Below are positions 1-64,000 of a stretch of 64,000 bases of DNA, piece by piece (position 1 is the first letter of the stretch; every line of letters begins with the position of its first letter). The DNA lies in assembly GCA_030390025.1 (NCBI GenBank), contig JASTWF010000335.1:186001-250000 (forward strand), given 5' to 3'. The position numbers and the translations under genes were made by a program. The notes below the pieces were generated by a model. That model saw only the letters and a list, made by a program, of their open reading frames with translations. It had not been told where the DNA came from and did no database searches. Source of the DNA: Squalus acanthias. Taxonomy: Eukaryota.

Positions 1-1320
1 GTACTGCCCCTCCGACACTGCAGTGCTCCCTCAGTACTGCCCTTTCGACAGTGCGGCGCTCCCTCAGTACTGCCCCTCCGACATTGCGGTGCTCCCTCAG
101 TACTGCCCCTCTGACATTGCAGCACTCCCTCAGTACTGCCCCTCCGACAGTGCAGCACTCCCTCAGTACTGCCCCTCCGACAGTGCAGCGCTCCCTCAGT
201 ACTGACCCTCCGACAGTGCAGCGCTCCCTCAGTACTGGCCCTCCGACAGTGCAGCGCTCCCTCAGTACTGCCCCTCTGACAGTGCAGCGCTCCCTCAGTA
301 CTGAACCTCCGACAATGCAGCGCTCCCTCAGTACTGCCCCTCCGACAGTGCAGCGCTCCCTCAGTACTGCCCCTCCGACAGTGTAGCACACCCTCAGTAC
401 TGCACCTCCGACAGTGCAGCATTCCTTCAGTACTGCCCCCTCCGACAGTGCAGCACTCCCTCAGTACTGCCCCTCCGACAGTGCAGCACTCCCTCAGTAC
501 TGCCCCTCCGACAGTGCAGCACTCCCTCAGTACTGCCCCTCCGACAATGCAGCGCTCCCTCAGTACTGCCCCTCCAATAGTGCAGCGCTCCCTCAGTACT
601 GACCCTCCGACAGTGCAGCGCTCCCTCAGTATTGCCCCTCCGACAGTGCGGTGCTCCATCAGTACTGCCCCTCCGACACTGCAGCGCTCCCTCAGTACTG
701 CCCTTTCGACAGTGCGGCGCTCCCTCAGTACTGCCCCTCCGACAGTGCGGTGCTCCCTCAGTACTGCCCCTCTGACATTGCAGCACTCCCTCAGTACTGC
801 CCCTCCGACAGTGCAGCACTCCCTCAGTACTGCCCCTCCGACAGTGCAGCTCTCCCTCAGTACTGCCCCTCCGACAGTGCAGCGCTCCCTCAGTATTGCC
901 CCTCCGACAGTGCAGCGCTCCCTCAGTATTGCCCCTCCGACAGTGCGGTGCTCCATCAGTACTGCCCCTCCGACACAGCAGCGCTCCCTCAGTACTGCCC
1001 TTTCGACAGTGCGGCGCTCCCTCAGTACTGCCCCTCCGACAGTGCGGCGCTACTCAGTACTGCCCCTCCGACAGTGCAGCACTCCCTCAGTACTGCCCCT
1101 CCGACAGTGCGGTGCTCCCTCAGTACTGCCCCTCCGACAGTGCAGCGCTCCCTCAGTACTGCCCCTCCGACAGTGCAGCGCACCATCAGTACTGTTCCTC
1201 TGACAGTGCAGCGCTCCATCTGGAGTGTCAGCCTTGAATTTGTGCTCAACTCTCTGGAGTTGGGGGTCAAACCCATGATCCTCGATCTCAGAGGCGAGAG
1301 AGAGTGCTGCCACTGACACT
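1..1320 (-). repeat. 33-bp minisatellite (CAGTACTGCCCCTCCGACAGTGCAGCGCTCCCT)n inside a DeuSINE/SacSINE1-like SINE; head at about 1220-1320
   Basis: Direct tandem units; the flank matches the SINE heads at 23760 and 39905. Confidence 0.9.
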
Positions 1321-1574
1321 GAACTCTGGAACGGGCCGCTGGCTTGTGCGGTGAACCCCGATTCGCTGAATCCCTTCTGGCGCGAGCTGGACCTGCTTCT
1401 GGCTTGTGCCTGAGACCACCTCGGACAAGAGGGAGGTTACTGGTGACGTTAATCAGTGCCAGGGTGATCTCCTAGGCTAAGTTTGCATGGGGTACCGACG
1501 GATATAAAAGGTATTTCTATTCTTGTAATATTCACAGTGAATCAGGGACCATTGGGAGGGAAGGGGATGTGGGG

Positions 1575-2742
1575 GAGGTAACCCTTCATACAAATCTTTG
1601 ACGGTGGCTGGGATAATTGATAAGGCGGTTAAGACAATGTGCGGGTTACCTTGCTTTGTAAATAGTGGCATTGAATGCAAAAATAAGGAAGTCATTGCAA
1701 AACCTTTACAAATCTCTGGTTAGGCCTCAGCTGGAGTATTGTGTCCAATTCTTGGCATCGCACTTTCGAAAGGATGTCAAGGCCTTGGAGAGGGTGCAGA
1801 GGAGGTTTACCAGGATGACACCAGAGAAGGCCGAGGGGTGACCCAATAGAGGTTTTAAGATTCTTTTTTTTTAATTCGCTTATGGGATGTGGGCAACGCT
1901 GGCAAGGCCGGCATATATTGCCCATCCCTAGTTGCCCTTGAGAAGGTGGTGGTGAGTCGCCTTCTTGAACCGCTGCAGTCCGTGTGGTGAAGGTACTCCC
2001 ACAGTGCTGTTCGGGAGGGAGTTCCAGGAGTTTGACCCAGCGACGATGAAGGATCAGCGATATACTTCTAAGTCAGGATTGGTGTGTGACTTGGAGGGGA
2101 ACTTGGAGGTGGTGGTGTTCCCATGAGCCTGCTGCCCTTGTCCTTCTAGGTGGAAGAGGTCGTGGGTTTGGGAGGTGCTGCCGAAGAAGCCTTGGCGAGT
2201 TGTTGCAGTGCATCTTGTAGATGGTACACACTGCAGCCATGGTGCGGCGGTGGTGGAGGGAGTGAATGTTTAAGGTGGTGGATGGGGTGCCAATCAAGCG
2301 GGCTGCTTTGTCCTGGATGGTGTCGAGCTTCTTGAGTGTTGTTGGAGCTGCAACTCATCCAGGCAAGTGGAGAGTCTTCCATCACACTCCTTACCTGTGC
2401 CTTGTAGATGGTGGAAAGGCTTTGGGGAGTCTGAAAGGGTTCAATAGGGCAGACATAGAGAAGATGTTTCCATCAGTATGAGATAGTCACTCATAAAACC
2501 AACAGGGAATTCAGGAGAAACTTCTTCACCCAGAGGGTGGTGAGAATGTGGAACTCGCTCCCACAGGTAGTAGTTGAGGCGAATAGTATAGATGTAGTTA
2601 AGGGGAAGCTTGATAAACACACGAGGGAGAAAGGAATAGAAGGCTAGGTTGATGGGGTGAGATGAAGTAGGGGAGGGAGGAGGCTCGTGTGGAGCACAAA
2701 CACAGCGGCATGGCCTGTTTCTGTGCTGTATATTCTATGTAA
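1575..2742 (+). mobile_element. Degenerate CR1 LINE 3' fragment, interrupted at about 1862-2428
   Basis: LVRPQLEYCVQF-like and FFTQRVVRMWNSLP sequence; ttctatg tail. Confidence 0.8.
1862..2428 (-). mobile_element. 3' end of a second CR1/L2-group LINE family
   Basis: IGTPSTTLNIHSLHHRR..VCTIYKMH peptide; A-rich tail; 3' end shared with the SINE at 44490. Confidence 0.75.
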
Positions 2743-3108
2743 TTACTTCGCGATACAGTGACTGGGTGTCACGCATACAATCACGGCGGGTATTATATAG
2801 AAAGCGTGGCTCTGGAAACTGCGGAGAGACAACCAACCAGGGAATCAGCTCGCATTTGCGGGTAAATGTCAAGCAAACACCAGAGATTTCATACCATCTG
2901 TATCCTCACTCACGGTACAGGGCCATCATCTTCCAATGGTGAGGCCACACCCGGTGGACTGTGTCCGGTTCTGGGCACCGCACCTTAGAAAGGATATATT
3001 GGCCTTGGAAGGAGTGCAGCGCTAGATTTACCAGACTGTTACCAGGGCTCCGAGGGTCAGATTATGAGGAGAGATTGCATAAACTAGGCTTCTATTCCCT
3101 GGAATACA

Positions 3109-3594
3109 AGTTCCGCACCCATGAGGACAGCCTCTACCGGGATCTTGGGTTCATGTCACGCTACATGTAACCCCACCTGACGTAGAGTCATCCAGACTCG
3201 AGTCGTCGTTGGCTTGTTCTCTCTACACAGCTGCAGCCGGACCTGCTGTGATTTCCAGCAAAAAAAGTAAAAAGTTTTTTGTTTTCCATACAGACCCCAG
3301 CATCTGCCACATTTGACCCCTTGTGACCCCACCTCATTGTCTTTGATGTCATGTTTTCCTGACTGACCTGTTTGGTCACCATCCACACCTGTGATTGCCG
3401 TGATTATCTCTCTGCCGAGCTGTGATGAAGGGCAGTTGGAAAGATTAACTGTAGTCATCTGGCAGTGTTCTCTGACTATATATGCTGTGCCTATATGCAT
3501 CTCTTCACTTTACCTGACGAAGGAGCAGCGCTCCGAAAGCTTGTGATTTCAAATAAAGCTGTTGGACTATAACCTGGTGTTGTGCGACTTCTCA
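3109..3594 (+). mobile_element. Non-autonomous Penelope-like element with hammerhead-bearing terminal repeat
   Basis: 10-bp TSD CTGGAATACA (3099-3108 / 3595-3604). Begins with Penelope ORF C-terminus-like FRTHEDSLYRDLGFMSRYM*. Shares sequence with 6839-7158 and 28382-28839. Confidence 0.75.
3510..3546 (+). ncRNA. Minimal type-I hammerhead ribozyme motif (family A)
   Basis: TTAC-CTGACGA-A-GGAGC(AGC)GCTCC-GAAA-GC-TT-GTGA: stem I, catalytic core, stem II, palindromic vestigial stem III. Confidence 0.75.
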
Positions 3595-4149
3595 CTGGAA
3601 TACAGAAGGTTAAGGGCTGATTTGATTGAGTTTTTTTTTAGGATTTTGAAAGGAATTGATGGAGTTCGATAGAGGACACTTTTTCCACTGGTGGTGGAGG
3701 ATGGACAAGGGGGACATAACCTTAAAATCAGAGCCAGGCCATTCAGGAGAGAGGTTAGGAAACACTTCTTCACACAAAGAATGATCGAAGTGTGGAACTC
3801 TCTCCCACAGAAAGCAGTAAATGCTAGCTCAATTAATCACTTTAAATCTGAGATCGATAGATTTTTGCGAGCCCAGGGTAGAAAAGAATATGGAGCCAAG
3901 GCGGGTGGATGGAGTGAAGATGCAGATCAGCTGTGATCTCATTGAATGGCGGAACAGGCTCGAGGGGCTAAATGGCCTCCTCCTGTTCCTATGTTTAATG
4001 GTGAGCTTGAGGAATCAAATAAGTGGAGGAGGGGGGCGGGAATGGCGTCACGATCCTCTTCCCCCCACCACCGTCCCCAGGTAATGGTGAAAGAAGGGTC
4101 AGTTAGTCATTCGACAACAGCTTGTATTTATATAACGCCTTTAACGTAG

Positions 4150-4375
4150 TGCAGCTCTCCCTCAGTACTGCCCCTCTGACACTGCAGCGCTCCCTCAGCA
4201 CTGCCCCTCTGACACTGCAGCGCTCCCTCAGTACCTCCCCTCTGACAGTGTAGCGCTCCCTCAGAATTGAATGGCGTGTCAGCCTAGATTTTTGTGCTCA
4301 AGTCCCTGAACTGGGACATGAACTCACAAAATTCTGTCTCAATTGTGAGAGTGCGACCAACTGCGCCACTGCTGA
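4150..4375 (-). mobile_element. DeuSINE-like head with about 3 copies of the 33-bp unit
   Basis: Same head and unit as the other arrays. Confidence 0.75.
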
Positions 4376-4377
4376 CC

Positions 4378-5790
4378 CTTTTTAAGAACTGTCTTGAAGG
4401 AGAAGAGTGGCAGAGAGGTTTAGGGAGGGAATTCCAGCACGTAGGGCCCAGGTAGCTGAAGGCACGGCCTCCAATGGTGGAGCGATGGAAATTGGGCAAT
4501 GATTTCTGCACTTTGAAGGCTCGACTGGGTTACCCATTCTCCGAGGATCCTCCCCACCCACGAACACATTGCAGACATACCAGATCTTAGAATCTTCATT
4601 CGTGTCCATTTAATATTTAAGTACAGACAGAGTGTGAGCTCTCTCAGCAGGAGTACAAACACTCAATGCATTTAACATGGAGAGACATTTCAGCAATTGC
4701 AAATACTTTTCACCACGATAGTGCCTGAGTTTCAACAACAACAACAACTGGCATTTAAACAGCGCCTTTAACATAGTAAAAAGGCGCTTCACAGGAGCGA
4801 TTATCAAACACAAATTGACACCGAGCCACATATGCAGAAATTAGGACAGGTGACCAAAAGCTTGATCAAAGAGGCAGGTTTTGAAGGAGAGGAGAGAGGT
4901 GGAGAGGTTGAGGGAAGGAATTCCAGAGCTTTGGGCCTAGGCAACAAAAGGCACGGCCTGCAATGCTGGAGCGATCAAAATCGTGGGGATGCTTAAGAGG
5001 CCAGAATTGGAGGAGAGCTCAGAGATAGGGAGGGTTGTAGGGCTGGAGGAGGTTACAGAGATAGGGAGGTTTGTAGGGGCTGGAGGAGGTTACAGAGATA
5101 GGGAGGGTTGTAGGGGCTGGAGGAGGTTACAGAGATAGGGAGGGTTGTAGGGGCTGGAGGAGGTTACAGAGATAGGGAGGGTTGTAGGGGCTGGAGGAGG
5201 TTACAGCGATAGGGAGGGTTGTAGGGGCTGGAGGAGGTTACAGAGATAGGGAGGGTTGTAGGGACTGGAGGAGGTTACAGAGATAGGGAGGGTTGTAGGA
5301 CCTGGAGGAGGTTAAAGATAGGGAGGGTTGTAGGGGCTGGAGGAGGTTACAGAGATAGGGAGGATTGTAGGGGCTGGAGGAGGTTAGAGATAGGGAGGTT
5401 TGTAGGGGCTGGAGGAGGTTATAGAGATAGGGAGGGTTGTAGGACCTGGAGGAGGTTAAAGATAGGGAGGGTTGTAGGGCTGGAGGAGGTTACAGAGATA
5501 GGGAGGATTGTAGGGGCCGGAGGAGGTTAGAGATAGGGAGGGTTGTAGGGGCTGGAGGAGGTTAGAGATAGGGAGGTTTGTAGGGCTGGAGGAGGTTACA
5601 GAGATAGGGAGGATTGTAGGGGCCGGAGGAGGTTAGAGATAGGGAGGGTTGTAGGGGCTGGAGGAGGTTAGAGATAGGGAGGGTTGTAGCGGCTGAAGGA
5701 GATTACAGAGATAGGGAGGGGGGCGTGGGGGTGGGCGGGGGTCGAGGCCATGGACTGATTTGAAAACAAGGATGAGAGTTTTAAAATGTC
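4378..5790 (-). mobile_element. L2 LINE 3' fragments (4378-4500, 4735-5790)
   Basis: TIGGRAFSYLGPTCWNSLP peptide; (CAA)n tail on the plus strand near 4735. Confidence 0.75.
5020..5720 (+). repeat. About 37-bp minisatellite (GGGGCTGGAGGAGGTTACAGAGATAGGGAGGGTTGTA)n inside L2
   Basis: Tandem units of 34-37 bp; single-copy counterpart in the L2 at about 27585-27625. Confidence 0.9.
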
Positions 5791-5944
5791 ACCATTACGT
5801 AGCACCTCTGTAAACCCCAGGAACAGTCTTCTAGTCTCTGTCTTCGATGGACATCCAGCAATATTTTCAGCTGAAAGATTAGTTTGCCAAAAAAGGTAGG
5901 AATTGTTAATATTTGCAGCGCTAAAATGCAGTCGTCAGATCCAA

Positions 5945-7545
5945 TAAATTATCAAGAAGGCTAATAGAATGTTAGCTTTCATAACTGGAGGAGTAGAATA
6001 TAAAGGGGAGGACATTTTTGCAACAGCTGTACAAAGCCCTGGTTGGACCACCTCTGGAGTAGTGTGAGCAGTTTTGGGCACCTCATCTTAGAATGGAAAT
6101 AGTGACCTTGGAGGGAGTGCAGAGCAAATTCACTAGAATAGAAACATAGAAGATAGGAGCAGGAGTAGGCCATTCAGCCCCTCAAGCCTGCTCCGCCATT
6201 CAATGAGATCATAGCTGATCATCCAAACTCAGTACCCTGTCCCTGCCTTCTCCCCATATCCCTTGATACCTTTAGCTTTAAGAAATATATCTAACTCATT
6301 CTTGAATATATTTAATAAATTGGCCTCTACTGCCTTCTGTGGTAGAGAATTCCACAGGTTCACCACTCTCTGGGTGAAGAAATTCCTCCTCCTCTCAGTC
6401 CTAAATGGCTTACCCCTTATCCTTAGATTATGACCCCTGGTTCTGGACTCTGCATCTAGTCTGTCTAGTCCTGTTAGAATTTTATAAGTTTCAATGAGAT
6501 CCCCTCTCATTCTTCTAAACTCCAGCGAGTATAAGCCCAATCGACCCAATCTCTCCTCATACGTCATTCCTGCCATCCCAGGTATCAGCCTGGTGAATCT
6601 TCGCTGAACTCCTTCCATGGCAAGAACATCCTTCCTCAGATAAGGCGACCAAAACTGCACACAATACTCAAGGTGTGGTCTCACCAAGGCCCTGTACAAC
6701 TGCAGCAGGACATCCTTGTTCCTGTACTCGAACCCTTTCGCTACGAATGTTGGCAGGGCTCCAACTGTTAGATTATGAGGAGAGATTACATAAACTAGGC
6801 TTGTATTCCCCGGAATATAGAAGGTTAAGGGCTGATTTATGTGAGAAGTCACACAACACCAGGTTATAGTCCAACAGCTTTATTTGAAATCACAAGCTTT
6901 TGGAGCGCTGCTCCTTCACCTGACGAAGGAGCAGCGCTACGAAAGCTTGTGATTTCAAATAAAGCTGTGAGGTGGAGATGCCGGTGTTGGACTGGGGTGG
7001 ACAAAAGTGAGAAGTCGCACAACACCAGGTTATAGTCCAACAGAAGGGGCAGCAGCTCCGAAAGCTTGTGATTTCAAATAAAACTGTTGGACTATAACCT
7101 GGTGTTGTGCGACTTCTCACATTTGTCCACCCCAGTCCAACACCGTCATCTCCACATCAAGGGCTGATTTGATTGAGGTCTTTTAGGATTTTGAAAGGAA
7201 TTCATAGGGTTAGATAGAGAGAGACATTTTCCACTGGTGGGAGCAGTCTAGGACAAGGAGACATCACCTTAAAATCAGAACCAGGCCATTCAGGAGAGAA
7301 GATAGGAAACACTTCTACACGCAGAGGGTGGTCGAAGTGTGCAGCTCTCTCCCACATAAAGCAGCAAGATGCGAGCTCAGTGAATCATTTTAAATCTGAG
7401 ATCGATAGATTTTTGCTAGGCGAGGGTATAAAGAGATACGGAGCCAAGGCGGGTGGATAGAGTTCGGATACAGATCAGCCATGAGCTCACTGAGCGGCAG
7501 AACAGGCTCGAGGGGCTGAATGGCCTTCTCCTGTTCATATGTCTA
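5945..7545 (+). mobile_element. CR1 3' fragment hosting a nested antisense CR1 (about 6138-6745) and a Penelope-derived insert
   Basis: Host reads through ...ttcactagaat|gttggcaggg. The nested copy (ORF 6229-6852) is the same subfamily as 61137-61970. Confidence 0.8.
6839..7158. mobile_element. Insert made of inverted Penelope-type terminal-repeat fragments; hammerhead motif at 6916-6952 (+)
   Basis: 12-bp TSD AAGGGCTGATTT (6827-6838 / 7159-7170); two consecutive inverted-repeat cassettes. Confidence 0.75.
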
Positions 7546-7767
7546 CAAGTACTGACAACACTGAGCAGAGAACGAAGGCTGCAGTTGTGATGTGTAAGGA
7601 ATGATGAACATTTCTATTTGGAGATCTTTACATACTCACTTTAGACATTCCTGCGCCCCAGATCGTCCCATTAACATCAACATCCTCTTTTCCCTCATTT
7701 TCTCCCTTTCTCTTCTCATCCACATCTGGGTAATGGTTTCACTGGACAGCTCGCAGATTCCCACTGG

Positions 7768-8035
7768 TCTGTGTGTGTGTGTCTGTGAGTTTGAGTGGGT
7801 GTGTGTATGTGTGTAAGTGTGTGTGTGTGTATGAATGTGTGTGTGAGTGTATGTGTGTGTGTGTATGTGTGAGTGTATGAATGTGTGTGTGTGTGAGTGT
7901 ATGTGTGTGAGTGTATGTGTCTGAGTGTGTATGATTGTGTGTGTGTGAGTGTATATGTGTGTGTGCGTGTGTGTGTATATGTGTGTGTGCGTGTGCGTGT
8001 GTGTATATGTGTGTGTGCGTGTGTGTATATGTGTG

Positions 8036-8078
<43 letters not shown>

Positions 8079-8336
8079 GTGTGTGCGTGTGCGTGTGCGT
8101 ATATATGTGCGTGTGCGTGTGTGTGAGTGTATGTGTGAGTGTATGTGTGTGTCTGTGTCTGTGAGTGTGGGAGAGTGAGTGAGTTTGAGAGTGTGTGTGT
8201 GAGTTTCAGTGTGTGTGTGTGAGTGTATGTGTGAGTGTGTGTGTGAGTTTGAGGGTGTGTGTATGTGTGTGTGTGTGTATGACTGTGTGAGTGTGAGAGT
8301 TTGAGAGTGTGTGTGAGAGTGTGAGTGTGAGTGTGT
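7768..8336 (+). repeat. Degenerate (GT)n microsatellite; further tracts at about 10410-10600, 11412-11722 and 13280-13710
   Basis: Seen directly. Confidence 0.95.
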
Positions 8337-10395
8337 GAACATAAGAAGTAAGAGCAGGAGTCGGCCATACAGCCCCTCGAGCCTGCTCCGCTATTCAATA
8401 AGATCATGGCTGATCATCGACCTCAACACTTTCCCGCCCGATCTCCATACCCCTTGATTCCCCTAGAGTCCAAAAATCTATCGATCTCAGCCTTGAATAT
8501 ACTCAAAGACTGAGCATCCACAGCCCTCTGGGGCAGAGAATTCCAAAGATTCACAACCCTCTGAGTGAAGAAATTCTTCCTCATCTCAGTCTTAAATGGC
8601 CCAACTCTTATCCTGAGACTATGCCCCCTGGTTCTAGACTCTCCAGCCAGGGGGAAACAACCTCTCAGCATCTACCCTGTCAATCCCCTTCAGAATCTTG
8701 TATGTTTCAATGAGATCACCTCTCATTCTTCTAAACTCCAGAGAGTATAGGCCCATTCTACACAATCTCTCATCATAGGACAGCCCTCTCATCCCAGGAA
8801 TCAATCTAGTGAACCTTCGTTGCACCGCCTCCAAGGCAAGTATATCCTTCCTTAAATAAGGAGACCAGAACTGTGCACAGTACTCCAGCTGTGGTCTCAC
8901 CAAGGCCCTGTACAATTGTAGCAAGACTTCCTTACTCGTATACTCCAACCCCCTTGCAATAAAGGCCAATATGCCATTTGCCTTCCTTATTGCTTGCTGT
9001 ACCTGCATGCTAGCTTTCTGTGTTTCTTGCACGAGGACACCCAAATCTCTCTGAACACCAACTTTTGAAAGTTTCTCACCATTTAAAAAATATTGTTTTT
9101 CTATTCTTCCTACCAAAGTGAATAACCTCACATTTCCCTACATTATACTCTATCTGCCACCTTACTGCCCACTCACTTAGTCTATCTATATCCCTTTGCA
9201 GACTCTTTGTGTTCTCCTCACAGCTTACTGTCCCAGCTAGCTTTGTATCATCAGCAAACTTGGATACATTACACTTGGTCCCTTCATCTAGGTCATTAAT
9301 ATAGATTGTAAATAGCTGAGGACCCAACACTGATCCTTGCGTCACCCCACTAATTACAGCCTGCCAACCTGAAAAAGAACTGTTTATCCCTACTCTCTGT
9401 TTGCTGTCCGTTAACCAATCCTCCATCCATGCTACTATATTACCCCCAACCCCATGAGCCCTAATCTTGTGTAATAACCTTTTATGTGGCACCTTATCGA
9501 ATGCCTTTTGGAAATCCAAATATACTACATCCACTGGTTCTCCTTTATCTACCCTGCTAGTTACATCCTCAAAAAACTCGAATAAATTTGTCAAACACGA
9601 TTTCCCTTTCATAAAACCATGTTGACTCTGCCTAATCATATTATGATTTTCTAAGTGACTGGATACCACTTCCTGAAAAATGGATTCCAGCATTTTCCCA
9701 ACGACTGATGTCAGGCTAACTGGCCTGTAGTTCCCTGTTTTTTCTCTCCCTCCTTTCTTGAATAGTGGTGTTACATTTGCGACCTTCCAATCCACTGGAA
9801 CCTCTCCAGAATCTAGGGAATTTTGGAAGATCAAAACCAATGCATCCACTATCTCTTCAGCCACCTCTTTTAGAACCCTAGGATGTAGGCCGTCAGGTCC
9901 AGGTGATTTGTCTGGCTTTTAGTCCCATTAGTTTCTCTAGTACTTTTTCTCTACTTATATTCATTATGTTAAGTTCCTCACCCTCATTAGACCCTTGTTT
10001 ACCCTCCATTTTTGGTATGCTTTTTGTGTCTTCTACTGTGAAGACAGATACAAAATATTTGTTTAATGTTTCTGCCATTTCCTTATTCCCAATAATAATT
10101 TCTCCTGTCTCAGCCTCTGAGGGACCAATGTTTACTTTTTCTAATCTTTTCCTTTTTACATACTTGTAGAAACTCTTACAGTCTGCTTTTATATTTCTTG
10201 CTAGTTTTCTCTCATTCTATTTTTTCCCTTTTTATCAATTTTTTGGTCAACCTTTGCTGGTTTCTGAAACTCTCCCAATCCTCAGGCTTACTATTATTCT
10301 TTGCAAAATTATAAGCTTCTTCTTTCAATCTAATTCTATCCTTAACTTCTTTAGTTAGCCACGGTTGGATCTCTTTTCCCGTGGAGTTTTTGTTT
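8337..10395 (-). mobile_element. 5'-truncated CR1 LINE (RT domain, frameshifted)
   Basis: [20 protein letters not shown] and FADD motifs in ORF 9076-9864; tail at 8337. Confidence 0.93.
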
Positions 10396-10495
10396 CTCTG
10401 TTTGTCACTGAGTTTGGGAGTGTGTGTGAGTGTGTGAGTTTGAGAGAGTGTGTGTGAGGGTGTGTGTGTGTGTGTTTGAGAGAGTGAGTGAGTTT

Positions 10496-10544
<49 letters not shown>

Positions 10545-10613
10545 TTTGAGTCTTTGTGTGTGTGTGAGTTTGAGTGTGAGCATATGTGTGTATGTGTGAG
10601 TGTCAGTTACATT

Positions 10614-11378
10614 GGGCCAAAAATTCGGCCCTTGCCGGGTGAGTATGCGCTGTGTACTCACCCGTAAGACGTCCTGAAGTGCTGGTTTCCTGCATGCACT
10701 GTGCATGCGCGGGAAACCGGAACATCCGGTCTGCTGAAGGGAGCGGTTCAGAGGTGAACCGCGTGCGTGGGAGAGGCTGCGCGCACACAGCAAACTTAGG
10801 GTTTTTTTCAGGTTTCTACAGGAGGGTAAGTATTGAAGAACCTGTGCTTTTAAAAAGGAGGCGCAGGACCCGTTTTCAACAAGGTAAGTGGTTAATTAAT
10901 TATAATTAAAAAAAATTTCAACAGGTTTATCTTTTTTAGATACTTTAAAGAAAGGGAAGTATATTTTTAGCACTGTTAAAAAGTATTTTAATTTTTTCAA
11001 AAATTTAAATTTTTGTTTAAAGTAGTTAATTTATTTAACTTATAGTTATTTTATAAATGTGATGGTTTTTTAAAAAATGTATTTGAAGTTTAGGTGTTGT
11101 TTTGGGGCTGATTTCAATTCATAGATTTGACAGGTCTTCCTGTCAAATCTATGAATGAAAGATGGTCTGCTGCCATTGGCTCTCCATGGCCCACGTGATC
11201 CCAGGGGACGCATCACACTAACTACACCCCTGGGATACACAAGCACTGCACGCCGGCAGCTGCAGGAGGCCCAGGAGCTGAAGTTCCCCGTGGGCCAGAA
11301 GTCAACAGCAGGCGCGGTAGCTAAGTGCGCGCGCGATCCTTGCACCCACGGGAAGCCGGAGAGGCGAATTTCAGGGCC
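10614..11378. mobile_element. Non-autonomous DNA transposon, PIF/Harbinger-like
   Basis: 3-bp TSD ATT; imperfect TIR GGGCCAAAAATTCG / CGAATTTCAGGGCC; paralogous empty site at about 13533-13560. Confidence 0.75.
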
Positions 11379-11723
11379 ATTATAAACACAGCGGGAAGAT
11401 TCCCTCTGGTCTGTGTGTGTGTGAATGTGCCTGTGTGTCTGTCTGTCCGTGTGCCCATGTGAGAGCGTGTGTGAGTGCGTGTGTGTTTGTGTGAGTGGGT
11501 GTATGAATGTGAGTCTGTGTGTGTGTGTGTCTGTCTGTGAGTTTGAGTGGGTGTGTGAGCGTGTGTGTGTCTGTGAGTTTGAGTGTGTGTGTGAGTGAGT
11601 GAGTGTGTGTGTAAGTGTGTGTGAGTGTGTGAGTGCATGTGTGAGTGTGTGTATGTGTAATTGTGGGTGTGTGTGTGTGTGTGTGAGAGTTAGTGAGTTT
11701 GAGTGTGTGTGTGAGTGTATATA

Positions 11724-13276
11724 TGTTGAGATGGTGGCGGGTAGCATGCTGCGGGATGGAGTTGAGGACACTCGCGTCGAAGACAGAGTCTCGGTTAAGG
11801 AGATCTTCGAAGTGCTCCTTCCAGCAGGCACTGACTGCCTCTCTGTCCTTGATGAGTACCTCTCCGTTCTTGGCCCGCAGTGGGGTAGGACCTTGGGTGC
11901 TTGGGCCGTAGATGGTCTTGACTGCGCTAAAGAATCCACGCACATCACGGTTGTCGGCTAGCTGCTGGATCTCCTGCGCTTTCTCCGCACAACCCCAGCC
12001 CGGCATGAGGTTGAAAAGGCCATCCGACAACTGAAGAACAACAAGGCCTCAGGAGCAGATGGAATCCCCGCCGAGGCACTAAAGCATGGCGGAGAAGCAC
12101 TACTGGTGCGAATTCATGAACTAATTTCTCTTATCTGGAAGGAGGAGAGCATGCCAGGGGATCTCAGAGACGCCGTAATTGTGACCATCTTCAAGAAAGG
12201 TGACAAGTCCGATTGCGGTAATTACAGAGGAGTTTCTCTGCTGTCTGCCACAGGGAAAGTCATCACAAGAATCCTCCTCAATCTCCCAGTGGCTGAAGAG
12301 CTCCTCCCAGAGTCGCAATGCGGATTCCGCCCACGAAGGGGCACAATGGACATGATCTTCACCGCGCGTCAATTACAAGAGAAATGCAGGGAACAGCACC
12401 AACCGCTGTACATGGCCTTTTTTGACCTCACAAAGGCCTTCGACACTGTCAACTGTGAGAGATTATGGAGTGTCCTCCTCAAATTCGGCTGCCCTCAAAA
12501 GTTTGTCACCATCCTCCGCCTGCTTCACGACGACATGCAAGCCATGATCCTGACCAACGGTTCCACCACAGACCCAATTCACGTACGGACCAGGGTCAAG
12601 CAAGGCTGTGTCATCGCACCAACGCTCTTCTCGATCTTCCTTGCTGCAATGCTCCATCTCACCCTCAGTAATCTCCCCACTGGAGTGGAGCTAATTTACA
12701 CAACAAACAGGAAACTGTTCAACCTCCGTTGCCTCCAGTCCAGGTCCAAGGTCGTCCCATCCTCTGTCGTCGAATTACAGTATGCAGACGACGCTTGCGT
12801 CTGCGCTCACTCGGAGGTCGAACTCCAAACCATCGTCAACACCTTCACCGAAGCGTACGAGAGCATGGGCCTTACACTAAACATCCGTAAGACAAAGGTC
12901 CTCTACCAACCTGCCCCCGCCACACAGTACTGCCCCCCGATTATCAAAATCCACAACAAGGCCTTGGACAACGTGGACCACTTTCCATACCTCGGGAGCC
13001 TACTGTCAACAAGGGTAGATGTCGACGACGAAGTCCAACACCGCCTTCAGTGTGCCAGTGCAGCCTTCGGTCGCCTGAGGAAGAGAGTGTTTGAAGACCA
13101 GGTCCTCAAACCCGGCACTAAGCTCATGGTCCACAGAGCAGCAGTGATACCTGCTCTACTGTATGTCTCAGAGACATGGACCATGTACAGCAGGCACCTC
13201 AAAGCACTGGAGAGGTACCACCAACGCTGCCTCCGCAAGATCCTGCAAGTCCATTGGCAGGATAGGCACACCAACG
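11724..13276 (+). mobile_element. RTE-clade LINE fragment with inverted 5' segment (11724-11986 on the minus strand)
   Basis: ORF 12106-13326: GDKSDCGNYRGVSLL, FFDLTKAFD, VKQGCVIAP, YADD, YLGS, ALLYVSETWT. Confidence 0.9.
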
Positions 13277-14111
13277 GAGTGTGTGTGAGTTTGGGAGTGT
13301 GTGTGAGTTTGAGAGTGTGTGTGTGAGGGTGTGAGTGTGTGTATTAGTGTGTGTGAGTGAGAGTTTGAGAGAGTGTGTGAGAGTGAAAGTGAGAGTGTGT
13401 GAGTGAGTGTGAATGTGTGTGAGTTTGGGTGTGTGTGTGAGAGTTTGAGAGTGTGAGAATGAGTGAGTTTGAGTATGTGTGTGTGAGTTTGAGTGTGAGC
13501 ATATGTGTGTATGTGTGAGTGAGTGTGTGAGTGTCAGTTACATTATAAACACAGCGGGAAGATTCCCTCTGGTCTGTATGTGTGTGAGTGTGTGTGTATG
13601 TGTGAGTGTGTGTGAATGTGCCTGTGTGTCCGTGTGCCCATGTGAGAGCATGTGTGTGTGTGTATATATGTGTGAGTGTGCGTCAGTGTTTGTGTATGTG
13701 CGTGTGTGTCAGTGACATTATAAACACAGCAGGAAGATTCTCCCTGGTCTCTGCGAGATCAGCCATCTCGGCACATGTCCGGGGATTAGACCCTGGGCCT
13801 GTTGCCTGCTCTGGACAGCTCACTAAGTGAGCCACATTCATCGAATCATAGAATGGTTACAGCACGGAAGGAGGCCATTCGGCCCGTCGAGCCCGTGCCA
13901 ACTCTCAGCAAGTCCCACTCCCCCGCCCTTTCCCCGTAGCCCTGCAATTTTTTTTCCTTCAGATACTTATCCAACTCCCTTTTGAAAGCCGTGATTGAAT
14001 CTGCCTCCACCACCCTTTCAGGCAGTGCATTCCAGACCCTAACCACTCGCTGCGTAAAAAAGTTTTTTTCTTATGTCGCCTTTGGTTCTTTTGCCAAACA
14101 CCTTAAATCTG

Positions 14112-14210
14112 CAATAAAAACAGAAAATGCTGGAAATACTCAGCAGGTCAGGCAGCATCTGTGGAGAGAGAAACAGAGTTAACGTTTCAGGTCGATGACC
14201 CTTCGTCAGA
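14112..14210 (-). mobile_element. 99-bp Penelope terminal-repeat-derived insert
   Basis: 12-bp TSD ACCTTAAATCTG (14100-14111 / 14211-14222); matches about 28995-29093. Confidence 0.8.
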
Positions 14211-14212
14211 AC
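14178..14212 (-). ncRNA. Minimal type-I hammerhead ribozyme motif (family B)
   Basis: Minus strand GTT-CTGACGA-A-GGGTC(ATC)GACCT-GAAA-CG-TT-AAC. Confidence 0.7.
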
Positions 14213-16117
14213 CTTAAATCTGTGTCCTCTGGTTCTCGACCCTTCCGCCAATGGGAACAGTTTCTCTCGATCTACTGTGTCCAGACCCCTCATGATTTTG
14301 AACACCTCTATCAAATCTCCTCTCAACCTTCTCTGCTCTAAGGAGAACAACCCCAGCTTTCTCCAGTCTATCAACATAACTGAAGTCCCTCATCCCTGGA
14401 ATCATTCTCCTAAATTTTTTCTGCACCCTCTCGAAGGCCTTCACATCCTTCCTAAAGTGCGGTGCCCAGAATTGGACACAATACTCCAGTTGGGGCCGAA
14501 CCAGTGTTTTATACAGGTTTATCATAATTTCCACGCTTTTGTACTCTACACCTCTAATCATGAAGCCCAGGATCCCATAAGCTTTTTTAACCGCTTTCTC
14601 AACCTGCCCTGCCACCTTCAACAATTTGTGCACATATACCCCCAGGTCTCTCTGTTCATGCACCCCCTTTAGGATTATACCCTTTAGTTTATATTTCCTC
14701 TCCTCATTCTACCAAAATGTATCACTTCGCACTTTTCTGTGTTAAATTTCATCTGCCACGTGTCCGCCCATTCCACCAGCCTGTCTATGTCCTCTTGAAG
14801 TCTCTCACTATCCTCCTCACTGTTCACTATACTTCCAAGTTTTATGTCATCTGCAAATTTTGAAATTGTGCCCTGTAAACCCACATCCAACTCATTAATA
14901 TATATCAAAAAAAGCAGTGGTCCTAGTACCGACCCCTGGGGAACACCACTGTATACCTTCCTCCAGTCCAAAAAACTGTTCACCACTACTCTCTGTTTCC
15001 TGTCACTTAGCCAATTTCATATCCAGGCTGCCACTGTCCCTTTTATTCCAAGGGCTTCAACTTTGCTGGCAAGCCTATTATGTGGCACTTTGTCGAACGC
15101 CTTTTGGAAATCCATGTACACCACGTCAACCGCATTACCCTCATCAACCCTCTCTGTTACCTCATCAAAGAACTCAATCAAGTTAGTTAAACACGATTTG
15201 CCTTTAACAAATGCATGCTGGCTTTCCTTAATTAATCCACGCTTGTCCAAGTGACTGTTAATTTTGTCCCTGATTATTGTTTCTAAAAGCTTCCCCACTA
15301 CTGAGGTTAAACTGACTGGCCTGTAGTTGCTGGGTTTATCTTTACACCATTTTTTGAACAATTGAGCAATTCTCCAGTCCTCTGGCACCACCCCCGTTTC
15401 TAAGGGGGATTGGAAGATTATGGCCAGTACCTCCGCGATTTCTCAGTACCTCACTTCCCTCAGCGTCCTAGGATGCATCCCATCTGGTCCTGGTGACTTA
15501 TCTACTTTAAGTACAGCCAGCTTTTCTAGTACCTCCTCTTTATCAATTTTTATCCCATTCAGTATCTCCTCTACCTCCTCCTTCACGATGTCTATGGCAG
15601 CATCTTCTTCCTTGGTGAAGACAGATGCAAAGTACTCATTTAGCATCTCAGCCATATTCTCTGCCTCCATGCGTAGGTCTACATTTTGGTCCCTAATCGG
15701 CCCCACCCCTCCTCTTACTACCCGTTTACTATTTATATGCCTGTAGAAGACTTTTGGATTACCTTTTATGTTAGCTGCCATTCTATTCTCATACACTCTC
15801 TTTGCCCCTCTTATTTTCTTTTTCACTTCTCTGAACTTTCTATATTCAGCCTGATTCTCAGATGTATTCTCGACCGGACATCTGTCATACACGCTCTTTT
15901 TCTGCTGCATCTTAGTCTCTAACTCGTTCGTCATCCAGGGAGCTCTGATCTTAATTGCCCTACCTTTCCCCCTAGTGGGACTGTACCCGAACTATTTCCT
16001 CTTTAAAGGCAGCCCATTGTTCCATTGCAGTTTTGCCTGCCAATCTTTGATTGTTTTTACTATATCCTATTTCTCCCCTTTGTCGCTTTGTGTTCTTACC
16101 AGACAACTGTGAGCTCT

Positions 16118-16225
16118 TCACAACCGAAGGACATGTTTGCAGTAGAGCACAAAAACTGCAGATGATACGATGAATGAAACCATGGCAAAAAGCAGCAGCA
16201 CGCCTGTTATTGCGAATGATGCATG
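16118..16225 (-). CDS. Second MS4A-type TM4 exon (HASFAITGVLLLFAMVSFIVSSAVFVLYCKHVLRL*)
   Basis: Acceptor ttttattattcttttgcag, phase 0; TGA at 16120-16118; donor GTAAGA after 16100. GVLLLF..F.V...CK resembles MS4A TM4, and LYCKH parallels VYYKH in the 39.7-kb exon. Confidence 0.7.
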   Translation of the reverse strand, partial: HASFAITGVLLLFAMVSFIVSSAVFVLYCKHVLRL

Positions 16226-16254
16226 CTGCAAAAGAATAATAAAATCAATCGCCT

Positions 16255-17105
16255 CATTCAAATCGCTGGTTAGGCCTCAGGGAAAGGGAATACACATTAA
16301 ATGGTAGGACACTGAGTAGTGTAGAGGAACAAAGGGACCTTGGAGTGCATGTCCACAGATCCCTGAAGGTAGCAGGCCAAGTAGATAAGGTGGTTAAGAA
16401 GGCATACGGGATACTTGCCTTTATTAGCCGTGGCACAGAATACAAGAGCAGGGGGGTTATGCTTCAACTGTATAATACACTAGTTAGGCCTCAGCTGGAA
16501 TACTGCGTGCAGTTCTGGTCACCACATTACAGGAAGGGTACAGAGGAGATTTACAAGGATGCTGCCGGGAGTAGAGAATCTTAGCTATGAGGAAAGACTG
16601 GATAGGCTGGGTCTGTTTTCCTTGGAACAGAGGAGGCTGAGGGGAGACCTTATTGAGGTGTATAAAATTGAGGGGCCTAGATAAATTGGATAGAAAGGAC
16701 CGGTTTCCCTTAGCAGAGGGGTCAAAAACCAGGGGGCACAAATTTAAAGTAATTGGGGGAAGGTTTAGAGGGGATTTGAGGGGAAATTTCTTCACCCAGA
16801 GGGTTGTGGGGGTCTGGAACTCGCTGCCTGAAAGGGTGGTAGAGGCAGGAACCCTAACCACATTTAAAAAGTACTTGGATGTGCACTTGGGATGCTCTAA
16901 CCTGCAGGGCTACGGACCAAGAGCTGGGAAGTGGGATTAGGCTGGATAGCTCTTTGTTGGCCGGCGCGGACACGATGGGCCGAAATGGCCTCCTTCCATG
17001 CTGTAACTTTCTATGATTCTCAGCTGGAGTAGTATATACTATTCTGGACACCATACTTTAGGAAGGATGTCAAGGCCTTGGAGATGGTGCAGAGGAGATG
17101 TAGCA
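16255..17105 (+). mobile_element. CR1 3' fragments
   Basis: LVRPQLEYCVQFWSP and FFTQRVVGVWNSLP peptides. Confidence 0.85.
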
Positions 17106-17392
17106 GTCTTAAAGGAAGAGAGAGAGAGAGAGAGAGAGAGACGGGGAGGTTTGAAGGCACGGCTGCCAATTAAAATCGATTAAAATCGGCCACAAAGTAG
17201 AAATTTCGTGGCTAGTGTAATAAACATGCACAAGAGACTAATTCCCAGTATAAAGCATCTTAGTTATCAGGATAGGGTAAAAGAGTTGGGACGCTACACT
17301 TAGAAGCGTAGCCTTAGAGGTGATCTGATGGAAGTTCATAAGAAGATGAAGGGAATAGATTGTGTTACATTAAATAGGTGAGGGAAGACCAG

Positions 17393-18068
17393 GGGCTGGA
17401 TTTTCATTGACCCGTGGAGGCGGGTTTGGAGGCGTGTGGGGGGTTAAAATTGCGAAAACTGACGGGCGGGCACAAGTCCGCCTCCATCCCGCCTCCACGC
17501 AATTTTCATTCAATCGTGTCTGCTGGTCCCGACTCCGTCCCGCCTTTAAGAGGCGGGATAGGCTGTTAAGGCCCTTAACAAGCACTAAATTGGCTCTATA
17601 ACGCCATTTTGAAAGGCCTTTGTGATTTTAACCCTTGTTGTACGCGAAGCACGCCTGTTCTGAACCACGATTGTGAAACCTGGCGGGAGCACATTTGGAT
17701 GTGGATAGTTGACGCTGGCTGGCTGATGGATATGTGGATGGATGGAGAGGAGACATATCTGGGAGTGGTGGTGTAAAAATATCTGGGCGTAGACTTAGCG
17801 CTGCTGCTGCTCATTTTGCATCCAGGTCCTCTCACAGCAAAGGCCAGGCAGTCTCTGAAGACCTTCAATGCAGCAGCAATGATGACATCATCAGAGGCGA
17901 CTTTCAGACTGAAAACACTAATTGGGTCATGGGTTCCCACATTGCTGGAACTCAATTGCCCAATTAGGTGAAAATTGCATCAATCTCCCACATCCAATTG
18001 CAGTCGGGTGGATAACACGAAAAGTGGATGACACGACCCCAACCCGCCACAGTATCAAAATCCAGCCC
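17393..18068 (-). mobile_element. Harbinger-type MITE copy 1, inserted in an old CR1 fragment
   Basis: TIR GGGCTGGATTTT/AAAATCCAGCCC; TSD CAG; opposite orientation to copies 2-4. Confidence 0.85.
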
Positions 18069-18479
18069 CAGGGGTCACAATTTTAAGTTGTGTAAGGCCA
18101 GATCTAGGTTAAATGTTTTCCGAGAGAAGAGTGGACCTCTGGAATAGACTGCGGTGGACACCATCTCGTTGAATTCCTGGGCCTGCTTCTGTCTAGGGCA
18201 GAGATCACCTCTTACAGAAGGTAGGCACTGCAGGGAATTCATGGCCAGAGTGATCTCCTGGGCTAGTTTTGATTGCCTAGATGGGTCGGAGAGGAATTTC
18301 CCAGATTGTTTCCCCCCAAATTGCCCTGGGTTTTGTTTTTTTTTGCCTTTCCCAGGAGATTACATGGTTTCGGGTGGGGTGGGGTGGGGAGCGTATAGAT
18401 AGTGATACACAAGGTATCACCATTGTGTGGGACAGTCTGAATGGACCGGAGGATTTTTACCTGTCTGTCGTTGTTCGTA

Positions 18480-20513
18480 TGTTTGTAAGAGGCCAACATC
18501 TGGGGACTTGTGCCAAAATTGGGACAGACTAGTCAAGCAACAGCCTGACATAGTCATACACACAGAATCATACCTTTCAGCCATTGTCCCAGACTCCTCC
18601 ATCCACCATCCCTGGGTATGTCCTGTCCCACCGGCAGGACAGACCCATCAGGGGTAGCGGCACAGTGGTATACAGTCGGGCAGGAGTGGCCCTGGGAGTC
18701 CGCAACATTGACTCCGGACCCCATGAAGTCTCATGGCTTCAGGTCAAGCATGGGCAAGGAAACCTCCTGCTGATTACCACCTACCGCCCTCCCTCAGCTG
18801 ATGAATCAGTACTCCTCCATGTTGAACACCACTTGGAAGAAGCACTGAGAGTAGCAAGGGCACAGAATGTACTCTGGGTGGGGGACTTCAATGTCCATCA
18901 TCAAGAGTGGCTCGGTAGCACCACTACTGACCGAGCTGGCCGAGTCCTGAAGGACATAGCTGCCAGTCTGGGCCTGCGACAGGTGGTGAGAGAACCAACA
19001 CGAGGGAGAAACCTACTTCACCTCGTCCTCACCAATCTACCTGTCGCAGATGCATCTGTCCATGACCGTATTGGTAGCAGTGACCACCGCACGGTCATTG
19101 TGGAGACGAAGTCCCGCCTTCACACTGAGGACACCCTCCACCGTGCTAAATTGGATAGATTCAGAGCAGATCTAGCAGCTCAAAACTGGGCATCCATGAG
19201 GCGCTGTGGGCCATCAGCAGCAGCAGAATTGTATTCCACCACAATCTGTAACCTCATGGCCCGGCATATCCCTCACTCTACCATTACCATCAAGCCAGGG
19301 GACCAACCCCGGTTCAATAAGGAGTGTAGAAGAGCATGCCAGGAGCAGCACCAGGCGTACCTAAAAATGAGGTGCCAACCTGGGGAAGCTGCAACACAGG
19401 ACTACATGCATGCTATAAAGCGGAAGCAGCATGCTATAGACAGTGCTAAGCGATCCCACAATCAACGGATCAGATCAAAGCTCTGCAGTCCTGCCACATC
19501 CAGTCGTGAATGGTGGTGGACCATTAAACAACTAACGGGAGGAGGAGGCTCCATGAATATCCCCATCCTCAATGATGGTGGAGCCCAGCACGTGAGTGTA
19601 AAAGACAAGGCTGAAGCGTTTGCAACCATCTTCAGCTAGAAGTGCCAAGTGGACGATCCATATCGGCCAACTCCTGAAGTCCCCACCATCACAGAAGCCA
19701 GTCTTCAGCCAATTCGATTCACTCCACGTGATATCAAGAAACGGCTGAGCGCATTGGGTACAGCAAAGGCTATGGGCCCCGACAACATCCTGGCTATCGT
19801 GCTGAAGACTTGTGCTCCAGAACTAGCCGCGCCTCGAGCCAAGCTGTTCCAGTACAGCTACAACACTGGCATCTATCCGACAATGTGGAAAACTGCCCAG
19901 GTATGTCCTGTCCACAAAAAGCAGAACAAATCCAATCCGGCCAATTACCGCCCCATCAGTCTACTCTCAATCACCAGCAAAGTGATGGAAGGTGTTGTCG
20001 ACAGTGCTATCAAGCGGCACTTACTCACCAATAACCTGCTCACTGATGCCCAGTTTGGGTTCCGCTAAGACCACTCGGCTCCCGATCTCATTACAGCCTT
20101 GGTCCAAACATGGACAAAGGAGCTGAATTGCAGAGGTGAGGTGAGAGTGACTGCCCTAGACATCAAAGCAGCATTTGGCCGAGTGTGACATCAAGGAGCC
20201 CGAGTAAAACTGAAGTCAATGGGAATCGGGGAGAAAACGATCCACTGGCTGGAATCATACCTAGCACAAAGGAAGATGGTTGTGGTGGTTGAAGGTCAAT
20301 TATTACAGCCCCAGGACATCGCTGCAGGAGTTCCTCAGGGCAGTGTCCTAGACTAAACCATCTTCAGCTGCTTCATCAATGACTTCCCTCCAACATAAGG
20401 TCAGAAATGGGGATGTTCGCTGATGACTGCACAGTGTTCAGTGCCATTCACAACTCCTCAGATAATGAAGCAGTCCATGCCCGCATGCAACAAGATCTGG
20501 ACGACGTTCAGGC
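18480..20513 (+). mobile_element. CR1/L2-group LINE ORF2 (APE endonuclease + RT) with stops, cut by the gap
   Basis: YRPP, GDFN, SDH, NYRPISLLS, GVPQGS and FADD motifs. Confidence 0.9.
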
Positions 20514-20713
20514 NNNNNNNNNNNNNNNNNNNNNNNNNNNNNNNNNNNNNNNNNNNNNNNNNNNNNNNNNNNNNNNNNNNNNNNNNNNNNNNNNNNNNNN
20601 NNNNNNNNNNNNNNNNNNNNNNNNNNNNNNNNNNNNNNNNNNNNNNNNNNNNNNNNNNNNNNNNNNNNNNNNNNNNNNNNNNNNNNNNNNNNNNNNNNNN
20701 NNNNNNNNNNNNN
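20514..20713. other. Assembly gap (200 N)
   Basis: N run. Confidence 1.
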
Positions 20714-23683
20714 GGGAGTGAGTCAGTATTTACAGGGGGTTCCCGGGAGTTTGTCAGTATTTACAGGGGGTCCCCGGGGAGTGTGTCAGTATTGACAGGG
20801 TGTTCCCGGGGAGTGTGTCAGTATTTACAGGGTCCCCCGGGGAGTGTGTCATTATTTACAGGGGGTCCTCGGGGACTGTGTCAGTATTTACAGGGTGTTC
20901 CCGGGGAGTGTGTCAGTATTTACAGGGGGTCCCCGGGGAGTGAGTCAGTATTTATAGGGGGTTCCCGGGAGTGTGTCAGTATTTACAGGGGGTCCCCGGT
21001 GACTGTGTCAGTATTTACAGGGTGTTCCCGGGGAGTGTGTCAGTATTTACAGGGGGTCCCCGGGGCGTGAGTCAGTATTTACAGGGGGTTCCCGGGAGTG
21101 TGTCAGTATTTACAGGGTGTCCCCCGGGGAGTGTGTCAGTATTTACAGGGTGTTCCCGGGGAGTGTGTCAGTATTTACAGGGTGTCCCCCGGGGAGTGTG
21201 TCAGTATTTACAGGGTGTTCCCGGGGAGTGTGTCAGTATTTACAGGGTGTTCCCGGGGAGTGTGTCATTATTTACAGGGTGTTCCCGGGGAGTGTGTCAG
21301 TATTTACAGGGTGTTCCCCGGGGAGTGTGTCAGTATTTACAGGGGGTTCCCGGGAGTGTGTCAGTATTTACAGGGGGTCTCCGGGGAGTGTGTCAGTATT
21401 TACAGGGTGTCCTCGGGGAGTGTGTCAGTATTTACAGGGGGTCCCCGGGGAGTGTGTCAGTATTTACAGGGTGTCCTCGGGGAGTGTGTCAGTATTTACA
21501 GGGTGTCCTCGGGGAGTGTGTCAGTATTTACAGGGGGTCCCCGGGGAGTGTGTCAGTATTTACAGGGTGTCCTCGGGGAGTGTGTCAGTATTTACAGGGT
21601 GTCCCCGGGGAGTGTGTCAGTATTTACAGGGGGTCCCCGGGGAGTGTGTCAGTATTTACAGGGGGTCCCCGGGGAGTGTGTCAGTATTTACAGGGGGTCC
21701 CCAGGGAGTGTGTCAGTATTTACAGGGTGTTCCCGGGGAGTGTGTCAGTATTTACAGGGGGTCCCCGGGGAGTGTGTCAGTATTTACAGGGGGTCTCCGG
21801 GGAGTGTGTCAGTATTTACAGGGTGTCCTCGGGGAGTGTGTCAGTATTTACAGGGGGTCCCCGGGGAGTGTGTCAGTATTTACAGGGTGTCCTCGGGGAG
21901 TGTGTCAGTATTTACAGGGTGTCCTCGGGGAGTGTGTCAGTATTTACAGGGGGTCCCCGGGGAGTGTGTCAGTATTTACAGGGTGTTCCCGGGGAGTGTG
22001 TGTTCAGTATTTACAGGGGGTTCCTGGGAGTGTGTCAGTATTTACAGGGGGTCCCCGGGGAGTGTGTCAGTATTTACAGGGTGTCCCCGGGGAGTGTGTG
22101 TCAGTATTTACAGGGGGTCCCCGGGGAGTGTGTGTCAGTATTTACAGGGGGTCCCCGGGGAGTGAGTCAGTATTTACAGGGGGTTCCCGGGAGTTTGTCA
22201 GTATTTACAGGGGGTCCCCGGGGAGTGTGTCAGTATTGACAGGGTGTTCCCGGGGAGTGTGTCAGTATTTACAGGGTCCCCCGGGGAGTGTGTCATTATT
22301 TACAGGGGGTCCTCGGGGACTGTGTCAGTATTTACAGGGTGTTCCCGGGGAGTGTGTCAGTATTTACAGGGGGTCCCCGGGGAGTGAGTCAGTATTTACA
22401 GGGGGTTCCCGGGAGTGTGTCAGTATTTACAGGGTGTCCCCCGGGGAGTGTGTCAGTATTTACAGGGTGTTCCCGGGGAGTGTGTCAGTATTTACAGGGT
22501 GTCCCCCGGGGAGTGTGTCAGTATTTACAGGGTGTTCCCGGGGAGTGTGTCAGTATTTACAGGGTGTTCCCGGGGAGTGTGTCATTATTTACAGGGTGTT
22601 CCCGGGGAGTGTGTCAGTATTTACAGGGTGTTCCCCGGGGAGTGTGTCAGTATTTACAGGGGGTTCCCGGGAGTGTGTCAGTATTTACAGGGGGTCTCCG
22701 GGGAGTGTGTCAGTATTTACAGGGTGTCCTCGGGGAGTGTGTCAGTATTTACAGGGGGTCCCCGGGGAGTGTGTCAGTATTTACAGGGTGTCCTCGGGGA
22801 GTGTGTCAGTATTTACAGGGTGTCCTCGGGGAGTGTGTCAGTATTTACAGGGGGTCCCCGGGGAGTGTGTCAGTATTTACAGGGTGTCCTCGGGGAGTGT
22901 GTCAGTATTTACAGGGTGTCCCCGGGGAGTGTGTCAGTATTTACAGGGGGTCCCCGGGGAGTGTGTCAGTATTTACAGGGGGTCCCCGGGGAGTGTGTCA
23001 GTATTTACAGGGGGTCCCCAGGGAGTGTGTCAGTATTTACAGGGTGTTCCCGGGGAGTGTGTCAGTATTTACAGGGGGTCCCCGGGGAGTGTGTCAGTAT
23101 TTACAGGGGGTTCCCGGGAGTGTGTCAGTATTTACAGGGGGTCTCCGGGGAGTGTGTCAGTATTTACAGGGTGTCCTCGGGGAGTGTGTCAGTATTTACA
23201 GGGGGTCCCCGGGGAGTGTGTCAGTATTTACAGGGTGTCCTCGGGGAGTGTGTCAGTATTTACAGGGTGTCCTCGGGGAGTGTGTCAGTATTTACAGGGG
23301 GTCCCCGGGGAGTGTGTCAGTATTTACAGGGTGTCCTCGGGGAGTGTGTCAGTATTTACAGGGTGTCCCCGGGGAGTGTGTCAGTATTTACAGGGGGTCC
23401 CCGGGGAGTGTGTCAGTATTTACAGGGTGTCCCCGGGGAGTGTGTCAGTATTTACAGGGGGTCCCCAGGGAGTGTGTCAGTATTTACAGGGTGTTCCCGG
23501 GGAGTGTGTCAGTATTTACAGGGGGTCCCCGGGGAGTGTGTCAGTATTTACAGGGTGTCCCCGGGGAGTGTGTCAGTATTTACAGGGTGTCCCCGGGGAG
23601 TGTGTCAGTATTTACAGGGTGTCCCCGGGGAGTGTGTCAGTATTTACAGGGTGTTCCCGGGGAGTGTGTGTCAGTATTTACAG
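20714..23683 (+). repeat. About 32-bp minisatellite (GGGGAGTGTGTCAGTATTTACAGGGGGTCCCC)n
   Basis: Tandem units with a higher-order duplication. Confidence 0.95.
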
Positions 23684-23754
23684 TGGGGCCACTGGAATGT
23701 GGCGATATTTGCAGGAGAGAAGTCTGTAAACTCCCTGCTCCACAGTGAACCACT

Positions 23755-24815
23755 AATCAGCTGAGGTTTAGCACTCTCGACTCTGGATCCGAAGGTTGTG
23801 GGTTCATCTCCCACTCCAGAGACTTGAACACAAAGATCCAGTCTGTCACTCCAGTGCAATACTGAGGGAGCGCTGCACTGTTGGAGGGGCAATACTGAGG
23901 GGGCGCTGCACTGTTGGAGGGGCAATACTGAGGGAGCGCTGCACTGTCGGAGGGGCAGTACTGAGGGAGCGCTGCACTGTCGGAGGGGGCAGTACTGAGG
24001 GAGCGCTGCACTGTCGGAGGGGGCAGTACTGAGGGAGCGCTGCACTGTCGGAGGGGCAGTACTGAGGGAGCGCTGCACTGTTGGAGGGGCAATACTGAGG
24101 GAGCGCTGCACTGTCGGAGGGGCAGTACTGAGGGAGCGCTGCACTGTCGGAGGGGCAGTACTGAGGGAGCGCTGCACTGTCGGAGGGGCAGTACTGAGGG
24201 AGCGCTGCACTGTTGGTGGGGCAGTACTGAGGGAGTGCTGCACTGTCGGAGTGGCAGTACTGAGGGAGCACTGCACTGTCGGAGGGGCAGTACTGAGGGA
24301 GCGCTGCACTGTCGGAGGGGCAGTACTGAGGGAGCGCTGCACTGTCGGAGGGGCAGTACTGAGGGAGCGCTGCACTGTTGGTGGGGCAGTACTGAGGGAG
24401 TGCTGCACTGTTGGAGGGGCAGTACTGAGGGAGCGCTGCACTGTCGGAGGGGCAGTACTGAGGGAGCGCTGCACTGTCGGAGGGGCAGTACTGAGGGAGT
24501 GCTGCACTGTCGGAGGGGCAGTACGGAGGGAGCGCCGCACTGTCGGAGGCGGCGTAATTCGGATGAGACGTTAAACCGAGGCCCCGTCTGCCATCTCAGA
24601 TGGACGTAAAAGATCCCACGGCCACTATTTCAAAGACAAGCAGGGGAGTTCTCAATGCTGTTTGTGGGAGCTTGCTGTGCGCAAATTGGCTGCCGCATTT
24701 CCTACATTACAACAGCGACTACACTTCCAAAGTACTTCATTGGGTGTAAAGTGCTTTGGGACATCCTGACATCATGAAAGGCGGCTGTATAAATGCAAGT
24801 CTTTCTTTCTTCCTT
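23755..24815 (+). mobile_element. DeuSINE/SacSINE1-like SINE with internal 33-bp array (about 23855-24548)
   Basis: tRNA-like head, Deu-like core (gggagcttgctgtgcgcaaattggctgcc), tail ataaatgcaagtctttctttc. Confidence 0.85.
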
Positions 24816-24874
24816 TATGATTTGTATCGGCAAACTTGTTCGGAAATTGGAGAGCGACGCGAACGGCAGATCGA

Positions 24875-26569
24875 GTTAAACAGGTCCAATTTACTTTATT
24901 GTGTATAATTTAACGAGCTTTTAAATACAGAAGACAAAGTAAAGCACAGCTCGCGCCTCTTAAAGCACCTTTTTTGCGACAAGATTCGATCTGTGTCTTC
25001 GAACTGCAACCAGCTTAATTTGTCGAACCCGTCGGGGTGTTTTTTAAATAATAAAGCGCACCGGGTTTATCCTGTGTCCAACAAACGGAAGATATTCCCG
25101 CAGAGAAAGAGTTTTCGAAGATCAAAATTCTTCTGGGAGATTCGCTATTGTTCCGCTCACAGGAGGGGGCGAGATGAAGTGTTGAGGAAATGGGACGGCT
25201 TCTGTACTTTTCTTTCCCCAAGGTCCTCCCCGGTGGTGGGGTCAAGGGTTAAAGTTCAGAACCATCACCCCCCCCCGGCACTGGTTCGCCCCGCCTGTTC
25301 TGAAGGAGCTGACCGCACGCACCCTCCTGGGCACCCACCTGCTTTGGGAGGGGTTGGGGGCTGCTGGATAGTGATCAGGGGCAGCAGTCGATTGCCGAGC
25401 TTTCTTCCTCCCGCCCCCCCCGACCTCGTTCCCCTCGCCCAGGAGTTTCTGTAACAGGCTGCCCTGGCCCCAGTCTGAGCCTGAAACCCATTAGCGCCGC
25501 ACATGTTTTACAGCAGTGTCATCAAACATTAACAGTGTGAATGTGGGAGTCTGGACAACAGTTCTGTTACCCCACCCCCAAGTAAAAAAAACTGGCAATT
25601 TGGATTTTTTTTTAAGAGAGTGAGAGAGACAGAGCGAGAGAGTGGAGAGAGACAGAGAGAGGCTGAGAGAGACAGAGCGAGAGAGTGGGAGAGAGACAGA
25701 GAGGCAAAGAGAGACAGAGTGAGAGAGACAGAAAGATAGAGTGAGAGAGACAGAGAGAGAGAGTGGGAGAGAGACAGAGAGGCAAAGAAAGACAGAGTGA
25801 GAGAGCGACAGAGAGTGGGAGAGAGTGAGAGCGAGGCAGAAAGACGGAGAGTGGGAGACAGAGAGAGGTAGAGAGAAAGAGAGAGAGGCAGAGAGAGAGA
25901 GAGGCAAAGAGAGAGTCAGAGAGAGACAGAAAGATAGAGAGAGTGACAGACAGACAGAGAGTGAGAGAGAGAGGCAGAGAGAGAAACAGAGACCTCAAAA
26001 CGTACAAGAGGCCATGAAAAATGAGCAGAAAGCGAAGCTGGGAACGGCTGCCTGTGCAAGGTGAGGGGCAAACTGTCGTGAGCCTCCAATCCCTCTGCCC
26101 CCCCCCCCTCCCTCCCCAGTTAAAGGCCAACGAGTAGGAGGGAAATGGCAGGTGGGTGACTCACATCCTGGGAACACGGGTGGAGGGAGGGCTGCTGTTT
26201 ACTGGGAGGGGAGGCGGGGGGAGAGCTGTCCAGTGTCTTAGGGCGAGAAGCCCGAGGGACGATAGTGACCATCACACCCGCCCTGCCCGGAGACGTCCAA
26301 TTCTCGGGCTACGTCGCATCAGGTTAACGTTCAATATTTAACTAACTACAAAGCTCTCTCGGCGGGGTACAAAAAATGAACAGGCGCAACATTAAACCTC
26401 ATACTACAGCAGCAAAGGCAAGATGTGTTTCACAGTAATGGGCAGATGGCTTCTCCCTCTTCCGCGCCCAATGTCCGAGGACAGCAGGCGCCCGGGGCAG
26501 GTCCGGGTCGGGAAGGCCCCTCTGGTGCGCTGGCTGCTAATGGTGATGGTGTCTCCTCAATCTGGGGTG
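24875..26569 (-). other. Probable terminal exon / 3' UTR of the MS4A-like gene
   Basis: Acceptor tttgttttcaacag before 26569; about 1.7 kb of mostly non-TE sequence ending with minus-strand AATAAA at 24900-24895. Reading frame unresolved: phase 0 gives HPRLRRHHHH*, phase 1 gives a 46-aa Pro-rich tail ending at 26430. Confidence 0.45.
25615..25992 (+). repeat. Degenerate (AG)n microsatellite
   Basis: Seen directly. Confidence 0.95.
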
Positions 26570-26579
26570 CTGTTGAAAA

Positions 26580-27950
26580 CAAACGACAACTTATGTTTAC
26601 ACAGCGGCACTTAATCTCGTAAAACGTCCCCAGGCGCTTCACAGGGGCGATTGTCACACAAGGTTTGGCACCGAGCCACACAAGGAGAGATCAGGACAGG
26701 TGACCGAAAGCTTGGTCAAAGAGATAGGGCTGGATTTTGATACTGGGACGGGTTGGGGTCGTGTTGTCCACCCGCCTGCAATTGGATGTGGGAGATTGAT
26801 GCAATTTTCACTTAATTGGGCAATTGAGTTCCAGCATGTGGGAACCCATGACCCAATTAGTGGTTTCAGTCTGAAAGTCGCCTCTGATGATGTCATCATT
26901 GCAGGTCAGCGACTGCTTCGTCTCAGAGACTGCCTGGCCTTTGCTGTGAGAGGACCTGGATGCAAAATGAGCAGCATCTCAGAGAGAGAAGAGAGAATTC
27001 TTTTGCAACCAAGTCCTCCCAGGCAGTCTCTGGAGACATTCAATGCAGGAGCATCAGAGGCGACTTTCAGACCTAATACTACTACTACCTTCATCACATC
27101 TCCGTTGTAATAGGGGACCTGCAGCTGATAGTCAGCTATCCACTTGTGCTCCCGCCAGGTTTCACTGGCGTGTTTCACACCAGGCGTGCTTCACGTGAGA
27201 AAAGGGTTAAACTAGCTAAAACGTTTCAAAATGGCATTACAGAGCCAATTTAGGGCTTGTTAAGGGCTTTAATGGCCTCTCCCGCCGCTTGGAGGCGGGA
27301 CGGAGTCGGGACCCCCGAATCTGCAACTTTAACCCCCCCACACGCCTCCAAACCCGACTCCACGGGTCATTGAAAATCCAGCCCGTAGGGTTTAAGGAGC
27401 ATCTTAAGAACGTAAGAAATAGGAGCAGGAGTCGGCCATTTAAAGGAGGAGAGGGAGGCGGATAGATTTAGAGAGGGAATTCCAGAGCTCAGGGGCCCAG
27501 GCAGCTGAAGGCACGGCCGCCAATGGTGGAGCGATGGAAATCGGGGGATGCGCAAGAGGCCAGAATTGGAGGAGCGCCGAGATCTGGGAGAGTTGTGGGG
27601 CTCAAGGAGATTACAGAGATAGGGAGAGAGGGGGGGGGGGGGGGCGAGGCCATGGAGGGATTTGAAAACGAGGATGGAGGATTTTAAATATGGAGGCGTT
27701 GCTTAACGGGGAGCCAATGTCGGTCGGCGAGCACAGGGGAGATGGGCGAGCGGGACTTGGTGCGAGTTAAGATATGGGGTTAGCAGAGTTTTGGATGAGC
27801 GGATGGCTACGGAGGGTGGAAGGTGGGAGGCCGGCCAGGAGAGCGTTGGAATAGTCGAGTCTGGAGGTAACAAAGGGCAGGGACGAGGGTTTCAGCAGCG
27901 GATGAGCTGAGGCAGGGGTGGAGACGGGCGAGGTTACGGAGGTGGAAGTG
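26580..27950 (-). mobile_element. L2 LINE 3' fragment interrupted by a MITE
   Basis: FHLRNLARLHPCLSSSAAETLV peptide; L2-type 3' tail. Confidence 0.78.
26727..27384 (+). mobile_element. Harbinger-type MITE copy 2
   Basis: Same TIRs; flanks ATA/GTA. Confidence 0.85.
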
Positions 27951-28077
27951 GAAACAGAGTGCCGTCACATGTAAAAAAGGAACGAGAGCCATGGGAAGAG
28001 AGCGAGACGGCGGGAAATGAAGCCAGTCGCTGCCCAGCGAGCTTCCCGCACCCGCAGAACCGCACAGTGCACAAATC

Positions 28078-28962
28078 AAAGAAAGTTACGGCACAGGAGG
28101 AGGCCATTCGGCCCATCGTCTCTGTGCCAGTCGAAAAAGAGCGATCCCAGCCTAATCCCACCTTCCAGCTCTTGGTCTTTCCAGCCACCTGTAGGTTACT
28201 TCAAGTGCATATCCAAGTACTTTTTAAACGTGATGAGGGTTTCTGCCTCTACCACCCTTTCAGGCAGTGAGTTCCAGACCCCTCACCCTCTGGGTGAGAA
28301 AAAATCTCCTCAAATCCCCTCTAAACCTTTTACCAATGACTTTAAATCGATGATCGCTGGTTATTGACCTCTCTGCTAAGGTGTGGAGATGCCGGTGGTG
28401 TTGGACTGGGGTGGACAAATGTGAGAAGTCGCACAACACCAGGTCATAGTCCAACAGCTTTATTTGAAATCACAAGCTTTCGGAGCGCTGCTCCTTCGTC
28501 AGGTGAAGTGAAGAGATGCATATAGGCACAGCATATATAGTCAGAGAACACTGCCAGGTGACTACAGTTAATATTTCTAACTGCCCTTTATCACAGCTCG
28601 GCAGAGAGATAATCACGGCAATCACAGGTGTGGATGGTGTCCAAACAGGTCAGTCAGGAAAACATGACATCAAAGACAAGAAAGATTAACTGTAGTCACC
28701 TGGCAGTGTTCTCTGACTATATATGCCGTGCCTATATGTATCTCTTCACTTCACCTGACGAAGGAGCAGCGCTCCGAAAGCTTGTGATTTCAAATAAAGC
28801 TGTTGGACTATAACCTGGTGTTGAGCGACTTCTCACATTTCTCTGCTAAGGGAAATTGGTCCTTCCTGTCCACTCTATCTCGGCCCCTCATCATTTCATA
28901 CACCTCAATCAAGTCACCCCTCAGCCTCTTCTGTTCCAGAGAAAACAACCCCAGCCTACCCA
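28078..28962 (-). mobile_element. CR1 3' fragment hosting a Penelope-derived insert
   Basis: CR1 3' UTR hairpin region and ORF2 end. Confidence 0.75.
28382..28839. mobile_element. Penelope-derived insert with inverted terminal repeats; hammerhead motifs at 28470-28506 (-) and 28751-28787 (+)
   Basis: TSD TCTCTGCTAAGG (28370-28381 / 28840-28851); inverted arms of about 165 bp. Confidence 0.8.
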
Positions 28963-28964
28963 AT

Positions 28965-31900
28965 AACAAAATACTGTGGCTGCTGGACTCTGAAATAAAA
29001 ACAGAAAATGCTGGAAGTACTCAGCAGGTCAGGCAGCATCTGTGGAGTGAGAAACAGAGTTAACGTTTCAGGTCTGTGACCTTTCGTCAGAACAGGAAAA
29101 AGTTAAGAGATGGAACAGATTTTAACTAGGTGCGGAGGCAGGGAGAGGGGGGAGGGGAGGAAAGAACAATAGGGAAGGTCTGTGATAGGGTGGAAGGCAG
29201 GAGAGATTAAATGTTGCAAATGGGAATGGTAGAATCATCAACAGCTCCCGCCTGAAAAAATAGGGGCCGAGGTTATGGTCTGAACTTGTTGAACTCGATG
29301 TTGAGTCCAGAAGGCTGTAAAGTGCCGAATCGAAAGATGAGGTGCTGTTCCTCGAGCTTCATTGGAACAGTGTAAGAGGCCGAGGACGGTGAGGTCTGAG
29401 TGGGAGTGGAGCGGAGAATTAAAGTGACAGGCGACCAGAAGCTCGGGGTCACCCTTACGGACTGAACGGAGGTGTTCCAGCAAAGCGGTCACCCAATCTG
29501 CGTTTGGTCTCCCCAGTGTAGAGGAGACCACATCGTGAGCAGCAAATACAGTATACTAGATTGCAAGAGGTATAAGTAAATCGCTGTTTCACCTGGAAGG
29601 AGTGTTTGGGGCCCTGGAGAGTAGGAAGGGAGGAGGTAAAAGGGCATCTCCTGCGCTTGCACGGGAAGGTGCCGTGGGGAGGGGAGGGGGTGTTGGGGGT
29701 GATTGAGGAGTGGACCAGGGTGTCGCGGAGGGAGCGATCCCTTCGGAACGCTGAAAGGGGAGGTGAGGGGAAGATGTGTTTGGTGGTGGGATCACGCTGG
29801 AGGTGGCGGAAATGGCGGAGGATGATCCGTTGAATGTGGAGGCTGGTGGGGTGAAAGGTGAGGATAAGGGGAACCTTATCATGGTCCTGGGAGGGAGGGG
29901 AAGGGGTGAGAGCAGAAGTGCGGAAATGGAACGGACGAGGGCCGTGCCAACCACGGTCGAGGGGAATCCTCGGTTGAGGAAAAAAGAAGACATATTGGAA
30001 GCACTGGTATGGAAGGTGGACCAGTGGACGCATTGGTTGTCATCTTCCAAAATTCTATAGATTCTGGAACAGTTCCTGCAGATTGGAGGATTGCAAATGT
30101 AACCCCGCTATTTAAGAAAGGAGGGAGAGAGAAAACGGGGAACTACAGACCTGTTAGCCTCACATCAGTAGTTGGGAAAATGCTGGAATCTATCATAAAG
30201 GATGCAATAACTGGGCACTTAGAAACTAATAGTAAGATTGGGCAGAGTCAACACGGATTTATGAAAGGGAAATCCTGTTTGACAAACCTATTGGAGTTCT
30301 TTGAGGATGTAACTAGTGGAGTAGACAAAGGGGAGCCGGTAGATGTGGTGTATCTGGATTTTCAGAAGGCCTTCATAAGGTCCCACACAAGAGGTTGGTG
30401 AACAAAATTAGGGCACATGGAATTGGGGGTAATATACTAGCATGGATTGAGAATTGGTTAACAGACAGAAAACAAAGAGTAGGGATAAACGGGTCTTTTT
30501 CAGGATGGCAGGCTGTGACTAGTGGGGTACTGCAAGGATCGGCGCTTGGGCCCCAGCCATTCACAATCTATATCAATGATTTGGATGAGGGGACTAAATG
30601 TAACATTTCCAAATTTGTTGATGATACAAAGCTAGGTGGCAGTGTCAGTTGCGAAGAGGATGTGAAGAGGCTTTAAGGGGATCTCGACAGGCTCAGTGAG
30701 TGGGCGAGAACATGGCAGATGGAATATAATGTGGATAAATGTGAAGTTATCCACTTTGGTAGAAAAAACAGAAAGGCAGAGTATTTCCTAAATGGTGGAA
30801 GATTGGGGAATGCAGATGCTCAAAGGGACCTGGGTGTCCTTGTACATGAGTCACTGAAAGTGAATGTGCAGGTGCAGCAAGCCATTAGGAAGGCAAATGG
30901 TATGCTGGCCTTCATTACAAGAGGATTTGAGTACAGGAGTAAAGAAGTCTTACTCCAATTATATAGGGCCTTGGTGAGACCATACCTGGAGTACTGTGTA
31001 CAATTTTGGTCTCCTTACCTAAGGAAGGATATACTTGCCATAGAGGGAGTGCAACGAAGGTTCACAAGATTGATTCCTGGGATGGCAGGACTGTCGTATG
31101 AGAAGAGATTGAGTAAACTAGGCCTGTATTCTCTTGAATTCAGAAGAATGAGAGGGGATCTCATTGAAGCATACAAAATTATTACAGGGCTTGATAGGAT
31201 GGATGCTGGGAGAATGTTTCCCTTGGCTGGGGAGTCGAGAACAAGCAGCCACAGCCTCAAGATAAAGGGTAGGCCATTCAGGACTGAGATGAGAAGAAAT
31301 TTCTTCACACAGAGGGTGGTGAATCTTTGGAATTCTCTACCCCAGAGGGCTGTGGAGGCTCAGTCATTGGGTATATTCAAAACAGAAGTCGATAGATTTC
31401 TGACTAGTAAGGGCATCAAGGGATATGGCGATAGGGCCGGTGAATGGAGTTGAGGCAGAAGATCAGCCATCATCTCATTGAATGGTGGAGCAGGCTCGAA
31501 GGGCCGAATGGCCTACTCCTGCTCCTATTTCTTATGTTCTTATGTAAGGTGGCATCGTCAGAACAGATGCAACGGAGATGGGAGAAACTGGGAGAATGGA
31601 ATAGAGTCCTTACAGGAAGCGGGGTGGGAGGAAGTGTAGTCCAGGTAGCTGTGGGAGTCAGTGTGCTTATGGTGAATGTTTGTTGATAGCCGATCCCCAG
31701 AGATGGAGACAGAGAAGTTGAAGAAGGGAAGGGAAGGGAAGAGTCAGAATTCTGACAGCAGGGGGAAGACTCCTGGCCAAAGAAGTGGTCACAGAGATGA
31801 AGGCGACGGCATCAGGCCGAGCTCGAAAGTCATTGCGATGGGGGGCGTAAGGGGATGAAGCTCAGGCCTTTGCTGAGGACTGATGGTTCGGGATCAGAGA

Positions 31901-31980
31901 GGGGAAGGTCAGAGGGGATAGTGAAAACGCGGCAGGGAGTGAGATTGGCAAAAGGGATGGAGTCAGAGGAAAGTGAAGGG
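28965..31980 (-). mobile_element. Degenerate Penelope-like retroelement (N-terminus, post-RT linker, GIY-YIG region, terminal repeat with hammerhead at 29059-29093), internally deleted and split by CR1
   Basis: VFTIPSDLPLS..VLSKGLSF, AFRRDRSLRDTLVHS and NLVYCICCSRCGLLYTGETKRRLGDRF peptides. Confidence 0.85.
30020..31545 (+). mobile_element. 5'-truncated CR1 inserted in the Penelope element
   Basis: RT motifs; AAGGTGG duplicated at both ends; the host peptide ICSDDATFHTSAS is restored on removal. Confidence 0.92.
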
Positions 31981-31984
31981 GAAG

Positions 31985-33250
31985 AAGCCTATCCAATCTT
32001 TTCTCACCGCTAAAATTTTCCAGTCCTGGCAACATCCTTGTAAATCTCCTCTGTACCCTCTCTAGTGCAATCACATCCGTCCTGTAATGTGGTGACCACA
32101 ACTGCACACAGTACTCCAGCTGTGGCCTAACTAGTGTATTATACAATTCAAGCATAACCTCCCTGCTCGTACATTCTATGCCTCGGCTAATAAAGGAGAG
32201 TATCCCGTATGCCTTCTTAACCACCTTATCTACCTGTCTTGCTATCTGCACTCCAACATCCCTCTGTTCCTCTACACTTCTCAGCAGGAGGGATAGAATA
32301 TAAAAATAGGGAGGTATTGCTTCAGTTGTATAAGGTATTGGTGAGACCGCACCTGGAATACTGCATACAGTTTTGGTGTCCATACTGAAGAAAAGACATA
32401 CTTGCTCTCGAGTCAGTACAAAGAAGGTTCACTCGGTTAATCCCGGGGATGAGGGGATGGACATATGAGGAGAGGTTGGGTAGATTGGGACTCTACTCAT
32501 TGGAGTTCAGAAGAATGAGAGGCGATCTTATTGAAACATATAAGATTGTGAAGGGGTTGGATCGGGTGGATGCGGGGAGGATGTTCCCGATGATGGGTGA
32601 GACTAGAACTAGGGGGCATAGTCTTAGAATAAGGGGCTGCTCTTTCAAAACTGAGATGAGAAGGAACTACTTCACTCAGACGGTGGTAGGTCCATGGAAT
32701 ATGCTGCCCCAAAAAACTGTAGAAGCTACATCATTACATAAATTTAAAACAGAAATCGACAGTTTCCTAGAAGTAAAGGGAATTAAGGGTTACGGGGAGC
32801 GGGCAGGAATTTGGACATGAGTCCAGGTTCGGATCGGTCATGGCCCTGTGGGTAGCGGAGCGGGCCCAGGGGCCGTGTAGCCTGATCCTGCTCCTATTTC
32901 GTGTGTCCAATTCTGTTAGGTTCAGGAGATGGTTCTGTGATAGATAGTAGATTGGCGGTTAGGATCAGATCAGCCATGATCTTATTGAATGGCGCAGCAG
33001 GCTCGAGGGGCCAATTGGCCTACTCCTGCTCCTATTTCTTATGTTCTTATATGCTCGGCCCATTGCATCAGTGCCGGCCCTTTGAAAGTGCAATCCAATT
33101 GAGTCCAACACACCCCTGCTCGATGCAGAATCCTACAGCACAGGAGGGCATTCAGCCCATCGTGCCTGTGCTGGCTCTTGGAAAGAGCTATTCAATTAGC
33201 CCCACTAGCCCCACCAGCCCACCAACCCCTCTCTTTCTCCCGTAGCCCAG
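31985..33250. mobile_element. Cluster of CR1 3' fragments on both strands
   Basis: ORFs 31862-32383 (-) and 32449-32820 (+); cttatgtt tail. Confidence 0.82.
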
Positions 33251-33438
33251 AAAAATGAGTTACTTTTTTGAATGTTCACCAATTACTGTTGCGTACTGGC
33301 TCCAGTTCTTTGTCACCTCGAGAATCACGGCCAAACATGTCACCATGTCACCATCATATTGTGCCCACCCATCTGCCAAGGACAGAATCCGTATCCTTAT
33401 ATGAATAGTGACACAGTGCAGCTACTTCCTGTTGAGGG

Positions 33439-36400
33439 GTAACATGACCTCTACACTACTGTACCCTGGATTATTAGTCCAGTAACATAACCCCTACACT
33501 ACTGTACCCTGGATTATTAGTCCAGTAACATAACCCCTACACCACTGTACCCTGAATTATTAGTCCAGTAACATAACCCCTACACTACTGCACCCTGGAT
33601 TATTAGTCCAGTAACATAACCCCTACACTACTGTACCCTGAATTATTAGTCCAGTAACATAACCCCTACACTACTGCACCCTGGATTATTAGTCCAGTAA
33701 CATAACCCCTACACTACTGCACCCTGGATTATTAGTCCAGTAACATAACCTCTACACTACTGTACCCTGAATTATTAGTCCAGTAACATAAACCCTACAC
33801 TACTGTACCCTGGATTATTAGTCCAGTAACATAACCCCTACACTACTGTACCCTGGATTATTAGTCCAGTAACATAACCCCTACACTACTGTACCCTGGA
33901 TTATTAGTCCAGTAACATAACCACTACACTACTGTACCCTGGATTATTAGTCCAGGAACATAACCCCTACACTACTGTACCCTGGATTATTAGTCAAGTA
34001 ACATAACCACTACACTACCATACCCTGGATTATTAGTCCAGTAACATAACCACTACACTACTGTACCCTGGATTATTAGTCCAGTAACATAACCCCTACA
34101 CTACTGTACCCTGGATTATTAGTCCAGCAACATAACCCCTGCACTACTGTACCCTGGATTATTAGTCCAGTAACATAACCCCTACACTACTGTACCCTGG
34201 ATTATTAGCCCTGTAACATAACCCCTACACTACTGTACCCTGGATTATTAGTCCAGTAACATGAACCCTACAATACTGTACCCTGGATTATTAGTCCAGT
34301 AACATAACCACTACACTAATGTACCCTGGATTATTAGTCCAGTAACATGAGCAGTGGTGCAGGAGGGAGGGATTCAAATACCTGAGGCATTGGAACCAGT
34401 TCTGGGGGAAGTGGGACCTGTACAAAAGGGACGGTCTGCACTTGGGCAGGACTGGAACCGATGTCCTCGGGGTAATATTTGCTAAGGCAGTTCGGGAGGA
34501 TTTAAACTAATATGGCAGGGGAATGGGAACCTATGTAGCGAAACAGGGGGAAGTAATATGCAGTCAGAAACAAATGTTAGAAGGGTGAGAAACAATAAGG
34601 GAAATCCGAGTAAACAAAGGCAAGAAACACAAAGGGCCATACTAAATCATAAGTCTAAAAGGACAAAGGGTGTTAATAAAACAAGCCTAAAGGCTCTGTG
34701 TCTTAATGCAAGGAGTATCCGTAATAAGGTGGATGAATTGACTGTGCAAATTGATGTTAACGGATATGATGTGATTGGGATTACAGAGACGTGGCTCCAG
34801 AACAATCAAGGCTGGGAACTGAATATCCAGGGGTATTCAACATTCAGGAAGGATAGAATAAAAGGAAAAGGGGGTGGGGTAGCATTGCTGGTTAAAAAGG
34901 AGATTAATGCAATAGCTAGGAAGGACATTAGCTTGGAGGATGTGGAATCAATATGGGTTGAGCTGCAGAACACCAAAGGGCAGAAAACGTTAGTGGGGGT
35001 TGTGTACAGACCTCCAAACAGCAGTAGTGAGGTGGGGGAGGGTATGAAACAGGAAATCAGAGGTGCATGCAAAAAAGGCGCAGCAGTTATCATGGGTGAC
35101 TTTAATATGCATATAGATTGGGCTACTCAAACTGGAAACAATACGGTGGAGGAGGATTTCCTGGAGTGTTTAAGGGATGGTTTCCTAAACCAATATGTTG
35201 AGGAACCAACTAGAGGGGAGGCCATCCTGGACTGGGTGTTGTGTAATGAGGAAGGACTAATCAGCAATCTTGTGGTGCGAGGCCCCTTGGGGAAGAGTGA
35301 CCATAGTATGGTGGAGTTCTACATTAGGATGGAGAAGGAAACAGTTAATTCAGAGACCATGGTCCAGAACTTAAATAAGGGCAACTTTGAGGGTATGAGG
35401 CGTGAATTGGCGAGGTTAGATTGGCAAGCGATATTTAAGGGGTTATCAGTGGAAGGGCAATGGCAGACATTTAGAGATCGCATGGATGAACTACAGCAAT
35501 TGTACATCCCTGTCTGGCGTAAAAATAAAAAAGGGAAGGTGGCTCAACCATGGCTAACAAGGGAAATCAGGGATAGTATTAAAAGCAAGGAAGTGGCATA
35601 CAAATTGGCCAGAAGTAGCAGCAAACCCAGGGACTGGGAGAACTTTAAAACTCAGCAGAGGAGGACGAAGGGTTTGATTAGGGCAGGGAAAATAAAATAT
35701 GAAAGGAAGCTTGCGGAGAACATTAAAACGGACTGCAAAAGCTTCTATAAATATGTAAAAAGAAAGAGGTTAGTAAAAACAAACGTAGGTCCCCTGCAGT
35801 CAGAAACAGGGGAAGTCATAATGGGGAACAAAGAAATGGCAGATCAATTGAACAAGTACTTTGGTTCGGTGTTTACTGTGGAGGACACAAACAACCTTCC
35901 GGAAATAAAAGAGATCAAAGGATCTGGTAAGAGGGAGGAGCTGAGGGAAATCCTTATCAGTCGGGAAATTGTTGGGACTGAAGGCTGATAAATCCCCAGG
36001 GCCTGATGGTCTGCATCTCAGAGTACTTAAGGAGGTGGCCTTGGAAATAGTGGATGCATTGACGATCATTTTCCAACATTCCTTAGACTCTGGATCAGTT
36101 CCGAAGGAGTGGAGGGTGGCTAATGTAACCCCTCTTTTTAAAAAAGGAGGGAGGGAGAAAGCAGGGAATTATAGACCGGTCAGCCTGACATCGGTGGTGG
36201 GTAAAATGATGGAATCAATTATTAAAGATGTCATAACAGACCATTTGGAAAGTGGCGACATGATAGGTCCAAGTCAGCATGGATTTGTGATAGGGAAATC
36301 ATGCTTGACAAATCTTCTGGAATTTTTTGAGGATGTTTCCAATAGGGTGGACGGGGGGGAAACCAGTAGATGTGGTGTATTTGGACTTTCAGAAGGCCTT

Positions 36401-38860
36401 CGACAAGGTCCCACACAAGAGATTGGTGTGCAAAGTTAAAGCACATGGGATTGGGGGTAATGTGTTGACGTGGATTGAGAACTGGTTGGCACACAGGAAA
36501 CAAAGAGTAGGTGTAAATGGGTACTTTTCAGAATGGCAGGCAGTGACCAGCGGGGTACCGCAGGGTTCGGTGCTGGGGCCCCAGCTGTTTACATGATATA
36601 TTAATGATTTGGACGAAGGGATTAATTGTAATATCTCCAAATTTGCGGATGACACTAAATTGGGAGGCAGTGTGAACAATGAGGAGGATGCTAGGAGGCT
36701 ACAGAGTGACTTGGACAGGTTGGGTGAATGGGCAAATGTATGGCAGATGAAGTACAATGTGGATAAATGTGAGGTTATCCACTTTGGTGGTAAAAATAGG
36801 GAGGCAGACTATTACCTGAATGGTGGCAGATTAGGGAAAGGGGAGGTGCAACGAGCCCTGGGCGTCATGGTACATCAGTCACTGAAGGTGGGAAGGCAAG
36901 TGCAGCAGGCAGTCAAGAAAGCAAATGGCATGATGGCCTTCATAGCAAGGGGATTTGAGTACAGGAGTAGGGAGGTGATGCTACAGTTGTACAGGGCCTT
37001 GGTGAGGCCACACCTGGAGTATTGTGTGCAGTTTTGGTCTCCTAACTTGAGGAAGGACATTCTTGCTATTGAGGGAGTGCAGCGAAGGTTCACTAGATTG
37101 ATTCCTGGGATGGCCAGACTGACATATCAAGAAAGACTGGCTCAACTGAACTTGTATCCTCTGGAGTTCAGAAGAATGAGGGGGGATCTTATAGAGACGT
37201 TTAAAATCCTGACTGGTTTAGACAAATTAGATGCGGGCAGAATGTTTCCAATGTTAGTGAAAACTAAAACCAGGGGTCACAGTCTAAGGATAAAGACTGA
37301 GATGAGGAGGAACTTCTTCACCCAGAGAGTGGTGAATCTGTGGAATTCTCTACCACAGAAGGTTGTTGAGGCCAGTTCGCTAAATATATTCAAAAGGGAG
37401 TTAGATATAATACTCACAACTAGGGGGATCAAGGGGTATGGCGAGAAAGCAGGAATGGGGTACTGAGGTAGCATGTTCAGCCATGAACGCATTGAATGAC
37501 GGTGCAGGCTCGAAGGACCGAATGGTCTACTCCTGCACCTATTTTCTATGTTTCTATGAACCCTACACTACTGTACCCTGGATTATTAGCCCTGTAACAT
37601 AACCCCTACACTACTGTACCCTGGATTATTAGTCCAGTAACATGAACCCTACACTACTGTACCCTGGATTATTAGTCTAGTAACATAACCCCTACACTAC
37701 TGTACCCTGGATTATTAGTCCAGTCACATAACCCCTACACTACTGTACCCTGGATTATTAGTCTAGTAACATGACCCCGACACTACTGTACCCTGGATTA
37801 TTAGTCTAGTAACATAACCCCTACACTACTGCACCCTGGATTATTAGTCCAGTAACATAACCACTACACTACTGTACCCTGGATTATTAGTCCAGTAACA
37901 TAACCCCTACACTACTGTACCCTGGATTATTAGTCCAGTCACATAACCCCTACACTACTGTACCCTGGATTATTAGTCCAGTAACATAACCCCTACACTA
38001 CTGTACCCTGGATTATTAGTCCAGGAACATAACCACTACACTACTGTACCCTGGATTATTAGTCCAGTCACATAACCCCTACACTACTGTACCCTGGATT
38101 ATTAGTCCAGTAACATGAACCCTACACTACTGCACCCTGGATTATTAGTCCAGTAACATAACCACTACACTAATGTACCCTGGATTATTAGTCCAGGAAC
38201 ATAACCCCTACACTACTGTACCCTGGATTATTAGTCCAGGAACATAACCACTACACTAATGTACCCTGGATTATTAGTCCAGAAACTACCACTACACTAC
38301 TGCACCCTGGATTATTAGTCCAGTAACATAACCCCGACACTACTGTTCCCTGGATTATTCGTCCAGTAACATGACCTCTACACGACTGTACCCTGGATTA
38401 TTAGTCCAGTAACATGACCCCTACACTACTGTACCCTGGATTATTAGTCCAGTAACATAACCCCTACACTACTGTACCCTGGATTATTAGTCCAGTAACA
38501 TAACCCCTACACGACTGTACCCTGGATTATTAGTCCAGTAACATGACCTCTACATGACTGTACCCTGGATTATTAGTCCAGTAAGATAACCTCTACACTA
38601 CTGTACCCTGGATTATTAGTCCAGTAACATAACCCCGACACTACTGTACCCTGGATTATTAGTCCAGTAACATAACCCCTACACTACTGTACCCTGGATT
38701 ATTAGTCCAGTAACATAACCCCTACACGACTGTACCCTGGATTATTAGTCCAGTAACATAACCCCTACACTACTGTACCCTGGATTATTAGTCCAGTAAC
38801 ATGACCCCTACACTACTGTACCCTGGTTTATTAGTCCAGTAACATGACCTCTACACTACC
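33439..38860 (+). repeat. 43-bp minisatellite (ACTACTGTACCCTGGATTATTAGTCCAGTAACATAACCCCTAC)n split by a CR1
   Basis: Arrays at 33439-34350 and 37557-38860. Confidence 0.95.
34351..37558 (+). mobile_element. CR1 LINE: end of ORF1 plus near-complete, disrupted ORF2 (APE + RT)
   Basis: NARSIRNK, GITETWL, YRPP, GDFN, SDH, FADD; frameshifts near 35970 and 36360; ttctatgtttctatg tail. Confidence 0.95.
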
Positions 38861-38864
38861 ATTG

Positions 38865-39535
38865 AATGATAGAATTTTACAGCAGAGAAGGAGGCCATTC
38901 GGCCCACCGTGCCTCTGCTGGCTCTTTGAAAGAGCTCTCCAATTAGTCCCACAACCCAACTTTTATCCCATAACCCTTCAAATTAGTCCTGTTCAAATAC
39001 ATGTCCAATTGCCTTTTGAAAGTTCCTGTGACATCTGCTTCCACCACCCTTTCAGGTAGTGCGTTCCAGATCGTAACAAGCCTCTGTGTGAAAAAAAATT
39101 TCTCCTCATTTCCACTCTGGTTCTTTTGCCAATTATTTTAAATCTATGGCCTCTGGTTACCGACCCACTTACCAGAGGAAACAGCTTCTCTCTATCTACT
39201 CTATCAAAACCCCTCAGAATTTTGAACACTTCGATCAAATCTCCCCTTAACCTTCTCTGCTCTAAGGAGAACAATCCCAGCTTCTCCAGTCTCTCCACGT
39301 AACTGAAGTCCCTCATCCCTGGTACCATTCTGGTCAATCTCCCCTTAACCTTCTCTGCTCGAAGGAGAACAATCCCAGCTTCTCCAGTCGCTCCACGTAA
39401 CTGAAGTCCCTCATCCCCTGGTACCATTCTGGTCAATCTCCCCTTAACCTTCTCTGCTCTAAGGCGAACAACCACAGCTTCTCTAAGTCTCCCCACATAA
39501 CTGAAGTCCCGCATCTCTGATAAAGCTCCTCTGTA
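38865..39535 (-). mobile_element. CR1 3' fragment with internal triplication of about 98 bp (39240-39515)
   Basis: The unit ctccccttaaccttctctgctc... starts at 39241, 39339 and 39438. Confidence 0.85.
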
Positions 39536-39723
39536 CCGTACCCTGGTTTATTAGTCCAGTCCTCTGGATGACTGGTCCAGTCACGTAACCACTGCAATAC
39601 CCTCCTCACAAATCAAGCCACGATTTAAGGAAGTGCTTCTCGGTAGTGATTGCACCTCTCTGCTCCTGTGACAATGCAACGTGATTTAACACAGCCTTCG
39701 GGAGTGAGGCAGTCTGGACTTAC

Positions 39724-39816
39724 ATGCTTGTAGTACACCAAGCAAACCGGGAAAGTCATGAATAAATTCCACACGCAGAAACCAAGATGCACGCAGGTTA
39801 ATGTCAGTGGCGTTAT
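39724..39816 (-). CDS. MS4A-like exon, TM4 (ITPLTLTCVHLGFCVWNLFMTFPVCLVYYKH)
   Basis: Acceptor gtgttcttttacag, donor GTAAGT, 93 nt, phase 0/0. Hydrophobic helix ending in basic residues, in a unique-sequence island. Confidence 0.78.
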
Positions 39817-39904
39817 CTGTAAAAGAACACAGTTCATGCCATCACTAGCTGTTGTTTCAGCTCCAACATGAGCTGTACTTTCAAGCTCACGTTTCTGAAG
39901 ATCT

Positions 39905-41996
39905 TGTCAGCCGTGGCTCAGTGGGTAGCACTCTCATCTCTGAGTCACAAGGTCAAGGCTTCAAGTCCCACTCCAAAGACTTAAGCCCCATAATCTAGGC
40001 GGACACTCCAGTGCTGAGGGAGCATTGCACTGTCCGAGGGGCAGTACTGAGGGAGCGCAGCACTGTGGGAGGATCAGTACTGAGGGAGCGCCGCACTGTC
40101 GGAGGGACAGTACTGAGGGAGCGCTGCACTGTCGGAGGGGAAGTACTGAGGAAGCGCTGCACTGTCGGAGGGGCAGTACTGAGGGAGCTCTGCACTGTCG
40201 GAGGGGCAGTACTGAGGGAGCTCTGCACTGTCGGAGGGGCAGTACTGAGGGAGCGCTGCACTGTCGGAGGGGCAGTACTGAGGGAGCGCTGCACTGTCGG
40301 AGGGGCAGTACTGAGGGAGCTCTGCACTGTCGGAGGATCAGTACTGAGGGAGCGCCGCACTGTCGGAGGGGCAGTACTGAGGGAGCGTCGCACTGTCGGA
40401 GGGGCAGTACTGAGGGAGCGCTGCACTGTCGGAGGGTCAGTACTGAGGGAGCGCTGCACTGTCGGAGGGGCAGTACTGAGGGAGCGCTGCACTGTCGGAG
40501 GGGCAGTACTGAGGGAGCGCTGCACTGTCAGAGGGGCAGTACTGAGGGAGCGCTGCACTGTCGGAGGGGCAGTACTGAGGGAGCGCTGCACTGTCGGAGG
40601 GGCAGTACTGAGGAAGCGCTGCACTGTCGGAGGGGCTGTACTGAGGGAGCGCTGCACTGTCGGAGGGGCAGTACTGAGGGAGCGCCGCACTGTCGGAGGG
40701 GCAGTACTGAGGAAGCGCTGCACTGTGGGAGGGGCAGTACTGAGGGAGCGCTGCACTGTCGGAGGGGCAGTACTGAGGAAGCGCTGCACTGTCGGAGGAT
40801 CAGTACTGAGGGAGCGCCGCACTTTCGGAGGGGCAGTACTGAGGGAGCGCTGCACTGTCGGAGGGGCAGTGCTGAGGAAGCGCTGCACTGTCGGAGGGGC
40901 AGTACTGAGGAAGCGCTGCACTGTCGGAGGGGCAGTACTGAGGGAGTGCTGCACTGTGGGAGGGGCAGTACTGAGGGAGCGCTGCGCTGTCGGAGGGATA
41001 GTACTGAGGGAGCGCTGCACTGTCAGAGGGGCAGTACTGAGGGAGCGCTGCGCTGTCGGAGGGATAGTACTGAGGGAGCGCTGCACTGTCGGAGGGGCAG
41101 TACTGAGGGAGCGCTGCACTGTCGGAGGGGCTGTACTGAGGGAGCGCTGCACTGTCGGAGGGGCAGTACTGAGGGAGCTCTGCACTGTCGGAGGATCAGT
41201 ACTGAGGGAGCGCCGCACTGTCGGAGGGGCAGTACTGAGGGAGCGTCGCACTGTCGGAGGGGCAGAACTGAGGGAGCGCCGCACTGTCGGAGGGTCAGTA
41301 CTGAGGGAGCGCTGCACTGTCGGAGGGGCAGTACTGAGGGAGCGCTGCACTGTCAGAGGGGCAGTACTGAGGGAGCGCTGCACTGTCGGAGGGGCAGTAC
41401 TGAGGGAGCGCTGCACTGTCGGAGGGGCAGTACTGAGGAAGCGCTGCACTGTCGGAGGGGCTGTACTGAGGGAGCGCTGCACTGTCGGAGGGGCAGTACT
41501 GAGGGAGCGCCGCACTGTCGGAGGGGCAGTACTGAGGAAGCGCTGCACTGTGGGAGGGGCAGTACTGAGGGAGCGCTGCACTGTCGGAGGGGCAGTACTG
41601 AGGAAGCGCTGCACTGTCGGAGGATCAGTACTGAGGGAGCGCCGCACTTTCGGAGGGGCAGTACTGAGGGAGCGCTGCACTGTCGGAGGGGCAGTGCTGA
41701 GGAAGCGCTGCACTGTCGGAGGGGCAGTACTGAGGGATCGCTGCACTGTCAGAGGGGCAGTACTGAGGGAGCACTGCACTGTCGGAGGGGCAGTACTGAG
41801 GGAGCGCTGCACTGTGGGAGGGGCAGTACTGAGGGAGCGCTGCGCTGTCGGAGGGATAGTACTGAGGGAGCGCTGCACTGTCGGAGGGGCAGTACTGAGG
41901 GAGCGCTGCACTGTCGGAGGGGCAGTACTGAGGGAGCGCTGCACTGTCGGAGGGTCAGTACTGAGGGAGCGCTGCACTGTCGGAGGGGCAGTACTG
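39905..41996 (+). repeat. DeuSINE-like tRNA head followed by about 60 units of the 33-bp minisatellite
   Basis: A-box-like TGGCTCAGTGG at about 39914; tandem units 40010-41996. Confidence 0.93.
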
Positions 41997-42147
41997 GAGG
42001 TGCGATTAACTGTAATGGGTGAAGTAAAAGGGGAGGGGAATGGGGTTGGAAGTTTGTTCGTGAAAGGGGGGCATTGCCGCCTGCAGGTGGGGCTTGGCTG
42101 AAACCAACCTGCCTGTAACGCTCCGGGGTGGGGAGTGAATCACTTAC

Positions 42148-42261
42148 CGGGAGGAAGTCTATGATGAGCATGGAGGAGAGGCTGGTCGATATGCCGTAGA
42201 TGCAGCTGGCGATCAATGTGCTGGTGACGTGAATGCTGTTAATCACTAGCGTGGTCTTTTT
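42148..42261 (-). CDS. MS4A-like exon, TM3 (KKTTLVINSIHVTSTLIASCIYGISTSLSSMLIIDFLP)
   Basis: Acceptor tgtgtttccag, donor GTAAGT, 114 nt, phase 0/0, hydrophobic, LxxN motif as in MS4A TM3 (SLGMN). Confidence 0.85.
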
Positions 42262-42409
42262 CTGGAAACACAAAGCACCAGAACAGCATGGTCAACCTCC
42301 AAACAGGCCACATCCCCAAACAGGCCACAGCCCCTGTTGCAAGTCCTGTCTGTCGCAGGTCCTTGCCCCATCATGAGGCCACGCCCCGTTGTGAGGGGCC
42401 CGCCCCTGC

Positions 42410-44195
42410 CCCGAGGCCGCGCCCCTGGGACACCGTCCCTCCCCGAGGCCCCGCCCCTGCCTGAGGCCCCGCCCCTGAGACACCGCCCCTCCCAGAGGCC
42501 TCGCCCCTGAGACACCGTCCCTCCCCGAGGCCCCGCCCCTGAGACACTGTCCCCCCCGAGGCCCCGCCCCTGAGACACCGCCCCTCCCCGAGGCCCCGCC
42601 CCTGAGACACTGTCCCCCCCGAGGCCCCGCCCCTGAGACACTGTCCCCCCCGAGGCCCCGCCCCTGAGACACCGCCCCTCCCCGAGGCCCCGCCCCTGAG
42701 ACACCGCCACTCCCCGAGGCCCCGCCCCTGAGACACCGCCCCTCCCCGAGGCCCCGCCCCTGAGACAGTGTCCCTCCCCGAGGCCCCGCCCCTGAGACAC
42801 TGTCCCTCCCCGAGGCCCCGCCCCTGAGACAGTGTCCCTCCCCGAGGCCCCGCCCCTGAGACACTGTCCCCCCCGAGGCCCCGCCCCTGAGACACTGTCC
42901 CCCCCGAGGCCCCGCCCCTGAGACACCGCCCCTCCCCGAGGCCCCGCCCCTGAGACAGTGTCCCTCCCCGAGGCCCCGCCCCTGAGACACCGCCCCTCCC
43001 CGAGGCCCCGCCCCTGAGACACTGTCCCCCCCGAGGCCCCGCCCCTGAGACACTGTCCCCCCCCGAGGCCCCGCCCCGAGACACCGCCCCTCCCCGAGGC
43101 CCCGCCCCTGAGACACCGCCCCTCCCCGAGGCCCCGCCCCTGAGACACCGCCCCTCCCCGAGGCCCCGCCCCTGAGACACCGCCACTCCCCGAGGCCCCG
43201 CCCCTGAGACAGTGTCCCTCCCCGAGGCCCCGCCCCTGAGACACTGTCCCCCCCGAGGCCCCGCCCCTGAGACACCGCCCCTCCCCGAGGCCTCGCCCGA
43301 GACACCGACCCTCCCCGAGGCCCCGCCCCTGAGACACCGACCCTCCCCGAGGCCCCGCCCCTGAGACACTGTCCCCCCCGAGGCCCCGCCCGAGACACCG
43401 CCCCTCCCCGAGGCCCCGCCCGAGACACCGCCCCTCCCCGAGGCCCCGCCCGAGACACCGCCCCTCCCCGAGGCCCCGCCCGAGACACCGCCCCTCCCCG
43501 AGGCCCCGCCCCTGAGACACCGACCCTCCCCGAGGCCCCGCCCCTGAGCCACCGTCCCTCCCCGAGGCCCCGCCCCTGAGACAGTGTCCCTCCCCGAGGC
43601 CCCGCCCCTGAGACAGTGTCCCTCCCCGAGGCCCCGCCCCTGAGACACCGCCCCTCCCCGAGGCCCCACCCCTGAGACACCGTCCCTCCCCGAGGCCCCG
43701 CCCCTGAGACACCGTCCCTCCCCGAGGCCCCGCCCCTGAGCCACTGTCCCCCCTGAGGCCCCGCCCCTGAGACACCGACCCTCCCCGAGGCCCCGCCCCT
43801 GAGCCACCGTCCCTCCCCGAGGCCCCGCCCCTGAGACACCGCCCCTCCCCGAGGCCTCGCCCCTGCCTGAGCCCCCGCCCCCGAGCTCCCCCTCANNNNN
43901 NNNNNNNNNNNNNNNNNNNNNNNNNNNNNNNNNNNNNNNNNNNNNNNNNNNNNNNNNNNNNNNNNNNNNNNNNNNNNNNNNNNNNNNNNNNNNNNNNNNN
44001 NNNNNNNNNNNNNNNNNNNNNNNNNNNNNNNNNNNNNNNNNNNNNNNNNNNNNNNNNNNNNNNNNNNNNNNNNNNNNNNNNNNNNNNNNNNNNNNCCCCC
44101 TCACCGAGGCCCCGTCCCTCCCCGAGGCCCCGCCCCTGCCTGAGGCCACGCCCTTGCCTGAGGCCACGCCCCTCACTGAGGCCCCGCCCCTGCCC
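42410..44195 (+). repeat. GC-rich 30-32-bp minisatellite (GAGGCCCCGCCCCTGAGACACCGCCCCTCCCC)n spanning a gap
   Basis: Tandem units; related degenerate tract at about 57145-57470. Confidence 0.95.
43896..44095. other. Assembly gap (200 N)
   Basis: N run. Confidence 1.
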
Positions 44196-44406
44196 CAAGG
44201 TCCTGGGCACCCAGTTCCAAAACAAGTGGAAACATCTTCTCTCCGTCTACCCTCCCGAACCCCTTCATAATCTTAAAATACCTCGATCAGGTCACCCCCT
44301 TAGCCTTCCATTTTCTGGAGAAAAGAGCCTCCAGCCTGTTCAACCTTTCCCGATTGTTATTGTAACTTACAGCACAGATAGGAGACGCTCTCAGCTCAAT
44401 ACTTAC

Positions 44407-44463
44407 AAACTCCTCTGTGGGCGCATCAGCACAATGAACCGTGACCGCTCCTGAAATAATAGA
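44407..44463 (-). CDS. MS4A-like exon, end of TM2 (SIISGAVTVHCADAPTEEF)
   Basis: Acceptor ccctcctctag, donor GTAAGT, 57 nt, phase 0/0. The IISG motif aligns with the 19-residue CD20 segment YIISGSLLAATEKNSRKCL. Confidence 0.88.
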
Positions 44464-44489
44464 CTAGAGGAGGGTGGGTGGAAAGGGAC

Positions 44490-44905
44490 ACATGGATTAA
44501 TATCATTACTGGACTAATAATCCGGACAACGCGAGGTCAAATCCACCGCCGCAGTTTCAGAATCGGAATTAAGTTTTGGAAAAAAAAAATCGGGAAATAC
44601 AAAGTTGGTCTGGGTAAAAGTGACGATGAGGCTGTGGGATTGTCATAAAAACCCAACAGGTTCACTAGCTGTCCCTTTAGGGGAAGGGAAACTGCCAGAA
44701 ACTGCCTATATGTGATTCCAGTACCCCACTCAATGTTGGTTCACTCTAAACTGCCCCTCTGAAGTGGCCACTTCATTGCATCTATCGAAACTGCTGCCCA
44801 GTAGGTTCAAGAAGGCTCACCACCACCTTCTCAGGGGGCAACTAGGGGATGGGCAATAAATGCCAGCTTTGGCCAGCGACGCCCACATCCCGAGAATGAA
44901 TTCTC
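44490..44905 (+). mobile_element. Degenerate tRNA-derived SINE with LINE-derived tail
   Basis: Tail ...gggcaataaatgcc...gcccacatccc matches the LINE 3' end at 1870-1990 (-). Confidence 0.65.
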
Positions 44906-45084
44906 ATTCATGAGGAGGTGTCCCACAGCAACTCGATCGAAAGTGAATGAGGATTGTGGCTTCAGAGCAGCCCCAGAGAGTCAATCCAGAACTGCTGCCT
45001 CCTGAAAAATTGTACTATGTGTGTCTTCTCCTCAATCTCAAATGGGACAGGTTATCTTAAACTTACAACGAACCTTGGTTAGAC

Positions 45085-45730
45085 CACACTGGGAGTACTG
45101 TGCACAGTTCTAGTCTCCATATCACACTTGGAGTTACTGTACACAGTTCCGGTCTCCATATCACACTTGGAGTTACTGTGCACAGTTCTAGTCTCCATAT
45201 CACACTTGGAGTTACTGTGCACAGTTCTGGTCTCCATATCACACTTGGAGTTACTGTGCACAGTTCTGGTCTCCATATCACACTTGGAGTTACTGTGCAC
45301 AGTTCTGGTCTCCATATCACACTTGGAGTTACTGTGCACAGTTCTGGTCTCCATATCACACTTGGAGTTACTGTGCACAGTTCTGGTCTCCATATCACAC
45401 TTGGAGTTACTGTGCACAGTTCTGGTCTCCATATCACACTTGGAGTTACTGTGCACAGTTCTGGTCTTAATATCACACTTGGAGTTACTGTGCACAGTTC
45501 TGGTCTCCATATCACACTTGGAGTTACTGTGCACAGTTCTGGTCTCCATATCACACTTGGAGTTACTGTGCACAGTTCTGGTCTTAATATCACACTTGGA
45601 ATACTGTGCACAGTCCTGGTCTTAATATCACACTTGGAGTTACTGTGCACAGTTCTAGTCTCCATATCACACTGGGAGTACTGTGCACAGTTCTGGTCTC
45701 CATATTACACTTGGAGTATTGCGCACAGTC
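45085..45730 (+). repeat. 39-bp minisatellite derived from CR1 ORF2 (CACACTTGGAGTTACTGTGCACAGTTCTGGTCTCCATAT)n
   Basis: The unit corresponds to the HLEYCAQFWSPY-coding segment and is preceded by ttggttagaccacac. Confidence 0.92.
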
Positions 45731-45964
45731 ATCTGGTGCAAGAAGAAGGCCCACCTCCAACTTCTCAGGGGACAAGCTAGGGAATGGGGCAATAAAGGCC
45801 GGCCTTGCCAGCGACGCCTGCACATTCCCTGAGATTGATTTTAAATCATCGGGTCACGTATTTCCTCTTTAACTTTCGCTGACCCTGAACGCACCGCGAC
45901 GGATTCAAGCCCAGAGAACACGGTTGGTTGGTGGTGTCAGTGGAGGTACGTTTGACATGATTGT

Positions 45965-46302
45965 GACAGGCTGTTTCCCCCTGGCTGAAGAATCCAGAAC
46001 TAGGGGTCATGGTCTCAGGAGAAGGGGTCGGCCATTTAGGAGTGAGATGAGGAGAAATTTCTTCACTTAGAGGGTTGTGAATCTTTGGATTTGCCTCCCC
46101 CAGAGGGCTGTGGATGCTCAGTCGTTGAGTATATTCAAGACTGAGATCGATAGATTTTTTGGGACACTGAGGGATTCGAGGCATATGGGGATCGGGCGGG
46201 AAAGTGGAGTTGAGTTAGAAGATCAGCCATGATCTCAATGAATGGAAGAGCAGGCTCGAAGGGCCGAATGGCCTGCTCCTGCTCTTATTTCTTATGTTCT
46301 TA
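45965..46302 (+). mobile_element. CR1 3' end
   Basis: 3' UTR and cttatgttctta tail. Confidence 0.85.
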
Positions 46303-46544
46303 TTCCTCCTCGAACACGGGCACCACTGACCCAATTGTTTTCAATGGATGAATGTCCCATGTTTTACCAGTTAACGCCGCACAAAGCACGCTAGGGGTTG
46401 GCTCCCTGACACAGCGCACAGTAATATCTAGGCTGGCACGAGCTACTGGGGGTGGTGGAATTCGTGTTTGCCGGTATAGCGATTCGGGACACAGCAAAGC
46501 GGCAAGTTTACACCGAGGCAAGGTTGCTGCGGAAACCCTCATTG

Positions 46545-49500
46545 GTGAATGTCACCTCCAACTATTCCGGCCTCCCACCTTTCGTAAACTTGTGCTCATC
46601 CGAAACTCTGCTGCCCCGTATCCTAACTCACGCCAAGACCCGTTCACCCATCACCTCCCCCTGTGCTCACTGATCTACACTGGCTCCCAGTCTGGCAATG
46701 CCTCCACTTTAAAATTCGCATCCTTGTGTTCAAATCCCTCCATGGGGAGGGTTTAAACTGAAGTGGCAGGGGGTTGGGCACCTGAGCAGGGAGACAGAGG
46801 AAAGCGTGTCAGGAAGGGACAGAGGTGTGGAGTAAAAGGTAAAGTGTTAAAAAAGGAAAAAGCAGGAACTAACTGTCACAAAACATATTTGAAAGTTCTC
46901 TATCTGAATGCATGTAGCATTCGTAACAAAATGGACGAGTTAACGGCACAAATAACTACGTATGGGTATGATCTTGTGGCCATTACAGAAACATGGCTGC
47001 AGGGTGACAACGACTGGGAACTAAATATGCCAGGGTATTTAACAATCAGGAAGGACAGGCAGGAAGGAAGGGGAGGTGGGGTGGCTATGTTAATAAAGGA
47101 AGGAATCACTGTAATACAGAGAAATGATATTGGGTCAAAGGATCAGGATAATGAAACAGTTTGGGTGGAGATAAGGAATAATAAGGGGAAAAAAACACTA
47201 GTGGCAGTAGTATATAGGCCTCCTAATAGTTGCAACTCTGCTGGAAGAAGTATTAATCAGGAAATAGTTGGGGCATGTAATAAGGGAACAGCTATAATTA
47301 TGGAGGATCTTAACTATCATATTAACTGGACAAATCAAATTGGACAGGGCAGCCTTGAGGAAGAGTTTATTGAGTGTATTCGGGATGGATTTCTTGAGCA
47401 GGATGTAACTGATCCTACAAGGGGGCAAGCAACCTTGGACCTGGTCCTTTGTAATGAGTCAGGATTAATTAATAATGTCCTAGTTAAGGAACCCTTGGAA
47501 TGAGAGACCATAACATGGTTGAATTCCATATCCAATTAGAGGGTGAGAAGGTTGGTTCTCAAACAAGCGTACTGAGCTTGAATAAAGGAGACTATGATGG
47601 TATGAGAGCGGAATTGATTAAAGTGGACTGGGAAAATAGATTAAAGGGTAAGACGGTACATGAGCAGTGGTGTTCATTTAAGGAGTTATTTTACAACTTT
47701 CAAAAGAAATATATTCCACTGAGGAAAAAAGGGTGTAAAATAAATGACAGCCATCCGTGGCTAAGTAAAGTAATTAAGGATAGTATCCGACTAAAAACAA
47801 GGACATATAAGGTAGCCAAACTTAGTGGGAGGATAGAAGATTGGGAAGTCTTCAAAAGACAGCAAAAAGTAACTAAAGGATTGATTAAGAAAGGGAAGAT
47901 AGATTATGAAAATAAATTAGCAAAAAATATAAAAACAGATAGCAAGAGTTTCTATAGTTATATAAAAAGAAAAAGGGTGGCTAAGGCAAACGCAGGTCCC
48001 TTAGAGGATGAGACCGGGAAATTAATGGTGGGAAACATGGAGATGGCAAAAATGCTGAACAAATATTTTGTTCCAGTCTTTACGGTAGAGGACACGAACA
48101 ATATCCCAACACTGGACAAACAGGGGGCTCTAGGGGGGGAGGAGCTAAATACGATTAAAATCACTAAGGAATTGGTACTCAGTAAAATAATGGGACTCAA
48201 GGCGGATAAATCCCCTGGACCTGATGGCTTACATCCTAGGGTCTTGAGGGAAGTGGCAGTAGGGATTGTGGATGCTTTGGTAAAAATTTCCAAAATTCCC
48301 TGGACTCAGCAAAGGTCCCGGCAGATTGGAAAACTGCTAATGTAACACCCTTATTTAGAAAGGGTAGTAGGCAGAAGGCTGGAAATTATAGACCAGTTAG
48401 CCTAACATCTGTGGTGGGTAAAATTTTGGAGTCTATTATTAAGGAGACAGTAACGGAACATTTAGATAAACATAATTTAATAGGACAAAGTCAGCATGGC
48501 TTTATGAAGGGGAAGTCATGTCTGACAAATTTGCTTGAGTTCTTTGAGGACATAACGTACAGGGTGGATAAAGGGGAACCAGTGGACGTAGTGTATTTAG
48601 ACTTCCAGAAGGCATTCGACAAGGTGCCACATAAAAGATTATGGCTCAAGATAAAATATCACTGGATTGGGGGTAATATTCTGGCATGGGTGGAGGATTG
48701 GTTATCTAACAGGAAGCAGAGAGTTGGGATAAATGGTTCATTCTCGGACTGGCAACCAGTAGCCAGTGGTGTTCCGCAAGGGTCGGTGCTGGGTCCCCAA
48801 CTCTTTACAATCTATATTAACGATTTGGAGGAGGGGACCGAGTGTAACATATCAACGTTTGCAGATGATACAAAGATGGGAGGGAAAGTAGAAAGTGAGG
48901 AGGACATAAAAAACCTACAAGGGGATATAGACAGGCTGGGTGAGTGGGCGGAGATTTGGCAGATGCAATACAATATTGGAAAATGTGAGGTTATGCACTT
49001 TGGCAGGAAAAATCAGAGAGCAAGTTATTGTCTTAATGGCGAGAAACTGGAAAGTACTGCAGTACAAAGGGATCTGGGGGTCCTAGTGCAAGAAAATCAA
49101 AAAGTTAGTATACAGATGCAGCAGGTGATCAAGAAGGCCAACGGAATGTTGGCTTTTATTGCTAGGGGGATAGATTATAAAAACAGGGAGGTATTGCTGC
49201 AGTTATATAAGGTATTGGTGAGACCGCACCTGGAATACTGCATACAGTTTTGGTGTCCATACTTAAGAAAAGACATACTTGCTCTCGAGGCAGTACAAAG
49301 AAGGTTCACTCGGTTAATCCCGGGGATGAGGGGGTGGACATATGAGGAGAGGTTGAGTAGATTGGGACTCTACTCATTGGAGTTCAGAAGAATGAGAGGC
49401 GATCTTATTGAAACAAAAAGATTGTGAAGGGGCTTGATCGGGTGGATGCGGTAAGGATGTTCCCAAGGATGGGTGAAACTAGAACTAGGGGGCATAATCT

Positions 49501-50950
49501 TAGAATAAGGGGCTGCTCTTTCAAAACTGAGATGAGGAGAAACTTCTTCACTCAGAGGGTAGTAGGTCTGTGGAATTTGCTGCCCCAGGAAGCTGTGGAA
49601 GCTACATCATTAAATAGATTTAAAACAGAAATAGATAGTTTCCTAGAGGTAAAGGGAATTAGGGGTTACGGTGAGCGGGCAGGAAATTGGACATGAGGCT
49701 GAGTTCAGATCGGTCAGGGCCCTGTGGGTGGCAGAGCGGGCCAAGGGACGGAGTGGCCAGGTCCTGCTCCTACTTCTTGTGTTCTTTAGATTTGAGGTTA
49801 GGATCAGAGCAGCCATGATCTTACTGAATGGCGGAGCAGGCTCGAGGGGCCGATTGGCCTACTCCTGCTCCTATTTCTTATGTTCTTATGTCCTCCCAAT
49901 CTCTGTAACCTCCTTCAGCCCCACAACCATCCCAATCTCTGTAACCTCCTCCAGCCCCTACAACCCTCCCAATCTCTGTAACCTCCTCCAGCCCTACAAA
50001 CCTCCCTATCTCTGTAACCTCCTCCAGCCCCTACAACCCTCCCTATCTCTGTAACCTCCTCCAGCCCTACAAACCTCCCTATCTCTGTAACCTCCTCCAG
50101 CCCCTACAACCCTCCCTATCTCTGTAACCACTTCCAGCCCCTACAACCCTCCCTATCTCTGTAACATCCTCCAGCCCCTACAACCCTCCCTATCTCTGTA
50201 ACCTCCTCCAGCCCCTACAACCCTCCCTATCTCTGTAACCTCCTCCAGCCCCTACAACCCTCCCTATCTCTGTAACCTCCTCCAGCCCCTACAACCCTCC
50301 CTATCTCTGTCACCTCCTCCAGTCCCTACAACCCTCCCTATCTCTGTAACCTCCTCCAGCCCCTACAACCCTCCCTATCTCTGTAACCTCCTCCAGCCCC
50401 TACAACCCTCCCTATCTCTGTAACCTCCTCCAGCCCCACAACCCTCCCTATCTCTGTAACCTCCTCCAGCCCCTACAACCCTCCCTATCTCTGTAACCTC
50501 CTCCAGCCCTACAACCTACCCTATCTCTGTAAACTCCTCCAGCCTTACAACCCTCCCTATCTCTGTAACCTCCTTCAGCCATACAACCTTCCCTATCCCT
50601 GTAACCTCCTCCAGCCCCTACAACCCTCCCTATCTCTGTAACCTCCTCCAGCCCTACAACTCTCCCTATCTCTGTAACCTCCTCCAGCCCTACAACCCTA
50701 TCTCTGTAACCTCCTCCAGCCCTACAACCCTCCCCATCTCTGTAACCTCCTCCAGCCCTACAATCCTTCCTATCTCTGTAACCTCCTCCAGCCCTACAAC
50801 CCTCCCTATCTCTGTAACCTCCTCCGGCCCTACAACCCTCCCTATCTCTGTAACCTCCTCCAGCCCGACAACTCTCCCTATCTCTGCGACGTCCTCCAAC
50901 CCTCCCAATCTCTGTAACCGCCTCCAGCCCTACACCCCTCTGAGATCTCA
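46545..50950 (+). mobile_element. L2 fragment (46545-46745) continuing after a CR1 insertion as a 37-bp minisatellite (49890-50945)
   Basis: Frameshifted L2 ORF2-like sequence (aactctgctgcccc...atctacactggctcccag...aaatccctccatgg); array is the reverse complement of the 5020-5720 unit. Confidence 0.8.
46746..49890 (+). mobile_element. CR1 LINE, near-complete disrupted ORF2
   Basis: APE and RT motifs in ORFs 46763-49696; duplicated 3' UTR segment; tail. Confidence 0.95.
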
Positions 50951-50954
50951 CCTG

Positions 50955-51745
50955 CCCTTCTACCAAGAGTGGCCCTGGGATCTTTTATGTCCATATGAGG
51001 GGGGCAGACGGGGCCTCGGTTTAACGTCTCTTCCGAAAGCCGGCACCTCCGACAGTGCAGCGCTCCCTCAGTACTGTCCCTCCGACAGTGCAGCGCTCCC
51101 TCAGTACCGCCCCTCCGACAGTGCAGTGCTCCCTCAGTACTGCCCCTCCGACAGTGCAGCACTCCCTCAGTACTGCCCCTCCAACAGTGCAGCGCTCCCT
51201 CAGTACTGCCCCTCCGACAGTGCAGCGCTCCCTCAGTACTGCCCCTCCGACAATGCAGCACTCCCTCAATACTGCCCCTCCGACAGTGCAGCGCTCCCTC
51301 AGTACTGTCCCTCCGATAGTGCAGCGCTCCCTCAGTACTGCCCCTCTGACGGTGCAGCGCTCCCTCAGTACTGCCCCTCTGACGGTACAGCACTCCCTCA
51401 GTACTGCCCCTCCAACAGTGCAGCGCTCCCTCAGTACTGCCCCTCTGACAGTGCAGCGCTCCCTCAGTACTGCCCCTCCGACAGTGCAGCACTCCTCAGT
51501 ACTGCCCCTCCGACAGTGCAGCGCTCCCTCAGTACTGCCCCTCTGACGGTGCAGCGCTCCCTCAGTACTGCCTCTCTGACGGTGCAGCGCTCCCTCAGTA
51601 CTGCCCCTCCGACAGTGCAGCGCTCCCTCAGTACTGGCAACCGGGGAGTGTGTCTGGGATTATGGGGCTCGAGTCTCTGAAGTGTGGGGGGCTTGAACCC
51701 ACGACCTTCTGACTCAGCGGCGAGTGGGCTACACACGGAGCCAGT
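50955..51745 (-). mobile_element. DeuSINE-like SINE fragment with 33-bp array (51048-51636)
   Basis: SINE head and body flank the array. Confidence 0.85.
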
Positions 51746-51883
51746 GCTGCTACCGTAAACGCACCAGCAGAAAATGAGATGGCTTTATTTTCTCGATAAT
51801 TTGACGTCGCGCCCGAGACGTGTGCCATTCGCCAGGATTGCCCGACAACCTGAACGCTAATTTGCACAACCATTGGAACCAAC

Positions 51884-51997
51884 CATAACTCCTGTCCACC
51901 AGGGGGTGGCGGTCCTGACAGCGGACGAATACGGCACGGCGACAGCCAGGGCAACCCCTCCGGTCACTTGGACTATTCCCAGCAGGATCTGCATGAC
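51884..51997 (-). CDS. MS4A-like exon, TM1 to start of TM2 (VMQILLGIVQVTGGVALAVAVPYSSAVRTATPWWTGVM)
   Basis: Acceptor ctctgttcgcag, donor GTTGGT, 114 nt, phase 0/0. QILLG..PWWTG matches the MS4A motifs QIMIG..YPFWGG. Confidence 0.88.
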
Positions 51998-52143
51998 CTG
52001 CGAACAGAGGGAGATTGACGCTGGAATCAACTGCGGCGGACAATCGCTTTCAAACCCGCGGCTCGTAAAACTGCGAGGGCTTTTCGATGGGACTCAATGA
52101 GGTAGAAAACTGTTTCCGCTGGCGGGAGGAGTCGGTAAGCAGA

Positions 52144-52509
52144 GAACATGAGAAATAGGAGCAGGAGTCGGCCATTTGGCCCCTTCGAGCCTGCTCCGCC
52201 ATTCAACAAGATCATGGCTGATCTTCTACCTCAATTCCACTTTCCTGCACTATCCCCATATCCTTTAATTCCCTTCGTTCCCAAATATTTATCGGCCTCT
52301 GTCCTGAATGTACTCAACGACTGGGCATCCACAGCCCTCTGGGGCAGAAAATTCCAAAGATTCACAACCATTTGAGTGAAGAAACTTCTCGTCATCTCAG
52401 TCCTCAACGGCCGACCCTTTATTCTGAGACTGTGCCCCCTGTTCTAGATTCCCAGCCAGGGGAAACATTTTCTCAGCATTAACACTGTCAAGCCCCTTAA
52501 GAATTTTAC
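52144..52509 (-). mobile_element. CR1 3' end; probably resumes at about 55877-56058
   Basis: Colinear with the CR1 at 8337-9140, with a piece missing at the palindrome site. Confidence 0.75.
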
Positions 52510-52641
52510 AGGCTAGAATATCGGTACCTTAGCGCCTCCTATTAGCGCCCGGGCGGGGCACTCACGGGGCGCTAATGGCTTATCGCCCGGGCGCGCCGCC
52601 CGCGATATTCAGTCAGCATTTAGCACCGGCGCAAACACTTA

Positions 52642-52886
52642 GGGCTGGATTTTGATACTGGGGCGGGTTGGGGTCGTGTTATCCACCCGACTGCAATTTG
52701 ATGTGGGAGACTGATGCAATTTTCACCTAATTGGGCAATTGAGTTCCAGCATGTGGGAACCCATCAACCAATTAGTGGTTTCAGTCTGAAAGTCACCTCT
52801 GATGATGTCATCATTGCTGCTGCATTGCAGGTCAGAGACTGCCTGGCCTTTGCTGTGAGAGGACCTGGATGCAAAATGAGCAGCAG

Positions 52887-52921
<35 letters not shown>

Positions 52922-53380
52922 TTTTTTGCATCCAGGTCCTCTCACAGCAAAGGCCAGGCAGTCTCTGAAGACATTCAATGCAGCAGCATCAGAGGCGACT
53001 TTCAGACCTAATAATACTACTACCTTCATCACATCTCCGTTGTAATAGTGGACCTGCAGCTGATAGTCAGCTATCCACTTGTGCTCCCGCCAGGTTTCAC
53101 TGGCGTGTTTCACATCAGGCGTGCTTCACGTCAGAAAAGGGTTAAACTAGCTAAAACATTTCAAAATGGCATTACAGAGCCAATTTAGGGCTTGTTAAGG
53201 GCTTTAATGGCCTCTCGCGCCTCTTGGAGGCGGGACGGAGTCGGGAACCCCGCACACGATTTTATCAAAATTGCGTGGAGGCGGAATGGAGGCGGGATCA
53301 GGCCCGCCCGCCACTTTTCGCAATTTTAACCCCCCACACGCCTCCAAACCTGCCTCCACGGCCCTATGAAAATCCAGCCC
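52642..53380 (+). mobile_element. Harbinger-type MITE copy 3
   Basis: Perfect TTA TSD and 12-bp TIR. Confidence 0.9.
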
Positions 53381-54382
53381 TTAGCGTCTGGCCCTCTAGT
53401 GCCGCTCAGACCGTGACGTCAATGAGCGTGCAACGCCCCAGATACGAAATTCAGTCGCTTCCCCTGACTTGCTGCCTGGCGCTGATCACAACAGAAACAG
53501 CAGGCGTTGATACCTGGGATTGTCGCTCCCGGGGCGCTATTTAAAGGGAATCAGCTGCCGGGTCATTGGGAGGCCAGATTCATTGCTGGCTTGTCAAGAA
53601 AGCGTTTTGGCTGCGTTCACATTTCCTCCATCTTTGCTTTGTTGCTGCTCGAACAGTTTCTTCACTTGTATTGCTCTGAACATTTCCACCTGCTCTTTTC
53701 TCTCATTTATGGGGGGGCTTGTGCTGGCACTCCACCTTGCCCTCCGACCACTCCGTCGGAGGCAGCGGCTGCAGAGACAGAGATTGCCAAATGTGGCCAG
53801 AGGGAGGAGGAGGAGGAGGGCCGACAGACCTCGCAACAGGAGGCCTTACCCTCCCAGGGTATTCCGGGAGCCCTTCTCCTACATTCATCTCTCAGAGGAG
53901 CAGTGCAGAGAGCGTCTGTTACCTCCTGGAGGCAGCAATGGACAGCGAACTGGGAAATGTTTGCAATATCCCCTGGAAGGAGCGGCTAACGTAGAATATG
54001 AGAGCCACTGTGACCTTAACTGCCACAGAGAGAGACGTCCTGGTCCTGAGCTGAGGTCTGGCTGCTGGAGGTGGCAGAGCTCTGCGACCACCTCCTTGCT
54101 GAAGCGGAGCCTTCTAAGGCACTGCTCCTCTGAGAGATGAATGTAGGAGAAGGGCTCCCGGAATACCCTGGGAGGGTAAGGCCTCCTGTTGCGAGGTCTG
54201 TCGGCCCTCCTCCTCCTCCTCCCTCTGGCCACATTTGGCAATCTCTGTCTCTGCACCCGCTGCCTGCGACGGAGTGGCCGGAGGGCAAGGTGGAGTGCCA
54301 GCACAAGCCCCCCATAAATGAGAGAAAAGAGCAGGTGGAAATGTTCAGAGCAATACAAGTGAAGAAACTGTTAGAGCAGCAA

Positions 54383-54896
54383 CTGTACAGGGCGCTGGTG
54401 AGACCGCACCTGGAGTACTGCGTACAGTTGTGGTCCAGATGAAGGGGTTGTCTTATGAGGAAAGGTTGAGCAGGTTGGGCCTATACTCAGTGGCGTTTAG
54501 AAGAATGAGAGGTGATCTTATCGAAACATGTAAGATTCAGAGGGGGATTGACAGGGTAGATGCTGAGAGGATGTTTCCCCTAGTGGGGGTATCTAGAACT
54601 AGGGGGCATAGTTTCAGAATAAGGGGTCGCCCATTTAAGACGGAGATGAGGAGGAATTTCCTCTCTCAGAGGGTCGTGAATCTTTGGAATTCTCTACCCC
54701 GGAAAGCTGTGGAGGCTGAGTCACTGAATATATTCAAGATGGTGATTGACAGACATTTGAACTACAACGGAGTCAAGGGTTATGGGGAGAGAGCGGGAAA
54801 GTGGTGTTGAGGCCAAGATTGGATCAGCCATGATCTCATTGAATGGCGGAGCAGGGCTCGAGGGGCCGACTGGCCTACTCCTGTTTCTTATGTTCT
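54383..54896 (+). mobile_element. 5'-truncated CR1 in the right palindrome arm
   Basis: ORF 54430-54810 and tail. Confidence 0.88.
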
Positions 54897-55241
54897 GAAG
54901 CAAAGATGGAGAAAATGCCAATGCAGCCAAAACGCTATCTGACAAGCCAGCAATGAATCTGACCGCCCAATGGCCTGATAGCTGATCCCTTTAAATAGCG
55001 CCCGGGAGCGGCAATCCCATCTATCAACGCCTGCTATTTCTGTTGTGATCAGCGGCAGGTGGTAAGTCGGGGGAAGCGACTGAATTTTGCATCCGGGGCG
55101 TTGCACGCTAAATGGCGCTAAATGCCGACTGAATTTTGCAGGCGCCGTTCAAATCGGCGCACCCGGGCGATAAGCCATTAGCGCCCCGCCAGCGCTAACA
55201 GGCGGCGCTAAGGTACCGAATTTCTTGCCCCTTTACTCATT

Positions 55242-55876
55242 GGGCTGGATTTTGATACTGGGGCGGGTTGGGGTCGTGTTATCCACCCGCCTGCAATTGG
55301 ATGTGGGAGACTGATGCGAATTTCACCTAATTGGGCAATTGAGTTCCAGCATGTGGGAACCCATGACCCAATTAGTGTTTTCAGTCTGAAAGTCGCCTCT
55401 GATGATGTCATCATTGCTGCTGCATTGAAGGTCTTCAGAGACTGCCTGGCCTTTGCTGTGAGAGGACCTGCAAAATGAGCAGCAGCAGCGCTAAGTCTAC
55501 GCCCAGATATTTTTCCTCCTACTACTACTACTCTCTTGTAATAGTGGACCTGCAGCTGATAGTCAGCTATCCAAATGTGCTCCCGCCAGGTTTCACAATC
55601 GTGTTTCAGAACAGGCGTGCTTCACGTAGAACAAGGGTTAAAATCACAAAGGCCTTTCAAAATGGCATTATAGAGCCAATTTAGTGCTTGTTAAGGGCCT
55701 TAACAGCCTATCCCGCCTCTTAAAGGCGGGACGGAGTCGGGACCAGCAGACACGATTTCATGAAAATTGCGTGGAGGCGGGATGGAGGCGGACTTGTGCC
55801 CGCCCGCCAGTTTTCGCAATTTTAACCCCCCACACGCCTCCAAACCCACCTCCACGGGTCAATGAAAATCCAGCCC
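55242..55876 (+). mobile_element. Harbinger-type MITE copy 4
   Basis: Same TIRs; TSD not clean (ATT/TTA). Confidence 0.85.
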
Positions 55877-56067
55877 TTATACTCTAATTCCTTTGTAACA
55901 AAGGCCAACATACCATTTGCTTTCCTAATTGCTTGCTGTACCTGCAGGTTAAATTTCTGTGATTCATGTACAAGGACATTTCCCAGTCTCTCACCATTCA
56001 AAAAATATTCTGCTCTTTTTTGTGTTTCCTACCAAAGTGGGTAACCTCACATTTCCCCAGGACAACA

Positions 56068-57112
56068 GATTCAAGGGGGTTGGAGTATAAAAGCAGGGAA
56101 GTCCTGCTACAACTGTACAGGGTATTGGTGAGACCACACCTTGAGTACTGTGTACAGTTTTGGTCTCCTTATTTAAGGAAGGATATACTTGCATTGGAGG
56201 CAGTTCAGAGACGATTCACTCGGTTAATTCCGGAGATGAGGGGGTTGACTTATGAGGAAAGGTTGAGCAGGCTGGGCCTATACTCATTGGAGTTTAGAAG
56301 AATGAGAGGCGATCTTATCGAAACATATAAGATACCGAGGGGGGCTCGACAAGGTAGCTGCAGAGAGGATGTTTCCCCTCATGGGGGAATCTAGAACTCG
56401 GTGGCACAGTTTCAGAATAAAGGGTCGCCCTTTTAGAACTGAGATGAGGAGGAATTTCTTCTCTCAGAGGGTCGTAAATCTGTGGAATTCTCTGCCCCAG
56501 AGAGCTGTGGAGGCTGGGTCATTAAATACATTTAAGGTGGAGATAGGCAGATTTTTGCAAGATAAGGGAGTGAAGGGTTATGGGGAGCGTGCTGGGAAGT
56601 GGCTTTGAGCCCCAAGATCAGCCCTGATCTTATTGAATGGCGGAGCAGGCTCGAGGGGCCAAGTGGCCTATTCCTGCTCCTATTTCTGATGTAAGACAAT
56701 CGGTAACAGGAACCAGAGGGGAATTTTTTTTTTTTTACGCAGCGATTTGTTGTGATCTGGAATGCGCTGCCTGAAAGTGGGGTGGAAGCAGATTCAATAG
56801 GAACTTTCAAATAGAGAATTGGATAAATACTTGTAAATGGAGAAATTTGCAGGGCTATGGGGAAAGAGCAGGGGTGGGGGGGGGAGTGGGACTAATTCGA
56901 CAGCTCTTTCAAACAGCCGGCACAGGCACGATGGGCCGAATGGCCTCCTTCTGTGCTGTCTCATTCTAGACACAAAAGGCATCAAGGGGTCTGGGGAGAG
57001 AGCGGGAATATGGTATTGAGATAGAGGATCAGCCACGATCATACTGAATGGCGCAGCAGGCTCCAAGGGCCGAATGGCCTACTCCTGCTCCTATTTTTCT
57101 ATGTTTCTATAG
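56068..57112 (+). mobile_element. Three stacked CR1 3' fragments
   Basis: Repeated CR1 3' ends at about 56690, 56960 and 57110. Confidence 0.85.
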
Positions 57113-58029
57113 GTGGGCAAAGGGCATTTGGGGGTGTTGCGGAAACGAGGCCCTGCCCCTGTGGTGAGGCTCCCCCCAGGCCGCATCCCTGTGGTGAGGC
57201 CCCGCCCCTTTGCGAGACTCAGCCTCTTGTCACGAGGCCCTGCCCCGTGTCGCTAGGCCCTGCCCCGTGTCGCTAGGCCCCGCCCCTTTGCGAGACTCAG
57301 CCCCTTGTCACGGGGCCCCACCCCCTGCCACGAGGCCCCCTCCCCTTGCCTCGAGGCCCCGCCCCTGTGGTGAGGCTCCCCCCCTTTGCAAGACTCAGCC
57401 TCTTGTCACGAGGCCCCACCCCCTGCCACGAGGCCCCTCCCCTTGCCTCAAGGCCCCGCCCCTCTCACCTGAACCCCCCCTCCCTCCCATGGCTTGTGCT
57501 GGATTGGCTGATCTCGGTTTGAGGAGGTGAGGAGTCGGCCAGGGCTCCCACTCTTACAGTGGGGGGCGATTGTAACCTAACTGAACCATCTGATCGCAAT
57601 GACCGAGAGCAGGGCCGGGGGTGGAAAAGTCAGAGCCGTGGACCATCAGGTCAGTCTCCCCGACAGGCAGGTTAGGTTGGAATTGAACCGCCTCCATCAC
57701 CGGGTCCTTTCTACGCTGGAGTGTGTGGAACTGAAATATGGATCAAGGAATCGAGGGGTATGGGGAGAGGGTGGGAAAGTGGAGTCGAGGTGGAAGATCA
57801 GCCGTGATCTTGTTGAATGGCGGAGCAGGCTCGAGGGGCCGAATGGCCGACTCTTGCTCCTATTTCTGATCAGTTCTGAAACTCCAGCCCACTTCTTGAT
57901 TCAGCTCAGAGGCAGGCCCCCAGATTTCAGTGTAAGATGTAAGTGAGATTATATCACACTCGGACACAGAAGGACAATATAAAAGGAGGAACTCCCATGT
58001 CTACAGCACCTTGCTACAGGAGGTCCCAT

Positions 58030-59130
58030 AGAGCTTCACAGAAATGTGCTCACTGTTGTAATGTAGGAAAAACGTGGCAGACAATTTGCACACAGCAAGC
58101 TCCCACAAATAGCAACGTGATCAATGACCAGATCATCTGTTTTCTTTTAGTGATGATGGTTGAGGGATAAATATCGGCCCCAGGACGCCGGGGAGAACTC
58201 CTCTCTGCTCTTCTTCCAATCATGGCCGTGGAATTTTTACGTCCACCTGAGAGGGCAGACGGGCCCTTGGTTTAAAGTCTCACCAGAAAAACAATAACTC
58301 CGACAGTGCAGCGCTCCCTCAGTACTGCCCCTCCGACAGTGCAGCGCTCCCTCGTACTGACCCTCTGACAGTGCAGCGCTCCCTCAGTACTGACCCTCTG
58401 ACAGTGCAGCGCTCCCTCAGTACTGACCCTCTGACAGTGCAGCGCTCCCTCAGTACTGCCCCTCCGACAGTGCAGCGCCCCCTCAGTACTGCCCCTCCGA
58501 CAGTGCAGCGCCCCCTCAGTACTGCCCCTCCGACAGTGCAGCGCCCCCTCAGTACTGCCCCTCCGACAGTGCAGCGCCCCCTCAGTACTAACCCTCCGAC
58601 AGTGCGGCACTCCCTCAGTACCGACCCTCCGACAGTGCAGCTCTCCCTCAGTACCGACCCTCCGACAGTGCTGCGCTCCCTCAGTACCGCCCCTCCGACA
58701 GTGCAGCGCTCCCTCAGTACCGCCCCTCCGACAGTGCAGCGCTCCCTCAGTACTGCCCCTCCGACAGTGCAGCGCTCCCTCAGTACTGCCCCTCCGACAG
58801 TGCAGTGCTCCCTCAGTACTGCCCCTCCGACAGTGCAGCGCTCCCTCAGTACTGCCCCTCCGACAGTGCGGCGCTCCCTCAGTACTGCCCCTCCGACAGT
58901 GCGGCGCTCCCTCAGTACTGCCCCTCCGACAGTGCAGTGCTCCCTCAGTACTGCCCCTCCGACAGTGCTGCGCTCCCTCAGTACTGCCCCTCCGACAGTG
59001 CAGGCGCTCCCTCAGTACTGGGTAACAGGGGAGTGCGTCGGCCTGGATTACAGGGCTCGAGTCACAGGAGTGTGGGAGGCTCAGACCCACGGCCTTCTGA
59101 CTCGGAGAGAGGGAGACCGACTGCGGACGA
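58030..59130 (-). mobile_element. DeuSINE-like SINE with 33-bp array (58298-59020)
   Basis: Deu-like core at about 58045-58270; head at about 59025-59130. Confidence 0.85.
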
Positions 59131-59426
59131 AAGAGGGGCCTGTCGCCCAAATATCTCGCGGAGCCCTTCGGCAAACCTGGCTGAAATGGTGCCGGCGAAG
59201 CGAAGCCGTTAGCGAGCCAACACTTGGCGCGCTCGGCGTGGGATAGCGGGCGGGGCGAGGGGCTGTCTCTATTAACGCCCCCCGCTGAGAGGGCGGGCGG
59301 CGCGACCAGCTCTAGAGGCCAGCGAGGTTCCTGCCGGGGCTAAGCCAGCGCCCTGCGCAGCGGGCAGTATCGAGGCTGGCCCTGCCATTGTGCCAAAGTG
59401 ACGGGGAAGCGCAATGTGGTCCTTAC

Positions 59427-59522
59427 TCCAAAGAATTTCACGTGTTTGTGGAGAAATCCGTCCTCCGTCAAGCGCAGAGCGTTCCTTTCAGCCGTGCTGG
59501 GTGTGGGAGTCGCGTCCGTCAT
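59427..59522 (-). CDS. MS4A/CD20-like gene, first recognisable coding exon (MTDATPTPSTAERNALRLTEDGFLHKHVKFFG)
   Basis: Strong pyrimidine-rich acceptor ...ttccttctctgttgcag precedes exon start 59526; ATG at 59522-59520; donor GTAAGG after 59427; 96 nt, phase 0. FLHKHVKFFG matches the MS4A pre-TM1 motif FLKGEPKALG. A further 5' exon lies upstream and was not identified. Confidence 0.8.
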
Positions 59523-59554
59523 ATCACTGCAACAGAGAAGGAAAGAAATAAAGA

Positions 59555-60440
59555 AGGAAAATACGTGCATTTATATAGCGCCTTTCACGACCACCGGACG
59601 TCTCACAGCGCTTCACAGCCAATGAAGTACTTTTGGAGTGGAGTCACTGTTGTAATGTAGGAATCGCGGCAGCCAATCTGCGCACAGCAAGCTCCCACAA
59701 ACAGCAATGTCGTCGCGACCAGATAATGTGTTTCAGTTGATTGAGGGATAAATATTGCCCAGGACACTGGGGAGAACTCCCCTCCCCTGCTCTTTTTCAA
59801 AATAGTGGTCGTGGGATCTTTTACATCGACCTGAGAGGGCAGACGGGGCTCAGTTTAATGTCTCATCCGAAAGACGGCACCTCCGACAGGGCGGCGCTCC
59901 CTCAGTACTGTCCCTCCGACAGTGCGGCGCTCCCTCAGTACTGCCCCTCCGACAGTGCGGTGCTCCCTCAGTACTGCCCCAGCTGCGCTCCCTCAGTACT
60001 GCCCCTCCGACAGTGCGGCGCTCCCTCAGTACTGACCCTCCGACAGTGCTGCGCTCCCTCAGTACTGCCCCTCCGACAGTGCGGCGCTCCCTCAGTACTG
60101 CCCCTCCGACAGTGCAGCGCTCCCTCAGTACTGTCCCTCTGACAGTGCAGCGCTCCCTCAGTACTGCCCCTCCGACAGTGCAGCGCTCCCTCAGTACCGC
60201 CCCTCCGACAGTGCAGCGCTCCCTCAGTACTGCCCCTCCGACAGTGCAGCGCTCCTTCAGTACTGCCCCTCTGACAGTGCAGCGCTCCCTCAGTACTGCC
60301 CCTCCGACAGTGCAGCGCTCCCTCAGCACTGTCCCTCCGACAGTGCAGCACTCTCTCAGTACTGCACCTCCGACAGTGCAGCGGAGGCTCCCTCAGTACT
60401 GCCCCTCTGACAGTGCAGCGCTCCCTCAGTACTCCCTCAG
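59555..60440 (-). mobile_element. DeuSINE-like SINE tail and core with 33-bp array (59880-60435)
   Basis: Tail gcatttatatagcgcctttcacg; complete core. Confidence 0.87.
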
Positions 60441-61136
60441 GAATGAGTGACCACCAGACAGAGGAGGAGGACCAGGCAGGTAGGGCAGGAATCCCCAGAG
60501 TGCTCCTCTGGGGAGTGCAGCCAGAGCCAAGGCCACGGCACCACGGGTGGCTCAGCTGCACAGGGCGGGGGGAGGAAGAAGTGTGGAAGAGCAATAGTGA
60601 TAGGGGATTCATTAGTTAGGGGAACAGATAGGTGTTTCTGTGGACGCAGACGTGAATCCAGGATGATATGTTGCCTCCCTGGTGCCAGGGTCAAGGATGT
60701 CACTGAGCGGCTGCAGGACACTCTGAGGGCGGAGGGTGAACAGCCAGAGGTCATTGTTTATATCGGTACCAATGACATAGGCAGAAAGAGGGATGAGATC
60801 CTGCAGGCAGAATTTAGGGAGCTAGGAAGAGATTAAAAAGCAGGACCTCAAAGGCAGTAATCTCCGGATTACTCCCGGTGCCACGTGCTAGTGAGTACAG
60901 GAATAGGAGGATAGAACAGATGAATGCGTGGCTGGAGAGATGGTGCAGGAGGGAGGGCTTTAGATTCCTGAGGCATTGGGACCGTTTCTGGGGAATGTGG
61001 GACCTGTACAAGCCAGACAGGTTACACCTCAACAGAGCCGGGATCAATATTCTTGCGAGGAGGTTTGCTAGTGCTGTTGGAGGGTTTAAACTAGCTTGGC
61101 AGGGGGATGGGCACCAGCATATAGAGCATAAAAGAG

Positions 61137-61970
61137 GAATAAGGTGCAATATAACGTGGATAAATGCGAGGTTATCCACTTTGGTGTCAAAAACAGGAAG
61201 GCAGATTATTATCTGAATGGCAATAGATTGGGAGAAGGGGAAGTGCAACGAGACCTGGGAGTCCTTGTGCACCAGTCGTTGAAGGTAAGCATGCAGGTGC
61301 AGCAGGCGGTGAAGAAGGCAAATGGTATGTTGGCCTTCGTAGTGAAAGGGTTCGAGTACAGGAACAAGGATGTCTTGCTGCAGTTGTACAGGGCCTTGGT
61401 GAGACCACACCTTGAGTATTGTGTGCAGTTTTGGTCGCCTTATCTGAGGAAGGATGTTCTTGCCATGGAGGGAGTGCAGCGAAGATTCACCAGGCTGATA
61501 CCTGGGATGGCAGGAATGACGTATGAGGAGAGATTGGGTCGATTGGGCTTATACTCGCTGGAGTTTAGAAGAATGAGAGGGGATCTCACTGAAACTTATA
61601 AAATTCTAACAGGACTAGACAGACTGGATGCAGGAAGGATGTTCCCGATGGCTGGGGAGTCCAGAACCAGGGGTCACAGTCTAAGGATAAGGGGTAAGCC
61701 ATTTAGGACAGAGATGAGGAGGAATTTCTTCACCCAGAGAGTGGTGAACCTGTGGAATTCTCTACCACAGGGGGTAGTTGAGGCCAAGTCATTAAATATA
61801 TTCAAGAAGGAGTTAGATATATTTCTTAAAGCTAAAGGGATCAAGGGATATGGTGAGAAAGCAGGGACAGGGTACTGAGTTTGGATGATCAGCCATGATC
61901 TCATCGAATGGCGGAACAGGCTCGAGGGGCTGAATGGCCTAATCCTGCTCCTATCTTCTATGTTTCTATG
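61137..61970 (+). mobile_element. Nested 5'-truncated CR1
   Basis: 8-bp TSD TAAAAGAG (61129-61136 / 61971-61978); open ORF2 C-terminus. Confidence 0.92.
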
Positions 61971-62241
61971 TAAAAGAGTGTGTTGGATAGTACTAGAGAA
62001 GAAAGTAGTACTAGAGGCGGAAGTAGTACCATATTAGATAGGAGCAGACTAAGAAAGACTACAAAAAATTCAAAAATGGGTTTAGAATGCATGTACGTAA
62101 ACGCACAAAGTGTGGTGAATAAGGTTGGTGAGCTACAAGCACAATTATCCGTGTGGCAATATGATGTTGTGGCAATAACGGAAACGTGGCTTCAAAACAG
62201 TGGGGACTGGGCACTTAATATTCAAGGGTACAAGGTGTTCA

Positions 62242-62538
62242 CAGAATCACCACAGTGCAGATAGAGGCCATTTCGGCCCATCGAGCCTGCACCGACACAT
62301 ATCCCACCCTATCCCCGTAACCCCACGTATTTAATCCCCCTAACACTAAGGGTCAATTTATCATAGCCAAATCAACCTAACCCGCACATCTTTGGACTGT
62401 GGGAGGAAACCGGAGCACCCGGAGGAAACCCACGCAGACACGGGGAGAATGTGCAAACTCCACACAGACAGTCACCCGAGGCCGGATTCGAACCCGGGTC
62501 CCTGGCGCTGTGAGGCAACAGTGCTAACCACTATGCCC
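62242..62538 (-). mobile_element. HE1-like (V-SINE) tRNA-derived SINE
   Basis: TSD GTGTTCA; A/B boxes (GGTTCGAATCC); V-domain-like tgcgtgggtttcctccgggtgctccggtttcctcc; CR1-type tail. Confidence 0.88.
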
Positions 62539-64000
62539 GTGTTCAGAAAAGATAGGGAAGAAAAAAGGGAGGTGGGGTGGCAGTGCTGATTAAGGAAGAC
62601 ATTGTAGTGTTGGAAAGGGAGGATGTTCTTGAGGGGACAAGGACAGAATCCATTTGGTTAGAGTTGAGGTATTCTATAGGCCTCCAAATAGTGAGAGGGA
62701 GGTAGAGGAGCAAATCTGCAGGGAAATCGCAGAGATATGCAAGAGCAATAGAGTGGTGATATTGGGGGACTATAATTACCCAAATATCGATTGAGATAAT
62801 GCTCGGGTAAAGGGAAAGAAGGGGGAGGAATTCTGAAATGTGTTCAGGAGAATTTCCTTGACCAGTTTGTTCTTGGCCCAACTCGGAAGGAGGCATTGCT
62901 GGATCTGGTGCTGGAGAATGAGGTGGGCCAGGTCGACCAAGTGTCTGTGGGAGAACACTTGGGTACGAGTGATCATCGTATCATAAGATTTAGATTAGCG
63001 ATGGAGAGGAGCAAGGAACAATCTTGAGTGGAACTTCTAAACTGGAATAGGGCTAACTTCAATGGGATGCAAAAGGATCTAGCCAGGGTAAAATGGAACC
63101 AAAGACTGACTTTAAAAACTGTAACGGAACAATGGGTGACCTTTGAGGAGGAGATGTTCCAAGTACAGGCTAGGTACATTCCAACAACAGGGAAGGTTAA
63201 GGGAACCAAAGCAAGGGCTCCATGGATGACGAGGGAGATAGAGAAGATGATGAAACAAAAAAAAGAGGGTGTATGATGCAGGTCAGGTGAATTCTTCAAG
63301 GGAGAACCCGACCAAATACAGTAAGTTGAGAGGGGAAGTGAAGATGAAAATAAGATTGGCAAAGAGAGAATATGAGAGTAGAATGGCGGCTAACATAAAA
63401 GGGAACCCAAAAATCTTCTACTGGCATGTAAACAGTAAGCGGGTAGTAAGAGGCAGGGTGGGGCCGATTAGGGACAAAGAAGGTGATATATGCTTAGAGG
63501 CGCAGGGCAAGGCTAGAATACTCAATGAGTACTTTGTATCGGTGTTTACTAAGGAGGTGGATGCTGACAAAATATCGGTCGAAATGGAAAAGGTAGAAGC
63601 AATGGAAGGGGTGAAAATTGATAGACAGGATGTACTACAAAGGCTGGGTATGCTTAGAGTGGATAAGTCACCTGATCCAGATGGCTTGCATCCCAGGTTG
63701 CAAAGGGAATTGGGGGAGGAGATAGCGGAAGGGCTTGCCATAATTTTCCAATCTTCCCTAGATGCGGGGGAGGTGCCCGAGGATTGGAAAGTGGCAAATG
63801 TGACACCATTGTTCAAGAAAGGGTGTAAGGACATTCCTAGTAATTACAGTTTAACATCAGTGGTGGGTAAAGTTTTAGAGACAATAATCAAGAAAAAAAT
63901 GAACAGGACTTGGAGAGGTTTAAGGTAATTAAGGATAGTCAGCACGGATTTGTAAAAGGCAGATCGTGTTTGACTAATCTAATTGAATTTTTTGATGAAG

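Follow-up and report, generated by a model that had tools for sequence, protein, structure and literature searches.

Minimal hammerhead motifs in Squalus acanthias DNA as probable parts of Penelope-like element end copies

Insertions of two families in the window

The window is a stretch of 64,000 nt of Squalus acanthias DNA (GCA_030390025.1, JASTWF010000335.1, positions 186,001-250,000, forward strand). Insertion A1 (3109..3594, + strand) is the 5'-truncated end of a family A Penelope-like element (PLE) and consists of an ORF stub, the nested element C, the 3' UTR, the pLTR and a short 3' end. It is flanked by an exact TSD of 10 bp (3099-3108 / 3595-3604), the target being the 3' end of a CR1. 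The stub (3109..3170, +) comprises the last 20 codons and the stop of a PLE RT/GIY-YIG ORF, and the first base of its first codon falls within the TSD. Hammerhead A1 (3510..3546, +) is a minimal type-I motif with predicted cleavage after 3542 and one C>T in stem I, giving U-G. Element C (3179..3321, +) is a family B-related pLTR with a tail, bounded by a 13-bp near-TSD with one mismatch (3166-3178 / 3322-3334). The original prediction had noticed a decayed motif near 3175-3220, and this proved right: C3 lies at 3177 and is supplied by the target, and both A9 and the GAAA box are broken.

Insertion A2 (6839..7158) is built of four pLTR pieces whose orientation alternates (6839-6917, -; 6914-6968, +; about 6969-7043, -; 7043-7158, +) between exact 12-bp TSDs (6827-6838 / 7159-7170). 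Its hammerhead A2b (6916..6952, +) has one stem II mismatch and lies inside a long fold-back hairpin. Insertion A3/A4 (28382..28839) comprises two head-to-head copies, both 5'-truncated, namely A3 (28382-28679, -) with a long tail and A4 (28680-28839, +) with a short end, again between exact 12-bp TSDs (28370-28381 / 28840-28851). The intact, minimal hammerheads at 28470..28506 (-) and 28751..28787 (+) lie in the two arms of one insertion.

In family B, insertion B1 (14112..14210, -) is a 99-bp pLTR copy whose limits are the 5' edge of its hammerhead and the short 3' end. Its TSD is exact over 12 bp (14100-14111 / 14211-14222) and takes in two of the three bases on the 5' side of stem I in the minimal hammerhead B1 (14178..14212, -; predicted cleavage after 14181). 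Insertion B2 (28965..31985, -) is a decayed, internally deleted PLE of 3.0 kb with a 3' pLTR and a long tail, flanked by a 12-bp near-TSD with one mismatch (28953-28964 / 31986-31997). The minimal hammerhead B2 (29059..29093, -) lies in the 3' pLTR. Two broken PLE ORFs remain, one with the thumb end, the cysteine linker, the GIY-YIG endonuclease and frameshifts (29279..30019, -), the other with an N-terminal piece (31937-31749) joined to a thumb piece (31734-31582), with the RT core deleted (31582..31937, -). A CR1-type LINE fragment (30020..31540, +) with its own 12-bp near-TSD is nested in B2.

TSDs of the window insertions measured 10-13 bp, with one mismatch each for element C and B2, whereas 24 of 1000 random intervals shared a word of at least 10 bp. 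The original prediction had described four short, essentially non-coding carriers with TSDs of 10-12 bp. The four short carriers have exact TSDs of 10, 12, 12 and 12 bp, but A1 is partly coding. The carrier of the motif at 29059 is not short and holds the coding remains of B2.

Detection and structure of the hammerhead motifs

All six hammerheads of the original prediction were present at their coordinates. A descriptor search, which had been proposed as a check, used a relaxed minimal type-I hammerhead with one stem II mismatch tolerated; it recovered exactly these six motifs in the 64 kb, against a mean of 0.03 and a maximum of 1 in 300 local dinucleotide shuffles. An Rfam search, also proposed, gave no hammerhead match at E<=1 in the window, and its three weak matches were all non-hammerhead. 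DNA pattern scans of viral, metagenome and prokaryote genome contigs returned 0 loci. A further CTGACGA at 31561 (-) was rejected as a hammerhead and is B2 coding sequence.

All six motifs show the core CUGAnGA...GAAA...UH in type I topology, in which element C fails, and all six carry an extra A directly after CUGACGA. An extra base after A9, between positions 9 and 10.1, is described in PMC4209133 as a conserved trait of minimal hammerheads (min-HHRs). The predicted scissile bond follows +29 counted from C3 in each case. The claimed palindromic helix III was confirmed as a 4-nt palindrome in every motif (AGCU in four, ACGU in two). The stems had been called unrelated between the families and yet paired; this held for 8 of 11 named pairs, which differ on both sides, but two of the five stem II pairs are common, and the covariation comparison amounts to two families and not to six independent events. 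The G10.1-C11.1 pair is present in the four family A motifs and in element C, and is replaced by G-U in B1 and A-U in B2.

Folding in context gave stem I a probability of <=0.04 in all six motifs. The minimum-energy dimers from RNAcofold, a method unable to model the core, contained no active dimer fold. Among the best-supported 40 of 192 variant rows, the changes inside the motifs were two loop II substitutions in family B and two loop II insertions in family A. The motifs at these loci are probably inert.

It is highly improbable that the motifs are chance occurrences within repeats. The failure of Rfam to match a hammerhead and of folding in context to favour the hammerhead fold would agree with chance, but six motifs were seen where 0.03 were expected, the same geometry occurs in two families with compensated stems, and the location in pLTRs agrees with published cases. 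The motifs match the published min-HHRs of PLE pLTRs, which were described in metazoans by Cervera & De la Pena 2014 (PMC4209133), and the claim that they are retrotransposed minimal hammerheads of PLE type, palindromic at helix III, is right. The min-HHRs in that account share with the window motifs the type I topology, the CUGAnGA and GAAA boxes, the extra base at 9/10.1, the palindrome at 15.2-16.2 and a short helix I, and they likewise occur as several consensus families per genome, mostly as single motifs and partly as opposite-strand pairs. They differ in helix II, which has 7-8 bp in Schistosoma and 5 bp in the window, and in G10.1-C11.1, for which family B has G-U or A-U. Cartilaginous fish are not named in the main-text parts and two supplement files of PMC4209133.

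Coding remains and protein relatives

In B2 the remains of the thumb, a CxxxxC-type linker and the GIY-YIG domain all lie within one TSD, and the ORF at 29279..30019 is 63-67% identical to its three best ray and shark relatives. The A1 stub aligns to the extreme C-terminus of shark RT+GIY-YIG proteins that carry a CX2-5CxxC linker, and shares 17 of 20 residues with that of P0029. RVT_1 and GIY-YIG domains were found on the relatives P0009, P0012 and P0004 and RVT_1 on P0029 and P0037, with GIY-YIG below the cut-off on P0023. At the C-terminal region, identity between the two protein families is only about 27-30%; direct local alignment of the A1 stub with the family B relatives gave no match, and a 40-residue query with the stub gave no candidate. 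Three other matches were rejected: the second phmmer hit P0021 (an unrelated repeat protein), a weak tblastn hit at 16508-17053 (CR1 DNA), and the HigB and LT-IIB Pfam matches (below cut-off and spurious).

Hammerheads B2 and A1 each follow the end of a PLE ORF within one TSD, and two of the five carriers of intact motifs extend into PLE coding sequence. The B2 relic and the A1 stub tie both families to coding PLEs. The CX2-5CxxC linker is degenerate in B2 and intact in the relatives of both families. By this cysteine linker, which is also a feature of Nematis, the families appear to be Neptune-type; the RT core is deleted in the window. Neptune-clade PLEs (Craig et al. 2021, PMC8557442; Arkhipova et al. 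2013, PMC3846280) are described with the same order of RT, cysteine linker and C-terminal GIY-YIG.

Ends of the inserted copies

Two classes of 3' ends about 30-40 nt apart were observed, at +81..+89 versus +120/121 in family A and at +98 versus +126 in family B. At 28993/28994 the B repeat gives way to unrelated flanking sequence in hundreds of contigs from two DNA contig sets, and in other contigs it runs on into the tail. The B endonuclease sequence was abundant in all three contig sets examined, where contig depth is not copy number. One run presumed to be RNA also consists of contigs and is uninformative on expression or RNA ends, and a raw DNA run yielded only 33 reads.

At the other side, the 5' ends of five of ten fragments fall within -6..+6 of C3, a clustering that random truncation does not predict. 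The scissile bond is spanned by nine of the ten fragments, and none of the ten 5' ends lies at the cleavage site (+30). A self-cleaved template would begin at that site, so this argues against a cleaved template. All five insertions into host DNA lie in one 145-nt stretch of CR1, an observation made post hoc and confounded by age. The window contains no permuted units, no intact direct-tandem partner for any of the six intact motifs and no full-length PLE copy or 5' pLTR.

The original prediction had proposed non-autonomous, retrozyme-like RNAs, which would self-cleave as dimers, circularise and be inserted in trans by PLE enzymes. Short non-coding carriers flanked by TSDs and a core intact in six of seven motifs would suit such RNAs; a preprint derives animal retrozymes from pLTRs and reports them in its single cartilaginous fish genome (bioRxiv 2026.07.22.740005), and a rotifer pLTR sequence is described as able by itself to drive insertion in trans. 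Non-LTR retrozymes resemble the carriers in being short, non-coding and pLTR-related with a type I hammerhead, but they are described as units repeated directly in tandem, each bearing a hammerhead, that give circular RNA (PMC7229834; bioRxiv 2026.07.22.740005), and with canonical type I hammerheads (PMC7229834) where the window motifs are minimal. The carriers occur singly or as inverted copies, vary in length and have tails, and two of them adjoin ORF remains. With no intact direct tandem and no copy that starts at the cleavage site, the term retrozyme is unsupported here, and we regard this origin as improbable. For B1, the nested element C and A2, a short leader RNA may have been mobilised in trans.

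TSDs, head-to-head inverted copies and two 3' ends are standard PLE signatures. Insertions of Neptune-clade PLEs are described with 5' truncation, an adjacent inverted copy that is itself 5'-truncated, a 30-40-bp tail at one end and a short TSD (PMC8557442, PMC3846280), which is 8-10 bp in the rotifer and 10-13 bp in the window. PMC4209133 attributes lone min-HHRs, and pairs on opposite strands spaced 100-700 bp apart, to truncated PLEs. We therefore consider it likely that the motifs are minimal type-I hammerheads in the pLTRs of endonuclease-bearing PLEs of Neptune type, which make up two families of a cartilaginous fish, or three if the nested element is counted, and that the carriers are dead-on-arrival PLE insertions. 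The clustering of fragment 5' ends at -6..+6 and the lack of G10.1-C11.1 in family B and of an Rfam match count against this explanation. The short carriers look like leftover PLE end copies and not like a separate mobile RNA class.

Proposed course of insertion

The GIY-YIG enzyme would cut the target with a 10-13-nt stagger, as suggested by the TSDs. Downstream of the hammerhead, RT would then start at either of two sites separated by about 30-40 nt, leaving a short end or a long tail; the two end classes are observed, and their link to RT start sites is borrowed from PAc, the Poseidon of Anolis carolinensis (Frangieh et al. 2024, PMC11167929). Copying would pass through the hammerhead of uncleaved RNA, as the fragments that span the scissile bond indicate, and would halt early or reach the RNA 5' end, often with a strand switch that may account for the head-to-head pairs. 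In the parent element, by analogy with PMC4209133 and PMC11167929, the ribozyme may pair as a dimer through the 4-bp palindrome and cleave weakly, probably aided by protein. PAc, the one reconstituted element, which inserts from uncleaved RNA, likewise has two 3' ends matching two RT start sites and keeps the uncleaved hammerhead in inserted copies. It differs in belonging to the Penelope/Poseidon clade, described without a zinc linker, and in an ORF that starts in stem II, whereas stem II in the window has no ATG (PMC11167929).

The shortest carriers (B1, C and parts of A2) could possibly be complete copies of the PLE transcript 5' leader, or of a short pLTR RNA starting just upstream of the core. 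RT would then begin at the tail, some 100-130 nt from the RNA start, and run off the 5' end. The binomial P for five of ten ends ranged from 3e-5 to 5e-4 under exponential nulls, from 8e-4 to 0.015 after a 30-fold correction for the choice of interval, and was about 0.01 by insertion event (three of six); these values depend on an ad hoc null and on an interval picked after the data had been seen. The ends also spread over 12 nt, with two within the core (+6) and three from one insertion, and microhomology at the junctions blurs them. In each of the three contig sets, A4 has several-fold less contig depth upstream of the core, but subfamily divergence may explain this drop and is clearly behind the one upstream of B2. 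The Penelope pLTR is described with an internal promoter and a start site (PMC2377424), and RT of the anole element starts 111-118 nt into the ORF (PMC11167929). A similar pattern of ends would also arise if RT stalled at hairpins or folded back at stem II. Copying of a leader refines the explanation by PLE end copies and does not replace it.

Significance

The window adds shark families to an already known class, with retrozyme corrected to PLE end copies, and its copies agree with insertion from uncleaved RNA as in the reconstituted element. From sequence we put forward, as a tentative and rather doubtful proposal, that RNA of cartilaginous-fish PLEs starts a few bases upstream of the core and gives leader copies of about 100 nt, and that one 145-nt stretch of the CR1 3' end may be a preferred target of two unrelated PLE families. 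If so, leader copies, inserted alone or as fold-backs, would arise as a SINE-like by-product built into the element, recording the RNA start site and showing the ribozyme uncut during insertion. From the end positions of copies, the RT start and stop sites can be read cheaply in genomic sequence. Should the 5'-end cluster be the RNA start, or should the CR1 bias hold genome-wide, this would refine the model of PLE transposition.

Hammerhead motifs of families A and B

All six hammerhead motifs of the original prediction were present in the window as described: four in family A (3510-3546(+), 6916-6952(+), 28470-28506(-) and 28751-28787(+)) and two in family B (14178-14212(-) and 29059-29093(-)). 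A relaxed minimal type-I descriptor (CUGAnGA, an optional extra base, stem II of at least 4 bp, GAAA, at most 4 nt, UH, stem I of at least 3 bp) returned five motifs with zero stem II mismatches and six with one, against means of 0.007 and 0.03, respectively, and a maximum of 1 in 300 local dinucleotide shuffles. The motifs aligned without gaps over 37 columns, and 96% of the cells paired in the proposed structure, compared with 15-46% in slid controls. The stems of the two families each still pair, as had been claimed, with 8 of 11 pairs altered on both sides, the two families counting as two data points and not six. Rfam models gave no match to the motifs in the window at E≤1.

The cleavage triplets are CUU and GUU; a U at position 17 would be expected to slow cleavage. 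Folding in genomic context predicted a stem I pairing probability of ≤0.04 in 6 of 6 motifs, and only the motif of B2 retained stem II at all three context lengths, so that the genomic copies are probably inert. PMC4209133 reports single motifs without cleavage and dimers that cleaved little; dimer cleavage is also the subject of Lunse et al. as cited in PMC6765202. With the PLE (Penelope-like element) hammerheads of the 2014 paper (PMC4209133), the window motifs share the extra A, the palindrome and an occurrence both as solo motifs and as opposite-strand pairs.

In families A and B alike, the hammerhead is succeeded by a pyrimidine tract with CAG (29040-29062(-), 14159-14181(-) and about 28404-28425(-)) that resembles a 3' splice acceptor. 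In family B an ATG comes directly next and opens a frame into the tail. They may correspond to two features known from Penelope, the end of the pLTR intron and the start of the ORF.

Anatomy and termini of the insertions

The window contains six insertion events. Exact TSDs flank A1 (3109-3594; 10 bp), A2 (6839-7158; 12 bp), A3/A4 (28382-28839; 12 bp) and B1 (14112-14210; 12 bp). A2 consists of four pieces that alternate in orientation and fold back as long hairpins, and A3/A4 is one head-to-head pair. With the insert excised, the flanks of these four align over the junction to other CR1 copies. B2 (28965-31985), which has a 1.5-kb CR1 inside, shows a 12-bp TSD with one mismatch. Element C (3179-3321), nested in A1, has a 13-bp duplication with one mismatch; it matches family B at 76% over 87 nt and its hammerhead core is broken. 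The 5' end of A3 (28679, corresponding to 3337) lies two bases beyond the near-TSD on the right-hand side of element C in A1. In the sequence before insertion, this point follows the ORF stop by about 10 nt; the position reflects either coincidence or a breakpoint hot spot.

Counted from the core base C3, family A 3' ends fall at +81 to +89 or at +120/121, and family B ends at +98 (B1) and +126 (B2). The 10-13-bp TSDs, the two 3' end classes and the inverted partners show insertion by retrotransposition. The scissile bond, predicted after +29, is retained in 9 of 10 fragments. Ten fragment 5' ends were located (-405, -177, -75, -6, -3, +1 to +3, +6, +6, +46 and about -1375), none at +30, the expected start of a cleaved RNA. 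Half of them (5/10 fragments, 3/6 events) lie within -6 to +6, with P about 0.01 per event and lower per fragment under ad hoc nulls. This cluster may mark the RNA start; alternatively, it could result from stalling or fold-back at stem II.

Four sequencing runs were aligned to 28680-29600, and two DNA sets yielded 54,514 and 95,616 aligning contigs. At 28993/28994 hundreds of contigs depart from the B repeat and enter unrelated, A/T-rich flanking sequence (agreement 0.37-0.38), and others run on at 28989 with a tail. This tail, present or absent, is the 30-40-bp optional tail described for PLEs (PMC8557442, PMC3846280); in an anole element it sits between two RT start sites, according to PMC11167929. 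The B endonuclease sequence was deep in 3 of 3 contig sets, a few-fold under the pLTR, such depth not being copy number. At 29047, hundreds of contigs in related DNA match the downstream part of the B pLTR and diverge on the hammerhead side, pointing to putative further sister families.

Linkage to coding Penelope-like elements

Both families are physically linked to PLE ORFs. Upstream of the B2 hammerhead lies a frameshifted PLE ORF that has lost its RT core and retains an N-terminal piece, the thumb, a cysteine linker and the GIY-YIG domain. For a 147-residue piece, 18 relatives passed E≤0.001 and the top three shared 63-67% identity with it; full-length relatives carry RVT_1 and GIY-YIG. 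A1 starts with 20 codons and a stop. This stub matched a 106-residue representative (E 3e-6), which led to 34 relatives; it aligns to the last 20 residues of P0029, 17 of them identical. P0029 is an RT protein that has GIY-YIG-type motifs and a CX2-5CxxC linker. Within this region the proteins of A and B share about 27-30% identity. Relatives with species names are, for both families, nearly all from sharks and rays, which makes a cartilaginous fish the very likely host. PMC8557442 gives the cysteine linker as a mark of Neptune and Nematis, and we call both families putatively Neptune-type, by linker rather than by RT tree.

Pieces of the family A endonuclease also occur in shark host-gene isoforms (P0030, P0031, P0043, P0048, P0054 and P0055, with the annotated names XRCC5, PPP1R12A-like, septin 5a, FSTL5, USP8 and FAM204A), by either exonisation or annotation artefact.

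Target sequence and genomic setting

The window is a patchwork of minisatellites and CR1-type LINE fragments, the latter with RVT_1 and endonuclease matches; about 22 kb match one reference CR1 copy. All five insertions into host DNA (A1, A2, B1, A3/A4 and B2) map to 37136-37280 of this copy, 145 nt close to the 3' end of CR1 ORF2; their exact sites differ, and both orientations occur. In a post hoc test, simulated P for this clustering was 0.0003 when all CR1 coverage was considered and 0.007 when only the last 780 nt were. The host CR1 copies are more diverged (64-69% to the reference, versus 70-81% for many other copies); since they belong to a diverged group, their age and short length may account for much of the clustering.

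One 33-bp minisatellite forms seven arrays on both strands (1-1217, 4150-4264, 23856-24549, 40009-41996, 51046-51636, 58298-59020 and 59880-60433). Other units measure 32, 37, 39 and 43 bp, the 37- and 43-bp ones recurring at separate places. The units of two tandem arrays, 45085-45729 (39 bp) and 39238-39515 (98 bp), resemble pieces of CR1 coding sequence. Two 200-base assembly gaps (20514-20713 and 43896-44095) adjoin minisatellites.

Mobilization and classification

By analogy with other PLEs, GIY-YIG would nick the target and RT would initiate within the tail, presumably on uncleaved RNA; hammerhead cleavage would be weak, as a dimer or protein-assisted. For the anole ribozyme, PMC11167929 describes a requirement for protein and dispensability for insertion in vitro.

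The original prediction was right about the motifs and their family resemblance; its labelling of the carriers as retrozyme-like is not supported. Described animal retrozymes consist of direct tandem repeats, each unit carrying a hammerhead, and are expressed as circles (PMC7229834; bioRxiv 2026.07.22.740005), and the 64-kb window holds no direct tandem units each with a hammerhead. Tandem forms may occur in other parts of the genome, given that the only cartilaginous fish in the preprint had retrozymes. Our search, outside which lay most subscription journals, Repbase and Dfam, covered shark PLE families and CR1 target preference and found no paper describing families A and B. Families A and B are new members of the known PLE hammerhead class.

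Follow-up and report, generated by a model that had tools for sequence, protein, structure and literature searches.

The 64,000-nt stretch of dogfish (Squalus acanthias) DNA analyzed here, referred to as the window, carries on its minus strand a gene whose coding sequence is modeled in six exons; no other host gene was found in the window. The first-pass annotation had described five of these exons, of 96, 114, 57, 114, and 93 coding nt, and their coordinates hold on the minus strand: all five are AG/GT-bounded and in phase 0, and together they give 158 codons that have no stop and encode four hydrophobic segments. As had also been noted, the exons are set among repeats over 20 kb; self-repeats within the window account for 82% of 39724-59526, and the exons are themselves free of self-repeat. 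Exon 1 (59427-59526 with its acceptor) starts at the acceptor at 59526, followed by 4 nt and an ATG at 59522-59520 that opens 32 codons; its 96-nt coding part (59522-59427) encodes the N-terminal tail up to the first transmembrane helix (TM1). Exon 2 (51884-51997, 114 nt) encodes TM1, the first outer loop, and the start of TM2, and carries QIxxG and PWWxG motifs; its donor, GTTGGT, is weak. Exon 3 (44407-44463, 57 nt) contains the IISG motif, the remainder of TM2, and the inner loop, exon 4 (42148-42261, 114 nt) contains TM3 and most of a very short second outer loop, and exon 5 (39724-39816, 93 nt) contains TM4 together with a juxtamembrane cysteine, Cys152, that is invariant in all five alignment rows. 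Exon 5 is an internal exon: it has no stop codon and ends in the splice donor GTAAGT.

The frame closes 13 kb beyond exon 5, where the coding part of the last exon (26537-26569, minus strand) consists of 10 His/Arg-rich codons and a TAG. Among AG-led minus-strand candidates compared with the tails of the orthologs described below, 26569-26537 ranks at the top, with a score of 46 versus 28 for the runner-up. With this exon the frame extends across about 33 kb and encodes 168 aa; the earlier count of 158 stop-free codons with four hydrophobic segments stands, but as a protein length it does not. Downstream lies a likely 3' UTR of about 1.6 kb (24895-26536, minus strand) that includes a GA/CT microsatellite and would end near the AATAAA at 24900-24895. 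(This is the sole AATAAA or ATTAAA on the minus strand within 26536-23700, and the non-repeated sequence around the putative UTR comprises 24812-25613 and 25994-26581.) At the other end of the gene there is probably a non-coding exon 5' of exon 1, outside the sequence found; a search of 59527-64000 for a unique exon yielded none, only retroelement and tandem-repeat frames. Two assembly gaps of 200 N each are present. The gap at 43896-44095 falls inside intron 3 and is taken to hide no coding exon because both orthologs are colinear with the dogfish protein without gaps; that at 20514-20713, between the 3' end of the gene and an orphan exon, may conceal the remainder of a paralog. Of three sequencing runs, none recorded as RNA, one of guessed type contained a fraction of 0.25 of 32 sampled words from 51750-52142 and the other two 0.00; at 39523-39905 the three runs gave only 7 repeat pieces, less than 90% alike, at 39543-39593, and exon 5 was uncovered. 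Neither comparison is evidence for or against the gene model.

Orthologs in two other sharks align with the dogfish protein over its full length, without gaps and at 61-63% identity. The protein of Heterodontus francisci (XP_067916269.1, 168 aa, named 'membrane-spanning 4-domains subfamily A member 18-like') is identical at 103 of 168 positions, and that of Chiloscyllium plagiosum (LOC122544064; XP_043538995-999, 168/169 aa, named 'uncharacterized') at 106 of 168. Both are like the dogfish protein in length, in their short loops, and in the His/Arg tail, and unlike it in the N-terminal exon, where 10 of 32 residues are identical in each case; the distance from Met1 to TM1 is equal in all. For the remaining exons, identities to Heterodontus and Chiloscyllium, respectively, are 29/38 and 27/38 (exon 2), 13/19 and 14/19 (exon 3), 24/38 and 29/38 (exon 4), 21/31 and 19/31 (exon 5), and 6/10 and 7/10 (last exon). 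The three orthologs form one clade in a six-row tree (support 99/97). The Chiloscyllium isoform X3 is without exon 4, and the longest ortholog isoform, of 204 aa, differs by its first exon only. A tblastn search with the 168-aa Heterodontus protein matched exons 1-5 in order (E 5e-17 to 0.009), which argues that the five-exon set is not a product of chance; the joining of the exons is read from splice sites and from the gene models of the orthologs, which are also only predicted. The gene had been called 'hidden' and 'lineage-specific', descriptions that do not survive the presence of RefSeq models in two shark orders; from the limited searches made, it is shark-specific at most. Literature searches under the ortholog identifiers, with 'membrane-spanning 4-domains' plus 'elasmobranch', and with a zebrafish clone name retrieved no paper, and no study of the dogfish gene was found within a literature that excluded most subscription papers.

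The sequence assigns the gene to the CD20/MS4A family, of which it is an ordinary member and not a new kind of system, and it is virtually certain, taken as one joint claim, that the gene is real and that this identity is correct. The four family motifs named in the first-pass annotation (FLxxxxKxxG, QIxxG, PxWxG, and IISG) are all present, and the motifs of the LGxxQI, PFWG, and IISG types, which are listed as conserved in MS4As (PMC11663944), occur as variants that align with CD20 over TM1-TM3. The proposed identity as an MS4A/CD20-like four-helix protein is borne out by the Pfam CD20 model (PF04103), which was applied to the orthologs and to single exons: with the cut-off at 27.9 bits, the orthologs score 41.0 and 38.7, exon 2 alone scores 22.5 bits (E = 1.3e-4), and the other single exons have no match. 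When PDB sequences are searched with an ortholog, the best matches are CD20 (E 1e-4) and then FcεRIβ (E 0.007). In addition, a profile made from three distant shark MS4A-like proteins gives the spliced model 66.3 bits, versus 11.8 for the best of 500 shuffles. The Atlas clusters neighboring the protein are either unnamed or MS4A-named CD20-domain clusters, one of them an uncharacterized fish CD20-domain family. Other searches were less productive. With exon 2, the Atlas gave no match at 0.9 or above, and a word-index search gave none among 30 candidates at E≤1; blanks from the word-index search carry little weight, since it found nothing although an ortholog exists. Primers for three dogfish MS4A genes, one per gene, had no match at up to 3 mismatches, which is a weak test. 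A phmmer search with exon 2 returned four proteins, of which P0001 and P0004 (2660 and 1161 aa, with 49 and 12 matched stretches) were set aside uninspected as repeat matches.

Four membrane helices with both termini in the cytosol are predicted from hydropathy, the basic C-terminal tail, Foldseek matches, and an AlphaFold2 model, which was built from a five-row alignment of the Heterodontus ortholog rather than from the dogfish protein (mean pLDDT 66; long helices at 21-52, 65-81, 87-122, and 128-158). The two outer loops are each predicted to have about a dozen residues or fewer. FcεRIβ chains occupy the first three ranks when this model is searched with Foldseek (TM 0.58-0.59; lowest E 0.013); sarcospan (TM 0.58) comes next, and CD20 is at rank 8 (TM 0.56). 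In VIA the top match is a uroplakin/tetraspanin chain (Z 14.3), and sarcospan (Z 12.5, rmsd 2.8, 136 aligned) and FcεRIβ (Z 12.2, rmsd 3.4, 143 aligned) are also matched. With every Foldseek E value above 0.001 and a uroplakin/tetraspanin chain leading in VIA, the fold by itself is generic. A homodimer prediction for the ortholog scored 0.00, which gives no answer either way.

The very short, cysteine-free loop between TM3 and TM4 that had been remarked upon is indeed there and is conserved: residues 110 to 134 contain no Cys in any of the three orthologs, and the loop is short in all three sharks. This feature is not unique, though. A catshark paralog (P0007) likewise has no loop cysteines, human MS4A8B and MS4A12 are without the second-loop Cys pair (PMC11663944), and the pair is common in MS4As but does not define them. 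None of the three orthologs contains a YxxL/I, ITAM, ITIM, or PPxY motif or an NxS/T glycosylation site. TM3 is rich in Ser, Thr, and Asn, and no charged pore-type residue common to the three orthologs was found in their predicted helices. The C-terminal tail is short, basic, and His-rich, with 4-5 K/R and no D/E in the three orthologs, and it adjoins the conserved juxtamembrane cysteine. A juxtamembrane cysteine, with possible lipid attachment, is a trait of the MS4A family.

Comparison with known proteins places these features in context. CD20 (MS4A1) shares the aligned QIxxG, PxWxG, and IISG motifs, but it has a large, disulfide-bonded second loop where the dogfish protein has none, the tails of the dogfish protein are much shorter, and identity is low. 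The FcεRI beta chain (MS4A2), similar by both structure and sequence match, differs in having an ITAM and a loop disulfide, while the dogfish protein has neither and ends in a 13-residue C-tail. The Scyliorhinus proteins named 'FcεRIβ-like' (P0007) and 'MS4A8-like' (P0008 and P0009) resemble it in the PF04103 domain, the PWWxG motif, and a short second loop, but they are about 30% identical and lie outside the ortholog clade; P0008 and P0009 also carry long, Pro-rich PPxY tails, unlike the dogfish protein. Dogfish MS4Ax1 has a different, canonical N-terminus of 49 residues (PMC2826416 Fig. S1). Sarcospan has the same four-helix fold and is a membrane accessory subunit. A search with the full ortholog of PDB sequences that include sarcospan gave 7 matches at E≤10, however, and sarcospan is not one of them (exon 2 alone matches it at E 3.8), so the dogfish protein is not a sarcospan ortholog. 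Sharks are the earliest-branching group with recognized MS4A genes, and orthologs of the human MS4As have been found only in mammals (PMC2826416). What is new here is the six-coding-exon dogfish gene model, a new member of a known family. Its significance is modest, and a specialist would not be surprised by it, because the existence of MS4A genes in sharks has been on record since 2010, RefSeq already contains the orthologs, and other members also have short loops without Cys. The ortholog group is nonetheless a near-minimal MS4A, with four helices, almost no outer loops, and no tyrosine motifs, and could provide a natural test of a bare MS4A bundle without the CD20 loop or the FcεRIβ ITAM.

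By analogy with better known relatives, the dogfish protein may be embedded in the membrane as an accessory subunit of other membrane proteins, a reading to which we give a probability of about 0.5. MS4A proteins act as partners of the BCR, FcεRI, Dectin-1, and GITR (PMC11663944 section 3.2). Because so little of the protein projects outside the membrane and its inner side carries no tyrosine signaling motif, it would depend on lateral partners in the manner of FcεRIβ, CD20, and MS4A4A; binding of a large ligand, or signaling alone, is less likely. Its helices would pack laterally against a partner receptor or channel, and this packing would steer the partner's assembly, trafficking, or calcium signaling, with the conserved cysteine beside the basic tail as a possible site of lipid attachment. 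A separate point runs against an accessory role: small ligands need no large loops.

Ion-channel and chemosensor roles are also listed for MS4As (PMC11663944). A small-molecule chemosensor like mouse MS4A1, MS4A4, and MS4A6, in which ligand would trigger calcium entry in olfactory or other sensory cells, would fit a family in which heterologous MS4A1 gives ligand-evoked calcium influx (PMC11026480), but it seems unlikely here: rodents are the only animals for which an olfactory MS4A role is listed as demonstrated (PMC7776563 table 1), the tiny outer loops are conserved across three sharks, and within the window there was no sign of an array of full, diverging copies. Channel roles are reported as well (PMC11663944 section 3.1), and a self-sufficient cation channel, of the sort suggested for CD20, MS4A12, and TMEM176A/B and perhaps located in internal membranes, would suit the Ser/Thr/Asn-rich TM3, the lack of a glycosylation site, and the uncharacterized fish family among the nearest Atlas clusters. 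This too is doubtful, given the lack of a common charged pore-type residue and TM1-TM2 motifs that, compared by eye in a published alignment, resemble the MS4A rows more than the TMEM176 rows. An immune-cell signaling subunit in the FcεRIβ mold, to which the leading Foldseek matches and the automatic naming of the catshark relative would point, is quite improbable, as the three orthologs have no ITAM or YxxL/I and three other dogfish MS4A genes are reported not to be blood-restricted (PMC2826416). The immune or chemosensory relevance suggested in the first-pass annotation gained no evidence.

Weak donors in exons 1-3 (1.1, -0.3, and 1.7 with a simple weight matrix) and the gap in intron 3 would suit a pseudogene, or fragments that only happen to be joined across the gap; this is scarcely credible for six ordered exons whose frame is intact and aligns with two orthologs over 168 residues free of indels. 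It is also highly improbable that the frame, which is open from the exon 1 acceptor to the ATG, runs upstream into a pyrin-domain exon to make a pyrin-MS4A fusion: the equivalent Met is the start in both orthologs, which have 168-169 aa, the 204-aa isoform changes only the first exon, and 59527-64000 showed retroelement and tandem-repeat frames but no pyrin domain. Downstream of the six-exon gene, a different question is raised by a second, orphan copy of the TM4 exon (16100-16225, minus strand, 126 nt) that lies outside the 168-aa frame and has a strong acceptor and donor. It ranks first of 30 minus-strand exon candidates in non-repeated DNA, with the strongest splice sites, and is the fourth best MS4A-profile match in the window. 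From the acceptor it has 35 open codons, then a TGA at 16120-16118, and 49 of 93 nt are identical to exon 5 without gaps. A five-helix reading in which exons 1-5 continue into the exon at 16225 (193 aa) was rejected because the orthologs follow exon 5 with the 10-residue tail, which is found at 26569. The orphan exon hints at a tandem duplication, and a search of the window for paralogous exons 1-4 near it found none. Its lack of partners, its strand, phase 0, homology to exon 5, and splice sites would accord with a gene having two endings, in which exon 4 could be followed by exon 5 plus the last exon, or instead by the orphan exon, as would the strongest conservation at second codon positions (13, 22, and 14 of 31 for the three positions). 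Such splicing is nevertheless unlikely: the orphan exon lies beyond the likely polyadenylation signal, the first exons of a paralog could be concealed in the intervening 200-N gap, this ending is absent from all four isoform proteins listed for the orthologous genes of the two sharks, and ortholog-query searches returned no such form. If it did occur, one MS4A gene would swap TM4 and tail between 168-aa and 162-aa forms, the duplicated TM4 exon would have been kept hydrophobic, and the swap would alter the membrane partner that the protein packs against. Against the last exon, the orphan exon is identical at 14 of 33 positions, and a shuffle test of the orphan-exon comparisons gave p = 0.007.

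The window holds a real, if predicted, shark gene of the MS4A/CD20 family, intact, conserved and one exon longer than the first-pass annotation had it. All five coding exons reported there are present on the minus strand (59522-59427, 51997-51884, 44463-44407, 42261-42148 and 39816-39724), each bounded by AG and GT and in phase 0, and they join into 158 stop-free codons. This frame had been taken as the protein, but it is not complete: exon 5 lacks a stop codon and ends at a GTAAGT donor, and the frame is therefore open at its 3' end. In both shark orthologs, Heterodontus francisci XP_067916269.1 and Chiloscyllium plagiosum LOC122544064, the exon 5 counterpart is followed by a short His/Arg tail. 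When every AG-led minus-strand position was scored against these two tails, 26569 was the clear top at 46 (runner-up, 28), giving as best tail match a sixth exon whose coding part runs from 26569 to a TAG at 26539-26537 (minus strand). The resulting frame of 168 amino acids aligns without gaps to the Heterodontus and Chiloscyllium orthologs, with 103/168 and 106/168 residues identical. Its introns (7429, 7420, 2145, 2331 and 13154 nt, the third counted with a 200-N gap that lies within it) are all GT-AG; the donors of exons 1-3 are weak on a simple matrix. By self-comparison within the window, exons 1-5 each lie in non-repeated sequence, and 82% of their span is repeated. Exon 3, which is 57 nt long and carries the IISG motif, presumably fits the usual MS4A exon plan, and the single AATAAA on this strand past the stop codon (26536-23700), at 24900, likely marks the 3' end of the gene.

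A phmmer search with exon 2 against 1.84 billion representatives returned four proteins. Two were set aside as long repeat matches; the others are the shark proteins XP_067916269.1 ('MS4A18-like', 168 aa) and LOC122544064. Both records are computed gene models, and judged by sequence the gene is already represented in other sharks by RefSeq models. With the Heterodontus protein as query, 3 of 66 candidates matched (itself and two Chiloscyllium isoforms); a profile search matched 6 of 3536 candidates, the newcomers being three MS4A-like proteins of a catshark with about 30% identity in the alignment. The closest proteins found are from sharks throughout; no orthologs outside sharks appeared in these searches, which is weak evidence of absence because the searches were word-limited. 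Exon 2 by itself matches the Pfam CD20 model (E=1.3e-4), the other exons scanned singly do not, and both orthologs, standing in for the spliced protein, pass PF04103 (41.0 and 38.7 bits; cut-off 27.9). Against a profile of the three catshark proteins alone, the spliced model scores 66.3 bits, versus a maximum of 11.8 in 500 shuffles. A six-row tree, built without mammalian MS4A or TMEM176, places the two orthologs and the window gene in one clade (support 99/97).

The Heterodontus ortholog was folded in place of the window protein. From an alignment of 5 rows, AlphaFold2 gave a four-helix bundle (mean pLDDT 66, pTM 0.57). A sequence search of solved structures with the ortholog hit CD20 at E 1e-4 and FcεRIβ at E 0.007; Foldseek of the model ranks FcεRIβ 1-3 (TM 0.58-0.59, best E 0.013), sarcospan next and CD20 eighth, with no match at E<=0.001. 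In a wide structural search the top match was a uroplakin chain (Z 14.3), ahead of sarcospan (Z 12.5) and FcεRIβ (Z 12.2); taken by itself, the fold is therefore generic.

In their predicted topology, the three orthologs (window gene included) share an N-tail of 30 residues, a first outer loop of ~12 residues and a Cys-free second one of ~6-11. TM4 closes with a conserved Cys, and the C-tail has 13 residues, of which 4-5 are basic and none acidic. None of the three contains YxxL/I, an ITIM, PPxY or an N-glycosylation site. The short Cys-free TM3-TM4 loop that the first-pass annotation had singled out is real and conserved, but it is not singular. The catshark 'FcεRIβ-like' protein P0007 has no cysteine in its second loop either, and PMC11663944 names human MS4A8B and MS4A12 as without the Cys pair. 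Because hardly any of the protein projects from the membrane and its cytosolic side carries no signalling motif, its likeliest role would be that of a lateral accessory subunit, a reading to which we give a probability of about one half; PMC11663944 documents such roles for CD20 (alongside the BCR), FcεRIβ (within FcεRI) and MS4A4A (alongside Dectin-1). The protein might instead act as a channel or a chemosensor, since both are reported for the family, the former in the same review and the latter there and in PMC11026480; PMC7776563 lists the olfactory role as shown in rodents only.

The tails of the window gene (26569-26540, minus strand) and Chiloscyllium carry RxR at residue 161; that of Heterodontus does not. 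Arginine-based ER-retention signals of this type occur in other membrane subunits. Among the annotated isoforms of Chiloscyllium LOC122544064 (proteins P0003 and P0006), X1 and X3 use an alternative first exon, and X3, which lacks the TM3 exon, would yield a three-helix form.

Shark MS4A genes were described in 2010, when three dogfish genes were found expressed beyond blood cells (PMC2826416); the full-length dogfish gene described there differs at its N-terminus and does not look like an ortholog of the window gene. A literature search found no studies of the latter, which supplements of shark genome papers or bioRxiv could list.

A duplicate of the TM4-coding exon 5 lies at 16225-16100 (minus strand), past the likely polyA site and a 200-N gap. 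Starting at the acceptor, this hydrophobic orphan exon aligns colinearly with exon 5 (49/93 nt identical), second codon positions being most conserved (22/31 versus 13 and 14), and across the junction it is weakly similar to the last exon (14/33 nt, p=0.007), as if it resembled exon 5 and tail minus their intron. Its splice sites are strong; codon 36 is a TGA, and the donor follows 18 nt later. No partnering exons 1-4 were found in the window. A five-helix reading, with this exon as continuation of the gene, was ruled out, as the orthologs show exon 5 and then the tail found at 26569. Among the ortholog isoforms retrieved, none ends with a counterpart of the orphan exon, so an alternative ending of the gene is less likely than either a relic or an adjacent paralog that the gap conceals. 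Downstream, the unique stretches 4497-4739 and 5786-5951 (minus strand) have acceptor- and donor-like sites and are possible non-coding exons following the orphan-exon donor.

The surroundings are repeat-rich vertebrate DNA (74% of the window self-repeated), with tandem arrays of 32-43 nt units and fragments that we take, from their frames, to be LINE-type. Three arrays (20714-23688, 40009-41996 and 42437-43865) of 32-33 nt units in 45-93 copies contain long stop-free frames, which are not likely to have coding meaning; two of the three sit at or beside assembly gaps. Intron 1 holds two adjacent near-copies of one frame (53486-54370, minus strand), presumably a Harbinger-type transposase fragment. 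The top-scoring splice-site pair in non-repeated DNA (17.4) bounds 62 nt with one open basic frame at 10822-10883 (plus strand), within the AT-rich unique stretch 10609-11111, and may belong to a transposon-like element or to an exon of an opposite-strand transcript.
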